Positions 1 through 53,535 are shown, numbered from the stretch's first letter. The stretch is DNA of 53,535 nucleotides from Fistulifera solaris (GCA_030295235.1 AP026134.1:1302001-1355535), one strand, 5' to 3'. A program made the numbers and translations. Notes: generated by a model not told the origin, from the letters alone.

Positions 1-301
1 AACTGACGTTCATGCCCCTCGCGCGCGCTGCGCGAAGACAATTGCCGCGTGGCATTTTTGGAAGTACTTTGTATTCTTGACGACTTCCTCTTGACATCTC
101 TTTTCGCCAGTTTGCTACGTCACCCATGACTATCCATAATAATGTAGGCGACGAAGGAATCGTGTTGCAGACCCGCACCTCGTTTTCTCTCACTCCAGCG
201 TTATTTTTTGCATTCACTACCTTTGTCAGTTTCCTTGAAATTCATTGAAAGAACCATTGAATAAACAATCATCTTTTTCATTGCAATCACAAGTCATCGT
301 C

Positions 302-949
302 ATGCGATTATCGACTCCTCTTGACACTGACACACTAGCTCCTACCGCTGTTCGTAAACGGCGTATCGAAATGCGCCAGCTGCAGCGGTTTGAAAGTGAG
401 GACGACTTGAAGGCCTCCAACAGCAAGCGCGTCCGTTACGATGACTCGCTCTCCAGCTCAAGTAGTACTAGCGGTGACGAGGAATCTTCTTCTTCTGCGG
501 GAAATGTTTCGATTCGAGGATACAAGAAGCATGCCCGGTACGTTCCGGAAGTCCCAATGACCAAGGCAGAGCTTTCGGCTTGGCGGAAAGAGGCACGTCG
601 GGTTCGCAATCGTGAAAGTGCAGCGGCGTCTCGACAAAAGACGCGTTCGCGCATTGAAGAGCTAGAAGGTCAAGTCGACAAACTTCAGGAAAAGTATTTG
701 CAAGCGTTACAGCGAATCGCGGATCTAGAAAATGGTGTCCGTGGTAGGTCCACCCCGGCGACACTTTATCAAGACATGATGCTGCATATGGGTCATACTA
801 GTTCTTGTACTCCAGCAGCCGATGTGTTCGTTCAACCGGAACTTTCTGTCACCGTTTCTCCGCCACAGTCACCGCGCTCGGAGCCACTTTTTCATTTCGG
901 AGGATCTCAATCAGTCGCAGCACATGGATATGTTCTCACGATCAACTGA
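302..949 (+). CDS. bZIP transcription factor (no LOV domain seen); may continue into 1009-1232 through an intron or frameshift
   Basis: Basic region RRVRNRESAAASRQKTR (N-x7-R) followed by the zipper IEELEGQVDKLQEKYLQALQRIADLE. First ATG at 302. A pyrimidine tract plus CAG at 998-1008 precedes an acidic ORF ending at 1232, but I found no in-phase GT donor. Confidence 0.85.
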   Translation: MRLSTPLDTDTLAPTAVRKRRIEMRQLQRFESEDDLKASNSKRVRYDDSLSSSSSTSGDEESSSSAGNVSIRGYKKHARYVPEVPMTKAELSAWRKEARRVRNRESAAASRQKTRSRIEELEGQVDKLQEKYLQALQRIADLENGVRGRSTPATLYQDMMLHMGHTSSCTPAADVFVQPELSVTVSPPQSPRSEPLFHFGGSQSVAAHGYVLTIN

Positions 950-1468
950 CGTTTGATTCGTGGACTCTTAATGGTTGTTTACAACCAACATTAAACATTT
1001 CCTTCCAGCAGTGAAGACCTGCCATGATGTTGCACCTTCTGATGTGAGCCCTCTTGATTTGATTGGTTCTTCCGATGTTGCATCGACTGTCGACGAGGCA
1101 CGAGTTTCGGAACCTTCTTCCTTGGATGCCACGCACATCGCATTAAGTGATATGCACGATTATGAGCTTGGGGAGTTTCTATGTGAAGCTTTTGCTGAAC
1201 ATGATGCGGAAGATACTTTGACGATTCTTTGAAGTTCAGTCTTGCCACTTTTCTCATATAGATGTACCCGACGACTTTCATCCACTTTTCATCATCCAAT
1301 AAAATAACTCCGAAGAACGCCTGGATAATAATCAATTTAGTTAATTGTAAGAAGTATTAATCTATAAATTTCATCAATACATGCATTGTACAAGTTACAA
1401 CCGGTTGGAGCTACTCTGCGATATTGTTATTGTCAATTGAACCTACAAGAAAATTCAGGTCTCCGAGC

Positions 1469-3376
1469 CTAGATTGTCGACCAGTCATTGTTTGCTTTTC
1501 CCCAGGTTTCGAAAAACCTTCTCGACCTTGGTGTCATCTTGTTCGCCACGGCCGCAGGAAATTCAAATAGCTTCGGAGTCTTCAATTCGCTCTTGATCGC
1601 GGCTTGAATTTCAATTTCAATTTCTTCCACCGGATGTGGTGTGGCACGTTTAAGGATCGATCCACGTTTCACACATTGTCGGAGATTTGAAACGTACGAC
1701 TCAGCGACAGATCTCATTGTACTTGTATCTATTACCGTTGCCGTTTGAACCGGTTCCCCACTAGTTGCTTGTGTTTGAGCGTTTCTAGCCGCAATCAAGT
1801 GTTGAACGAAACTAGCCCGTGCATCTTGTGGGCCATGAATCTTTTCCGGGTCTAGCGCCTCGTGCTTTTCCTGGCTTTGAGTTGGCGCTAGGGCCGTTAA
1901 ACTCTCGGCTAAGCATTCGATTTGCGCTTTTACTTCCTGTAGTCCTTGCATTGTCTTAGTCTCTGCCGTTCGAATTTCGTGTACAAACTCCTCTTTACTC
2001 ATTTCCAGCGCAGCATCGATTTCTGTACGAATTTGTTGGATCGCTTCTTCTCTCAAATACTGGATTGTCGGGTCTGTGTTTTCAATGTCTCGATTCATAC
2101 GGGCCGAATTAGCAACCGGGTTCATCTCCTCGGTTCTCTCCGTCCGAGCTACGTATCGTCGCTCAAAGGTAGTGATTTCGTCTCTTTCCTGTACTGTATC
2201 GGTGGCAGAAAGGTTATTAGCATAATGGAAATTCGCTGTTTCATTCCGCAGATCCGGGCACTCCTGAGTCATTTTGAATGAGTCAAAAGTATTCAAGTCG
2301 TCGTTGACTTTTTGATGTGCTTCAGAGTTTCTCCTTGTGACAACGATGCAATCATCATGTGTTCCGTAGTGCTCTTGCAACGCGTTAGTCTCGAAAGCAT
2401 AATTTGAATCTGGATCGATATGTGCAGCCCCTCGTCGGTTTTCGTCCTCTTTCAGAGCAGTAACGGCCTCGGTAAGTATTTGGATAACCAGGTTCCGTGG
2501 AAACGTCACTTTGAAGATACTCATGCTAAGATCTACGTTTGTAATGACTCCCTGCATCAATCCAACGATATTCATCGGCATCCGAAAGTGAAAAATCTCC
2601 GCATTTTCCGCATCATGATTCCCTTGCGATGTTTTTTTTCTCAACAGCAGGATTTGATAAACTCGAAACTGAAATATCTTTCGTCTCATGTACCGCAGAG
2701 GGTTCCAGAAAGGAAGAGTCGATTGGTATGTGGTTTACAAATGGCGATTTGTGATGTTGCGTCGGAGATGATCCCCAAAAATCTGCTGGAGTTGGACGTC
2801 CCCAAACATCGTTGGCCATGAGATAAGCTCCATCCTGCGGTATTTGATACTCTGCGCCGTGTCCAATTTTCGTAAGATCCTCTCGATATGGATCTATTCT
2901 ACGTGCCTGTCGAAAGAAATCTGGATCAGGTGCCGATCCCAACAAGTCCGAAGCTCTTCCGATCCGAGGAAATTCCATGGTATCCTTTGACGAGCAAGTA
3001 ATCTCCTCTTCAGTCGCCTTGCCATCTGAATTTGATGTAGAAAAACGATGCAGCGCTTCTGTAATGATCACATCCACGACTGACTGCGGTAACTCCCATG
3101 GTAAAAGGGATTCTCTGGAGGAATCGACTCCAGCAACATTCGTTTTACGAGGTGATTTGGCAGAGATATTGATACAGACTGTCCCTCTTCTTTTTGCTCT
3201 AAGGCATCTAACGGCTGAAACTTTACGAACACAGGATCCGGTGATGCAAATAATCTTAAAGACGAATGAAACCGGATTTGAAGTTTGTTTTGTTGTTTGA
3301 CCGATCGATTGAGGGAAAGAGGTGTCACCCAAGCCCCGACGGAGGCAAGGAAGAACCCTGAAATTGAGGTCCTCAT
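1469..3376 (-). CDS. Orphan protein with signal peptide + GA|W presequence and a coiled-coil region; joined across 2 frameshifts
   Basis: ATG 3376 gives MRTSISGFFLASVGA|WVTPLS. Overlapping ORFs 3068-3376, 2613-3332 and 1469-2689 join at ~3075 and at the T8 run 2632-2639. Confidence 0.55.
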
Positions 3377-3894
3377 TGCACTTCTTCTTAAGTCACAGAC
3401 GAAGGTAGAGGAAATAAAATAGAAAATCGTTACGACGCGTTTTAGTTTGAAGATCGGTTTCCCGCATCTCAGATGAGAAATAAAAAATGTGCATCAATCA
3501 TCGCATCACATAAAGACACAAATACTAGAGGCAGGTGTTTTTGAGTTTTCGCATCCGTGATCGCATGATTTATTGTTTCTCCCTTCAAATGTACCTGGTA
3601 GCGGTACTCATTTGCCGTCGGATCGCGATTGAGGAAAAGATTCTTCTGTCTAGGACGCAAAGTGTATTATTTTAGCGTTTTCACGCATGAAGTACAGTCA
3701 CGATTCGTCGTGAGGACTATGACTGATTTTCATTTTCCGCAGCTACTATCACGCCTATTACTTGTTGAAAGAAGATCCAATTATCCCTTAGACCTAATCT
3801 CTGGCTTCACCATTTCTCTATCCGTTACTAAGCTTGTCTTTGACTGCTAAAATTCGTTGGGAACCTCGTCGGACTACCTTCGTCACCACCTCCC

Positions 3895-4305
3895 TTAGAA
3901 GCAGATGTCAAAGAGACCTCCGCCTCCAGCCGAGGGTTTCGAAACAGTCAAAGTAAGTTTTTGCTGACCACCCGTGCAATGACCACCTCCATAGACAGAG
4001 CAGCCATAATAGTATGTATTGCCTTCAGACAATCCCGTCAACTCGCAAGTGCCATCTGACACTTGCGCACAGATCTCAGTTGCCCCAGTAAAGTCGCAGT
4101 TATCGTGGGCAGTTTTATCCGGAAACTGCACCACATTGTGTGAACCAGTCCAAGTAAGCGTCACCGGCAAATTGGCGCTTGAAACAGTTTTTGTTTTTGC
4201 AACGCCGTCGTTCGACCACGGAATGTTGATGGCAGCAAGTGAAGGTGCGGTTGCCATCCAGGTTGTCAAGACGAACACAGATAGACTATTGGAAGTTATC
4301 TTCAT
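3895..4305 (-). CDS. Secreted phytocyanin/plastocyanin-like blue copper protein
   Basis: Signal peptide; HNV His ligand, CDF Cys, and YYYGCSVYGGGHCTGGQQKL, the C...H...Q/M loop typical of phytocyanins. Confidence 0.8.
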   Translation of the reverse strand: MKITSNSLSVFVLTTWMATAPSLAAINIPWSNDGVAKTKTVSSANLPVTLTWTGSHNVVQFPDKTAHDNCDFTGATEICAQVSDGTCELTGLSEGNTYYYGCSVYGGGHCTGGQQKLTLTVSKPSAGGGGLFDICF

Positions 4306-5230
4306 TTTTAAGGTGAGGAAGTAGGATCTATGAAAGAGAAAGGAAAACGACTTTTAAGTAAAGAAAATGGAAAGATCGGCTTTATCTTTTCTATCTACTC
4401 CGTATCTGTCAAAAGTTCAGGAAAAAAAAAGATCTCAATGCGTTGTTGCGTTGCTTGGCGTGGTGAGTGGTGACCGCTGACCGCTGAGACCACGTGACAT
4501 TGTCCTACATTAGATTCGCTAGTCGGAATTCGAGTTAAAGTCAGTACTGGACCTTCCTGGTATCGCCGGAAGGACACGTGACGAATTACGAATTACTCCG
4601 TTGTCCCGTCGATTTGAGTCACGAATCTCGCATTGAATTGAACGCATTGATTGATGGTGGATGGTGGATGAAGCCCACGCACAACGAAGCGGTGGAAGGC
4701 TTGGAAAGAACAAGTCTAGACCCGATTATTATTTTTGAACGTCATCAGGAAAAATTTATTGACAGCAACGCTTCTACAAAAAAAAACGTACGTTCTGAGA
4801 AAGAAAGCCTCCGCCTGTTTCCCATAACCAATATAAACAAGACAATCCGTTCTTACCGAAAGCCATAGTTGCATATTGCAGGCGATCCCACTCACGATAG
4901 CTGGTAGGTTATTCAATGTAATGGAGAAGGCATGCTCAGCTCGCCCGTCTTTGGTGGTTTCCTTTTTCTCATGTCGTAGACTAACGATCTCCTTGCAAGT
5001 GATCTCATGTTTTTTTGTTGAACGTTACAGAGTACATACCAGGCACAAGACCTCATAAAGCAAAAACAAAAAAACATGAACCTAGAACACAATTACCGAT
5101 CAATCACTGATCACTGGTCACTGGTGTCACGGGTCACAGTGTCAGTGTCACGGTTCTCGGTCGCTGACAGACCACTGAAGCCGCGAAAATCGAAAGAACA
5201 ATTCTCTCGCCAGAAAATGACAAAAAACCA

Positions 5231-5725
5231 ATGACCCTCTGTTGCAGTTGTGACCCGATTAAGGTTCTGGCTTCTCAAGAGCGTGAAAAGCGTAGCATGT
5301 ACGGACCCCCTTGCCACGAACGCAGACGAGACTTCACTCCCCTGGTCTTTTCCATTGACGGAATGATGGGACAACAGGCTATTTCAGCATCGAGACAGCT
5401 TGCAAGAAAACTTCAGCGGAAGTGGAACAAGCCATACTCCGAGATCTGTGGCTTCATCCGGGCGCGCATGAGTCTTTCCCTGGTCAGGTCAGTTAGTATG
5501 CTTCTGCGAAATCCAAGAGAAGGAATGCCAAAACGGAATCCCCCTCATTGGGAAACGGGCTCGGGACTGGCCATCTACTAGTGCACTAAGGCTAGGGAGT
5601 TAGAACCAAAGCTTACTCATTGAAGTGTCAGACTGAAATATATGTGAATGAAAAGTGGAAAATTCAGTCGAATGTCAAGATTAGATTCTGACGATTAAAA
5701 AAATTAGGAATAAAATATATATGTG
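5231..5725 (+). mobile_element. 5'-truncated non-LTR retrotransposon remnant (C-terminal restriction-like endonuclease region, CRE-like) with putative 3' UTR
   Basis: ORF 5231-5581 EREKRSMY..CHERRRDFTPLVFSIDGMMG..LARKLQRKWNKPYSEICGFIRARMSLSLVRS resembles the C-terminus of RLE-type non-LTR ORFs. No RT domain is present. Segment 5634-5725 recurs at 18619-18709. Confidence 0.65.
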
Positions 5726-6287
5726 TTGTAGTGTGGTTTGCTTCAGATATCAGGCGGTCATAGGTATGGTCATCGGTCATCGATCTTTGATCTGGGATCA
5801 CGGATCGATCGATCAAAGATCAAAGTCTAGAGAGTGCACTGTGTAATAGGCAATAGGCAATAGGCGATAATTTATTTACGACCTGTGCAGAATGCAAAGT
5901 TCGGGAGTCGGGAGTCGGGAGTGATTACAAAGTACCAGGTACAGATGTAGTACAGATTACAGACAGACGACCTGGAGACCTGTCTCTGTAGATCTGTAGA
6001 AACAAAAAGACATATGAACAATGAACATAAGAAAGAATTCACTCGGAGTAATTACAATTATACAAATGGTACTGACTCCGGAAGGAACACGAATGACGAA
6101 CATAGATAGCCAATAGCCAACGGCCAAGCTAACCTGTAAGGAGTAAGGAGTAGTAGGAGAATGCGAGTCTGATGATGTCGTGTCGGTGCTCAAACCGAGT
6201 TTTGTTTTGAAATTGGTCGTAAACGATCGGTCATCTCATTTCTCCTTTTGATTGATTCTTTTTTTTTTTTTGCTTTTCATTTAATCA

Positions 6288-7491
6288 ATGGAACGGCGAC
6301 GCAGTAATGACAACGGTACTTTATCTCAGTCAAAGTACAGAGAGCCTGAGTTATCGAATCCTGATTTCGAACTGGATCCTCGGAATGCTCGGCGATTAAT
6401 CCGTGCTGCTGAAAAGACATTGCCACCGGCTATTCTCAAAGCTGACGCATCATCTGGTAGTTACAGGCGACAGGATATCAAGGTTGGAAAAGTTCTAGGT
6501 GTCGGTGGCTTCGGTCACGTAAGCGAAGTTCTTTCCATGAAAGGTTCGAACGATATGTTGGTCATGAAGACACTTGTTCCGCATAAAAACGCGGAGCATG
6601 CGTTGTTTGCCTGTCATCACATCGCGATGGAAAAGTATATCTTAAGTCAATTGGATCATCCCAATATTATCCGTCTCCGTGGAAGCAACAAAGGTGGGCT
6701 GAGTGCCATCGCCGAGACGGCTCGAATGGACGCTTGTTTCTTGCTTCTAGATCGTCTACCAGAAACGCTGTCGGATCGCATTGAGCATTGGCAGCGACAA
6801 CAGGCAAAACCGAAACGCCGACGAAGTTTAACTGAATCACTTTCCGCGTTGGTAATTTCGAGAAAGAGCTTTGCGCAAGATCCGGACGTCTTTCGCGAAA
6901 AACTAAGCATCATGATTCAAATTGCCGCAGCGTTGGAATATCTTCATTCTAAGCGCATCATTCTCAGGGATCTAAAACCGGTAAGCAATTTTTTAATACG
7001 TCAGGATCATGAGATTATCTTGTATTCGTTTGTCTAAATTTCTTTGCCGGCCGGAAAAGGACAATGTTGGATTCGATATGAAGGAACGACGCGTCGTCAA
7101 GCTCTTTGACTTTGGAATGGCGGAGCCTCTCCCTGAAAATGTTGACTTGGAAAAAACGCACGATTTGGCCGGCAGAGTGGGGACAACACGATATATGGCG
7201 ACAGAAGTGCTTCGAGAGGAACCATACAACGTCAAGGCAGATGTTTTCTCATTTTCTTTGGTTGTTTGGGAAGTCTTAACTTTGGAACGTCCCCATGATC
7301 GTTCCAGTCCTGATGCTTCTGTATTCGGAGAGCGCCCGAAGATTCCCAAAGAATGGCCTTCGGCCTTGAAACGAATTCTCCAACGCGGTTGGTCCGACGA
7401 TCTTGAGACGCGGCCTTCGATGATCGAATTTAGATTGGTTCTCGAAGACTTGAAACGTCAAGCTGATGAAGAATCTGATGACGGCTTTTAA
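6288..7491 (+). CDS. Ser/Thr (TKL-like) protein kinase, 2 exons (6288-6980, 7060-7491)
   Basis: LGVGGFGHV loop, VMK lysine, RDLKP|DNVGF joined across a GTAAGC...AG intron (6981-7059), DFG, GTTRYMATE, DVFSF. Confidence 0.92.
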
Positions 7492-7604
7492 GTAGTGCAT
7501 AGTTTTAGGTAGAAAACAACACAGCAGCTAACAAAAAAATTACTACCTTTTTCTTTTAAATAATGCTGAGATGCAGAGCTAATTAATCTTTACTCCGTAT
7601 CTTG

Positions 7605-8297
7605 TTACCAGGCTCGCTGACCTTGGGACGCCGCTACGTAGACTGGCTCGGGCATAGGAACTCCCTGCGGTTCAGAGCCTTTAGTTTGCGATTGAGGGCC
7701 TTTGTAGGGCAAGAAGTTGGGACCTTTCAACTTGTTTTGACTCTCTTGCTTCGACGAAGCCGAAAGAGCATCCAAGTAACTCAGATACATGGCAGCTGCT
7801 TCCGCCTTTGACTCGATTGGTTCTCCTTGCGCAGGAGGCAAGCTAGCAAACACTTCTTGTTTACGGCGTTCCGCAATCGAGGGTGTCCCGATGAGCCAGT
7901 CATCTCCTCTTTTGTGAATGACAGGTGCATACGTTCCGATCTGAACAGTCTCCAGTACGTCGGCAGGTAGCAACCATGTCGGAGGTTTGTAGGGAGAATC
8001 GGCCATAGCCAAAAGCCGCAACATGTTGGTAACGGCGATGGAAGGATAAATTCGAGGAGGGCCGTCGTGCGTTCGACGTCCATCTTTATCGGATCGGCCG
8101 ATTTTGTGAGAGGTAATAACATCGGCGGGATAGAAAGAAGGATTCTTGGAAGATCTCTCATAGTCGAAATTGTCTCCTACTTTGAGGAATTCATGTAGCG
8201 CGAACGATTTCTGCGACGATCTGATTTCCTGATTCATAAATGCAGCAACGCTGCTCAGAGACGACACGGCGAACGCGGTGAAAAGAAGTCGGAACAT
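7605..8297 (-). CDS. Orphan putative plastid-targeted protein (AA|F) with PADV, SYLDAL and KGPNFLPYKGPQ motifs
   Basis: MFRLLFTAFAVSSLSSVAA|FMNQ from ATG 8297; intact ORF to 7605. Confidence 0.75.
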   Translation of the reverse strand: MFRLLFTAFAVSSLSSVAAFMNQEIRSSQKSFALHEFLKVGDNFDYERSSKNPSFYPADVITSHKIGRSDKDGRRTHDGPPRIYPSIAVTNMLRLLAMADSPYKPPTWLLPADVLETVQIGTYAPVIHKRGDDWLIGTPSIAERRKQEVFASLPPAQGEPIESKAEAAAMYLSYLDALSASSKQESQNKLKGPNFLPYKGPQSQTKGSEPQGVPMPEPVYVAASQGQRAW

Positions 8298-8650
8298 CGT
8301 GATGCTTTTCTTGATAATAAACTTGGACGATGATTCTTGTTGACAAGTATTTGTGACTAGCTTTGCTGCAGCTTGATTACACACACAGTCTTCAAATTGT
8401 TGAAATAACAAGAAGTGAACCTTTGAAAGATCTTGTTGCTTGTTGGCTGTTGGGTACCAGGTACTGTCGACGGTGAATCGATCGATGTGCGCTTTCGTGA
8501 TGGGTGGCCGGGTTCGCTTGCTGGATCCAAAACCGTTGCGGAGTTTCAGCTTATTTAGCGGCAAATTTCAGAAACCGAAACAAATGTTCTTAGGATCGAA
8601 AAGTGTTCCGCCTTCCCTTTCTATGGAAGGTTGGTTGCACCGGTACTGGA

Positions 8651-8722
8651 TGACGTAATTCAATTATTGAAATTGATTCGGTCGCTGAAAACGACTTGAT
8701 TCAAATGCGTGACGTGTGACGT
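8651..8722. promoter_or_regulatory. Cluster of TGACGT (CRE/ATF-like) elements upstream of the gene starting at 8297
   Basis: TGACGTAA at 8651, TGACGT at 8710 and 8717. Confidence 0.4.
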
Positions 8723-8935
8723 GTGACGACGTGTGACCCACGGAACAGGAACAGGGAATCCATGAGCAACTTCAATTCCGGCTCCTACAACCTAAAGAGC
8801 GTTCTAATCAAGTAGAACTAATTGCTGAATCCTACTGCAGTTGAGCTACAAGCAACGTGAAGAGAGGTGAGCCTAAATATGCAATGTGATTACTCGACCA
8901 TTTAACAAGCTTTTCACCAATTCGATGGTTCAAGT

Positions 8936-11164
8936 TCATTGCCGATCCTGCAAGAGTAATTCTTTCAGAGTAAACAGGGCCATCTCTCGAACCTTTGTTG
9001 ATGTTAACTTCTTTTTTTCTGTCTCTTCTTCTCCACTATCTGCTGTTTTGACTATTGACAGACCGATATCTTGTGTTTCGCTTGCGTCCATCTGTTCGCA
9101 CGTATCCGACGGTTCGCCAAGGTCGTTGCTTGAACTGTCAGCATCTTCAACGGCACTTTCAGTGGGTTCAGCCTCAGTGACTCCGAAAAGTATGTCCAAA
9201 AGTTTGTCTGTTGCAGGTGCGGGATTTGCACTCTTTCCGTTGGAGGGACTTGTCACATCATCAACCGTGCCTTCCCCGTTGTGACCCTCCCCATCGATGA
9301 ATGGTGTTCCGTCTACCCCATTTAGGTTAGCAAGAACAGAAGAAGGATCGGCAAGATATTGACTGACCGTTTCGTCCGTCAACTGATCGGAACCATCGGG
9401 GCTCCCAGTAAACAAGTACTGCAGAAGCTCCTTAGTTGATGATTTGGCATTTATGGGAGCCATGGATCCAATAGATGTCTCATCCCAAACGTTCGAAGAG
9501 CCTTGGGTTTCAAAAGCAAATTGGATCTTGTTCGCATGGTCGGATTCTGATACTAAACTTGGTTGAGCAACATTAGAAGTAGAATCGAGTTGGCCTTCCG
9601 GGTCGCCTTGATTATGGTCTCCGTTCAGGCGGACGCCTGAATTTAAATGCAGATGCTCGGAAATCGTTTCGTCGTCGGAATTCGTTAGCAATTTAGTTTG
9701 ATCAGTTTCCGTTGAAATCGCTTCTGCCTTGTCATCGAACGAAGCCAGGTCATGTACTCCATTAACGCTGGTTGGTTCCATCGTTTCCGATTCCACTACG
9801 GAACTTTCTACTACCGAAGGCTCAGAAAACGACAACTCTGTTATTTGAAGATCCGCACCTTTCTCAACCAGGTCTGTCTCTGCTAGTGGTGAACTCGTTA
9901 TTGTCTCAGAGCCGACCGCAGCGTTCTCCGATTCCAATGAAACTGGCTCTAACAAAGAGTCATTTGTCACTGCAACCACCAACGTATCTTCAACATCCGT
10001 TACTGATGAAATTGCTTCGTTTTCCACGTATCTAGGGCTTTCTCCGTCAATCTGGGCCGCCTCTTGAGCCGCATCAGAGCTGAGAGCGACAGAACCTTCA
10101 GTTATTTCCATTGGTGCTTGGTCAGAAATCATGTCCATTTGCGCTGTTTCTAGATCAATAGACTCTCCTACTTCACCAGTGACTGCAATAGATGTCGAAC
10201 GAAGACCTTGCTCATCATTTTCATGCAATAAATTGTCCTCGCTCGACTCCAGCAATGTGCTGTCCAATATCGCTTCAGTCTCGTCATAATTAAAAACCGA
10301 TGACTCTTCCTCTTGATGTGTACCGTTGACACCATTGATAGGCGGTTCTTCTTTAGCATCCTCTATGACTTGTGTTTCCGTGTTCTCCGTCGATGGCTTT
10401 CGAAATCCCTGCCGATTGCGTGCCTCTTCTTGCTCATTCATGCGATCACGCCAAAACTGTACCTGAATATCACCGACTACAGGTTGCTTCGAAAATGAGT
10501 TCCTTGTCGAAACCGCAGAGGCAGATACCGAGTCTCGTTGTTCCGAGAGAGTTTCCGTCGTAACAACGTCGCCTGCGTGTTCCTCGAGTTCAGCTTGGTC
10601 GCTTGCTGCCGACTCGGAACTTGTTTCCGGTAACTCTTGAGTGTTGTCTTCGCTTATGTTTGCATGAAAGATGGAATTACGTGCTTGTTCCGTTGAAAAC
10701 GCGGGTCGAAACCCCTTTTTATTCCGCTCTTCTTCTTGCGCCGTCATGCGGTCACGCCAAAATAGAATATTACGATCATCTACCGAGGTAATGGGCACTG
10801 AAGGACGCTGCGGAGCCGAAGGTCGAAACGCACTAGGATGAGTCGTTGGGGCGGGAGGCCTGGAAACACTCGTCGCAGCTGAAATTAAAAACAGGTCATC
10901 CTGATCGCTCGGCAAAGATGATACGGCAGTCGTATCTTCAGGAGGAGTTGGTGGAGCTGTAGACTGCAAAGGCTGCACGATAAACGGTTGTGCAGTAGTA
11001 GGTTCCCAAGAAGGCTTTTTGAATACATCTGCGGGCACGAGATAATCTGGATCGTTTACAGCAGACATTTTTACGGATCGAGCTGACATTCGATGCGGAC
11101 GAATAACCCACGCATCTGTTGCAGTGAACGCAAAGAATGATACTGTTACAAATCGAATAATCAT
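8936..11164 (-). CDS. Orphan acidic, disordered putative plastid-targeted protein (DA|W)
   Basis: MIIRFVTVSFFAFTATDA|WVIRPHRMSAR from ATG 11164; YLVPADVF; two FWRDRMxxQEExRNxxGFR copies; very rich in E/S/D. Confidence 0.78.
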   Translation of the reverse strand: MIIRFVTVSFFAFTATDAWVIRPHRMSARSVKMSAVNDPDYLVPADVFKKPSWEPTTAQPFIVQPLQSTAPPTPPEDTTAVSSLPSDQDDLFLISAATSVSRPPAPTTHPSAFRPSAPQRPSVPITSVDDRNILFWRDRMTAQEEERNKKGFRPAFSTEQARNSIFHANISEDNTQELPETSSESAASDQAELEEHAGDVVTTETLSEQRDSVSASAVSTRNSFSKQPVVGDIQVQFWRDRMNEQEEARNRQGFRKPSTENTETQVIEDAKEEPPINGVNGTHQEEESSVFNYDETEAILDSTLLESSEDNLLHENDEQGLRSTSIAVTGEVGESIDLETAQMDMISDQAPMEITEGSVALSSDAAQEAAQIDGESPRYVENEAISSVTDVEDTLVVAVTNDSLLEPVSLESENAAVGSETITSSPLAETDLVEKGADLQITELSFSEPSVVESSVVESETMEPTSVNGVHDLASFDDKAEAISTETDQTKLLTNSDDETISEHLHLNSGVRLNGDHNQGDPEGQLDSTSNVAQPSLVSESDHANKIQFAFETQGSSNVWDETSIGSMAPINAKSSTKELLQYLFTGSPDGSDQLTDETVSQYLADPSSVLANLNGVDGTPFIDGEGHNGEGTVDDVTSPSNGKSANPAPATDKLLDILFGVTEAEPTESAVEDADSSSNDLGEPSDTCEQMDASETQDIGLSIVKTADSGEEETEKKKLTSTKVREMALFTLKELLLQDRQ

Positions 11165-11335
11165 CTTGACTTGAATTTGAAAGAAGGAAAGGGATAAAAT
11201 GGGAAATAACGACGTAATAAGTATCCAAGGAGAAAGTAGAAGTCGCGTGCCCAAAGTTTGCAATGCATTCCTTTTGTCTTGCAGAAAAAAGGTGCAGTTT
11301 TGGTTGGGGAATTTCGGCTATGGATTACGTTGAAG

Positions 11336-11357
11336 TGACGTCATGCTGCAAACGTCA
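11336..11357. promoter_or_regulatory. Palindromic TGACGTCA plus an ACGTCA half-site upstream of the gene starting at 11164
   Basis: TGACGTCA at 11336-11343; ACGTCA at 11352-11357. Confidence 0.4.
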
Positions 11358-11576
11358 TCCACTCCCATGGATGACTTCAGATGCGGGACCCAGGTGAGCG
11401 AAATAAGCAGGCCTGATGAGTGATCATTGATCAGACGTTGCTAGTTCCTACCAGGTAGGCAAGCAAATAATGTTTGATGTGGATTACCAGGTACCCTCTT
11501 TAGATAGTCCGCGAACCTAATTGCATCGACCTATAAAATCTATTAATAGGCATACACTTATGATTCTCCCATGCCC

Positions 11577-12335
11577 TTAGTTTCTTCCTTTTCGAGATGG
11601 GGATGAATTGCTTTTCTTCCGACGACTCGATTTTGCTTTTGTAGATGTGTCCTTGGTATCCACGGATTGCTTTTTAGATTTCCGGTGTGCATCCCTTCTT
11701 GCCGCTTCATCCCAGCGAAGCATTTCTTCTTTTGAAAAGCTTCTTTCTCTGCCAGACGCTCGAGACTCTTTTGTTCAACGCGTCGAGCTGCTTCGGCCCA
11801 TCGATCCATTTCGGCTTGTTGAAATGCAACTTGCTCGGGAGTTAGTTCACGTGGTTTCGCTGTAGGAGTCACTGCAGCTACTGGTAGATAATCGACCGGG
11901 TAACTCACTGGAGGGGGAAATGGTTTGACGCCAACCACGAACGCCGACTTCGTCAGCCGGATGACCTCGTGTGACTGTTGATGCTGGTACTACTACTCGT
12001 GGTGTCGCAGGGACGGGTGGCGAAATAATCTTTTCTCGTTCCAGTGATGCAGAAGGGTCAATGAGTTCTCCACGTGCCGTAAAAGGTTCTGTTGTCGATT
12101 GCGTGCTGTCTGGTGAAGAAGAGCGACTAGCTGCTGTGGGATTACTGTCATAATTTGAATAAGTGATGCCGCTTACTGGTTCACCTGTGCGACTAATTAC
12201 ATCGGCTGGCAGGAAGTGTGAATCGGAATGGAAGATACGAGTGCTCCGCCGATTCGTTAATTGATTGGAGATAATCCAGGCGCTTGTTGTTGGCAGACAA
12301 CAGATCGCTGTGAGTGATGCCGATCGAACTTTCAT
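11577..12335 (-). CDS. Orphan putative plastid-targeted protein (SA|W); joined across 2 frameshifts
   Basis: MKVRSASLTAICCLPTTSA|WIISN..FLPADVISR. A shift at ~11935 leads into GVKPFPPP..EMDRWAEAARR; a shift at ~11730 gives EEMLRWDEAARRDAHRK, ending at TAA 11577. Confidence 0.6.
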
Positions 12336-13431
12336 TTCTGTTCTACTTCTTGGTCAGATGATTCGCTAACAATTTCTTATTCTTTTCAATGTTTCGTCCC
12401 TTATTGCATCGATTGCAGGAGATAACAAGAAGTAGATGTTATATTCTTGAGATGTTTGCCCTCTTCAGTTCAAGTCACTGTTTTTCTGCGGTTGCCTTTC
12501 CTTCTTGGCATTTTCATTTTTTTGCAGACGTCAGTGAGCACCTTGTTCGATAGTAGATACCCTTCCGGGACTGGATTTCCGGTGAGGAGTCGTCGTCGTC
12601 GTCGTCGTCGGGATACACTAATTATGAAAGGAGTCCTAGGTCCTCGCAACGCTGTTGCTTGACATTCCATTATCACTTTTTTAACAGTAACATTCAACAT
12701 CTCGAACTTGAAACGTCATGAGATTAAAGATGCAATGCGTCAAATGGCTACGTAAGATCTACGTTGGTCTAGTAGGGAAATTCATCGACGGAGGAGGACC
12801 CGGACATTCTTAAGTTTCGTCTTCATCAAGTTTCAGTTCTTCTTGCCACAATTGCCTTCGCAACTGTCCCTGATCTATTTACTTTCCATCAAACAGAAGT
12901 ACTCAACGCCAAATCAAACTTCAACATAAGAAGGTTGAAAGGTGCAACGCTTGAAATGTCTACGTGATTTTGACGTAGCCGCCGTAGGAAATAAATCGAT
13001 TTAGGATTTACCCGGATATGGCTTGTGTTTCACCTAGTCGAGGATTTTTAGGAACGGGTCAAAGAAACAACGGTACCGCGTACCTGTTAAAATGTACTAA
13101 GCAATGTTTTGCGTTAAGGTCGGGTTGAATATTTGTTCGCAGCACGCTATGTTATACTTCCTACTAAACGACTAAATAATCTGTATGCACGAACACGTCA
13201 AAGTATGGGGCATCTTTTTCATTCCTATGGTGACAATCATAAGTAACATATATTGATTCGGCTACTTAGTCATTTCCAATGGCAACAACCGAGAGAGTAC
13301 ATAGAGTTTGCCTTGTCTTTGTTCTTGCTAGTGGCCGAGGATGCCTGTGCCCATTACCAATCGTATCAACTACATACACTCTTTGTCATTCGCGTCACGG
13401 AAATTGTGTGACAGTATTTTCCATAATCATT

Positions 13432-14592
13432 TTATTCCAGCTTCTCACCATCGGAAGGTGTCTCATCGCTCCATTCTAATCCATTGAGATCAACGCCTTC
13501 GTCATCTGGCCGATGGACGAAAAAGTCGCCTTTCTTTGCTCTCCGAAGTGCATCACGTTTCGCAGCTTCCTCCCACCGTGCAAGCTCGCCGTCAATAAAA
13601 CTTTTTTTGTCCGACAACGGTTCATTTTCAAGGGCACCTTCGTTCTTAACCTCTGTCTCGCCGTCTCGCATCGACGCATTCAGTTCACTGTCAATTTCAA
13701 TTACCTCATTTTCGATAATTTCATTTTTATTTTTAGCTGTGTCTTCTGATGTTGTTGCCGAACCGCTGTCATTAATGGTCGAAAACGTTTCTTGTTGCTG
13801 GAAGAGTTCCTTTTTGGCCTGTTCGACTTGCAAATTCCTCTGCGATTTTTCTTCCGCGAACTCGGCAATATTACCGTGCAGAATATGCTGCCCGGCATCT
13901 AAAAATGACATCATTTGGTGCTCCGGATACGGAAGAGGAATGTCTGGTATCGTAGTTATGCTTGTCGTCGATACTATCGGTAAAGAATCAACCTCGAGGA
14001 CCGGAGTGTCTGGCTCTTTGGGGAGTGTCGGTGGTTGTAGTTGAGGTGTGAAAGACGGCATAATGGCTTCTGGCGGCGAAGTGCTGGGTGGAAGGGACTC
14101 GCCGGATGAAGTGGGATAGTACGGAATGCGAATTTTTGTGGATACGTCAGGATGCATCACGTTGGAATTAGAAGGCACCGGCGAAAATGATGACAACGCC
14201 GGCTTCGGAGATAGATTGCTAGAGGGTGAAGACCATGAAGGACGCCCCGGTGAAGGAGACGAAAGCGCTGACTTGCGAGATAGCATGGACCCCGGTTCAT
14301 TGTAGTACTGATTTGTTGAATATTGTTGTGACGATGAAGAAGGCACTTTTTCTGGTTTGAGTGTTGAAGACCAGGACGCCGGATAGTAGCCCGAACGATG
14401 CGTTCTAGAAAGATTCTCGAGCCATTGCGGACTACCCAAGATTTCCGGCGCCAAATCTGAGTAAAGGTCATCTTGCGCTCCCGATGCACCGAACTGTCGT
14501 GCCGTTGACGAACGTCGACTATGAGAATGCGTCACCCATGCTTCTGACACAGAAAGCAGGCATACAGAGATTGCAGAAGCTCGCAAGACCAT
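13432..14592 (-). CDS. Orphan Ser/Pro-rich putative plastid-targeted protein (EA|W)
   Basis: MVLRASAISVCLLSVSEA|WVTHSHSRRSS; HPDVSTKIRI; ELARWEEAAKRDALRR; intact 386-aa ORF. Confidence 0.8.
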   Translation of the reverse strand: MVLRASAISVCLLSVSEAWVTHSHSRRSSTARQFGASGAQDDLYSDLAPEILGSPQWLENLSRTHRSGYYPASWSSTLKPEKVPSSSSQQYSTNQYYNEPGSMLSRKSALSSPSPGRPSWSSPSSNLSPKPALSSFSPVPSNSNVMHPDVSTKIRIPYYPTSSGESLPPSTSPPEAIMPSFTPQLQPPTLPKEPDTPVLEVDSLPIVSTTSITTIPDIPLPYPEHQMMSFLDAGQHILHGNIAEFAEEKSQRNLQVEQAKKELFQQQETFSTINDSGSATTSEDTAKNKNEIIENEVIEIDSELNASMRDGETEVKNEGALENEPLSDKKSFIDGELARWEEAAKRDALRRAKKGDFFVHRPDDEGVDLNGLEWSDETPSDGEKLE

Positions 14593-14943
14593 TGTTTTTC
14601 AGTTCCTAAGATAGCAGGAATAAACGTCGTTCTCAAGCGAATCGTACTGTGAACGAAGTGTCTTTCAATTTGCTGTGATAGAGGCGACAATGAAGACAAG
14701 ATGAGAGCGTTCCGATTTCTTCTGATTGCCAAAGATACCGTTCTTTCGATGTTGCACGAGTTTTCGAATCGAAACAAGTCAGGTTGCGAGAGATAAAGCT
14801 CGCCGAGCCAAGATCTCCGTTACAAACAATACGATAGATACACTTTTGTTCTGAAATCAACAGAAGCAAAGAAAAAAGGAAAGAGCCGCCGTTTTCCCTG
14901 CGTCCTTGCGCGCGCGCCATGTGCTCTCATGACAGCTGTTGTA

Positions 14944-15039
14944 TTACGTCATTGCCACGTCACATGCAATGGCTCGAGTAAGGACCAAAGAGAAGGAAGA
15001 GAGGGTGCGACTTGAACTTCACTGCCGAACTGCACGTCA
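14944..15039. promoter_or_regulatory. ACGTCA elements upstream of the gene starting at 14592
   Basis: TTACGTCAT at 14944, CCACGTCA at 14955, ACGTCA at 15034. Confidence 0.4.
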
Positions 15040-15507
15040 GGAGTCAGGACTCCTCCGGACGTAGACACCAAACAGTTCCTGATTAGTACAAGTACATTCT
15101 ACTATCCCATTTCTTCGAATTGGGTTGTGAGATTTCAGGCTACTGTGGCTATGGAGCTAGGGACGGGTATTAGTATTAGTTCCACCTGGGCTTGGTAAGT
15201 CTCTCCGACAATCGCATCTACCTAGATGGACCAAATGAAAAATACATAAAAGCAAATCAAAAAAGAATGTGGGGTATCTCGTTAGACTCTCTCCTGTCTT
15301 TCACGGCAGTTACAACGAAAAATTTATAGATACCATGCATTACCATTATACTGCTCAATGAATAATAAGAATAGTGATAATATAATTGCACGTTCCCATC
15401 TGAGAGACTGTTGTCGCTGTGATTCTTCGGAATCGATGTCAATCGCTGTCTTCGCAAGAAACTTGCAGAATATTGAAGCACAAGTTAATTGTAGAACAAA
15501 CCTCGTC

Positions 15508-18144
15508 TTATTCGTTCTTGCTTTCCTTGGCCTTTTTCTTCGCCAATTCAGCCAGCCCGTTGCCATCGTCGACGATTTCTGCGTCAATTATGCCGTTTAT
15601 TGACTTGCCCTTTAATAAAGCCTCTTTTTTCTTTTTGATCTCCTCTAACTTCGCCTTCTGCTTTTGAAGAGCTGCTTCGGCTTCTTTCTTTATTTCTGCT
15701 TCTTCGCGAGCTATTTCCGCCAAGATTGCGGCTTCTTTCTCGGCCGCTTCCTTCCTTATGCGCGCTTCTGCTTGAAGTCTTGCCGCCTCTTTCAAAGCAG
15801 TATCAATTTTATTTTTACTGTCATCTGTAACGCCCTCCGCCGTTTCCTTCGTTTCGGGTTCGTTGTCTGTCTTTTTCTGTTTCGCCTTTTCCGCCCAACG
15901 AGCTTGTTCTGCTAGTCGCTCTTCCTCAGCTTTGCGCGCTTCTTCTGCCCATCGAGCTTGTTCCGCTTTACGCGCTTCTTCGGCTTTCTTTGATTCTTTC
16001 AACCATCGAGCCTGTTCCGCTTGTCGAGCCTCTTCGGCTTTGCGAGATTCTTCTGCCCAACGAAGTTGCTCCGCTTGGCGGGCTTCCTCTGCTTTTCGGG
16101 CTTCTTCCAGCCAACGTGCATGTTCTGCTTTGCGTGCTTCTTCTGCCCAACGAGCTTGTTCAGCTATTCGATTCTCCTCTGCTTTCCGAGCCTCTTTTTC
16201 CATGCGGGCTATTTCTGCGAGACGGGCTTCTTCTGCTCTACGGGCCTGTTCGACAAGTCGCGCTTCTTCAGCTTTTCGTGCTTCTTCTGCTAAGCGGGCT
16301 TCCTCTGCTAGTCGTGCTTGCTCGGCAGTTTTCCGAGCCTCTTCGGCGAGTCGGGCGTCTTCGGCCAAACGAGCTACTTCTGATAGGCGAGCTTCCTCTG
16401 CTAAACGGGCCTGCATAATTCTGCGCTCTTCTTCAGCTTTTCTGGTCTCTTCCGCAAGTCGCATTTCCTCGGCGATACGAGCCTCCTCAGCCAAACGCGC
16501 TTGTTCAGCCAATCTTGCTTCTTCTGCTAACTGGGCTTCCTCTGCAAGTCGTGCTTGCTCCGCCAAACGAGCTTCTTCCGCTATACGTGCCTCTTCCGCC
16601 AATCGAGCTTCTTCCGCTTTACGCGCCTCTTCCGCCAATCGAGCTTCTTCCGCTTTACGCGCCTCTTCCGCCAATCGTGCTTCTTCCGCTTTACGTGCCT
16701 CTTCCGCTAAACGTGCTTCTTCCGCTAAACGTGCCTCTTCCGCCAATCGCGCTTCTTCCGCTAAACGTGCCTCTTCCGCCAATCGAGCTTCTTCCGCTTT
16801 ACGCGCCTCTTCCGCCAATCGTGCTTCTTCCGCTTTACGTGCCTCTTCCGCCAAACGTGCTTCTTCCGCTAAACGAGCTTCTTCGGCAATTTGTGCTTCC
16901 TCTGCTTTGCGAGCCTCTTCTGCGAGACGTGCTTCCTCGAGACGAAGTGCCTCTTCTTCTTTCCGCGCTTTCTCCACGAGTTGTCTTGCCTCCTGTTCTG
17001 CTTTCTGGAGCTCCTCGTACTGCTTCTGAGCAAGTTTCGCAGCTTCTATGGCCTTTAACGTAGCCTGGTGCGCCGCCTCAGCCGCTTCGGCAGCTTTTTT
17101 TGCAGCTTCCGCCTCCTTTGTGGATTTTGTACTAGCCAATTTTGCAGCCGCTGACATTTTTGACTGAATCGTCTCAGCACCATTTATCGACCCCTTGATG
17201 ATTTTGGAAGTAATTCGAATCTCGTCTTCGACATTCTTGCCAATGTAGTCATCGTACTGATCCGGGCTTGCAGCTGGCCATTTCCCGGTCCCCGTAGGCT
17301 TTGATGCAATCAAGGGCTTATTTCCCGGCATATCCGGTGCTCCCAAGGCCTCACTCCCCAACTGTCGTACCCAAGTTTGACGCGGAGCAGGTGGAGGCTG
17401 AACACGAATTTTGTTCATGACATCTGGTTGAATGTCATCTGCAGGGGTTGCTGTGGAATAAGACCAGCTAGACGTCCACACACTTTTTCCCATGTTTTTA
17501 CGACTCTCCATGTATTGTTCTCTAGCAGCTTCGGCAGCTGCATCACTGTCGAGTGCATCCGTGCCCAATTCGTTGACCCAGGTTTTCTTCCTAGGTTTTT
17601 CTTCAGCAATTCGAATACCTTTGGTGATATCCGTTCCAATTTCGTCGTCGTTGTGTGATTTTGTATGCCATGAGCTTGACCAAACCGTTTTTGGCTCTGT
17701 TTTCGTTCGAATCACACCTTGTTCGTCGACTTTATACGATTGTGTCGGTGTCGAGGGCGCAGGCTGATCAAACTTCCCTGGTACTTGTTGAGTGATGCGT
17801 ATTTTATTGAGAACTTCTGAGCTGAATTCATTATCAAAGGAGGAACTGGACGGCGTCGGTAGAGGCTTGATTGGCGCCCCATTCTTTGGCTTTGAGTTTT
17901 CTTCTGTACTCGAATCAATTCGAATACTCCTAAGATTCTCTTTACTAATGTAATCTTTATCATTTGAAGAGGCTGACCACGATGCTCTCGGCGATTCCTG
18001 ATGCAAAAGAGCACGCGTTAAAGGCTTTGTATTCGTCGGACGTTGCAGCGAAGCAGGAATAAAAGCAGCTGCTCCTGTGAAAGCTTGACTGGAAGCGAGT
18101 AGTGCAGCAACAACAGCAGCCGAGTATTTGAATGAAAGTCCCAT
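15508..18144 (-). CDS. Orphan putative plastid-targeted protein with N-terminal xDxxxxIRI repeats and a long (AEEAR[LK])n helix
   Basis: MGLSFKYSAAVVAALLASSQA|FTGAAA|FIP from ATG 18144; intact ORF. Confidence 0.82.
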   Translation of the reverse strand: MGLSFKYSAAVVAALLASSQAFTGAAAFIPASLQRPTNTKPLTRALLHQESPRASWSASSNDKDYISKENLRSIRIDSSTEENSKPKNGAPIKPLPTPSSSSFDNEFSSEVLNKIRITQQVPGKFDQPAPSTPTQSYKVDEQGVIRTKTEPKTVWSSSWHTKSHNDDEIGTDITKGIRIAEEKPRKKTWVNELGTDALDSDAAAEAAREQYMESRKNMGKSVWTSSWSYSTATPADDIQPDVMNKIRVQPPPAPRQTWVRQLGSEALGAPDMPGNKPLIASKPTGTGKWPAASPDQYDDYIGKNVEDEIRITSKIIKGSINGAETIQSKMSAAAKLASTKSTKEAEAAKKAAEAAEAAHQATLKAIEAAKLAQKQYEELQKAEQEARQLVEKARKEEEALRLEEARLAEEARKAEEAQIAEEARLAEEARLAEEARKAEEARLAEEARKAEEARLAEEARLAEEARLAEEARLAEEARLAEEARKAEEARLAEEARKAEEARLAEEARKAEEARLAEEARIAEEARLAEQARLAEEAQLAEEARLAEQARLAEEARIAEEMRLAEETRKAEEERRIMQARLAEEARLSEVARLAEDARLAEEARKTAEQARLAEEARLAEEARKAEEARLVEQARRAEEARLAEIARMEKEARKAEENRIAEQARWAEEARKAEHARWLEEARKAEEARQAEQLRWAEESRKAEEARQAEQARWLKESKKAEEARKAEQARWAEEARKAEEERLAEQARWAEKAKQKKTDNEPETKETAEGVTDDSKNKIDTALKEAARLQAEARIRKEAAEKEAAILAEIAREEAEIKKEAEAALQKQKAKLEEIKKKKEALLKGKSINGIIDAEIVDDGNGLAELAKKKAKESKNE
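15880..16960 (-). repeat. Coding 18-bp tandem repeat encoding AEEAR[L/K/I], shifting to AEQARW toward the C-terminus
   Basis: Tandem units such as gcctcttccgccaatcga / gcttcttccgctttacgc on the + strand. Confidence 0.92.
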
Positions 18145-18488
18145 TTTGCACTTGCTACGCTGTTTCTGCTTATTTGATCTTATGAATCTCAAAGAGAAGA
18201 GCAGCGTCAATTCCAATTATCGTAAAGTGATATTTATTTGCTTTAAAGCGGAACATCAACAACGTTCGGTGGTTGTGATGTTCGGGTGTCGCGGCGAGAA
18301 ATTTGAAGCTTGAAGCGAAGACAACCTTTACGCTGCGACATTGCGGTTCGCTGAATCCACGAAAAGGCTTGATTACATAGGAACTTTTCCTCTATCTATC
18401 CATGTATTATGGAAACTGTTACATTCCACAGATGCACTCTACTATCGACGCTGGTAGATAAATCATACTCTCTGCGAGATACTAATTA

Positions 18489-18500
18489 TGACGTACGTCA
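18489..18500. promoter_or_regulatory. 12-bp perfect palindrome TGACGTACGTCA (two inverted TGACGT half-sites)
   Basis: Seen directly in the divergent intergenic region between the 18144(-) gene and UBA3. Confidence 0.4.
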
Positions 18501-18618
18501 CTTCTTGGCTGTGTTTTACTCGTGACTTGACTCGTGACACAGTGATTAGTGAGTGAATAGTCCGTCTGTCGGACATTGCATGGGGCACGCATTTTTTGTT
18601 GGCCTTTTTTCGACAATA

Positions 18619-18709
18619 TGAAATATATGTGAATGAAAAGTGGAAAATTCAGTCGAATGTCAAGATTAGATTCTGACGATTAAAAAATTAGGAATAAAAT
18701 ATATATGTG
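18619..18709 (+). repeat. ~91-bp dispersed repeat, copy of 5634-5725 (putative retroelement 3' end)
   Basis: tgaaatatatgtgaatgaaaagtgg...ataaaatatatatgtg is identical to 5634-5725 except for one A in a poly-A run. Confidence 0.9.
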
Positions 18710-18886
18710 GAAAAATTTCGAACGCAAAAAAAAAATACTTTGTACTGTACCTGGTAAACCTTACAAGCAAAATTAAATAATGCTCCTCATTCCTATTGAA
18801 AACAACATAAGCATCATTATTCGTAGTTGCTTTGTATACCTTCTTGTTTTTTGCAAATTGCCTTACTATTATTTAAATATAAACAC

Positions 18887-20363
18887 ATGAGTGAAACTGG
18901 GATGGTGAAGCGCCCATTGGAATCGGATGATATGGTAAGAAGTGAAAGAATAAGATCGTGTATAAATTCTTGAAAGATGCTGCGTGACTTGTACTCAAAT
19001 GCATGAATAAGTTACCTTTTCTAACCTTCTTTACCTTCATTCTCGCAAATAAACATAATTTTAGATCATAGACTCGTTAGATCAACAGCAGCGCATTAGT
19101 TTAAACACTTTATTGTCCCGTCCTTCGGAATTTGGCAACGAAACGGGTCCTCTCGCGTGCGGTGAATTTGATCCTTCTATTTCTCTGCAATTGAAAAAGG
19201 TTCTTGTCGTCGGAGCAGGAGGTCTCGGGTGTGAAATACTCAAAGACTTGGCTCTCAGTAGCATTCCCTTGAATGTTCACGTCATTGATTTGGATACCAT
19301 TGACGTGACAAATTTGAATCGACAATTTTTGTTTCGTCAAAAAGACGTTGGAAAGAGTAAAGCAGAAACCGCAGCAGCTTTCATTCAACAGCGTTGTCCG
19401 TGGATTCAAGTCACGCCGCATGTTGGAAAGATTCAGGAGAAAAACTTGGATTTCTATCGACAATTCGATGTTGTTATTTCGGGTCTCGACAATATCGAAG
19501 CGCGACGTTGGTTGAATGCAACGATAGTAGGACTCGTTGATACCGATGACGACGGAGATATAGATCCATCTACCATTATTCCCATTGTGGATGGAGGTAC
19601 GGAAGGATTCAGTGGCCAAGCGCGTTTGATATTGCCCAAAATTACATCGTGTTTCGAATGCACGATCGACAGCTTCCCGCCGCCACGTGCATTTCCTCTT
19701 TGTACCATTGCGGAAACACCCCGACGGCCGGAACATTGCATTGCATATGCGTATATTCTACAGTTCCCGCGTGAATTTCCCGACACGGTCCTGGACAAGG
19801 ACAGTCCCGAACACTTGCAGTGGATTTATCAGCAAGCGGCAAAACGAGCCGAACACTACGGTATCACAGGTGTGACCTACATGATGACTATGGGTGTCGT
19901 CAAGAACATCATTCCTGCGGTCGCAAGTACCAACGCTATTATTGCTGCAGCATGTGTCAATGAAGCCATCAAGTACTTGACATTCTTTAGTCAAAACATG
20001 AACTCTTACATGATGTACATGGGAGCGCAGAGCATTCATTCGCACACATTTGCCTACGAGCCATCGGAAGACTGTCCTGTCTGCTCCGCTTCGGTCCGCA
20101 AAATGACAGTTCCTGCTAGCATCACATTGAATCAATTCATTCAAGCGCATCTCAAGGACAGCTCTTTGCGTATGTCGTCTCCCAGCTTGGTTTCGCCTAG
20201 TCAAACGTTGTATATGGCCAAGCCAGCGGCACTGGAATTGGCCACCCGACCTAATCTCGACAAGTTGCTGAGTACTCTCATTCAACCCGGCGAAGAAATC
20301 ACAGTCACCGATCCGACGTTGCATGGCATTCATGTTGGTCTGGCCATTACATTTGAAAACTAG
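18887..20363 (+). CDS. UBA3: NEDD8-activating enzyme E1 catalytic subunit, 2 exons (18887-18934, 19065-20363)
   Basis: VLVVGAGGLGCE, DLDTIDVTNLNRQFLFR, DGGTEGFSGQAR, catalytic FPLCTIAETPRRPEHC, VKNIIPAVASTNA. The GTAAGA...TTAG intron is in phase 0. Confidence 0.95.
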
Positions 20364-21715
20364 AAAGAATTTTTTTGCAATGTTAACTGTTGCAGTAGGA
20401 AGTTCGACAAACCATCTGCTGTTTACACACGGAGAATCGAATGTTGCCGGATGTACTTGTAGGATTGACGTTGAAATGTAACGAGTAGTTTTATACGCTA
20501 CATTCGGCTCTAAAGATTATAATAAAACTATGGAGAAGGAAAATTACCCGACGAAGCATCAAATGATCACGGAATGATGCCTGTCTGATACAATTTGGAA
20601 AAACCGTTGATTGTGTCACATTTTCACTTCACAGGATGCTTTTAAAACAAGTTGACAAAGTATAATATATGCCTCATAAAGTATCTGTTTGCAGGGGCAA
20701 AAGCGTGGCCTGTCAAAAGGAAAGCAGCACAGCTTTGTGAGAAGAAATAATGTATGCTTCGTAACTGTCCAGTGCGCGAATTGCCTTTATCAGACCAGGT
20801 ATATCGAAAAGCATGATTTGAATTTGTATACGGAACGGCGTGGAATCTAGAAAACAATGCATGTGCCTCGTCAAACGAGGTCTCCCTGTCTCTTTAGGCC
20901 TCTCACATCATACAATGTGATATAACCATTATATATTTCGTTCCAAATTGCTGAGACAAGCACCAAAATTCACTCTTACCGATCTCGCTCTGTTGCCATT
21001 ATCCTTGTCGCTTCACGTTCGCACTCGCACCTTGTCCAGCACCTCCAGAGGCATATTTCGAATCATCTCGATATCCTAACTGTTTGCGTAATTTTACCTT
21101 ACGCAGCTGAAACCATCTTCGCAAGTCTACTGCACTCGGGCTGCAGATTACTATACGCAAGGTTGTTAAGGTCACAATCAACAGCAGTGGCCACCAAGAT
21201 CCTTCGGAAGATGTCATTGTGGGGACACTCTTTGTATTCGAATGATCGAAATGATGATAGAGTTGTTTAATTTTACAGAATGAACAAAGGTACCTGGTAG
21301 CAGATTTTTCATTTCGTTGTTCATCATCATCAGCTTGACTTGCCTTATCGCTTCACAAAGGATAAGGGTGCAACGGGTTGTTCTACAGCGCGCGGCACGC
21401 CGACCCACGTCACCTCACTTTTCCTAAGTAAATTGTTATTACGTCGGTTTCAAGTTAAGGACTATAGAGACAGTTCTTGTGAGCGCGCCAGGCGGACACT
21501 AAAGCGACATGAGGTTACTAATTAAGAGATAGAAACGCGCCGACACCCCCACAAACCATTCATCGATCGTCGAGCGATGGTCGACACAAAATCAATGAGA
21601 AAAAACTTCGGCTCATCTCTGCTGTTTCTCATTCTCTGACCAACAAAGAAAGGAAAAGACGCGAAACAAGAACTGTACTTCCATTGTCAATCTTTCAACT
21701 GAAAAAATAGAAATA

Positions 21716-23142
21716 ATGTACATCCGAAAGTTCGCGTTCCTGCTTCTAAGTGCATCGAGCACCTCGGCTGCGTTTGTAGTGAGTCAACCCTCATTCGCCG
21801 ATTCTTCACGTACATCGACAGCACAAAACATGTACACCGATGGTTTCCTTATGCCCCAGGATGTCATCTCTTGGAGAGATCAGCAAACTACGTCGTGCTA
21901 TACTGCTCCTGTGTATGCCGATCCGAACAACTCTGTGCGTGCACCTCCCTCACCGTGGCCTGAATCGCGCGGCGATCGGCCAACCCCTGCATTCTTTGAA
22001 GAAACAAAGAAACAAGAGGACAGAAAGATCCAAATGTTTGACTATTGGATGCAACCTTCATCTTACATGGAAGAGCTGAAGAATTCTGGCCGAAGATCTG
22101 AGTCACAATGGACTCCAGATGCCACGCCTCCGTTCTTTACAACTGGTTCTTTGAGCACGCCCGAGTCTCGATGGGCACGTGTGGATCCGGGCTTTACGCA
22201 ATCCACTCCTTCGTTTAATCAGTACACATCTTCTTCTTACGCTACTGGGCGATGGACTTCGATTTATGAATCAGATGCGATGAAATACCGTCAGATGCAC
22301 AATTACATGGATGTTGAGGTTCAACAAGCACCTCAAGAGGCCGTCGTGCCCGTACCTGTCATTGAGGAAACACCTATCGCTTTGAATGAGCCGGATATTC
22401 GAGTGGAACAAACAACGGTAGAAGAAGTGTCTGCTTCAGTCAGCGAACCAGAACCAGTCTACCTTTCCGAGCCATTTCTGGAACAAATCACGGCACCGTG
22501 GAGCCAGCCAGATCCTGCGGTCGAGACGGGCGCTATTATTGAGGATATAGTAATGGAAATGCCCAGTTCAGAGCCAGTGAGTGCGATCTCAAAGGATCTT
22601 GCTGAAAAGATATCTGCGTACGAGAAAAAGATTGAAGAAATGCGAGAAGTCGAAGCGGAGTTTGTTGATATTTTGAACCAGTCACGCAGTCGCTACGTCA
22701 ATGACTTGAATGACATATTAACAGTCGAATCTAGTTCGGATTACGTCGAAGAAGAAGAGTCCACAAGTGAGACCCAAAAGAAGGCGCACAACTATCTAGC
22801 GGCGTGGAAGAGCATCCTGGTGCGGAGACTTCCGTTGATACGGCTGCCACAACCACTGCCAGCTACACCAATTCCATCGATGTCTTGGAAGCAGAACTAG
22901 GCGACGAGATCATGAGTACAATCCGTCGTGAATCTCATGTTAACACACCAGATGCTTACTTGAGCGCGGGGTCGAGCATGTACCAAAGCAGCTATTATGG
23001 TAGCCCAGGCCCGCAATATTCCACTGCAGGACGATCGGGTCCCAACGTTTACCATAATGCCTATCGAAACGCGGCACCCCATTACTCAAACGCGTACGAT
23101 CGCCCTCTGAGCGAACGAAATCACTGGGACCGTATCTATTAA
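21716..23142 (+). CDS. Orphan putative plastid-targeted protein (AA|F); one frameshift at ~22800
   Basis: MYIRKFAFLLLSASSTSAA|FVVSQP; FLMPQDVISW; ORF 21716-22900 overlaps ORF 22804-23142 (LGDEIMSTIRR, Tyr-rich tail). Confidence 0.7.
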
Positions 23143-23516
23143 GAGGTAGCTCGTTGCAACAGCATTTATCATCATCGCACCACGAACTCGGACGCAGGCT
23201 GCACCCCTTCTTCAATCTAGCCGTCTAGTATAATCATCAAAGCGCACGTATATATTGATTCCTGATCTACAAATACCAGTAACTTTATTAGTAGTTATAC
23301 CGGAGTAAGTTCTAGGAGATCTTTGGTGACACCGGTATAACGCGGGCCCTAAACGGGAAGCTCTGAATGTAACACAAAAAAGTTGCGACCTGTTGCGAGT
23401 GCGACGCATTGATGTATTTTTTATATTTTTATCGGATGCATTGAAGATTCTCATTTTCCATCGTACTACAACTAGCTCATTGTAACTCATCTTCTCCTTT
23501 TTCCACTTGACGAAAG

Positions 23517-25170
23517 ATGCGTGTTAGTTCACTAAGGTTTGTACTGACAGTGTTGTTAGCTCTTCCTTTTACAGGTTACGCTTGGATTTTACAAAGAACG
23601 ACCCCACGACAACGCGTTCTTTTTAACGGATCGACCATACAAAGATCCAGCAATCCTCGTCTTTCCGGCGAACTACTTCCTCAGGGAATTGTTGATTCAT
23701 CAACTGTGTATCGGGGTGGCCTCATTGAAAAGCCGCAATGGAACGGTGCTCCTGCTGAGGGATTTCGCGAAGCTCCGTCGATCCAAAACATGTATTATTC
23801 TCTTTCTACTCTTCCAGAAAAAGAGACAGAGGACGAACGCGATACAGTAGAGGCCAACAGACTTTCTGTGTCGAAAGAAAACAATATTCTTGACGATGGA
23901 AACGAGGTTCTTTCGGATACCAGCAAGCTAGATCACACTGATTCACTGTCGGAGAAAACAATCGAAGCTGCTTTGAGAGATCATTCTTTTGCAACAGAAA
24001 CAACAAATGATCAAAGCCTTAGCGATTCAGATGTTTTTCTCATCAAAGACGAAGATGACAGCCTTGAAAACAAGTTTGATGGCCATCAAGGTAATGAAGC
24101 TATTTTGACGGAAGAAAGTACGGAAAAGGATGAATTTTTTATGAAGATTCTCTGAAATTTATGAAAGCTTCATTCGAAGACACTGAGGGTGATTTATCAG
24201 CTATAGAGGACAGGCAAGATCATTTCGTTGCAAGAACGGAGGAAATGGAAGAAACAGAAGAGGATAGAGGGAATGACGAAAGTTTTTCAACGCCTGACGA
24301 AAGCGAAGCAATTGATGCAAGATTGGAAGACGGCGCTCTGCAGCTCTTATCTTTACAAGCTATGGCGGACAACGAGCTTGATGATGAGCTACCTACAAGC
24401 ATCGAAGAAGAAAATGCGATAACATCGGCTGAAAGTGATTTGTTGACAGAAGTCGAAGATGTAGATGGCACATTCCAGGAAGAAATAGTCGAAGATCTTG
24501 GAGCAGCACCGACGGAGGACGCAAAGAGCATGTGACCCTTAACGGCTCACATGACGCTATCGTAGAGAGCTCGACCAATGAATTGACACAGCCGGAGCTA
24601 AGTGCAGAACCGATGATTTTGGGGAATCATGTGTTTGAGCAGAGAGAACCGGCGCTTGACCAAAACGAGCAACCCGATGAAGAAACAACAACACTTAGTT
24701 TGAATGTTGATGTCCATCATGAAAGCGATCTGACATCTAGCAAATTCTTTGGTGAAAAGCAACAAAGAGCCGAATCTCGCCCAATTAGTGGCGCGTCAGC
24801 AATGTCGATTATTGAATCATCTACGATCATGCAATCCCTAGATTTCTGTCAAAGACCACTCAAGAGAATACCACTGTTCCAAAAGTTGAATGTTGACGCT
24901 GATAAGGAGTCAGCCTTTTTACGTGTCGTTCGGAGATATACCGAGGCGGACAAGCGCCGACGAAAACTAATCGAAGAACGACGAATGGCTGAGTCTATCA
25001 ACGGGCTGGAGGATGTAGACGCATTGGATGACTTGTTTAAGAAACTGACTTCGGTGGGTATTATTCCAAGGGTAAAAATGTATGGAAAACGTGTCACATT
25101 GGATGATGGGACCACGGCTATGGGGAAGAGACGCAAACTATGCATCGAACTAGAATGGGAAATGGATTGA
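23517..25170 (+). CDS. Orphan acidic putative plastid-targeted protein (YA|W); frameshifts at ~24135 and ~24530
   Basis: MRVSSLRFVLTVLLALPFTGYA|WILQR; three consecutive D/E-rich ORFs; the first break is in the T6 run 24135-24140; N- and C-terminal motifs are shared with the next gene. Confidence 0.65.
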
Positions 25171-25668
25171 ACATGGACGCTTTTGCTTCAAAACCCGCTC
25201 TTGTCTCATGTCACATATAGATGTAGCTAAACTACGTATAGTTGCTTGTAATTTATTGCTGAGACCTAATTGAAACTAGGCTGGCTGAGGAGATGCGATT
25301 TTTTTATGATAGTGTGACGGGCCGCCTCAAACGTTTGCGGCGTCGCACGTCGCACCGCAGTTAACACATTGAAGTTCAAATCCGCTATTGCAGACGTCAT
25401 TTTGGCTATGAATCTTTGTGTAGAAGACTGTCTTGCGACTGGTGCATTTCCGTTGACAACAGGATCTGGATTTTGATTGGATCGTGTCGTCGTTCGCACG
25501 GAGCATGGAGATATCATTCGAGAGGAGTTGACGACGTTTGCGACATCAACACAAAAAAAAAGCATCTTGAAAGATTTGGCGAGTGTTTTGTTTCATAATT
25601 GCTTCGTTTCGATTGCTTTCTGCGTCATTTGGATAAAGCATTCTTTTGTTTTCATTGAAGGCTTTAAA

Positions 25669-28366
25669 ATGAGCGTAATGTTTCTCCTGGTTTTGTTGAG
25701 TTGCTTCGCGGAGACACAAGGCGCCTGGGTCAGCAACAGTCCCTTTGTGTTGACAACAACTCAATCTGTACGATGCGCCTCTCAAGCATCTAATTACAAT
25801 GATCCTTACGCTCTTTCGGGTCAGATCTTACCTCAGGGTATCTTAGGAATGTTCCGTGAGCCATCAACGAACAAAATGCCGTGGAAAGGATCCGGTGCTG
25901 TAGGCTTTCAAGAACCAAACGCAATTCGAGAGATGTCTATTCTCGATAGATCTTCGCCATCTCAAGCGAAGGCTGAGACGACAAAGACCCAACAATTAAA
26001 ACTCTCTCAGGCATCGGAGCCTGGTCCGAAGAGGAGCGAACTAGTTCCTTTTGTTCAGAGACCGGATCCTAATTTCATGTCGCCGGATGTCATTGCATCT
26101 GTCAGGATCAACCAGCAGCAGTATCAGCTTCCTCAATCGATGAATGCGGTGTCTACCAAATCGTCGAGCCGAAAAGCGCGTGACGCTGCTATATTGCGAT
26201 TCGAATCGAGTTCTTGGGCTGCAGCAAATCTCAAATCAGAAAAGGCATCTGCGGATGTTCTCACTCGAGTCAATATCGGTATAGGTGCTCCTATTGCGGG
26301 CACGTCATCGGCCCGTGTCGAAAGTGCTACGAAAGGAACGCAAGAATGGACTATGGAAAAACGATCAAGCCGTCCAAAGATTCCGCGGATGTGCTGGTCA
26401 AAGTGCAGATTCATGATGACATGGTGAATGCACCCGTATCACAGCGTGTCCACGCTACTACTGCTACAAAACCAGATCAACCCGATGTAGTGGATAAGGT
26501 GAATATTAACGAAGGAAAAATAGCCAATAACTCGGGTGCTACGGCCAAACCAACCAAGGCATCCGCAGATGTGCAAACGCCTGTCAAAATTCATGAGGAT
26601 GTCAAGTTGAAGGAAGTTGCTGAGCCGACTGAAGAATCAGCCGATCTACAGTCGAAGGGAGCTACACCATCGTCAACACTACAAATCAATGGTGACAAAC
26701 AGGATATCGTCAAACCGTTCGATAAGAGTAACTCTCAGCCACCCATCGAGCCTATTCTCGTCGATAAGCTGCCGGAAAGTAATTACAAGAACGACTTGGA
26801 TGATATTATTACTGTTGATTCACAAGTAGACAGTTTTGTTACAAACACTCCGTCCACTACGCAGGAGGCAGCAGCAAAAGATTCATCGGATTTGAAAACA
26901 CCGGCCGAAAAGCAGGAAGCTACCTCTGTGCCGGTTGTACAGACACCAGAGGAGTCCAAAGAGTTGTTGAGCTCCGTTCAAATCACCAAGGATGCCAAGC
27001 CAGCTCGAAATCCGAAACCAGGCAAAAATCTGCAGATGTTCTTACATCTGTCAAGATTCATGAATCTGCCGATGTTTTGACGCCAGTTAAAATTCACGCT
27101 GAAAAGAAGCCGGTACAGGTTGCAACACCACTGAAAGACTCAGCTGATGTCCTAACTCCAGTTAAAATCCATTCAGACACGAAGCCGACTTCAACATTTG
27201 CCAAACCATCTAAGGAGTCTGCTGATGTTCTCACGCCGGTCAAAATTCACGACGATAAGCCACCTGCACAAACCGTTACTCCGGTGAAGAAGTCTGCCGA
27301 TGTTTTAACTTCGATTAAGATTCATTCAGAGAAAACACCGTCTCAAACGGCCAAACCCAGCAAGGCCTCTGCTGATGTTCAAACGCCTGTTAAAATTCAC
27401 GAAGATATGAAGCCGGTCCCAAGAGGAACGCCATTGAAGGACTCCGCTGATGTTCTAACTCCTGTAAAAATTCACGCAGAAGAGAAACCTGTCCGAGCAG
27501 CTGCGCCGGTAAAGAAATCAGCCGATGTACAAGCGTCTGTCAAGATTCACGCAGAAGACAAGCCGAGACAGCCTATTACACCATTGAAAGACTCCACCGA
27601 TATCCAAACGCCAGTCAAAATTCACGCAGAAGAGGAACCTCGACAGCCGTTTACACCACTGAAAGACTCCGCGGATGTTCTCACGCCCGTGAAAATTCAT
27701 GCAGACGAGAAAGCTAGACAATCTCCTACACCACTGAAAGACTCCGCCGATGTCCAAACGCCAATAAAAATTCATGCAGAGGAGAAACCTAGACAGCCTC
27801 TGACACCACTGAAAGACTCTGCCGATGTCCAAACGTCTGTCAAGATTCACGCAGCAGAGAAGCCGAGACAATCTCCTACACCATTGAAGGATTCCGCCGA
27901 TGTTCTTACGCCTGTTAAGATTCATGCTGAGACGGTATCGAAACCACTTGCTAAACCTTCCAAGGATTCGGCCGATGTTCAGACACCGGTAAAAATTCAT
28001 AGTGAGGACCATTCAGCGAGACGAGAAAGTCCGGCTGATTTGCAAACCGCGGCAACAGTGTCAACCAAATCGTCTGTAAAGCCGAAAGCGAATAACACAA
28101 TTGGCATCAAAAGTACGGCTCCTGTCACACCCGCTACGCAAGCATCATCGAGTAAATCCACAAAAATGGATGGTACTCTAGGAGGCATTCAGAGCGATTC
28201 TGTCACGGATTTGTTCGCGAGTCGCGTGATTGCAGATGTCATAACGAATGTTAAAATGTACGGAGACCGGATACCAGCGGCTAGCGCATCCGAGCCAAAG
28301 TCGCCGAGCGGTCTGAAATGGAAATCCGATTTTGATCCAAATCGATGGGCCCCGCTTAGTTATTAG
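25669..28366 (+). CDS. Orphan putative plastid-targeted repeat protein (GA|W) with 25-aa SADVxTPVKIH repeats; frameshifts at ~26350 and ~27010
   Basis: MSVMFLLVLLSCFAETQGA|WVSN from ATG 25669. The same SADV motif occurs in all three overlapping ORFs, supporting one gene. Confidence 0.72.
27030..28005 (+). repeat. Coding ~75-bp tandem repeat, 13-14 units (KDSADVLTPVKIHAEEKPRQPxTPL)
   Basis: 13 KIH units in ORF 27077-28366 plus one just upstream; gaaagactcc at 27661 and 27736 gives the 75-bp period. Confidence 0.92.
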
Positions 28367-28603
28367 GCTGACATAGTGCTGCTCCAAATATTGCTATACT
28401 AAAGGAGAGGAACTTAATGAATCATTCTGTTCTAGTTTCAGACTGAGGAATTCGTTAAATTTGGTATAATTAACCAACTATAATACTCCGTAGATCTTAC
28501 GCTCTTGACTGAAATGCAGTCGTGGCGTTTCGTATCATCGCGTTGTTCTTCATTCCGCATGCACCAGTTTATTGCTTCTCTTACTCCTTTTATTATCACT
28601 AAA

Positions 28604-29671
28604 ATGCCACGTAAAGTAATTCTAAAGAACTCAAGAGGAGTTCATGTTAATATTCTGTCGTTGGGGGCGACAATACAATCGTGGACGTTCAATGGCTTCG
28701 ACATTGTGTTAGGTTACGATACAGAGGAGGAATATCGCGAAGGAGATTTGTATTTTGGAGCAGTTGTAGGACGTGTAGCCAATCGCATCGCCAATGGGAA
28801 GTTTTGCCTAAATGATCAAGACTATCAACTAATTTGCAATAACGGATCTCATCATCTTCACGGAGGACCGAAAGGCTTTCACAAAGTTATGTGGGAGGTC
28901 GAGGAAGCGGACGCCTTGTCGGTTCGTTTCTCGTACGAAAGTCAAGATGGGGAAGAAGGCTATCCAGCTCACTTGATCGTTTATGTAAAGTACTCTTTGC
29001 ATCCCCACCAAAATGAGTTAACTGTGGAGTACGAAGCAAGAGTGCTAGACAACGACAAATCGACGCACATCAACCTAAGTCAGCACTCTTACTTCAATTT
29101 ATCGTCCGATCCTACTGTGGAAAACCATCTTATCACCATTCATGCCGATTCATTTACTCCTACTGACGCAACTTCGATTCCCACCGGAGAGATTCGTTCT
29201 GTGCTGGGCACTTCCATGGATTTTCGCAGCCCTCGTCTCATTCGAGACGCTTTGGAGCAGAGCCATAACTATGAACAGGTACAGTGGGCTGGTGGCTTCG
29301 ATCACAACTTTTGTTGCAACAAGGCAGCGAATGCGTTCGCTCCAGTTGCCAAAGTTACGTCCGGTCTCCGTACACTTGAAGTTTGGACGACCGAGCCCGG
29401 GGTGCAGTTTTATGCAGGCAATTATTTGCACGGCAAGGGCAAAGGCGGTAGGAAATATGAAAAGCGAGCGGGGCTGTGTTTGGAAACGCAGCATTTTCCA
29501 GATTCACCCAATCAACCCGATTTTCCCTCAACACGTCTGAATCCTCGGGAGACATTTTATAGCAAAACGATGTATCGATGGTTGGACAACAACGACTCAG
29601 AAGATGACCTAGCTTTTGTGTCGCATGCCAGAGACCTTGATGACTTCATCGATTCGGAGAATGCCGGATAA
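28604..29671 (+). CDS. GALM: Aldose 1-epimerase (galactose mutarotase)
   Basis: YFGAVVGRVANRIANG, HLHGG, GEEGYP, NLSQHSYFNL, GFDHNF, CLETQHFPDSPN. Confidence 0.95.
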   Translation: MPRKVILKNSRGVHVNILSLGATIQSWTFNGFDIVLGYDTEEEYREGDLYFGAVVGRVANRIANGKFCLNDQDYQLICNNGSHHLHGGPKGFHKVMWEVEEADALSVRFSYESQDGEEGYPAHLIVYVKYSLHPHQNELTVEYEARVLDNDKSTHINLSQHSYFNLSSDPTVENHLITIHADSFTPTDATSIPTGEIRSVLGTSMDFRSPRLIRDALEQSHNYEQVQWAGGFDHNFCCNKAANAFAPVAKVTSGLRTLEVWTTEPGVQFYAGNYLHGKGKGGRKYEKRAGLCLETQHFPDSPNQPDFPSTRLNPRETFYSKTMYRWLDNNDSEDDLAFVSHARDLDDFIDSENAG

Positions 29672-30222
29672 ACCTTCGTAAATCGTCCACAAATTGTTGA
29701 CGAATGATTTTCCTTGCTTTGGCTCCGTGCGAGATCATGTAGGCGCGTGACTTGTACACTGCATAGCGCAGAGCCAATTGAGCCAGTGCCATTTTCATTC
29801 TTCCGTACTTTCCGGATAGCAGATCCCGGTATTCTTGCATTACAACACGAAAGTAGCCTCGACAGAACTTTACGAACAAATCATATTGCGGGTCTGAGCG
29901 AACATAATGGATCCATTTGCTACCTATTTTACCGAATTGCACCATGAGAACCATCGACACGCCGTTCAGTATCCAGAATTGCCGAAGAATTGCTGAGAGG
30001 AGAATAACCGCGTAAACAGATAATGCACTAGAGCTTGACCAAAAGTGGTAATCATCGTCGGCTGTCCGCATTCTTATGTTGCCCGTGCACTGGTGATGCT
30101 GTAACTTCATACTTACGCGCGCCAGATGTTTCTACAGTTTGGAAAGAAAGAGGGCAAAAATATTCCTCTTGCGGAAAGAATGGTTGGTATTTCATCAGAA
30201 AATTGTCGTTCGTTTGGTGCAT
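29646..30222 (-). CDS. Small membrane protein of unknown function, paralog of 32566-33087; 2 exons (30222-30117, 30061-29646)
   Basis: The GTAAGT...CAG intron 30116-30062 keeps frame; two hydrophobic segments; RQFW and SDPQY motifs shared with the paralog. Start could be 30222 or 30195. Confidence 0.6.
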
Positions 30223-30535
30223 GAGTCCATCAGAAGAACGAACAAAGATAATAAACTGTGCTTGAATTTGAAACTCGAAGACTTTCGAAAGCGTCGCTAG
30301 AGGATGTTCGAAGAAGAATGTGAAATACAAGTACATGGGTTGTCAGGCATACATAGTAGTCAAGAAAAGAAACTGTGCTGAAGAAACTAATGGCAATGGC
30401 AACCAAAAGAAGAGCCCAGCAATGAATATAATCCAATGAGATAATGTAGGTCTGGTACAGCTAGAAAAAATTTACACTGGTTTGAACTTAGCTACCAGTT
30501 ACCACAAGCGGTTGAACGCCCACATCAATGTTCGT

Positions 30536-31819
30536 CTAAATATTTTTCGTCTGTAGCAGAAGCCCAGTGGTTCTCCTGGCTCGAAAGAAGCGAGCAATTC
30601 GACGAAACGGTAGCAATTTTCTTGAAAAGTAAACGGCATCGACTGCATCATCTCGCATAGCATTCCAAACTTGGTCGGGCGTCCATGTCGGATTGGCTTG
30701 CAAGTAGAGAGCAGCTGTCCCAGCCACGGCGGGAGCTGCCATACTAGTACCACCTAAAATGGCATAAGCGTCGTCGTCAAACCAGTAAGCAGAGTAGACG
30801 TCAACACCTGGCGCGAAAATATCTACGCATGAGCCGTGGTTGGAAAAAACAGCAACCGCATCAAATATATCACTAGCACCCACGGTGATGGCACTCGGCA
30901 CATAAGAGGGAGACGCATTACAGGCTTGCGTTGCTTCGTTGCCAGCAGCTACCACCACAACAATACCCGCCGCCACAGCGTCATCGATAACCTCTTCGAA
31001 TTCCGTAAATCGTCCTGGTCCACCCAGTGACATGTTGATGACTTTAAGCGAGCCAGGGCTGTCGGCAATAACAAACTCTATCGCGTTGATGATAGTAGAG
31101 AATTCGGCACTGCCGTCGAAACCGAAAACCTTGACGGTCACCAAGTTGACATTCTTAGCAACGCCCACGGTCAAGCCTCCCACTGTGCCGGCAACATGGG
31201 TGCCGTGGCCGTTTGAGTCTCCACAATCTTCACCTATGACGAAGTTTTGTCCACAAGTGACTCGACCCACTAGCTCTTGGTGAGTCGAACGAATGCCGGT
31301 ATCAAGGATGTAAACCTTGACTCCTGTTCCGTCATAATCGTATTCGTAGGTGCCATCGAGTGGGAGAGAGGTCTGATCGATTCGGTCGAGTCCCCAGATT
31401 GGTTCCGTTTGCACTGTGTCGATCGTGATAATGAAATCCTGCGAAATTGGTGTGTGTAAGCAACATTCTGGGTGACGAAGATGTCGCATTTTACACGTTC
31501 ATGTCGTCGGGCACTTACTTGAATGACTTTTTTGACACCCTTGTCCTCCGTCAATACTTCCACCTGTTCCTCACTGATTCCTGCAACAGCGATCGCTCTC
31601 TGAAGTTCGCGAACAACACGGAAGGAGTCGGAAGAAGCCACTGTCGATTCGGATGAGAAGAAGAGACGTTCATTCGTTGCGATCCGATCGGCATCTTCAT
31701 TGTAGTAAACGATGTATTGACCTGGAATCATTTGGGGTTCTTTCTTCGCAGCATGGCCTTCACGAAATGATGATACCACGAAGAAACAGAGAAAAAAGGC
31801 TATGAAGAGATCCGACCAT
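30536..31819 (-). CDS. Secreted subtilisin (S8, proteinase K-like) with I9-type propeptide; intron 31518-31439
   Basis: WGLDRIDQ, ILDTG (Asp), HGTHVAG (His), AAGN, GTSMA (Ser); IPGQYIV propeptide. ATG 31819 needs a small indel to join the signal peptide frame. Confidence 0.9.
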
Positions 31820-32565
31820 GATGATGAAGTACTCCTTTATACTTTGAAGAAAAAACAGTTACTTTTTCCTTTTGCTCGTCGTGGTTTCGTCGAAAATTAT
31901 TATACTTTTGAGAAGTTGAAACTCCGTGAAAGTCTTTTCGAGCCGTCGAAGTCCGAACTCCGAGATCCGAGGTCCCCGAAGCCAAAAGCCAAAACGCCCA
32001 ATGTGGACATTTTACACTTTCGCTGATTGTCACTTGTTTAAGCAAACGACAAACATCAAAATAGTTAGCACATAAAAGCAGTACACTAGTTTCGTGGTAG
32101 ATACAACTATGTACGTAGGAACAACCACGAAACATGACTTCATGACCGGAATGAAGAACTACTCATCATCATCCGAGGCAAGATGTGCAAACTGCAAAGA
32201 TGCAAGGTGCGAATTGCGAGTGTTGTGCGGGTTATTTATTTGTGGGGAGATGTAAGTTTAAGGTTATAGTTCGTGACTCAGAAATTCCCGCGATCTGAGA
32301 CACGCGACCTGGACACGTGTTGCAACGATGATTATTGTGTCTGTACCAGTACAGTGTACATTGTACTTTTCGAGCTAAGGTACTTGTAAAAATGATCTCA
32401 ACGGACCGACCAGTTTCTGGTTCTCGAAGATCGCAGAAACAATCGACCGCTGTTGTTCTTGTTGTTGACGGCAAACCATAATATAATACGCCATACGACT
32501 CCTTCATTCCTGCAACTTTCGTAACAATCAATCGTGTTGCTTATAATACTTTCCTTGCAAACATA

Positions 32566-33087
32566 ATGCTTGCCGATTCTCCTCTTGTTCAATGCAACAA
32601 CGACCTTCGTTTCTGGACGAGTCGAATTGCCTTATGCATATATAGCAATATACTTCTCGCCTTGTTCTTTCGTCAGTTTTGGGTTCTTTACGGCGTAGCT
32701 TTCATTCTTACAACGCAAATCGCTATGGTGCTGGGGAAATGGGTAGCTTTCGTTGAATCAGATCCCCAATATAGTGAATTCCAAAAATTCATGCATCAAA
32801 ATTTCCGGGTCGTGTTAGATGAATACGATAATCTAACGAACGGACGCTACGGTTGCGCCAAGCTTGCGGCTGGACGCCTTGCGGCGGAAGTCGGCCTAAA
32901 ACTCATGATGGAAAAGCTTGTGCGAGCGCAAGGAAATTTTCGATCGATGCGAAACGCACTGGAAAATCAGTTGAACGAACATCGAAATTCGTTGTCAAGG
33001 TATCAGGCATCGCAGCGTCGGTTGTCGTTTGCTACGGACGACTCTTCTTCCTCGTCATCTTTGTCGTTCCGGGAAACAGAGGCTTGA
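32566..33087 (+). CDS. Small membrane protein of unknown function, paralog of 29646-30222
   Basis: DLRFWTS..RQFWVLYGV..KWVAFVESDPQY..GRYG aligns by eye with DYHFWSS..RQFWILNGV..KWIHYVRSDPQY..GKYG. Confidence 0.65.
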   Translation: MLADSPLVQCNNDLRFWTSRIALCIYSNILLALFFRQFWVLYGVAFILTTQIAMVLGKWVAFVESDPQYSEFQKFMHQNFRVVLDEYDNLTNGRYGCAKLAAGRLAAEVGLKLMMEKLVRAQGNFRSMRNALENQLNEHRNSLSRYQASQRRLSFATDDSSSSSSLSFRETEA

Positions 33088-33378
33088 AAGACATTATTCT
33101 GTTTAAATGCAGCCGTAAAGTGGGGCGACAATTCAATGGCAAGTCGACCTGGAGACTTTCCAGAAAGTAGGAGCAGTCTCAACATTACTTCACTTTAGTT
33201 GAAACGATGATGGTTTTGCATTGGGCTACAGGTTTGAGTCCATTGATTGACGATGAAGTGCACCGTAGTTCGAATCATATTTGTTTGCAGGATAACGCTC
33301 GCCACGATGGCTTCTAATTTTTTTGTGAGTTTGCTTGAAGAAATTACTTGATTCTTTCATCAGACTATTATTTAATCT

Positions 33379-34636
33379 CTATCGTGAAGACATGCGATCC
33401 CTCCAAACGGATGCCTTTCGTACTCGTCCTGCCAATTTGAATAAACTGTTTTTCCATTCAGGGGTGGCTTGTTCATCTTCATCCGTGATACGCATAAGCA
33501 AAGATCCCTGCGAAAACGACTGCATAGCCTTCTCGTCATCTTCGACAGGGCCATGTGTTGACCAGAATCCGGGAATTCGCTGCGAAAGACTCATTAAAGC
33601 GGAGGGAATCTTCGCCGTGGGCCTTCCTTTTAATTGCAATGTGCAATAGCGACCATACCACACCGGTCCTTCTCCGTAGCGTGTGTAGTCTACTGCAGAT
33701 GTCGTAGTTGACGATTGTCGCGCTATGATATATCGATACGTTTCTTGTGCCCCGAATCGTTTCTCTGTCACACTGTTTCCGCCGAATTGAATGAGTTGTC
33801 GTCTCGGTGTCGGCGTCGCGGATGTCGAAGAGGAAGATTGCTGATTGTTGAGCTGCCAAGGTGGTAGCATGGCCTCGTGTGGCTTCGAACGAGGACGCGC
33901 AAACGTCGTGATTCGCAAGTTGTTGTCCGTAGAATGATCTACAGTTGCAGCCGACCATAAGGATTGACCATCCGGCCACTGCGCATGAATATACCATTTC
34001 GATTCATCGTTTCCCGCAGGATCCGGAACGTAAGTCACGGCCATATCATAAGCAGTCGCCGCTTGATTGAGAGGAATGATGCGTTTCGGACTTGTTGGCC
34101 TCAACTTGAAAGACTGAAGCCATCCTTTTTCTTTCTCCAGATCACGATACGCAAATAATCGGCGAATTAAGACGGATTCTGCTTTCGTCGGCGTTGATAT
34201 CAAGGGCCTAGAAAGTCGGCGGATCATTTCTAAACCTTCTACAGCAGCAATCGGCTGTCCTGTCATCGGATCATACAATGTTCCTTCATAGACCCATACT
34301 CCGTGTTTGCCACCATTTTGATTGCATCGGGTTTCAAGAAAATCATTCAAATGACTATGACTTTTCCGGCTGTGCTCGGGAAGCGCAGAATATATCAGCT
34401 GAGAGTGATAGAATAATAAAGCGGCAAAAGAGCTATCCTTAGGCGATAGTTGATTGCTTTCATCGTGTAAAGAGAAGCTTTGTTGACGATACCATTCGTC
34501 TGATTCTTCACAAACCAAGATTTATCAGTACGATTGAAACTAAAACAGTCAACAACTGCAGGATTGATTTGAAATTGTGGTGACCGACGATCTTCAGCAA
34601 AAGGATGGCCACATCTTTCATCGTCGTCCAAGCCAT
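33379..34636 (-). CDS. Hypothetical protein, probably globular; N-terminus joined through a frameshift at ~34515
   Basis: 379-aa ORF with GVWVYEGTLYDPMTG..VEGLE and YTRYGEGPVWYG blocks. An upstream ATG at 34636 encodes a hydrophobic leader in another frame. Confidence 0.6.
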
Positions 34637-35748
34637 TCGTCCGCATCTCTCGTACGAAATCCGCGTACTTGCAAAATAAACTATTCATGACTGAAATGCA
34701 GTCGTGGCGAAACACGGACAACACTTTGAGCTACATTAAATAAAATTAAACGAACAGCAATTCGTAAGGAATTTGTTGATCGATAAAGCGAGAAAGGCAT
34801 CTCAAATGCCGCCGATGGTAATTGCATCATGACAATGACGGTAGTAAGTCTGTAAGCCGGAAGAACAAAGGGAGCTCGAGGAGCGGTCGAGCTGGGAAAA
34901 TATGATGATTCATGGCTAAATTGCAGTCCCGGTAAAACTGATACGGAGTACTACCAGTACCAGTACACTTTGGACGCAACGCACGCAATACCGCAACACG
35001 CAACAACCAAGGCAACAAAACCCCCGCATTTTTTTCAAGTTGCACGCGACGCTCGTCGCAATTTTCGTCGATTTCCACAATGAAACCAGATACGGGTATA
35101 TTCCGATTGCATTGAAAGGCGCTACCAGGTATCTTTTTCAAGTGTAGATAACCTTCTTGATAGTTGATAGGGTACCGGTACCCGGTACCTGGTATGTCGA
35201 CGCCCTGCAACGCGTCCCCGTAAATGGCCAACAATGAGGACTCCCACGAGAAAAAGGACGCCAAGCACACTCTACAACAGCGTCAGACTTCCTTCGAAAG
35301 AGCAATAGGTCAAAGAGATAAAAAGGACTCTTGCGGGAAATAAGAGTTATAAGTACTACGTAGTACCGGTAAGTGGTATGCCAATATCTGAAAACTTTGA
35401 GAACACAGATGCTTCCGCTCAAATGTACATCTTACTACTAGTAGCAACGACCAATTCCTCCAATTCCCATCATCTGTGATGATTTGCAGCATGAAATGAA
35501 GGATACAATGCTTCCACTGCCCACTTCTCCGTACACTTCAATATGCTTTCTATTCTTGAAAGGACTCCCACGGTGCGTGACGTGTGAACGGAGAAACAAA
35601 ACGATCCCTCTCAGGACATTTTTATCTGACGAAGAGACCTTTTCATTCGTCTCACAATTTCAGCTTTGATTAAGAATCAACGCAACTTCCACACGGACTC
35701 CTCAGCAATTATTTATTTCTACTTCTTCTCCTTTCATTCTGTTTCATC

Positions 35749-36689
35749 ATGCAACTCTCTGCTGCTTTGTTAAGTCTTTTGAGTCAGACGACGACGGCGG
35801 AACCTTCTCCTGTTGCAATCGGCTTGCAGTGCAGCAACGTCCCGATGGATCGCCTTAGCCATCGTGCGCATCTCATTGTTGCTCAGGCATTGCAAGATGC
35901 TTATCCTGCAGTTGCAAAGAATAAAAACTTCCTTTCTGATGTTCGTTTTGATCGTTCGCATGCGACCAAAGAGGACGCTTTGACTTGGAACGGCACCTGG
36001 AACTATGGCTGCCGTCTCTGCCCTAACGACGATGATGCTATGAATGCGGCACCTGTGGGCGCCTACATTGCCAATTTGGGAGGTGACATCTCACCAGCTG
36101 GTCTTCAAGCTTGGGAAACTGCTTTGACATCGGTGTTCCGCGCTACCGGGCATGCTGAATTGAAGAATGCCCGTGCCTGTCAAATCTCCTTGTATGATCA
36201 GAAGTACGAAGAGGAGGCCATGGTGGATGTGTCCATCGGTGTTCTTTGCGGCGGTGTTGATGCGGGTGCGCTCGGTGCTGGAGTCTCGGCTCGCGCTCTG
36301 GAAGTTGCGTACAACAAAGTGCATGAAGCATTCAATGGCGGCGACAATCTTCTTTCTGGTGTTCACTTTGATCAGATGCAGGCTGGCAAGGAAGCGAAAC
36401 TCAAGTGGAACGGAACTTGGAACTATGGCTGCCGCTTGTGCCCCAACGACGATGATTCTATGAGCGGTAAAGTCTTGGAAGTGCCCGTAGCTGAGTTCAT
36501 GGGCCAAATCGGATGCGCCTTTGCGACCCAGAAGACAACATCTTGTTGACGGACGACGCGGCATTGCGTGCCTGGGAAGCCGAGTACACGGCGGCCTTGC
36601 TCGAAACTCACAGCGAAGTCTTTGTCAACGTCCACGATTGCGTGATCGACATTATTCCTAGCGCTGGCGGTGCCACTTCTAAGGCCTAG
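35749..36689 (+). CDS. Secreted protein with two tandem Cys-containing domains (WNGTWNYGCRLCPNDDD x2); frameshift at ~36520
   Basis: Signal peptide and an internal duplication. The shifted tail ALRAWEAEYTAALLETH..HDCVIDI mirrors the first domain GLQAWETALTSVF..RACQISL and ends at TAG 36689. Confidence 0.7.
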
Positions 36690-36905
36690 ACACAAAAGTT
36701 ATCACAATGCTTGCAAAGAAGTAAAGCTCTAATATGTATAGAAAGTGATTCATGATATGTATCTTAACTATTATTAGTAGACCAATTTTCACAAAGAGGA
36801 AGAAAATATAAATATGCATTGATGTGGGCTAGCTTCCAAAACTTATTTACAAAGCAAACACTGCAATCCGACGTCGATACGCGGTTGATTGATTGACAAG
36901 ATCCT

Positions 36906-38057
36906 TCATGGTGATATGCTTCGATAATTTCGCCTAGCTGGTGAATCTTCATCACTGCTGCTGCAGTACTCAACAGTAAGCGTTGTGTATTCACTGTCGT
37001 GCTTGACGAGGGGAAAAAACGCTTTGCCGCCTACAAACTCTGTCTCTTCATTCTCGTCACTCTCGTCGTCATCAAACAGATCGCCGTATAGAAGGTCGTA
37101 TATTTGCTGGCATCGCTGTTTGCCGTGCATTAGAAAAAGTGCCAATATGCAGACTAGCCCCGCAACAAGCGACCAAAATCGACCTCGATGGTCATCTTCC
37201 ACTATCTCAGGAAAACATCCAAAACCTTTTGGAGGATCATCTGATAGTTCACATACGGTGGCGTCGATCCAATCCGCAACAGCGCTAACACGAGCATTGA
37301 TAGCCGGTAGATCCGGATCCGCGCATCCCACTCCCCACGAAACGAGTCCTACCAAAACTTCCTTGCCGTGCTCATCCGTAGCTATAATAGGACCCCCACT
37401 ATCGTAATCACATGCATCCTTGAGAGGCGTATGTGTGCACAAGTTTGTTTCATGAATGCGCCCTTCGTAACTCGTCTCGCCGTTGCTGGAAGCATTACAA
37501 GCAGCATTCAAAATAGTTTGCAGTGTAACTTGTTGCAACACATCCGGTCGTTCATCTGTGTCATCTCCTAAAACTCCTAAGCCCAACACGACGACATCTT
37601 GATGTTCACTCGGAAATCGGGGGTTGCGATTGAGCGCCAAGTAAGGCATTTTGGAAGAACCTTGCAATTTGATGATGGTAAAATCATAGACCATGTCTTC
37701 AAAATCATCATTTCGGTCAAACAGAGGATGCCGAAAGGCATGCTGCAATCGAAACGACTCTTGATAATCGTCATAGGAGTAGGCGCCGACATGTGGATGC
37801 ACACGATGCATATGCTCGCCCTTGCAATGGCCGGCCGTCAAAATAATATCCGGAGCAATTAGGACTCCACCACAATAGTCTTCCAGAGTACAAAAATATG
37901 GAAATTGAGTCGGATCGGCGTCGGCTCCATTTACAATGAGCGAGCGGCGCTCGACGTCAAGCAATTCTTCTGACAAAGAAAGAGAAAATTGCATCAATAC
38001 AAACAAGAAAATTGATGATTTGTACATCATTTTGACGGAAAGAGCAGATTTGTACAT
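36906..38057 (-). CDS. Trypsin-like S1 serine protease with a C-terminal transmembrane helix
   Basis: Signal peptide, IVNG, LTAGHC, YDF, DACDYDSGGP, VSWGVGC; TM FWSLVAGLVCILALFLM. Alternative start at 38030. Confidence 0.9.
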   Translation of the reverse strand: MYKSALSVKMMYKSSIFLFVLMQFSLSLSEELLDVERRSLIVNGADADPTQFPYFCTLEDYCGGVLIAPDIILTAGHCKGEHMHRVHPHVGAYSYDDYQESFRLQHAFRHPLFDRNDDFEDMVYDFTIIKLQGSSKMPYLALNRNPRFPSEHQDVVVLGLGVLGDDTDERPDVLQQVTLQTILNAACNASSNGETSYEGRIHETNLCTHTPLKDACDYDSGGPIIATDEHGKEVLVGLVSWGVGCADPDLPAINARVSAVADWIDATVCELSDDPPKGFGCFPEIVEDDHRGRFWSLVAGLVCILALFLMHGKQRCQQIYDLLYGDLFDDDESDENEETEFVGGKAFFPLVKHDSEYTTLTVEYCSSSDEDSPARRNYRSISP

Positions 38058-38781
38058 AAACAGGCGAGGGAATAAGGGCCTTGAAAGAAGTCAAACGAAG
38101 ATTTGCGGATCAGATGTCTCTCGTAGCGGCTTGTGATCGTACTGCGGGAAGTCTCCGTCAAAACGTTGAGGACGACTGACTCGTTAAGCCGATGAATCTT
38201 CAACCTATACCAACAAAACTCAAAGACCCTTCACGCTCAAACATCGGCACGCAAGAAGACAGCGTGATTGATAGCTTGTGACCGCGAAAGTGAAAATTGA
38301 GATCGCCCTTTCCTTGTTTTGTTGACAACAAAAGACCGTCAAGGTGTCAACAACAAACGAGTGAGCGTGTGTGAACTTTTTTCTTTCCATTTATTTCTCC
38401 CCCGCTGTCAAAGTTCTCACGCCAGACACACTAGCTTTTAGAGTGTAGTATCTCATCAAAGTTTATCATTGATGCTGTGCGTCATTCGAAAACGATTATT
38501 AGTATCACGCCAAGTGTAGAGGGTACCGAATTTCTGACCAAATTCGGCCAATTGGCGAGCTCGTCGACTGTAGTAGCACATTCACATTTTACATAGGCTG
38601 CACCAACTCGAAGCGACAGCTTACGGCACCCAAACACCATTTCCGTCTGTCCTTCGTGGTACTTATTGCCTTCAGGCGAAATAAAAGATCCGATGAACTT
38701 TCGTGACGCTTTTGCTTTTTTTGCGTCGGCATTCCGTCGACACGTTTCGCATTGCATGTCAGATCTTCCATTTTATCAGTA

Positions 38782-40532
38782 ATGTACGACTTTTCCTCAC
38801 ATAAATTATATACAATGATGAACTTTACAAAAGAAGAATTCTTCGTACAGGGTTTGGAAAACATTCAAGCCGCTTACGCCGAGTTTGACGGTCACATGTA
38901 CGCCGGAATGTTGCCTGCCGATAATGGCGATCGCATCAATCTTCAGACCATGTTTTGGCTTTTTGAGCCCACTACGCAAGAGATACCCAATTCTATGATT
39001 CTCTGGTTGAACGGAGGACCGGGCTGTAGTAGTTTTAACTGCGGAGTCATGATGGAACACTCGCCCGTTACGCAACCTTTACATGCTGCTGGCTATTGCT
39101 GCTTGCAGCCCGATCCGGAGTTACATGTCAACCCACACGCTTGGACGAAAGGAACGACTGTATTGTACGTCGAACATCCCATCGGAACGGGATTTTCGCA
39201 CGGAACGTATCCTTCGAATGAGACGGAAGCTTCAGCCGATTTGGACGCTTTCTTGCAAAACTTTCTTGCCGTCTTTGACCATTTGCAAGAATACGACTTT
39301 TTCGTCATGGGAGAGAGCTACGCTGGAATGTTTGGTAAGTCAAGAGGGGGATTGATAGAAAAGAGAATACTCCTTATGTCGTTCCGATTTGTTAGTCTCA
39401 TGTTCTTTCGTACTGATGATTCATGTTTCAATTCCCAGTTCCTTCCGTCGCAAGGGAGATTCACTTGAACAATAAGAAAAATAAAGCGGGTCGCATTCCT
39501 ATCAAACTAGGAGGTGCTGCATTAGGCAACGGATGGATTGATGGTATGATTCAAGGACCGGCGACGATTGATTATTCCTGGTGGCATGGTTTGATCGATC
39601 AACCTACGCGAGATGCCTTGCATGATATCTTCCAGGTATGCATGTCAGCACCGGAAAAGTTGTCAGCCCCCTTTCATCCATACACGGTGCAAGACGATTG
39701 TGGTATCATGTGGGGCATTCTGCAAGCTGCCGGGAACCCGAACGCGTACGATATCACGACATGGGATCCGAACGTCGATCAAGTTACGTTTACATCGGAA
39801 GCCTTCTTCAACACTCCCCAAGTCAAAGAGTTGCTGCACGTACTTAATCCTGAACATATCTGGCACGGTTGTCAAGCTGGAAGTGGTCGTCGTCGACAAT
39901 TGGCACGCCAGTTGTACATGGACAACGACCGTCCCTTGTCAGTGGTTCCGTACATTGCAGAGTTGCTCGATGCGGATATCCCCATCGTCGTTTACAATGG
40001 TGACCGCGATATGACCACCAATATGGTAGGAACGGAGCTTTGCTTGAATGGAATGAAATGGAAAGGTACTGACAACTGGATGGATGCTCCCCGTGGCTTG
40101 TGGAAAGTAAACGACTATCCGGCTGGTTGGGCGAAAGAATATAAGAGTCTGCAGTATGTTGTAGTTTACAACAGTGGTCACATGGTACCCTATAACGTCC
40201 CCGAAAGTGCATACGACTTGTTGAAACGGCTGCTGACCAAGAAATCTTTCATCGATGATGAAGCACCGGTCATTCGCGCCCCCAAATCCGTATCTGATCA
40301 CATGTCAATGTCTAAGCACATGACCGCAACTACCACTACAACCACCATGTCCTTATCGGCTACAGCATTGCCCAAAGAAATGGCGAACAATGTTGCCGGC
40401 GAAGGATTTACGATGATGAGTTTGCTTGTGGCAGTCGCGATTGGAATGATGTTGGGTGCTCTTTGGGGCAAGAGACGCGGCAACCAAGTTGGTTATCATA
40501 GCATTCCGAATGCTAACCAAGAGTCGCTTTAG
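38782..40532 (+). CDS. Serine carboxypeptidase (S10) with C-terminal TM helix; intron 39335-39438; 5' end uncertain
   Basis: WLNGGPGCSS, GESYAGMF|VP across a GTAAGT...CAG intron, YNGDRD, SGHMVP. Confidence 0.9.
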
Positions 40533-40985
40533 AACAGTCTAAGTAATAAGTAACAAGAGGTGGCCGATATTAGACCTAGAGTGAAAGAAATTCACTTTTG
40601 TCTGTTTTTTAGTTACGGAGTATTAAAATGAATTCATTGCTCTCCATAGCCTTGGTCGTTTTTGTCTCGAGCAAAGCTCTCAAGACTACTTAAAATGGTA
40701 CAGTGTTTTCTTCTATGGAACAGAATGAACGAAGCATGACATCATACTTTGTAGGGTCGCAAGCGTTCTGCACGAGAACAGCACGAGGAAAATCCTTTCA
40801 ACCGATACGTAGCTACCACGTAGAAATAAGTACTGTGCGTGATGTTGCCTCTTTATTCTGCCGGGTGGAGTGTTTTACGTTTGATTGATGCTTTTAATTC
40901 TGCACTTCCTGAAAGAGAATGCGTTTCAAAGAGACTCTTTTGTCAATCTTTATCAGTTTTAACAGAAGATCTTCATTGCTTCTTA

Positions 40986-42700
40986 ATGATGAACAAGCAA
41001 CGAAGGCTTTCAGTTGTCGTTGCTGCGATAGTAATGTCGCTGTCAAAAATAGATGCATTTGCTTCTTCTTTTGTGCAACGACCCGCGCGCACAAAAGTGA
41101 CTTTTTCATCCTATTCTTCGCAACGGGCGATTTCTATGCACATGGGGCACAGTCATAGTCATCATCATCATCATCATCACGATCATGCTTCGTCGACGTC
41201 GTCTTTAGTATCGCAAGAAGGCTCGACATTTCTTACTCGAATCCTCCGTTTTGCAACACGACGAGTTGCTCGATTTTCTTTGCCGGAGCTGCTGTAGCTG
41301 GAGCTGTTTATTTGCAAAAGCGCCATGTGCGTCCGAGTGATATTGGGTTATTTCTGGTTACTGCTCTTTCGCTGAGTGTGCTGGATAAAATCAAAGAACA
41401 AGTCAAAGATTGGAATGTTCGCTTTCAAGAATTTACAAAGACTCTAGAAAAACATGCGACGCCGCTTTTTGCAGGAGACGAGGAAGAACGAAAGTCACGG
41501 GAACTACATCGTGCTGCAGATCAGGTCACATACCTAGGAGTTGTTATTAATTTGGTGCTCAGTGGTGGCAAGGCTGTCATAGGTGTTCTATGCCATTCGA
41601 CGGCTCTGATTGCCGATGCCGGTCATTCTTTGTCGGATCTATTTTCTGATTTCATTACTTTATATGCGGTGCAGCTCGGTCGCTTACCACCCGATGACGA
41701 TCATCCTTATGGTCACGGCAAGTTTGAAGCAGTTGGGAGCTTATTTCTTGCTTTGACTTTGATCGCAACGGGTCTTTCAGTCGGAGCTACGAGCGCGCAG
41801 AAACTCTCAGAAATTCTCACATTATCATCATCGACGATTGCCGCACCTGCAATTCTACCGAAGCGACCTGCATTGATCATGGCGGGACTCTCGATTGTGT
41901 CGAAAGAATGGCTCTATCGTATCACAAAACGCGTGGGTGAGGCACTCAATTCACAAGTCGTCATCGCAAATGCCTGGCACCATCGCAGCGACGCCTATTC
42001 CAGTATTCTCGCCTTGTTCTCTATTGCATTAGCGATGAATGGCTGGCTAGCGGCGGATGCCGGTGCCGGATTGGTCGTTGCAGGGATGATTGCACTCACT
42101 GGAGTGGAAATTATGGGAGAATCAATCAAGCAGCTAACCGACACGGTCGATGAAACTCTTGTTCAGCGCGTTGAAATGGTCCTCCATCAAGCCATGCATC
42201 ACTACGGAAATCGTGTCATTTCTGGAATTCAACGTGTTAGAGCACGACAAGTGGGTTCCAGTTCTTTGGTCGATGTATCAATCGTGACACCACCAAATGT
42301 CACGAATCCTCGAGCCTTGGAAGATGAATTGCGCTCAAAGATTATGAAACAATTACCTTGTGTAATTGACGCCGAGGTACGGGCAGTCCCCAAAGAAGAC
42401 AATGAACATGATGCCGCCGCATCACAGTCCACGACACCTCAATCCGTAGTAGAGCAGGATGTTCGAGGTGAAATACAGAAACATGCATCTGTCGTGAGTA
42501 TTGGGGAGGTTCGCGTCGGTAGTAGTGGCAATGTGGATGTTACAATCCGCGTAGACCCCTCATCAACCGTACAAGAAGCCAACGGATTGGCTTTGCAACT
42601 CATTGATTCGCTGCAGAGTTACGAGACTATAGAATCTGCACGAATTTATCTTGATTTGAATGAACACATGTCCATGCCTATCGTCAACACCTCAACTTAA
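40986..42700 (+). CDS. Cation diffusion facilitator (CDF/MTP) metal transporter, putatively plastid-targeted; frameshift at ~41275
   Basis: Signal + DA|FASS; His tract; ADAGHSLSD, HPYGHGKFE, ANAWHHRSD motifs; apparently duplicated C-terminal cytosolic domain. Confidence 0.88.
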
Positions 42701-42778
42701 ACACCAGTAAGATACAGCTAAAACGATTTTTTCAAACAAATGCGTCTTACTTTTGTACAAGTCTATTCATTTCGATAC

Positions 42779-43744
42779 TCAGCGGGAGATATGTTTTAGG
42801 ACGATCGCTAAATGATTGACCATGATATTCAGCTTCTCGACGCAGGCCTCGTCTAAAGCCTCGTCTCCTGTTATTTGTAGAACCGCCAAGACATCATGCT
42901 GATTCGAAGCTAGAATAGGAGCCAGCAGAACGCGCTGTTGATTGTTCTCGGACGAGCAAATAATTTGCCGCGAAGCCATACAGTCTTGCACGGCATTGCT
43001 TCCGTGGGATAACATTTCTATATGCGTTCGTGAAGATGATCCTTGCGTTTGTGCATGTATTCGATCGAAATCCTTACTGAAAGGCATATAAATGGTACAT
43101 CTGGTATGCAGTGGAAATACAGATCCTGCATCCATCATATCCTCTACGATATTCTTCAGTTGCTTAGCCCGCTCGACTCGATCACGAGCATCTAAATCGA
43201 CCAGCAGCAAGGTTGTTGCTCCTACAGCGCAACCAAAAATAACCCCTACAACGGCTCCTAACATGCTAACATTGCGACAAATAGGCAATTGCCGTTGCGC
43301 AGGCGTCAATTGAGGAGGTGTAATCCAGCGTGCTTTCGTCAAGAATCGCTCTAAAGAACCCCCGAAAACGACCCCCGAAACGTCGCTTACAACTTGCCCC
43401 GCTGCGGCAGCTGTCATTGTTGCGAGACCCAAAGTAACTCCTAGGGTGCTATCAATGTATTGTCCTGCCTGAATCATAACGACATTATCCATAAAGCCGA
43501 AACCGACCATCGGAATAGCGCTCGCTAAAAACAGTTGTTGCAGTGCGGTTTGTGTGGGCTTCGGAGTCGCTGTAAAAATGCTATTCGTCAGCGTTGTAGG
43601 GTCGAGGGAATGAATGGGAGTGCTCGGGAGCCTTGATGATTCGTTCTTTCGACTCGAACGGCAGGTAATTACGGCGGTCGATTTCGAGCGACTGCGAAGC
43701 ACGCGTAATCGCTGCATTACCGATGCAAAGGACTTTGTTCTCAT
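42779..43744 (-). CDS. TMEM65: TMEM65-family membrane protein with a C-terminal GAF-like extension
   Basis: AIPMVGFGFMDNVVMIQAGQYIDSTLGVTLGLATMTAAAAGQVVSD; Arg/Ser-rich mitochondrial-type presequence from ATG 43744. Confidence 0.85.
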   Translation of the reverse strand: MRTKSFASVMQRLRVLRSRSKSTAVITCRSSRKNESSRLPSTPIHSLDPTTLTNSIFTATPKPTQTALQQLFLASAIPMVGFGFMDNVVMIQAGQYIDSTLGVTLGLATMTAAAAGQVVSDVSGVVFGGSLERFLTKARWITPPQLTPAQRQLPICRNVSMLGAVVGVIFGCAVGATTLLLVDLDARDRVERAKQLKNIVEDMMDAGSVFPLHTRCTIYMPFSKDFDRIHAQTQGSSSRTHIEMLSHGSNAVQDCMASRQIICSSENNQQRVLLAPILASNQHDVLAVLQITGDEALDEACVEKLNIMVNHLAIVLKHISR

Positions 43745-44252
43745 GGTAAAAGAAAGGGTAAAGTTACGAAGAAAATAAGCACAAAGCAACCTTTCAAAGC
43801 TTTGAATCTGTTGTGAATACGCGGAATGACTGATGGCTGGAAATGAATAGTACTTGTACTGGTAGTAGCACAACCAGCGCGAGACAAGAGATGACGACGA
43901 CAAAACACGAACTGATGGAAACCGAAACGCCGACGGAAGATGAAAAACGAAACTTTAACGGATAAAGCGCAGAAAGTTCCATACATCTTCCGGAAGAATG
44001 GCTACTATTGACTTTGAAGTAGTTCATAAGTGGTGCGACAATGAATTCGACACGGAACTAAGTCTACTACTCCGGAAACGGCGTTTAAATTCTGCCTCTT
44101 CGTAGACGCTACGTAGAATCTTGTACTGGACGCAGAATTTTAATGTCCTTTCCCGTACTACGTAGATAGACTACCCGAGAAAGCAAACCGATCAGTTAAT
44201 CGATTCAGATACATTGTACATATTTATATTAAAAAAGAACTACACCTCACCA

Positions 44253-47200
44253 TCAATTGCTTTGCCCGTCGTCCCACCTCCTCTGTGACATGGAATCGAG
44301 ATAAGAGCCACCACCAAACCAGCTGTTCTTCACTTCAGGATACACTTGGTTGCCTAATCTGGGCGTCGGGGGAGATGTATCGCTTTCCGGCTTCGTTTCC
44401 GTGTGAGTCTGGGCGATCTCGTTGTTGTTGATATCACTGTAAGTAGATTCAGAAACAGAAATATCTGCCGATGACCGATCGTCTTGCATCATTAACTCTC
44501 CGTAGCCATAGTGGGCAAAAGGATTTTGGTTGGGATCGGCTCCTTCTTTCGGATTCCATTCCGTATTTGGAAAGAAAGAAGGGAGCTGCACTGAAAACTC
44601 CTCTTGTTCAGGAAACGATGAAGAAAGAGTGTGTTCGTCGACGGCCATTGACTGCTCTTGTGGCAATTCATCGTAAGATTCCAACGTTGGGGACGGCGCC
44701 TCGAACTCTGAAAGAGGGTTCTCTTGTACAGAATATTCATTTGTCTGACTAGATTTATACAAAGAATCCAGATACGATCGCATTTGAGGCCGGGAAGCCT
44801 CTGCAAAACTGATAGCAGGGGGATAGTCATCGCGCTCTGAATAGTACATGGTCGGCGTCTCTGAGTAGCCACCTGGATGGATTCCAGGAAAGTCGAGAGC
44901 AGGCACAGGCTCGCTACTGTTCTGTTCTGTGACGTAAGAACCCCAATCGAAGACGCCATTGCTTTCTTTCAACTCCTCGTCATCAGGCCGTCGCATAGAA
45001 TCAAGATATGATTTTCCGTTTTGCCAGCTAGAGGACTGAGCGTCATTACGCTCGCGAAAACCTTCAACACCTAAGAGCGGACCATCGCTATACTCTCCAC
45101 AAACATCGTTTTCTCTTTGATAACCGTCTTCAAACGAAGCATCGGACTGAATTGGAGGGAATTCGTCATATGAATTTGAGAAAGGGATTTCGCTAGGGTC
45201 AAGAGGGAGGCTTTCGTCGTACATGGTCGTGGGAAAATCGCGGTCTTCATAGGCAGAGCGTTCGCCGAAAGAACTCGGAGAATAATTATCGCTTTCAAAA
45301 GGGGAGGCATCACCGTAGGGGCTCGGAGGGAACTGTTCTTGACGTTGCTCTTCTTCGCTAGGCAAATCTATAAACACGCTCTCGGCAGGATTGTCCTTGT
45401 ATTGAGGCGGCCTGCCCCATCCTCCTTGAAATGGTCCAAACCCTCTATTTGCAGTGTTGTCAACGTACTCTGGTTGCCTTGTCGTAGTCGAACCAAAAAG
45501 ATTTTCGGGAATATCCAAACGGAGACTACCGGGCTGGTAATTGCTCCTCAAAAACTCTGTAAAAAATACCGCCACGATTGCTATTACTGCGAACAGTGCC
45601 AACACGGTCTCGGTTAAGGTTTCGTTCTGGAGTGTTTTCAAACTCAGAGCCAGTAAGTGGACGTATTGAAGGAGGAGAAGCATCAGTGCCCCTCGTGGCT
45701 TGGGTTGATGCAACTTTAGATTTGTTAGTTTCGCTTGGACTGCTAGTTTGTTTTGGCGACGGTTGTTTCATGCCCCCAAAAATTGCTTCTCGGGTAGTAT
45801 CGCCATCGTAAATGGTGGCGGAGGAGCGCTCTTCATTTTGTTCAAAAGATTGGCAAAAAACTTTTTCCTATCCACATTAGCGTCATTCGCCTCGCTGGAC
45901 TTGTTTTCAGCGTTTTTCGCCGGGACTGACGATGTAAGAGATTGTCGAGTGGGTTGGGCTTCCTTCTGCTTTGATGTCGGTTTCTCTCCAACTACAGCGG
46001 GCGCGACGGATACTTGCTGTTTCTTCGTTGGCGGAGCAATTTCGGACTTGGACGTAGCTTCGACTGGCTTTCCAGTCCCCTGTTCGACCCAGACTTCCTT
46101 TTCCGGATCCCAGTGAAGTGGAGCAGCTTCCCCAGTCAATATTTTAAAACGGCTTCCCGAATAATCACCGGAAATTTGACTGTTTTGAACAGGAAAAGAA
46201 TCGTCGTCGGCAGTGGGAGCGTCTCCGAAGTGGGCTCTCGTGGCGTCTTGTAGATACGAGATAACCCCCGATTTATAAGCCGGATCGAAAACACCATTCG
46301 GTTGTGTGTAATCAGAAATTGAATCCGAAGGCGTTGAACTGGAAGCCGAGTTCCAGGACGAAGCAAAACTTTGACTTGCACCTTGAACTCTTCCCCCTCC
46401 GGACAAACTGCCGCTAGGATCGAAAGTGCCAGAAACTGTTCGTGGTCGATTAAAAACGCCCTGCGGGCTGTATGTTGATGATGAAGGACCGAGCGGAGAC
46501 GTAGCACGAGAATCCTGAGACGACGCGAACCAATCGTTTCCGGAACCACCATCACCGCCGCTTGAGAAGTACTGTGGAGTTGACGAAGGAAAAATTGTCG
46601 ATTTGCCCAAAGTTTGTTTGAGTACATCGAAAGCCCATGGATCCCATTTCTCTGCATGACTAAAAGAATTGGAGGACGAAGAATCCGAAGACCGTGAAGA
46701 ATCGCTACCCCACGAAGGTTCGGTTGATGGCGCTGATGGTGGCTCGGGAGCAGGAAATGACGTTGATTTACCCAAGGTTTGACTCAATACGTTGAAAGTC
46801 CGCGGATCCCACGTTTCTGTCTTTTCATACGAAATCATGCGCTGCCCTGGCTGTGGTGTCGGAAATTCTTCCACTTGATCACCACCTGTGGAAAAGTCCT
46901 GTGGAGCAGACGATGGGAAGTGCGTTGATTTCCCAAGTGTTTGACTTAAGACGTCAAATTTCCAGGGATCCCATGTTTCCGCGCGCTGAAAGGATGACCG
47001 AGAAGACGAGTCTCTCGTTGATACCGAAACATCAGTTGTCGACGACAGAGATATACCTGTGTTGGCAAAGTCTTCGAGAGAAGATGAAGGAAACATTGTT
47101 GATTTACCTAGAGTCTGGCTCATTACGTCGAATTTCCAGGGGTCCCAACTTTTCGCTCGATCAAATGATGGATCTGATAGTGCTTGGCTTCCAGCACTAA

Positions 47201-49823
47201 AAGCGGAAGTGTCTTGGTTGCCACTGGAATCAGAAGACGCTTCATCGGGTACATAATCCGCTGGATAGGATGAAGGAAAAATTGTGGATTTTCCCAAAGT
47301 CTGACTCATAACATCGAATTTCCAAGGATCCCAGGTCTCTGCTCTTTCGAATGCGCCTCGACTTGGAGAAGGCGTTCTCGCCCCGAGAGAAGTCTCTAGC
47401 CCCGATCCCGCAAAATCTTCAAGCGTGGACGATGGAAACTGTGAAGATTTTCCTAGAGTCTGACTCATTACATCGAATTTCCAAGGATCCCACGTTTCTG
47501 CTCTATCATAGGCATTAGTAGAGCGCTGACTGGAACTAGCACCACCACCGTCCGCCGAGTAACCCTGTTTCGCGTCGCCCGTCTCTGAATAAGAATCCGA
47601 TCCAGGAAAAGTGTAGTCCCAACCTTGATCATCCTGCTGAGTGTCGAGTATCACATTCTCCGATTCAGAACCGCCCCCTTCACCAGACATCTTTGACTTC
47701 GCTAACTGATTCACAAAAGAACCAAAAGTTACTTGGTGGTTTTCTTGGGTCCCACTCCTCAACGACTGAATCGCTCCTTATCTCGTCATCGACTATGACA
47801 GTTGGATTGGAAGCCGTACCGCCTTGCACTGGCTCCTTGGGTAAGCTATCATTCGCAACCGCTTCCACGTATGCGCCAAACTCACTAGCGACCTTCGGAG
47901 TGCCGTCCGCTTTAGTTTCTTCTACCGGCATGCTTCCTTTTGCTACTTCCTTTACAAAGAGCCAAACTCCTCTGCGGGCTTCGCGGACCCACCACCAGAA
48001 TCGGGCATCATATCCTTTGCGATTTGTTGTACAAATGAGCCGAAATTTGTCGGTGGCTTAGTTGGATCGAATCCATTGCTGCTTAGAACTGTGTCGGACT
48101 TATAAGAGCTGGGTGGACTAAACGTGTCTTTTGGTAATAGAGGAGCAGGAGGTGATCCAGGCTCAAATGACGGACTTCCCGGAGCAAGACTATCGTTCGG
48201 CAGTAATGGCGAAGGAGGTGAGCAGGCTTTAAAGGCTGGAATGGTCGTGCCGGTATTCACATCGGGAACAAGTGGAGCTGGTGGAGATCCAGGCTCAAAC
48301 TTGGGACTAACTAATGAAGCACTTTCTTTCGGTAGCAACGGCGCAGGAGGGGGGCCGGGCTCAAAGGCTACGCTGTAAGGTGTAAAGTTGTCGTCGGGCA
48401 TGAGCGGCGTGGTACGAGACGAGGACACGACCGGAAAAGGGCGTGCGGCGTCTACGTCAATATCATCGAGCGGTTTAGAAGCTTCGAGATCCGCTGATGG
48501 GAAAGGAGCAATTGGAGAAAGTGTGACATTCTCATCTGAGGTACCATTAAGTGTGTCGAATCGCATAGTCTCTTTGCTGGAAATCATGCTAATGGCCGAA
48601 AATGCAGCGTCCTCTGCACTTGTGTTAGCCAAACTGAAAGTTTCCTTTATAGCAGACTCAAAACTTTGACCAAGAGAAGTAAGGTTCGACTTGCCCTCAA
48701 TAGTCGGCACAGAAGTTGGCCGTTTTCGATCCGACTTGGCGGGTTCATCCAACCACGTCACCTTCATCTTTGGTATCTTCTTGACTAGCCGCTTCGACGT
48801 ATTGTTCTCCTCTTCCCCTAGCTTATTTGGCTGCGATTTAGAAGTCTCCAATACAGGTGTTGTTCTGTTCGATAGCGTAACGTCTATCGACGCCGATGAC
48901 GATGACCTCTCTTTTCTTGAAATAGTTGAATTGCCTGGAACGACGTCCGTTGCATTTGATGCGTTCGCTAATCCGGCATCCACAGCTATAGTGGTATTTC
49001 TCGCAAGAAGACCCGTGGACTCTTTCGACGGAAAGGGAGAATCTGTGTCGACCGGGTCGGCAGTTTCTAAAGTCGCGTTGTCCGTTGAAAGTGATAAATA
49101 AGCCTGCACCAAGGAATCATTTGAACCTACGGTAGACACAAGAGTCCTGGTCAAATTAGTGGAAAGCCCTTTCTCGAGTTGGTTCTCTTGCAACGAGTTA
49201 GCCGATAATTTCGATTTCGTTGCAGTCGGCTGCGTCGCATTCAAATCGCCAAAAAATCCTGCCAAAGCTCTCGCCACCGATGATATCGGTTTCTTGTCAA
49301 CACCAGATTTTGTGTCATTATATCTTGGACTGTTCGTATTGTTCAGTAAATAACTGTTTGGACCAGTGGCTTCGTTTTCGAGAACGGTGCTGTTGGTGTT
49401 TTCTTTGTGAATGATGCCTTTAGTCTCTGTTGTGGCTGTTGCGTTTCTTTCGCTGGATTCACCTGGATTCCGCTGTGCGAAAAGCGAAGTTTTCCACCGT
49501 CGACCTTCTATCATTCTGGCGCTTTGTCGCTTATTTAAGCGAACCCAGGGAAGTTGTCCGACTACTTTTGCCTCATCATGTTTCTCTGAAGTCGATTGTT
49601 GGCTGTTCACTTTTCTGCGTTTCCCGATCGCTCGACTAAGATCCTCATCTTCAATGTTGATATCTCTCTTGTTAGTGTTATCCGGAAGGGGAATGAAATG
49701 TGGTTGTAGGGCGCCGCAATAGAGATGGTGCAAAGGGACGGTGACCCATCCCTCCGCATAGATCACAAGATGAATAAAAAGGATAGGAAGACAGTAAATC
49801 GCTCGTTTCCGTGTTTGTCGCAT
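44253..49823 (-). CDS. Very large (~1,850 aa if joined) orphan disordered multi-repeat protein, signal + EG|W; about 4 frameshifts
   Basis: MRQTRKRAIYCLPILFIHLVIYAEG|WVT. The FGSFVxxxAK repeat spans the breaks at ~47950 and ~47725; further joins at ~45810 and ~45560. The 3' part could be a separate gene. Confidence 0.6.
46560..47515 (-). repeat. Six coding repeats AETWDPWKFDV[ML]SQTLGKSTxFPSS separated by Ser-rich spacers
   Basis: Six copies counted in ORF 45768-47762. Confidence 0.92.
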
Positions 49824-50648
49824 TCTTTGTGTGAGTTTATATCAACAGTTTGAAGTCAAGTAGCAGTAAAGCCTCATGTCCTCCTTTGTCTGAATGAAAA
49901 GGCTTCGCACTGTATTCATTCGTTTTTGTAATGTTGCGATTGCTAGTACCTCGCGCCATCACGATCACGATGCAACACGAAAAACGAGACACGAGACGAC
50001 ACGAGCGCTTCGAACTCGGCGAGCAGATCTTTCGTCTGAGTTGCAGTTCTACACTTCGGTGATATACAGTTAGCAGCAGGTAAGAACAGATGGCTGTCTT
50101 GATTTGTACCGTGAGTACCACACCCTGTACTTCAAATTGTATAGTCAGCGATCGGATCGCCATTTTGAATATTTTCCTTGCTTTTAAGTAAACGTGTGTC
50201 CAACGCCAGATCATGGATTGTATTATGGCCAACCGAAAATTATCTCTTATATACTAGTAAGCGTCTGAATATGAAATATCGCTGCTGGCAGACAGCACAA
50301 TCCCGAAAGGACTGATGTCATCGATGTGTCTCTCCGTAGAATTTACGCGCGTTTGTCGTAGGGAAAGAATAGAAACACAAGGTGACGTGGCCTGTCCGCC
50401 GCTCATGCAAATTGCAACGTTCAAGTCTTAGTACACTAAGACTGTATATACCAGTAACATGCATTGCGTCCGTCGCTCTCTTTTCTCGTACGTTTCATTC
50501 AGCTCGCAAATCCTCCGACAAACCATCACAAAACGACGCAGATCGACAATCAACAACTTTTAAAAACAAACGACCGCTTTGTCCCTCCATTGCAATAGCA
50601 ACCGAACTTCTTGCTTGATATTATTTTAGAAAGGCAGCCTCGCTAATA

Positions 50649-51888
50649 ATGACATCAATATCTTTGAAACGCCTTCCTACGAGCCGTCGATGGCTCGTAG
50701 CGCATCACCTCCTTTTCTCGGCTGTCGCACCAATCAACGCGTGGATTGTACCCCCTCCTGTCTTTGATCCTAGAAATCCTATGCCTCCGCAATATTCTTT
50801 CTTTCCGGATGAACCCATGGGTGCTCGAAATAGCGGTCTCTACGGTCGAATAGGGCAGGACGAGCCATTTGTACACCTAATGCAAGACTGGAAGCCTTCG
50901 GTCGGACCTTTCTTTAACAACCCGGAACCCCGAGAATGGAGAGAACCCAACAACGGACATTATCAAGCACCAGAGCACATGCCTTCGTCATCTCCCTACT
51001 ACCGCGAGCATCAAGTTCAGCAGCCGCTCGGTCCGAATGCTTGGGGAAACCCGCTGCCGGAAGCTATGGTTCTTCATTTGCGCCCGATGGGACTTTTGCC
51101 GGGCGGAGACGTGAGGTCGCAGTCCCCAAATAATGACTCCTGGAATACACAACGTCCGAACAAGTCTCCTTGGCCGGAATGCGTCGCCTCATTCTTGGCG
51201 AATAGTGGGGTAAATCCTGCTAGTTCGCAGCAGTGGATGAATGAAGAGCAAAAACAGACCGTCACGACAGGCCACCGAATATGATGGAAGAGCCTCCGCC
51301 AAGGACTCTGGGATATGGTCATTGGCGAACATTCGATCCTCGCTCCCCTCTTGGCTACCAGTCAAATTACCCACGATCTCAATGGCGCGCTCGTGGCGAG
51401 CCTATGTTCAATGATGCACCATGGCAGGCCGTCGCGATATTATGACTTCGCACTACGCTTCTGTGGGTGCCGATGAGCCGTGGGGAAAGTCTTGGAATAT
51501 GCAACACGAGAAAACTTCAATTTGGGAAGGACCAAGTCATTCGTCATCCTCGTTTGGTTCTGGCTCTTTCTACAGTCAATCGGTGCATACGACCCAAACT
51601 TCGTTTGATGGAAGTTCGAGATCTGGTTCTTCTACAAACTTCGACAAGCAGTCAGGTAAAACTTCCAGTAAAGTTATCGGGCGAATTCTATGTGGAGTCA
51701 GAAGCAATAAAAGACAAAGGAATGGTGAAGGCGGCTGCATTTACCCAACGAACTGTTGCTCCAACCAATGGTGTTGTTGGGATGCCCTCTACCTTCAAAG
51801 CTACCTTGACACCCTTTCTCCAAGAAGTTTCTCCGCGGGGCGATGGAAGGGTCCAAATTTTATGCCATACAAAGGCCCACAACATTAG
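50649..51888 (+). CDS. Orphan Pro/Trp-rich putative plastid-targeted protein (NA|W), several frameshifts; ends SYLDTLS..KGPNFMPYKGPQH
   Basis: LLFSAVAPINA|WIVPPP; ORF pieces 50649-51284, 51421-51888 and 51467-51892; C-terminus matches the gene at 7605-8297. Confidence 0.55.
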
Positions 51889-52508
51889 GTAGAACTTCGA
51901 ATAGTACTGCAATTATAATAGAAATTAATTTTAGTGATTGGCGAACTATGATGACAACAATCTTTTATAATTAATCGGCTTGACCCAGAGTGCGTTATGC
52001 CCAGCGCAGAGAGCTGCGCAACTTCGAAAAGACAACCGACACACAAATCTGAGGCTCCAGGGTACCGGTACCTCTCTTGGAGTTGATAACGGCAAAGAAC
52101 AAAATCCCTGATGCAGGGAAGGATCACCCGATCTGAAGTGATATAAATGCAACACTCTACTTACTAGCACTCTTTCCTGTTGCAGCAAAATCAACACCTC
52201 ATGTCCATGAAAGCGGTAAACTGACGCGCAGGGAGTTTTAAGCTTCTCACCTACACATCATTGATTACAAGTACTTGCCATAAGAAAATCTGCCGGGGCA
52301 CAAATCTGTCTCAGAATCACTAAAACACACATTATCGACTATGGTGGAATCACACTGACTCGTAGAAAATGATTGTACACTGTACAGCTAAGAGATAACC
52401 GAATGCAGATAGAAGCACATTCTAGAGATTTATTGCTATGCCTCATGCCTCTGAGCATAAAACTCCACACCTCCCAGATTACACCTTGGGTCTAATGGGC
52501 GCGGCAAA

Positions 52509-52690
52509 TGCTTGCTGCAAAAGTTCTGACTGCTGCAAAAGTTCGACAATTGAAGAAAGTTCCAACTATTTCAAAAATTCCGACTATTGCAGAAGTTGCA
52601 ACTATCAGAAAATTTCTGACAACTGAAAAAGTTCTGACTATTGAAAAATTTTCAACTAGTGCAAAAGTTCCAACTATTACTAAAAATTTG
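52509..52690 (+). repeat. Degenerate ~18-bp subtelomeric tandem repeat (aaaagttc[ct][ag]actattgc-like)
   Basis: About 10 degenerate units visible. Confidence 0.8.
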
Positions 52691-52806
52691 GACATTTGTA
52701 TGGGCTGGCGTGTAAAGGACCCCCTTCTCTGACCCCCTTCTTCCGTCTTTGACCCCCTCCGTCATCTCAGACCAAAACAATCATTGCTGGACTTCCGAAT
52801 ATTGCA

Positions 52807-52950
52807 GAAGTGTGCAATAGTCGGAAGTGTGCAATAGTCGGAAGTGTGCAATAGTCGGAAGTGTGCAATAGTCAGAAGTGTGCAATAGTCAGAAGTGAGC
52901 AATAGTCGGAACTGTGCCATAGTCGGAACTGTGCCATAGTGGGAAGTGTG
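52807..52950 (+). repeat. 17-bp subtelomeric tandem repeat GAAGTGTGCAATAGTCG, ~8 copies
   Basis: Seen directly. Confidence 0.92.
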
Positions 52951-53233
52951 CTCACTTCTCACATCTCACTTCTCACTTCTCACATCTCACATCTCACTTC
53001 TCACTTCTCACATCTCACTTCTCACTTCTCACTTAACACTTCTCACTTCTCACTTCTCACATCTCATTTCTAACATCTCACTTCTCACATCTCACTTCTC
53101 ACATCTCACTTCTCAGTTCTCACTTCTCACATCTCACTTCTCACATCTCACTTCTCACATCTCACTTCTCATATCTCACTTCTCACTTCTCACTTCTCAC
53201 ATCTCATTTCTCACATCTCACATCTCACTTCTC
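52951..53233 (+). repeat. Telomere-adjacent heptamer satellite (CTCACTT/CTCACAT)n, ~40 units
   Basis: Seen directly; almost no G on the + strand. Confidence 0.95.
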
Positions 53234-53535
53234 AGGGTTAGGGTTAGGGTTAGGGTTAGGGTTAGGGTTAGGGTTAGGGTTAGGGTTAGGGTTAGGGTTG
53301 GGGTTAGGGTTAGGGTTAGGGTTAGGGTTAGGGTTAGGGTTAGGGTTAGGGTTAGGGTTAGGGTTAGGGTTAGGGTTAGGGTTAGGGTTAGGGTTAGGGT
53401 TAGGGTTAGGGTTAGGGTTAGGGTTAGGGTTAGGGTTAGGGTTAGGGTTAGGGTTAGGGTTAGGGTTAGGGTTAGGGTTAGGGTTAGGGTTAGGGTTAGG
53501 AGTTAGGGTTAGGGTTAGGGTTAGGGTTAGGGTTA
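53234..53535 (+). repeat. Telomere (TTAGGG)n
   Basis: About 50 units running to the end of the window, G-rich strand oriented 5'->3' toward the end; two variant units (TTGGGG, TTAGGAG). Confidence 0.98.

Follow-up and report, generated by a model that had tools for sequence, protein, structure and literature searches.

What unites eleven reading frames clustered at one end of a Fistulifera solaris chromosome, and where might their products work? We analysed a window of 53,535 nucleotides (GCA_030295235.1 AP026134.1:1302001-1355535), which is the terminal ~53 kb of the chromosome. Since a telomere repeat, (AGGGTT)x50, closes the window at 53234..53535, the cluster is subtelomeric and lies within about 53 kb of the chromosome end. 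An earlier note had suggested that the eleven frames could be a parts list for a plastid scaffold or condensate, with a secreted structural role as the alternative. The evidence given below indicates mainly a tandem paralogue family and not unrelated proteins brought together: 9 or 10 of the 11 genes belong to a single family, restricted in lineage, whose tandem copies have diverged, and in which the membership of g3376 and g50649 is doubtful.

All eleven frames are open from their start codons, after which the genes are named here: 3376, 8297, 11164, 12335, 14592 and 18144 on the minus strand, 21716, 23517 and 25669 on the plus strand, 49823 on the minus strand and 50649 on the plus strand. 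The window contains homopolymer indel errors, and several genes are truncated by them. A DNA-like run differed from the window by one base at 12 places among those listed and at 3 more, and 12/12 of the listed differences fall at homopolymer runs. The frames as first described are in part artefacts. After correction, the g25669 gene is letter for letter the database protein P0003, which is the GenBank hypothetical protein FisN_23Lh011 of F. solaris (899 aa). g3376 and g50649 also look frame-broken and, judged by frame continuity only, would reach 1469 and 51888. In one contig of run X3, a GT..AG intron of 130 nt is missing, which opens a frame of 468 codons around the 448-aa E1-like ORF adjoining the cluster; because the contig removes the intron at this neighbouring ORF, run X3 contains cDNA. 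Contigs of runs X2-X4, whose RNA label is only a guess, lie on g11164, g14592 and g18144, and those over g14592 span 13222-14842.

The first six genes lie on the minus strand (arrows mark hand-placed cleavage sites). g3376 (1469..3376) encodes a signal peptide ending GA↓WVT and an acid-free stretch with the first D/E at +32; its body would consist of three frame pieces (3376-3071, about 3060-2617 and 2689-1469), joined by continuity only. g8297 (7605..8297, 230 aa) has AA↓F, two ADV..[VK]I copies (FYPADVITSHKIG and LLPADVLETVQIG) and a C-terminal KGPNFLPYKGPQ. g11164 (8936..11164, 742 aa, pI 4.1) has DA↓WVI, YLVPADVF at residue 43, and FWRDRM..QEE.RN..GFR at residues 135 and 237. Two homopolymer corrections (11913 and 11729) give g12335 a span of 11577..12335 (252 aa), with SA↓WII, HFLPADVI and two copies of RW.EAAR. 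g14592 (13432..14592, 386 aa) has EA↓WVT, SW[ST]S twice, HPDVSTKIRI and RWEEAAKRDA. g18144 (15508..18144, 878 aa) has QA↓F, and its body divides into a motif-bearing N-terminal third and an E/A/R/K repeat. The N-terminal third (17194-17967) contains four [DEN][VI]...IR[IV] motifs and one variant, with an element of the W[ST]S type ahead of each, and the long repeat (15775-17112) contains five RW.[EK]E[AS][RK]K motifs.

Three genes follow on the plus strand. g21716 (21716..23142, 475 aa, one correction at 22775) has AA↓FVV, FLMPQDVI, RYVNDLNDILTVE and a Y-rich C-terminus. g23517 (23517..25170, 551 aa, corrections at 24134 and 24522) has YA↓WIL, LSGELLPQGI, PQWNGAPAEGFREAPSI and VKMYGKR at its C-terminus; it is the closest paralogue of g25669. 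The latter (25669..28366, 899 aa, corrections at 26356 and 27023) has GA↓WVS and 21 ADV..V.I-type motifs. Farther along, g49823 (47952..49823, minus strand, 623 aa) has EG↓WVT, 21 N-x-S/T sequons and FEPGSPPAPLLP repeats, and g50649 (50649..51888, plus strand) has NA↓WIV, a P/W/Y/N-rich body that would lie in three frame pieces, and a C-terminal KGPNFMPYKGPQH in common with g8297.

A signal-peptide-like N-terminus followed by W or F had been described for all of these frames, and we found it in 11/11 (W in 8/11, F in 3/11). Each N-terminus has a hydrophobic core (Kyte-Doolittle 9-mer maximum 1.99-3.06). At the hand-placed cleavage sites, the -1 residue is small in 11/11 and the -3 residue is small or aliphatic in 10/11 (Q in g25669); the +2 residue is V or I in 9/11. 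The junction mostly follows the pattern A↓W[VI], which is particular to this family. In the ASAFind reference matrix (166 proteins), W makes up 4.2% of the +1 positions; against this share, at least 8 W of 11 gives a binomial P of 1.5e-9. This excess points to common descent and not to 11 independent events, and for paralogous genes such N-termini amount to one inherited observation, not eleven.

The ASAFAP rule for plastid import, which the earlier note had invoked, holds for the +1 residue (F or W in 11/11), but a transit score above 2 is reached only by the three F genes. The scores were calculated over 20 residues with the published ASAFind matrix, in which >2 denotes high confidence (PMC4329603). 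The F genes scored 4.24, 4.49 and 4.96 (high-confidence plastid), the first value being that of g8297 despite 2 acidic residues in the region. The eight W genes scored 1.14-1.98, with g14592 at the top; this is the "plastid, low confidence" class, for which the available part of the ASAFind report gives a specificity of 0.82 versus 0.99 for the high-confidence class (PMC4329603). Acidic residues are depleted at +1..+20, where 6 D/E were observed against 34 expected from body composition (11 x 20 residues; Poisson P 4e-9), and the net charge of this region is 0 to +4. The same part of that report describes an acid-poor, net-positive stretch with hydroxylated residues as the transit-peptide signature (PMC4329603). 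By ASAFind's matrix, 8/11 post-cleavage stretches exceed the 75th percentile of random 19-mers; those of g8297, g49823 and g50649 are ordinary (about the 50th percentile), with a weak transit signature. The relative P0005 retains QGAWV and the acid-free stretch. W at +1 supports plastid import in one construct, PtOEE1 F18W:GFP, which supplement sd7 lists as plastid (PMC4329603). The signal sequence of F. solaris DOAP1, with predicted cleavage between A19 and Q20 (+1 Q), is described as directing GFP to the ER in the part of the source at hand (PMC4113804). These sequence features suggest that the mature proteins are probably imported into the plastid.

In regard to the bodies, shared motifs had been proposed for every member except g3376. 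Several of these links are supported, that of g49823 is not, that of g11164 is marginal, and the others are weak. BLASTP or shuffles support 23517~25669 (32% over 94 aa with E 6e-5, and a further block at the C-terminus), 8297~50649 (KGPNF[LM]PYKGPQ, E 4e-7), 12335~14592 (RW[ED]EAA[KR]RDA, E 1.6e-4) and 21716~25669 (NDL[DN]DI[IL]TV). In a best-10-mer test, 4/55 protein pairs exceeded all 40 local shuffles. An ADV..V.I HMM built solely from the g25669 protein and its relative P0005 gave 12.5 bits for g8297 and 6.8 bits for the g18144 N-terminus (0/200 shuffles each); g14592 was marginal (7/200), and none of 12 control proteins was better than 14/200. A narrow HMM from the tandem array alone gave no match in g18144 or g14592. 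The expression [DEN][VIL]...[VI].[IV], defined like the other regular expressions after inspecting the data, was matched 21 times in g25669, where 0.47 matches were expected, and 4 times in the N-terminus of g18144 against 0.08 expected (0/1000 shuffles). g8297 and g14592 have one match each, and 2/12 controls have matches at chance level. The paralogues of g25669 have 1-5 copies of the ADV-type motif and also 1-5 copies of a second, W-containing motif, RW.E[AE]A[RK][RK]. No statistically supported motif link to other members was found for g49823 or g3376; YLMANDVW of g3376 resembles the LPADV motif only weakly.

The orphan status of the proteins was confirmed, homologues being scarce or absent. 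Pfam gave no family except low-complexity matches on the E/A/R/K repeat of g18144, and the homologue search found no relatives of the g18144 N-terminus. One relative of g21716 was found among 2989 scored candidates, and P0001 is identical to g21716 at 417/451 aligned residues. For g25669, there were 4 relatives among 8000 scored, and 9 matches in 1.84 billion representatives, 2 of them real clusters. P0003 and P0005 are 43% identical, with large indels in the spacers and the motif blocks as conserved islands.

The earlier note had also pointed to repeated sticker motifs, as in EPYC1 and PYCO1, and one member, g25669, is truly a tandem-repeat protein of stickers and spacers. Of its 21 ADV..V.I copies, 14 form a tandem array (27021..28042, plus strand) with 25-residue spacing (one of 26) and a 75-nt period at 75% matches. 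Each unit pairs an 11-residue core, SADV[LQ]T[PS]VKIH, with 14 residues of variable spacer. The core varies almost only synonymously, and the spacers vary freely: at S, K, I and H of the core, pairwise codon differences are 172 synonymous and 0 non-synonymous, whereas those at spacer positions are mostly non-synonymous (for example, 2 versus 76). Selection holds the motif core, not the spacer, in this array. The AlphaFold2 model of g25669, made from a shallow alignment of 4 sequences, has a mean pLDDT of 31, with 897/899 residues below 50. For g18144, the mean pLDDT in the ESM Atlas model is 0.48. The bodies of the family combine a few short linear motifs in varying sets; no known domain was recognised in them, and these models give no confident fold.

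The reading that we prefer, and to which we give about even weight, is a tandem paralogue family, probably plastid-imported, that would supply a putative multivalent scaffold and its clients. The presequence would act as a bipartite plastid-import signal, so that the mature proteins would function in the stroma of the plastid. The repeated motifs would be stickers that all recognise a single folded partner, probably an oligomer; as binding sites they would make the 21-valent g25669 a cross-linking scaffold, and the low-valency paralogues may be clients or adaptors recruited to the same structure. This logic is modelled on EPYC1 and the Rubisco-binding-motif proteins of Chlamydomonas, where, in the portion of the report available, the EPYC1 motif is reused by several otherwise unrelated-looking proteins and targets and organises one condensate (bioRxiv 10.1101/2023.10.26.564148). 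The likeness lies in one short motif occurring both in a high-valency scaffold and in other, low-valency proteins. In contrast, EPYC1 belongs to the green lineage and its motif, of the W[RK]xxL type, is helical; in its strict form this motif occurs here once, in g50649 only, and the family described here consists of physically clustered paralogues. These fast-evolving sister genes encode disordered proteins that are testable candidates for an undescribed chloroplast scaffold.

Closer to F. solaris, PYCO1 (Phatr3_J49957) is the protein that links Rubisco in the pyrenoid of Phaeodactylum tricornutum, and the available part of the source reports no homologue of it in other algae by BLAST (PMC10288592). 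As described there, PYCO1 is, like g25669, mostly disordered and confined to its own diatom lineage; it has a predicted transit peptide and tandem repeats, in which short conserved sticker motifs alternate with variable spacers (PMC10288592). Its described period is about 80 residues versus 25 in g25669, its motif copies number 5-6 versus 21, and its pI is 10.03 (PMC10288592) versus 8.9 for mature g25669, which is not strongly basic. Known Rubisco linkers are basic, whereas most members here are strongly acidic (pI 4.1-5.4; 4.1-5.3 in g11164, g14592, g18144, g21716 and g23517). The PYCO1 motifs KWSP/KWSPR and GTGYNP gave 0 matches in the 11 proteins, which thus have no sequence relation to PYCO1 in these motifs. 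Of the linker features used by FLIPPer, as given in the accessible text (disorder, repeats spaced 20-120 residues and repeating structured elements; Barrett et al. 2024, PMC11570498), g25669 has two, being largely disordered with a 25-residue repeat spacing; the third, a structured element in the repeats, is absent from its AlphaFold2 model (4-sequence alignment).

A possible but distinctly less probable reading is a secretory family, whose signal peptide would lead the proteins through the ER to the frustule, the mucilage or the surface of the cell; in this raphid diatom, the motifs would then help to assemble an extracellular matrix or serve in adhesion. Silaffins, cingulins, silacidins and trail proteins are secreted, lineage-specific, low-complexity proteins with a signal peptide and repeats, all of which the family here resembles; it differs from them in the aromatic +1 residue, the transit-like stretch and the lack of a sequon excess (except in g49823). 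The low-confidence class of the eight W genes is in keeping with secretion, as are the several secreted peptidases encoded in the window and the subtelomeric position, fast-evolving, repeat-rich secreted families being common in such regions of eukaryotes. The neighbour g49823 also lends support, with the same WVT start after A or G and a sequon-rich, secreted-looking body (21 sequons versus 7.8 expected, 0/500 shuffles). Because of this excess and the lack of a transit-like stretch, g49823 is better read by itself as a secreted glycoprotein; its sequence suggests that it is probably N-glycosylated and not a family member. The 10 other proteins have sequons at or below expectation, several of them below, which argues against secretion of the family, as does the passing of the high-confidence transit score by the three F genes. 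Moreover, there is no obvious secretory reason for 20-30 acid-free, net-positive residues in otherwise acidic proteins. Lysine clusters and the RXL propeptide motif are linked to biosilica proteins; a scan for them gave only 1 match resembling a lysine cluster (g18144), and no consistent RXL motif was seen by eye after the signal peptides.

Quite improbable is a third reading, that the vocabulary is a fading trace of recent subtelomeric tandem duplication, with no common partner and several members dispensable or decaying: it suits the chromosomal location, the 51/55 protein pairs not above shuffles, homologues confined to a narrow clade (searches for g21716, g25669 and the g18144 N-terminus), the lack of any blastn match between genes in the 5' coding 210 nt and the just three 12-nt matches (E 0.082) in the upstream 400 nt, but against it stand the purifying selection on the array core, the motif blocks kept amid spacer turnover in the 43%-identical relative, the long ORFs intact after removal of assembly errors, a second copy of g21716 retained at 92% identity and the cDNA-like contigs on three members.

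With regard to the preferred plastid-imported paralogue family, the upstream regions were also examined for the bZIP-type element TGACGY. Five consecutive genes, g8297 to g18144, have three sites each: TGACGT at 8651..8722 (g8297), at 11336..11357 on both strands (g11164) and at 14946..15039 (g14592), and TGACGY at 12528..12742 (g12335) and at 18204..18500 on both strands (g18144). The 11 upstream 450-nt windows contain 19 copies of this element, which was likewise defined after inspecting the data, versus 6.0 expected, a count reached by 0/5000 random draws; 14 control windows contain 7, and the whole window is not enriched (66 versus 58.8 expected). The site clusters upstream of the five central genes suggest that these genes may be under common regulation.

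We compared four public sequencing runs with positions 7500–27499 of the window. Run X1 covered all of this interval at approximately 20x and behaved as genomic DNA. Single-base differences between X1 and the window comprised 12 listed positions (11729, 11913, 18604, 18726, 22775, 23375, 23497, 24134, 24522, 25643, 26356, and 27023) and three more, and all 12 listed differences lay within homopolymer runs. The homopolymer differences cut real genes into overlapping ORFs. When the X1 corrections were applied, the short ORFs of four of the flagged genes, which are named by start position, fused into longer ones: g12335 (12335 to 11577, 252 aa), g21716 (21716 to 23142, 475 aa), g23517 (23517 to 25170, 551 aa), and g25669 (25669 to 28366, 899 aa). 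The corrected g25669 protein was identical, letter for letter, to the deposited protein P0003, and the database match carries the name "hypothetical protein FisN_23Lh011 [Fistulifera solaris]"; the family proteins are deposited only as hypothetical. Corrected g21716 matched its second copy, P0001, at 417 of 451 aligned residues. Judging from ORFs that continue in another frame, g3376 and g50649 are probably broken likewise and would reach 1469 and 51888, respectively. A protein kinase gene (6288–7037 and 7009–7491) and an S10 peptidase gene (38782–39468 and 39423–40532) also look split.

All-against-all BLASTP on 477 stop-to-stop ORFs gave four links within the 11-gene set: between the N-termini of g23517 and g25669 (32% over 94 aa, E 6e-5), between the C-terminal parts of the same two proteins (E 0.005), between the C-terminus of g8297 and the ORF at 51421 (60% over 35 aa, E 4e-7), and between the C-terminus of g14592 and the ORF joined to g12335 by correction (E 1.6e-4). 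With the signal peptides removed, the best ungapped 10-mer exceeded all 40 local shuffles in 4 of 55 pairs and gave z values of 2.1–3.0 in five further pairs; all remaining pairs stayed at chance. The earlier note had described the protein bodies as mostly unalignable, which was in part an artefact of the frame breaks.

A broad profile was built solely from the diverged copies of ADV..V.I, a short motif recurring in g25669, in that protein and its relative P0005. The profile scored 12.5 bits in g8297 and 6.8 bits in the N-terminus of g18144 (neither reached by any of 200 shuffles) and was marginal in g14592 (7/200), whereas g11164, g21716, g23517, and g49823 gave no score and none of 12 control proteins did better than 14/200. 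A narrow HMM (14 tandem units and one degenerate flanking unit, 15 sequences) was rejected as too specific; it missed g18144 and g14592 entirely and detected only the N-terminal copies of g25669 and, weakly, g8297. Regular expressions were drawn up after inspection, so that the following counts are optimistic: [DEN][VIL]...[VI].[IV] had 21 copies in g25669, 4 in g18144 (where 0.08 would be expected), a single one in each of g8297 and g14592, and chance-level matches in 2 of the 12 controls; P[AQ][DG][VI][IFLV] occurred in 6 of the 11 members versus 1 of the 12 controls, with one copy per member starting at residues 43–57; and an RW.E[AE]A[RK][RK]-type motif occurred in g12335 (2), g14592 (1), and g18144 (5) and, as FWRDRM, in g11164 (2). 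The family genes are paralogues that reuse motifs. In all, nine genes form one network through links of uneven strength, and g49823 and g3376 are linked to the others via their N-termini only. The claim that every gene except g3376 carries shared motifs holds, unevenly, for these nine and fails for g49823. A search with residues 1–345 of g18144 scored 8000 candidates and found no homologue with E ≤ 0.01; g18144 itself was not returned either, probably because low-complexity words overwhelmed the search.

The N-termini proved to be as the earlier note described them. In all 11 ORFs, a hydrophobic core comes first, then a small residue at −1 of the hand-placed cleavage site, and then W (8 genes) or F (3 genes) at +1; the +2 residue is V or I in 9 of 11. 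The +1 column of the ASAFind reference set of 166 plastid proteins implies 89.8% F and 4.2% W (PMC4329603), and the binomial probability of W in 8 of 11 genes against this 4.2% frequency is 1.5e-9. The simplest reading is therefore that one ancestral N-terminus was inherited, and not that eleven signals arose independently. Transit scores were calculated for these cleavage sites with the ASAFind scoring matrix from the supplement of the paper. The three F genes scored 4.24–4.96, over the cut-off of 2, and the eight W genes scored 1.14–1.98, which corresponds to the "low confidence" class of ASAFind. PtOEE1 F18W:GFP is listed as plastid, which indicates that W at +1 is import-competent (PMC4329603, supplement sd7). 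The signal sequence of F. solaris DOAP1, with Q at the predicted +1, sent GFP to the ER (PMC4113804).

A feature independent of the +1 residue was the scarcity of acidic residues: positions +1 to +20 contained 6 D/E in contrast to the 34 predicted from body composition. The net charge of these 20 residues ranged from 0 to +4, and 8 of 11 genes have their first acidic residue between +19 and +32. The post-cleavage stretches of 8 of 11 genes beat the 75th percentile of random 19-mers, and those of g8297, g49823, and g50649 were average. The family proteins might instead be secreted and not plastidial, a reading favoured by the low scores that the W genes obtained with the ASAFind matrix. This acid-free stretch and the lack of N-x-S/T sequons both count against secretion, which we regard as possible but doubtful. 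An excess of sequons was found in g49823 (21 versus 7.8 expected, 0/500 shuffles) and was absent in the other ten proteins. Furthermore, g49823 has proline-rich FEPGSPPAPLLP repeats, a post-cleavage stretch without basic residues, and no shared motif. From its sequence, the likeliest identity of g49823 is a secreted glycoprotein starting G|WVT by chance, or else a very old offshoot.

The protein g25669 (FisN_23Lh011) consists of the presequence, conserved blocks (LPQGILG and PWKGSGAVGF), and scattered motif copies 45–60 residues apart, followed by a tandem array (27021–28042, + strand) of 14 units with a 25-residue step and one 26-residue step. The 75-nt units are approximately 75% alike at the DNA level, and the array is therefore not a recent amplification. 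In the array core, SADV[LQ]T[PS]VKIH, codon variation is almost only synonymous (synonymous/non-synonymous pairwise differences: S 65/0, K 45/0, I 13/0, and H 49/0), whereas variation in the 14-residue spacer is mostly non-synonymous (e.g. 2/76 and 5/82). Selection has thus maintained the motif core, and this contrast between core and spacer makes pure decay of duplicated genes very unlikely. P0005 (723 aa) is 43% identical to g25669, with large indels in the spacers; the motif copies, the junction of the presequence, a C-terminal KWKSDFDPNRWAP, and a DIVKPFDKSN..PIEPILVD..YKNDLDDII block stand out as conserved islands. By the strict pattern, P0005 has 6 motif copies versus 18 in g25669, which indicates that the long array grew in the Fistulifera lineage.

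The family proteins are predicted to be disordered, and AlphaFold2 gave no fold for g25669 (mean pLDDT 31, with a shallow alignment). A profile search of 1.84 billion representative proteins returned true matches in only two clusters, those of g25669 and P0005. Seven of the nine profile matches were C2H2 zinc-finger or other repeat proteins, drawn in via "H.KIH..EKP"-like linkers and holding no motif copies, and were discarded as spurious. The array repeat VKIHAEEKPRQ is similar to H.RIHTGEKPY, the linker of C2H2 zinc fingers, and pulled in P0006 and P0009–P0012, with zinc-finger proteins reaching E 1e-13 to 1e-4; it lacks the Cys/His ligand pattern and is a look-alike. A metagenome scan with an alignment (A1) gave 283 pattern matches, none of which was confirmed, and the ESM Atlas gave no usable feature match, with TM < 0.3 in all structure rows.

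Blastn gave no match among the first 210 coding nt of the 11 genes and just three 12-nt matches (E 0.082) among their 400-nt upstream regions. In a k-mer scan of the upstream regions, the commonest 7-mer occurred in 6 of 11 versus a permutation mean of 6.1, and overall nothing was significant; the scan flagged ATGACGT, present in 6 of 11 family regions versus 0 of 12 controls. The element TGACGY, defined post hoc from this lead, had 19 sites in the 11 upstream 450-nt windows versus 6.0 expected (0 of 5000 random draws reached 19), and 7 sites in 14 control windows. Three sites precede each of the five consecutive genes g8297–g18144, on both strands at g11164 and g18144. Over the whole window, TGACGY was not enriched (66 versus 58.8 expected). 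In Phaeodactylum, PtbZIP11 reportedly targets TGACGT/C in CCM genes that low CO2 induces (PMC11142338). TGACGT/C is also a generic bZIP site, and the upstream clusters are therefore read as a hint that the family genes may share control, and not as a sign of CO2 control. The window also holds a bZIP transcription factor gene (302–949, + strand), with no connection to these sites implied.

We see an even chance for a reading in which the family proteins would be imported into the plastid stroma, the repeated motifs would serve as stickers for a single shared partner, with g25669 as a high-valency scaffold and g18144, g14592, g8297, g12335, and g11164 as low-valency clients or adaptors. The boldest form, which we consider unlikely, gives this plastid system a pyrenoid/Rubisco role. 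In naviculoid diatoms (F. solaris being raphid and pennate), FisN_23Lh011 would then fill the role of PYCO1, as a 21-valent linker with SADV[LQ]TPVKIH stickers that would cross-link Rubisco or anchor it to the shell of the pyrenoid; the five low-valency proteins would act as clients in the pyrenoid, and CO2/cAMP would switch the entire subtelomeric array via TGACGT/C bZIP elements, as for PtCA1 and PtBST1. The sticker-spacer architecture fits, and the 25-residue step lies within the FLIPPer spacing window of 20–120 residues (PMC11570498). The evolution of Rubisco linkers and pyrenoid scaffolds is fast enough to have left PYCO1 without a homologue outside Phaeodactylum (PMC10288592), which also fits. 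Against the pyrenoid role, the proteins are not basic, the PYCO1 motifs are absent from them, and no structured repeat element is predicted. The Chlamydomonas Rubisco-binding motif has one chance-level match.

A lineage-specific sticker-spacer protein is of a known kind. As far as the literature searched shows, the combination of a subtelomeric paralogue array with a W-type presequence, a small motif set, and one 21-valent member has not been described; the name "FisN_23Lh" was not found, and no title or abstract among the matches listed gave an account of these genes. If the proteins are plastid-addressed, the 21-valent protein and its motif-sharing, apparently co-regulated neighbours would be a concrete and cheap candidate set, in a host in which GFP fusions have already been expressed (PMC4113804). 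A pyrenoid role, if true, would make this the first pyrenoid toolkit to be clustered in a genome. Even if the proteins are secreted, the array shows selection keeping short, putative binding motifs while their surroundings, gene copies included, turn over.

Fifty copies of AGGGTT close the window (53234–53535), which is therefore the last ~53 kb of the chromosome, and the cluster is subtelomeric. The telomere repeat is preceded by 18/36-nt repeats (52516–52698), a 17-nt repeat (52807–52951), and 40 copies of the 7-nt repeat CTCACTT (52951–53234). The family core consists of five minus-strand genes (8297 to 18144) opposed to three plus-strand genes (21716 to 25669). Unflagged ordinary genes are interspersed, encoding a bZIP factor, a protein kinase, an aldose 1-epimerase, S8, S1, and S10 peptidases, a cation-efflux transporter, and TMEM65. 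Between the two arms lies a ThiF/E1-type gene (VLVVGAGGLGCEILKDLAL..., 18660–20363, + strand) with one 130-nt GT..AG intron, at 18934–19063 or 18935–19064 as the cut is ambiguous by one base. A contig of run X3 omits these 130 nt, which confirms the intron; the excision opens a 468-codon frame holding the 448-aa E1-like ORF, and X3 therefore contains cDNA. Contigs of X2–X4, which are only tentatively labelled as RNA, map to g11164, g14592 (13222–14842, no joint), and g18144; little or no cover by these runs (e.g. at 21.5–27.5 kb) carries no meaning for expression, and contig depth was left out of the gene ranking.

The cDNA-like contigs on g14592 (14422–14842) and g18144 (15498–16084) differ from the window at 9–21 positions per 300–590 nt, which is consistent with transcripts from a nearly identical second copy, either allelic or in the other subgenome. 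Upstream of g18144, X1 depth was ~950 at 18172–18838 versus ~20 elsewhere, with many loose ends at 18631–18715, and this region is probably a high-copy dispersed element. The S8 peptidase gene is flanked by an inverted pair of paralogous ORFs, 29649–30131 (− strand) and 32482–33084 (+ strand). The two share 46% identity over 96 aa (E 2e-28), contain hydrophobic stretches, and match no Pfam family. Two further large minus-strand ORFs outside the flagged set, 44253–45683 and 45768–47690, are of low complexity (pI 4.1 and 4.6, respectively) and have no Pfam family; the former is strongly hydrophobic over a stretch that starts near residue 33, and the latter lacks a hydrophobic N-terminal core and has one P[AQ]DV-type match.

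Follow-up and report, generated by a model that had tools for sequence, protein, structure and literature searches.

A selected short motif of widely differing copy number in a cluster of apparently disordered diatom proteins with plastid-type presequences

In Chlamydomonas, one short helical motif that binds RbcS, [D/N]W[R/K]xx[L/I/V/A], is found in differing copy numbers in several dissimilar chloroplast proteins, among them EPYC1, SAGA1/2, RBMP1/2, and CSP41A (Meyer et al. 2020, PMC7673724). There, the many-copy disordered protein is the linker, those with few copies are tethers or clients, and the differences in valency are discussed as functionally meaningful (PMC7673724). For diatoms, the excerpted sources name a single linker, PYCO1 of Phaeodactylum tricornutum, which according to its authors is not widely conserved (PMC10288592; 10.1101/2023.10.26.564148). 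PYCO1 is plastid-addressed, basic, and mostly disordered, with tandem repeats of ~80 aa that carry the stickers KWSPR/Q and GTGYNP; as excerpted, its authors detected homologues in none of the other algae and the sticker in no further proteins (Oh et al. 2023, PMC10288592). For Thalassiosira, the excerpted text reports no repeat-protein linker candidate (10.1101/2023.10.26.564148). Searches for linkers have relied on a largely disordered chain with repeated elements 20 to 120 residues apart (PMC11570498) and on a pI >8 (10.64898/2026.07.16.738900), and the FLIPPer candidates CsLinker and SUPA1 were clinched by abundance and Rubisco co-purification (PMC11570498; 10.64898/2026.07.16.738900).

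We analyzed a 53.5-kb stretch of DNA from Fistulifera solaris (hereafter the window) and found, at 7.6 to 28.4 kb, a tandem cluster of eight genes that all encode family-less, apparently disordered proteins. In the following lines, a slash marks the small-x-small site at the end of the presequence.

7605..8297, minus strand: g8300, 230 aa, basic; presequence ...SVAA/F; two full motif copies
8936..11164, minus strand: g11167, 742 aa, very acidic; presequence ...TDA/W; motif limited to the N-proximal half element LVPADVF (11021-11041)
11558..12335, minus strand: g12335, ~258 aa; presequence ...TSA/W; motif limited to the N-proximal half element FLPADVIS (12192-12215); C-terminal helix motif EMDRWAEAARR
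13432..14592, minus strand: g14592, 386 aa, acidic; presequence ...SEA/W; single motif copy
15508..18144, minus strand: g18144, 878 aa, pI 5.3; presequence ...SSQA/F; five motif copies within the apparently disordered N-terminal 330 aa, followed by a ~400-aa charged AEEAR[LK] repeat helix
21716..23142, plus strand: g21716, 394-aa ORF at 21716-22900 with presequence ...SAA/F; overlapping ORF in another frame at 22804-23142
23517..25170, plus strand: g23517, 551 aa, acidic; presequence ...GYA/W; weak C-terminal motif variant only
25669..28366, plus strand: g25669, 899 aa, identical to database protein P0005 once two letters are restored; presequence ...TQGA/W; motif as five dispersed copies, 14 units of 25 aa in tandem, and a C-terminal variant; middle segment conserved; pI 8.87 with the signal peptide removed

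Five proteins of the cluster are strongly acidic, and Trp-centred elements are also present in cluster proteins. The motif-bearing neighbour g8300 was absent from the gene list of the preliminary description of this DNA. g23517 is a paralogue of g25669, with similarity at the N and C termini (E 5.6e-6 and 1e-3), and the sequences indicate that the cluster genes as a whole are mosaic, fast-evolving paralogues found in a narrow lineage only.

As in Chlamydomonas, one short motif is spread over several dissimilar proteins at differing copy numbers; in contrast to the Chlamydomonas motif, it has no tryptophan and is strand-prone (PMC7673724), and its bearers are physically clustered paralogues, known here from sequence alone. 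With PYCO1, the system shares a diatom origin, a putative plastid address, a basic and apparently mostly disordered chain with sticker-like tandem repeats, and a narrow lineage; however, its repeat is 25 aa long with neither PYCO1 sticker, and its motif occurs in at least four proteins (PMC10288592). g25669 also resembles the FLIPPer candidates in its apparent disorder, its pI, and its at least three suitably spaced repeats, but its element is modelled as a strand (PMC11570498; 10.64898/2026.07.16.738900). We rejected assignment of the motif to the PYCO1 or the Chlamydomonas type, as the defining strings (KWSP and GTGYNP, or [DN]W[RK]xx[LIVA]) were found in none of the eight proteins. A search of PDB chains likewise gave nothing at E≤1 for P0005 or the N terminus of g18144.

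The core D-V-x-x-x-[VI]-[KRNQ]-I occurs once in g14592, twice in g8300, five times in g18144, and 19 to 20 times in g25669, and the four proteins have in common the extended form (hydrophobic)-x-[PA]-D-V-x-x-x-[VI]-[KRNQ]-I. The copies are located as follows.

7938-7970, minus strand: LPADVLETVQI, g8300
8100-8132, minus strand: YPADVITSHKI, g8300
14125-14154, minus strand: HPDVSTKIRI, sole copy in g14592
17212-17241, minus strand: GKNVEDEIRI, g18144, in frame
17401-17430, minus strand: QPDVMNKIRV, g18144, in frame
17608-17637, minus strand: GTDITKGIRI, g18144, in frame
17794-17823, minus strand: SSEVLNKIRI, g18144, in frame
17917-17946, minus strand: SKENLRSIRI, g18144, in frame
26080-26109, 26248-26277, 26382-26411, 26478-26507, and 26562-26591, plus strand: dispersed copies of g25669 from a six-frame scan, a set comprising SPDVIASVRI, SADVLTRVNI, SADVLVKVQI, QPDVVDKVNI, and SADVQTPVKI
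27029..27997, plus strand: tandem array of g25669, 14 copies of xP[LS]K[D]SADV[LQ]TPVKIH plus a variable spacer
28229-28258, plus strand: C-terminal variant IADVITNVKM(YGDR) of g25669

The array has a period of 25 aa (75 nt), and Tandem Repeats Finder (TRF) likewise returned 75 nt with 75% matches. The C-terminal variant is retained in the database protein P0004 as AADVLSAVKLHGDR and echoed in g23517 as VGIIPRVKMYGKR (25054-25080). Spacing within g18144 is 41 to 69 aa, and this protein has an extended consensus of its own, D-[DNK]-[DE]-[YFI]-x-x-[EDN]-[VIN]-x-x-x-I-R-[IV]. The preliminary description had reported one copy in g14592, the five g18144 strings, and more than 15 copies in g25669, all of which we recovered. 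Its fourth bearer did not hold up: GDEIMSTIRR (22900-22929) lies in another frame than the g21716 ORF, which stops at 22900, and scores under every entry of the top 30 in the matrix scan, so that a copy in this gene is unsupported. The sole homopolymer of at least four letters in 22701-22900 is an A4 at 22776. With a matrix trained on the g25669 family, there was no convincing full copy in g11167, g12335, the 394-aa ORF of g21716, or g23517.

Six-frame scans of the whole window showed that the motif is concentrated in the cluster. The literal pattern [SP][AP]DV...[IV][KR]I, which had been said to be shared by neighbouring proteins, has 15 sites, every one of them in g25669; what the neighbours share is the relaxed core. 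Of 21 matches to [DE][VI]xxx[IV][KR][IV], 20 fall within g14592, g18144, and g25669, while the remaining one sits in a 20-codon open stretch. We then scored the other proteins with the matrix trained on the g25669 family alone, comparing each with 2000 shuffles. The observed maximum was equalled by 4 shuffles for g14592, 3 for g18144, none for g8300, and 117 for g23517. Of 70,069 windows scored, the best five outside g25669 included four that were in frame within the coding sequences of g8300, g18144, and g14592, the two highest scores being the two copies of g8300. The five IR[IV] strings in the first 360 residues of g18144 were matched by none of 20,000 shuffles. Three of the five g18144 copies have no score under the g25669-trained matrix and match only the consensus of their own protein; thus, what is treated as a single motif may comprise a related pair.

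Because the cluster genes are diverged paralogues, motif sharing is partly a matter of inheritance. This raises the alternative that the motif is a non-binding relic of shared ancestry and repeat amplification, kept through youth or for the solubility or structure of the chain. The mosaic paralogy, the origin of the array by tandem duplication, and the four paralogues that lost the motif or never had one are all in keeping with it. The pattern of substitutions is not. Pairwise comparison of array units gave 360 synonymous versus 130 non-synonymous codon differences in the motif core, as opposed to 229 versus 657 in the spacers. The S, D, K, I, and H of the core are invariant in all 13 units compared, in columns with up to 57 synonymous pair differences. 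As the units are only ~75% identical in DNA, this invariance points to purifying selection rather than youth.

The orthologues tell the same story. P0004 is an orthologue of P0005 with 44% identity overall, and all five dispersed copies are at the same positions in both; identical positions number 40 of 55 within cores and 77 of 166 outside them. In a second orthologue comparison, the motif was identical at 10 of 11 positions versus 72 of 112 elsewhere, and MHPDV[SA]TKIRI is invariant in all three g14592 homologues. Conservation in orthologues, the absence of which the preliminary description had named as grounds for giving up its reading, was thus found in both comparisons. Copy number is far less stable, varying ~20-fold among neighbours and ~2-fold between orthologues. 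P0004 has eight strong copies and one medium copy, four of which precede the conserved middle segment, in a region without copies in P0005; after this segment, P0005 has its 14-unit array and P0004 only a decayed remnant. This decay shows that not every copy is protected, as a relic would predict. A phmmer search of P0004 against 1.84 billion representatives returned P0004 and P0005 only, and the g14592 search of protein representatives gave only three matches; with no relatives found beyond a narrow lineage, the conservation evidence comes from few, close sequences. Together, these data support a genuine peptide element under selection, neither a chance string nor one purely inherited with the repeat, and we consider it quite unlikely that it is a relic without a binding role.

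Selection could also act on a processing or modification site, with the motif serving for cleavage of a precursor resembling a polyprotein into 25-aa peptides or for modification of the VKIH lysine or histidine instead of docking. Diatom transit peptides, which are 12 to 42 aa long, are cleaved with Leu at -2, Ala/Ser/Met at +1, and acidic residues thereafter (PMC3774753, as excerpted), a rule that the motif resembles. The second g8300 copy, WLLP/ADV, has the matching form, and the array units are highly regular. However, these units carry K-D-S-A-D-V and lack Leu at -2, the cleavage rule offers no explanation for the downstream V-K-I-H, the best-conserved half of the motif, and single copies lie deep within g14592 and g18144. 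Processing or modification is therefore, in our judgment, highly improbable.

Several features suggest that the cluster proteins are disordered. Of 13 protein pieces compared with Pfam, 11 had no family, and the matches were limited to low complexity on the charged helix of g18144 and a below-cutoff coiled-coil on one piece of g23517. Low-confidence, single-sequence AF2 models gave a mean pLDDT of 37.5 for P0005 and 42.5 for g8300. Within the g25669 array, the same type of model placed a short five-residue strand at each VKIH (pLDDT 50-63), and the hydrophobic motif residues line up along a single side of a short β-strand.

The N termini point to the plastid. A hydrophobic stretch followed by small-x-small is present in all eight genes according to a home-made pattern and inspection by eye. 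The next residue, also read by eye, is F in three genes and W in five, and the 20 residues past the site have a net charge of 0 to +3, with 0 to 2 acidic residues and 3 to 7 S+T in each gene. Under the ASAFind rule, an aromatic residue after the signal-peptide site separates plastid from other secretory proteins (PMC4329603, as excerpted). The presequences match this rule for a diatom-type (complex) plastid, where the proteins are probably located.

Signal peptides, assigned by pattern and by eye, would also suit proteins that are secreted or associated with the cell wall or biomineral, with a motif for extracellular assembly. Diatom wall proteins are typically serine-rich, repetitive, lineage-specific, and disordered, which also speaks for such a location. 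Against it stand the F or W right after small-x-small and the S/T-rich, non-acidic stretch that follows in all eight proteins. Furthermore, the aromatic residue is lacking at this place in a secretory-type ORF nearby (4305, minus strand), while ...IDA/F is present in a cation-efflux-type transporter gene (40986). An extracellular role thus appears very improbable.

We favor, at about an even chance, the explanation that this short linear motif, strand-prone and under selection, is a putative multivalent interaction module in the plastid. Purifying selection would hold the motif while spacers and copy number drift, and the motif would be a "sticker" that docks onto a common, folded partner in the plastid or onto further copies of the motif. 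The basic g25669, with 20 copies, would be a scaffold; g18144, with five copies and a long charged helix, a spaced tether; and g14592 and g8300, with one or two copies, recruited clients. Copy number is what suggests this division into scaffold and clients. The common binding sticker proposed in the preliminary description thus retains its selected motif, its range of copy numbers, the apparent disorder, and the plastid-type presequences, but loses the g21716 copy and has to accommodate sharing that is partly inherited. The cluster provides a testable candidate set, namely a defined peptide of 11 residues, naturally occurring valencies of 1, 2, 5, and 20, and an orthologue pair differing in valency. 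Should the partner be something other than Rubisco, the cluster would still exemplify how a linear motif under selection spreads among disordered organelle proteins encoded by tandem genes.

As a special case of this multivalent plastid module, the motif would bind Rubisco or the pyrenoid shell, with g25669 as a candidate Rubisco linker and the others as clients or tethers. g25669 has the sequence-level features used in linker searches, being largely disordered by prediction, with a 25-aa repeat period and a pI above 8 (PMC11570498; 10.64898/2026.07.16.738900), and the g18144 spacing is near the ~60 aa expected of linkers in the excerpted text (10.1101/2023.10.26.564148). The restricted occurrence of PYCO1 and the Trp-centred elements of the cluster also favor it. 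On the other hand, the low-confidence AF2 models give strands and not the helices of known linkers: the EPYC1 motif binds as a helix (PMC7673724), the PYCO1 sticker is helical (PMC10288592), and FLIPPer outputs were inspected for repeated helical regions (PMC11570498). A 25-aa spacing is at the lower limit of the range thought to bridge two holoenzymes, and both the missing PYCO1 and Chlamydomonas strings and the acidity of most cluster proteins argue against binding of this kind, which we regard as unlikely. It is rather improbable that the cluster is a complete pyrenoid-building kit of a diatom lineage lacking PYCO1, in which g25669 would link Rubisco or the shell through ~20 strand stickers, g18144 would be a fixed-length tether of five stickers and a ~400-residue charged rod, and g14592 and g8300 would be clients brought in through one or two stickers. 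If true, the motif would represent a "pyrenoid address" without tryptophan, the third to have evolved independently, and its valency would be adjusted through fast gain and loss of repeats. The cluster may in this way bear on how diatoms beyond Phaeodactylum pack Rubisco and organize plastid sub-compartments.

Last, the reading frames of the cluster were compared with contigs from sequencing runs. In the window, g25669 is broken into three frames at two A5 runs. Contigs of run X1 have an extra A behind 26356 and another behind 27023, and with these two letters added, the translation is exactly P0005 (899 aa). In g23517, contigs of the same run supply two letters, T behind 24134 and A behind 24522. 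Homopolymer deletions in the window thus falsely split two genes, a practical warning that such deletions in an assembly disrupt genuine genes. One letter of g12335, at 11913, is missing from one of two X1 contigs and from an X3 contig. Transcription is suggested by contigs of runs X2 and X3, which we guess to be RNA; they map to g14592, g18144, and g21716 and hold three of the four frame-restoring letters of g23517 and g25669; in a neighbouring gene, 130 nt with GT..AG ends are skipped by an X2 contig.

A motif with the core D-V-x-x-x-[VI]-[KRNQ]-I is present at different copy numbers in proteins of the gene cluster, whose genes are named here by their approximate start. A six-frame scan with peptide look-up recovered the single copy reported in the preliminary description for g14592 (13432-14592, reverse strand) and all five reported for g18144 (15508-18144, reverse strand). 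In g25669, said to carry more than 15, we found five dispersed copies, 14 tandem copies, and a C-terminal variant. The literal pattern originally proposed, [SP]-[AP]-D-V-x-x-x-[IV]-[KR]-I, holds for 15 sites, all in g25669, whereas the neighbouring genes match the relaxed core only. The copy assigned to g21716, GDEIMSTIRR (22900-22929), had to be dropped from the count, as it lies in a different frame from the g21716 ORF (stop at 22900) and matches the position matrix poorly. A further relaxed-pattern match (21022-21045, reverse strand) sits in an open stretch of 20 codons and was rejected as background. Two copies were found by the matrix in g8300, a gene absent from the preliminary description.

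Motif copies in the cluster
7605-8297, reverse strand: gene g8300, with the copies PADVITSHKIG and PADVLETVQIG (matrix scan)
14125-14154, reverse strand: HPDVSTKIRI, single copy in g14592
17212-17946, reverse strand: five copies in g18144
26080-26591, forward strand: five dispersed copies in g25669 (motif scan)
27029-27997, forward strand: 14 tandem copies in g25669, period 75 nt (repeat period and 25-aa register)
28229-28258, forward strand: C-terminal variant in g25669 (motif scan)

The matrix was trained solely on the copies in P0005, the 899-aa database protein matching g25669, and in its orthologue P0004, and was run over the complete six-frame translation (70,069 windows free of stops). 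The best five outside g25669 were the two g8300 copies, QPDVMNKIRVQ in g18144, HPDVSTKIRIP in g14592, and one antisense chance match. Shuffled sequences reached the observed maximum score in 0 of 2000 trials for g8300, 3 of 2000 for g18144, and 4 of 2000 for g14592. The corresponding counts were 117 of 2000 for g23517 and 514-1960 of 2000 for g12335, g21716, and g11167; because shuffles often reach their maximum, these four proteins are taken to lack a full copy. Of the five copies in g18144, this matrix picks up only two. A separate consensus, D-[DNK]-[DE]-[YFI]-x-x-[EDN]-[VIN]-x-x-x-I-R-[IV], is common to all five, and none of 20,000 shuffles contained as many as five IR[IV] within 360 residues.

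To look at selection, we compared codons across 13 array units in the 25-aa register. The core residues S, D, K, I, and H were invariant over all 13 while their codons varied, and pairwise differences amounted to 360 synonymous and 130 non-synonymous in the 11 core columns, as compared to 229 and 657, respectively, in the 14 spacer columns. P0005 and P0004 are 44% identical overall, with all five dispersed copies at aligned positions; over residues 92-312, identity was 40/55 in the cores and 77/166 elsewhere. Similarly, MHPDV[SA]TKIRI is invariant in three g14592 homologues (69-87% identity), which agree at 10 of 11 motif positions and 72 of 112 flanking ones. The motif valency is not fixed between P0005 and P0004. 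P0004 carries eight strong copies and one medium copy; upstream of the conserved middle segment it has four copies and P0005 none, while downstream P0005 has the 14-unit array and P0004 only a decayed remnant. A search for proteins homologous to residues 1-375 of g18144, in the length range 482-1537 aa, gave no match.

As read from the window, a region of eukaryotic nuclear DNA with ~46% G+C, g25669 and g23517 each consist of three ORF pieces. Contigs from the sequencing run X1, which cover every bin of the stretch, contain four additional letters.

Letters present in X1 contigs and missing from the window
Behind 24134: T, in run T7
Behind 24522: A, in run A4
Behind 26356: A, in run A6
Behind 27023: A, in run A6

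With its two letters, g25669 translates exactly to P0005, and g23517 with the X1 letters becomes a single 551-aa ORF. Thus, the window has homopolymer deletions that falsely split both genes, which are intact and intron-less. Introns as the source of the frame changes are ruled out, since X1 adds single homopolymer letters and P0005 reads straight through. Contigs from two further runs, X2 and X3, whose kind we guess to be RNA, map onto g14592, g18144, and g21716. The letters behind 24134 and 26356 each occur in an X3 contig and that behind 24522 in an X2 contig; the one behind 27023 is found in no X2 or X3 contig. X2/X3 cover is absent from some intergenic bins, and its gaps and depths carry no conclusion. 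One letter of the window, at 11913, is left out by an X3 contig and by one of two X1 contigs; without it, g12335 reads as a single ORF rather than two pieces. Near the frame change of g21716, the sole homopolymer of at least four letters is A4 at 22776. If this run were A5, the frames would be connected, and GDEIMSTIRR and a Tyr/Ser-rich tail would be in frame with g21716.

A 130-nt segment bounded by GT..AG (18934-19063, forward strand) is missing from one X2 contig; it lies immediately upstream of a UBA3-like ORF (19113-20363) and is likely an intron of this unrelated gene in the middle of the cluster. Together, the X2/X3 contigs and this skip are compatible with transcription, short of proof. 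Over 11500-28600, two classes of X1 contigs can be told apart, one of 181 contigs with a likeness of at least 99% and one of 95 contigs at 90-99% (45 at 95-99% and 50 at 90-95%). The cluster genes show many substitutions, a pattern like that of two divergent haplotypes or of a second, closely similar copy.

All eight cluster proteins (g8300, g11167, g12335, g14592, g18144, g21716, g23517, and g25669; 7.6-28.4 kb) start with a hydrophobic segment followed by a small-x-small site and then F/W, and the 20 residues past this site are S/T-rich with a net charge of 0 to +3. ASAFind, as described in PMC4329603, relies on such a pattern to identify diatom plastid proteins, and the cluster proteins are thus putative plastid proteins. 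Seven of the eight also carry the element [FLY]-[LV]-x-P-[AQE]-[DGI]-[VIL] 24-36 residues past the signal-peptide site, as a full motif copy in g8300 and as the first half alone in the others. We considered LP[AQ][DG][VI] at this position as half of a shared binding motif, or sticker, carried by all eight proteins; a transit-peptide processing region is more likely. As described for Thalassiosira in PMC3774753, transit peptides are 12-42 residues long, and their cleavage site has Leu at -2, any residue at -1, Ala/Ser/Met at +1, and acidic residues next. F-L-P/A-D-V obeys this rule, and therefore the half elements are read as belonging to homologous presequences with their processing site rather than as stickers. 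In the array units (K-D-S-A-D-V), position -2 is not Leu, and V-K-I-H, the best-kept half of the motif, goes beyond what the cleavage rule explains.

Signal-peptide-like starts were also seen in an ORF at 3068-3376 (reverse strand; ...SVGA/W, frame change downstream) and in one from 40986 onward (forward strand; ...IDA/F, a His-rich stretch, then, in a different frame, a cation-efflux-like membrane domain). Both are probably ordinary plastid proteins.

A Pfam search left 11 of 13 protein pieces without a family; the only matches were low complexity on the charged helix of g18144 and a below-cutoff coiled coil on a g23517 piece. phmmer against the PDB with P0005 and the g18144 N terminus gave no matches at E<=1. 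For g8300, the ESM Atlas gave nothing above chance level (best score 0.82), and for P0005 residues 20-330 it returned no match that could be used. All-against-all BLASTP revealed paralogy that is weak and mosaic: g23517 is similar to g25669 at the N and C termini (5.6e-6 and 1e-3), g21716 resembles it in the NDL[ND]DI[IL]TV segment (3e-3), and g12335, g14592, and g18144 have weaker links. This segment (26790-26816 and 22700-22726, both forward strand) is common to g25669, P0004, and g21716, and in g25669 lies within the best-conserved middle segment (DIVKPFDKSN...). With P0004 as phmmer query on 1.84 billion representatives, the only matches were P0004 and P0005, g14592 has three relatives including itself, and metagenome contigs scanned with alignments A1 and A2 yielded no relative. 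In these searches, the family is narrow in distribution.

Single-sequence AF2 models were of low confidence (37.5 for P0005 and 42.5 for g8300); that of P0005 placed a 5-residue strand at each array VKIH (pLDDT 50-63). In agreement with these strands, V2, [VI]6, and I8 of the core share parity and would thus face the same side of an extended chain. The favoured reading is a strand-forming short linear motif whose copies would bind each other or a shared partner, in the latter case at a hydrophobic groove or along the edge of a sheet. The basic g25669, with ~20 copies, could act as a scaffold, and g14592 and g8300 as clients. g18144 would be a tether, its five copies, 41-69 aa apart, being followed by AEEAR[LK] hexads that repeat without a break over ~400 residues (15775-16959, reverse strand; 90% E/A/R/K/L/Q, one Pro, one Gly). 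As leucine recurs at each sixth residue, there is no heptad seam, and the stretch may form a single stable charged helix serving as a rigid spacer. The sequence features are observed, whereas binding, these roles, and the plastid location are inferred; we give this reading as a whole an even chance of being correct.

The same logic is described for the Chlamydomonas Rubisco-binding motif system (PMC7673724) and for the linkers PYCO1 (PMC10288592) and CsLinker (PMC11570498). g25669 shares generic linker features, namely predicted disorder, a spacing of 20-120 residues, and a pI above 8. However, neither the PYCO1 motifs KWSP and GTGYNP nor the Chlamydomonas motif [DN]W[RK]xx[LIVA] occur in any of the eight proteins, the repeated element is non-helical in the low-confidence AF2 model, and the proteins do not fall into the known linker kinds. 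In the literature consulted, including 10.1101/2023.10.26.564148, no diatom linker other than PYCO1 is named, and among Thalassiosira pyrenoid proteins no repeat protein of the expected ~60-residue period is reported. We regard a pyrenoid location as unlikely. A literature search by topic words found no paper describing the motif or family. We read the cluster as a candidate shared-sticker system in putative disordered plastid proteins.

g14592, g12335, g18144, and g11167 also have in common a second element, a charged helix motif centred on Trp.

Trp-centred helix motifs
13555-13587, reverse strand: ELARWEEAAKR in g14592
11780-11812, reverse strand: EMDRWAEAARR in g12335
Residues 665-745 of g18144: AEQARWAEEARK, five times
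Residues 136 and 238 of g11167: FWRDRM.EQEE, twice

In the final portion of the g18144 AEEAR[LK] stretch, RW recurs every 18 residues. Ser-Trp-Ser strings occur in g14592 (ASWSS, PSWSS), g18144 (ASWSA, VWSSSW, VWTSSW), and g25669 (SSSWAA, retained in P0004). A Trp lies among the final 14 residues of g8300, g14592, g23517, and g25669, and likewise of the out-of-frame tail found downstream of g21716 (22804-23142). The end of g25669, KWKSDFDPNRWAP, is identical in P0004.
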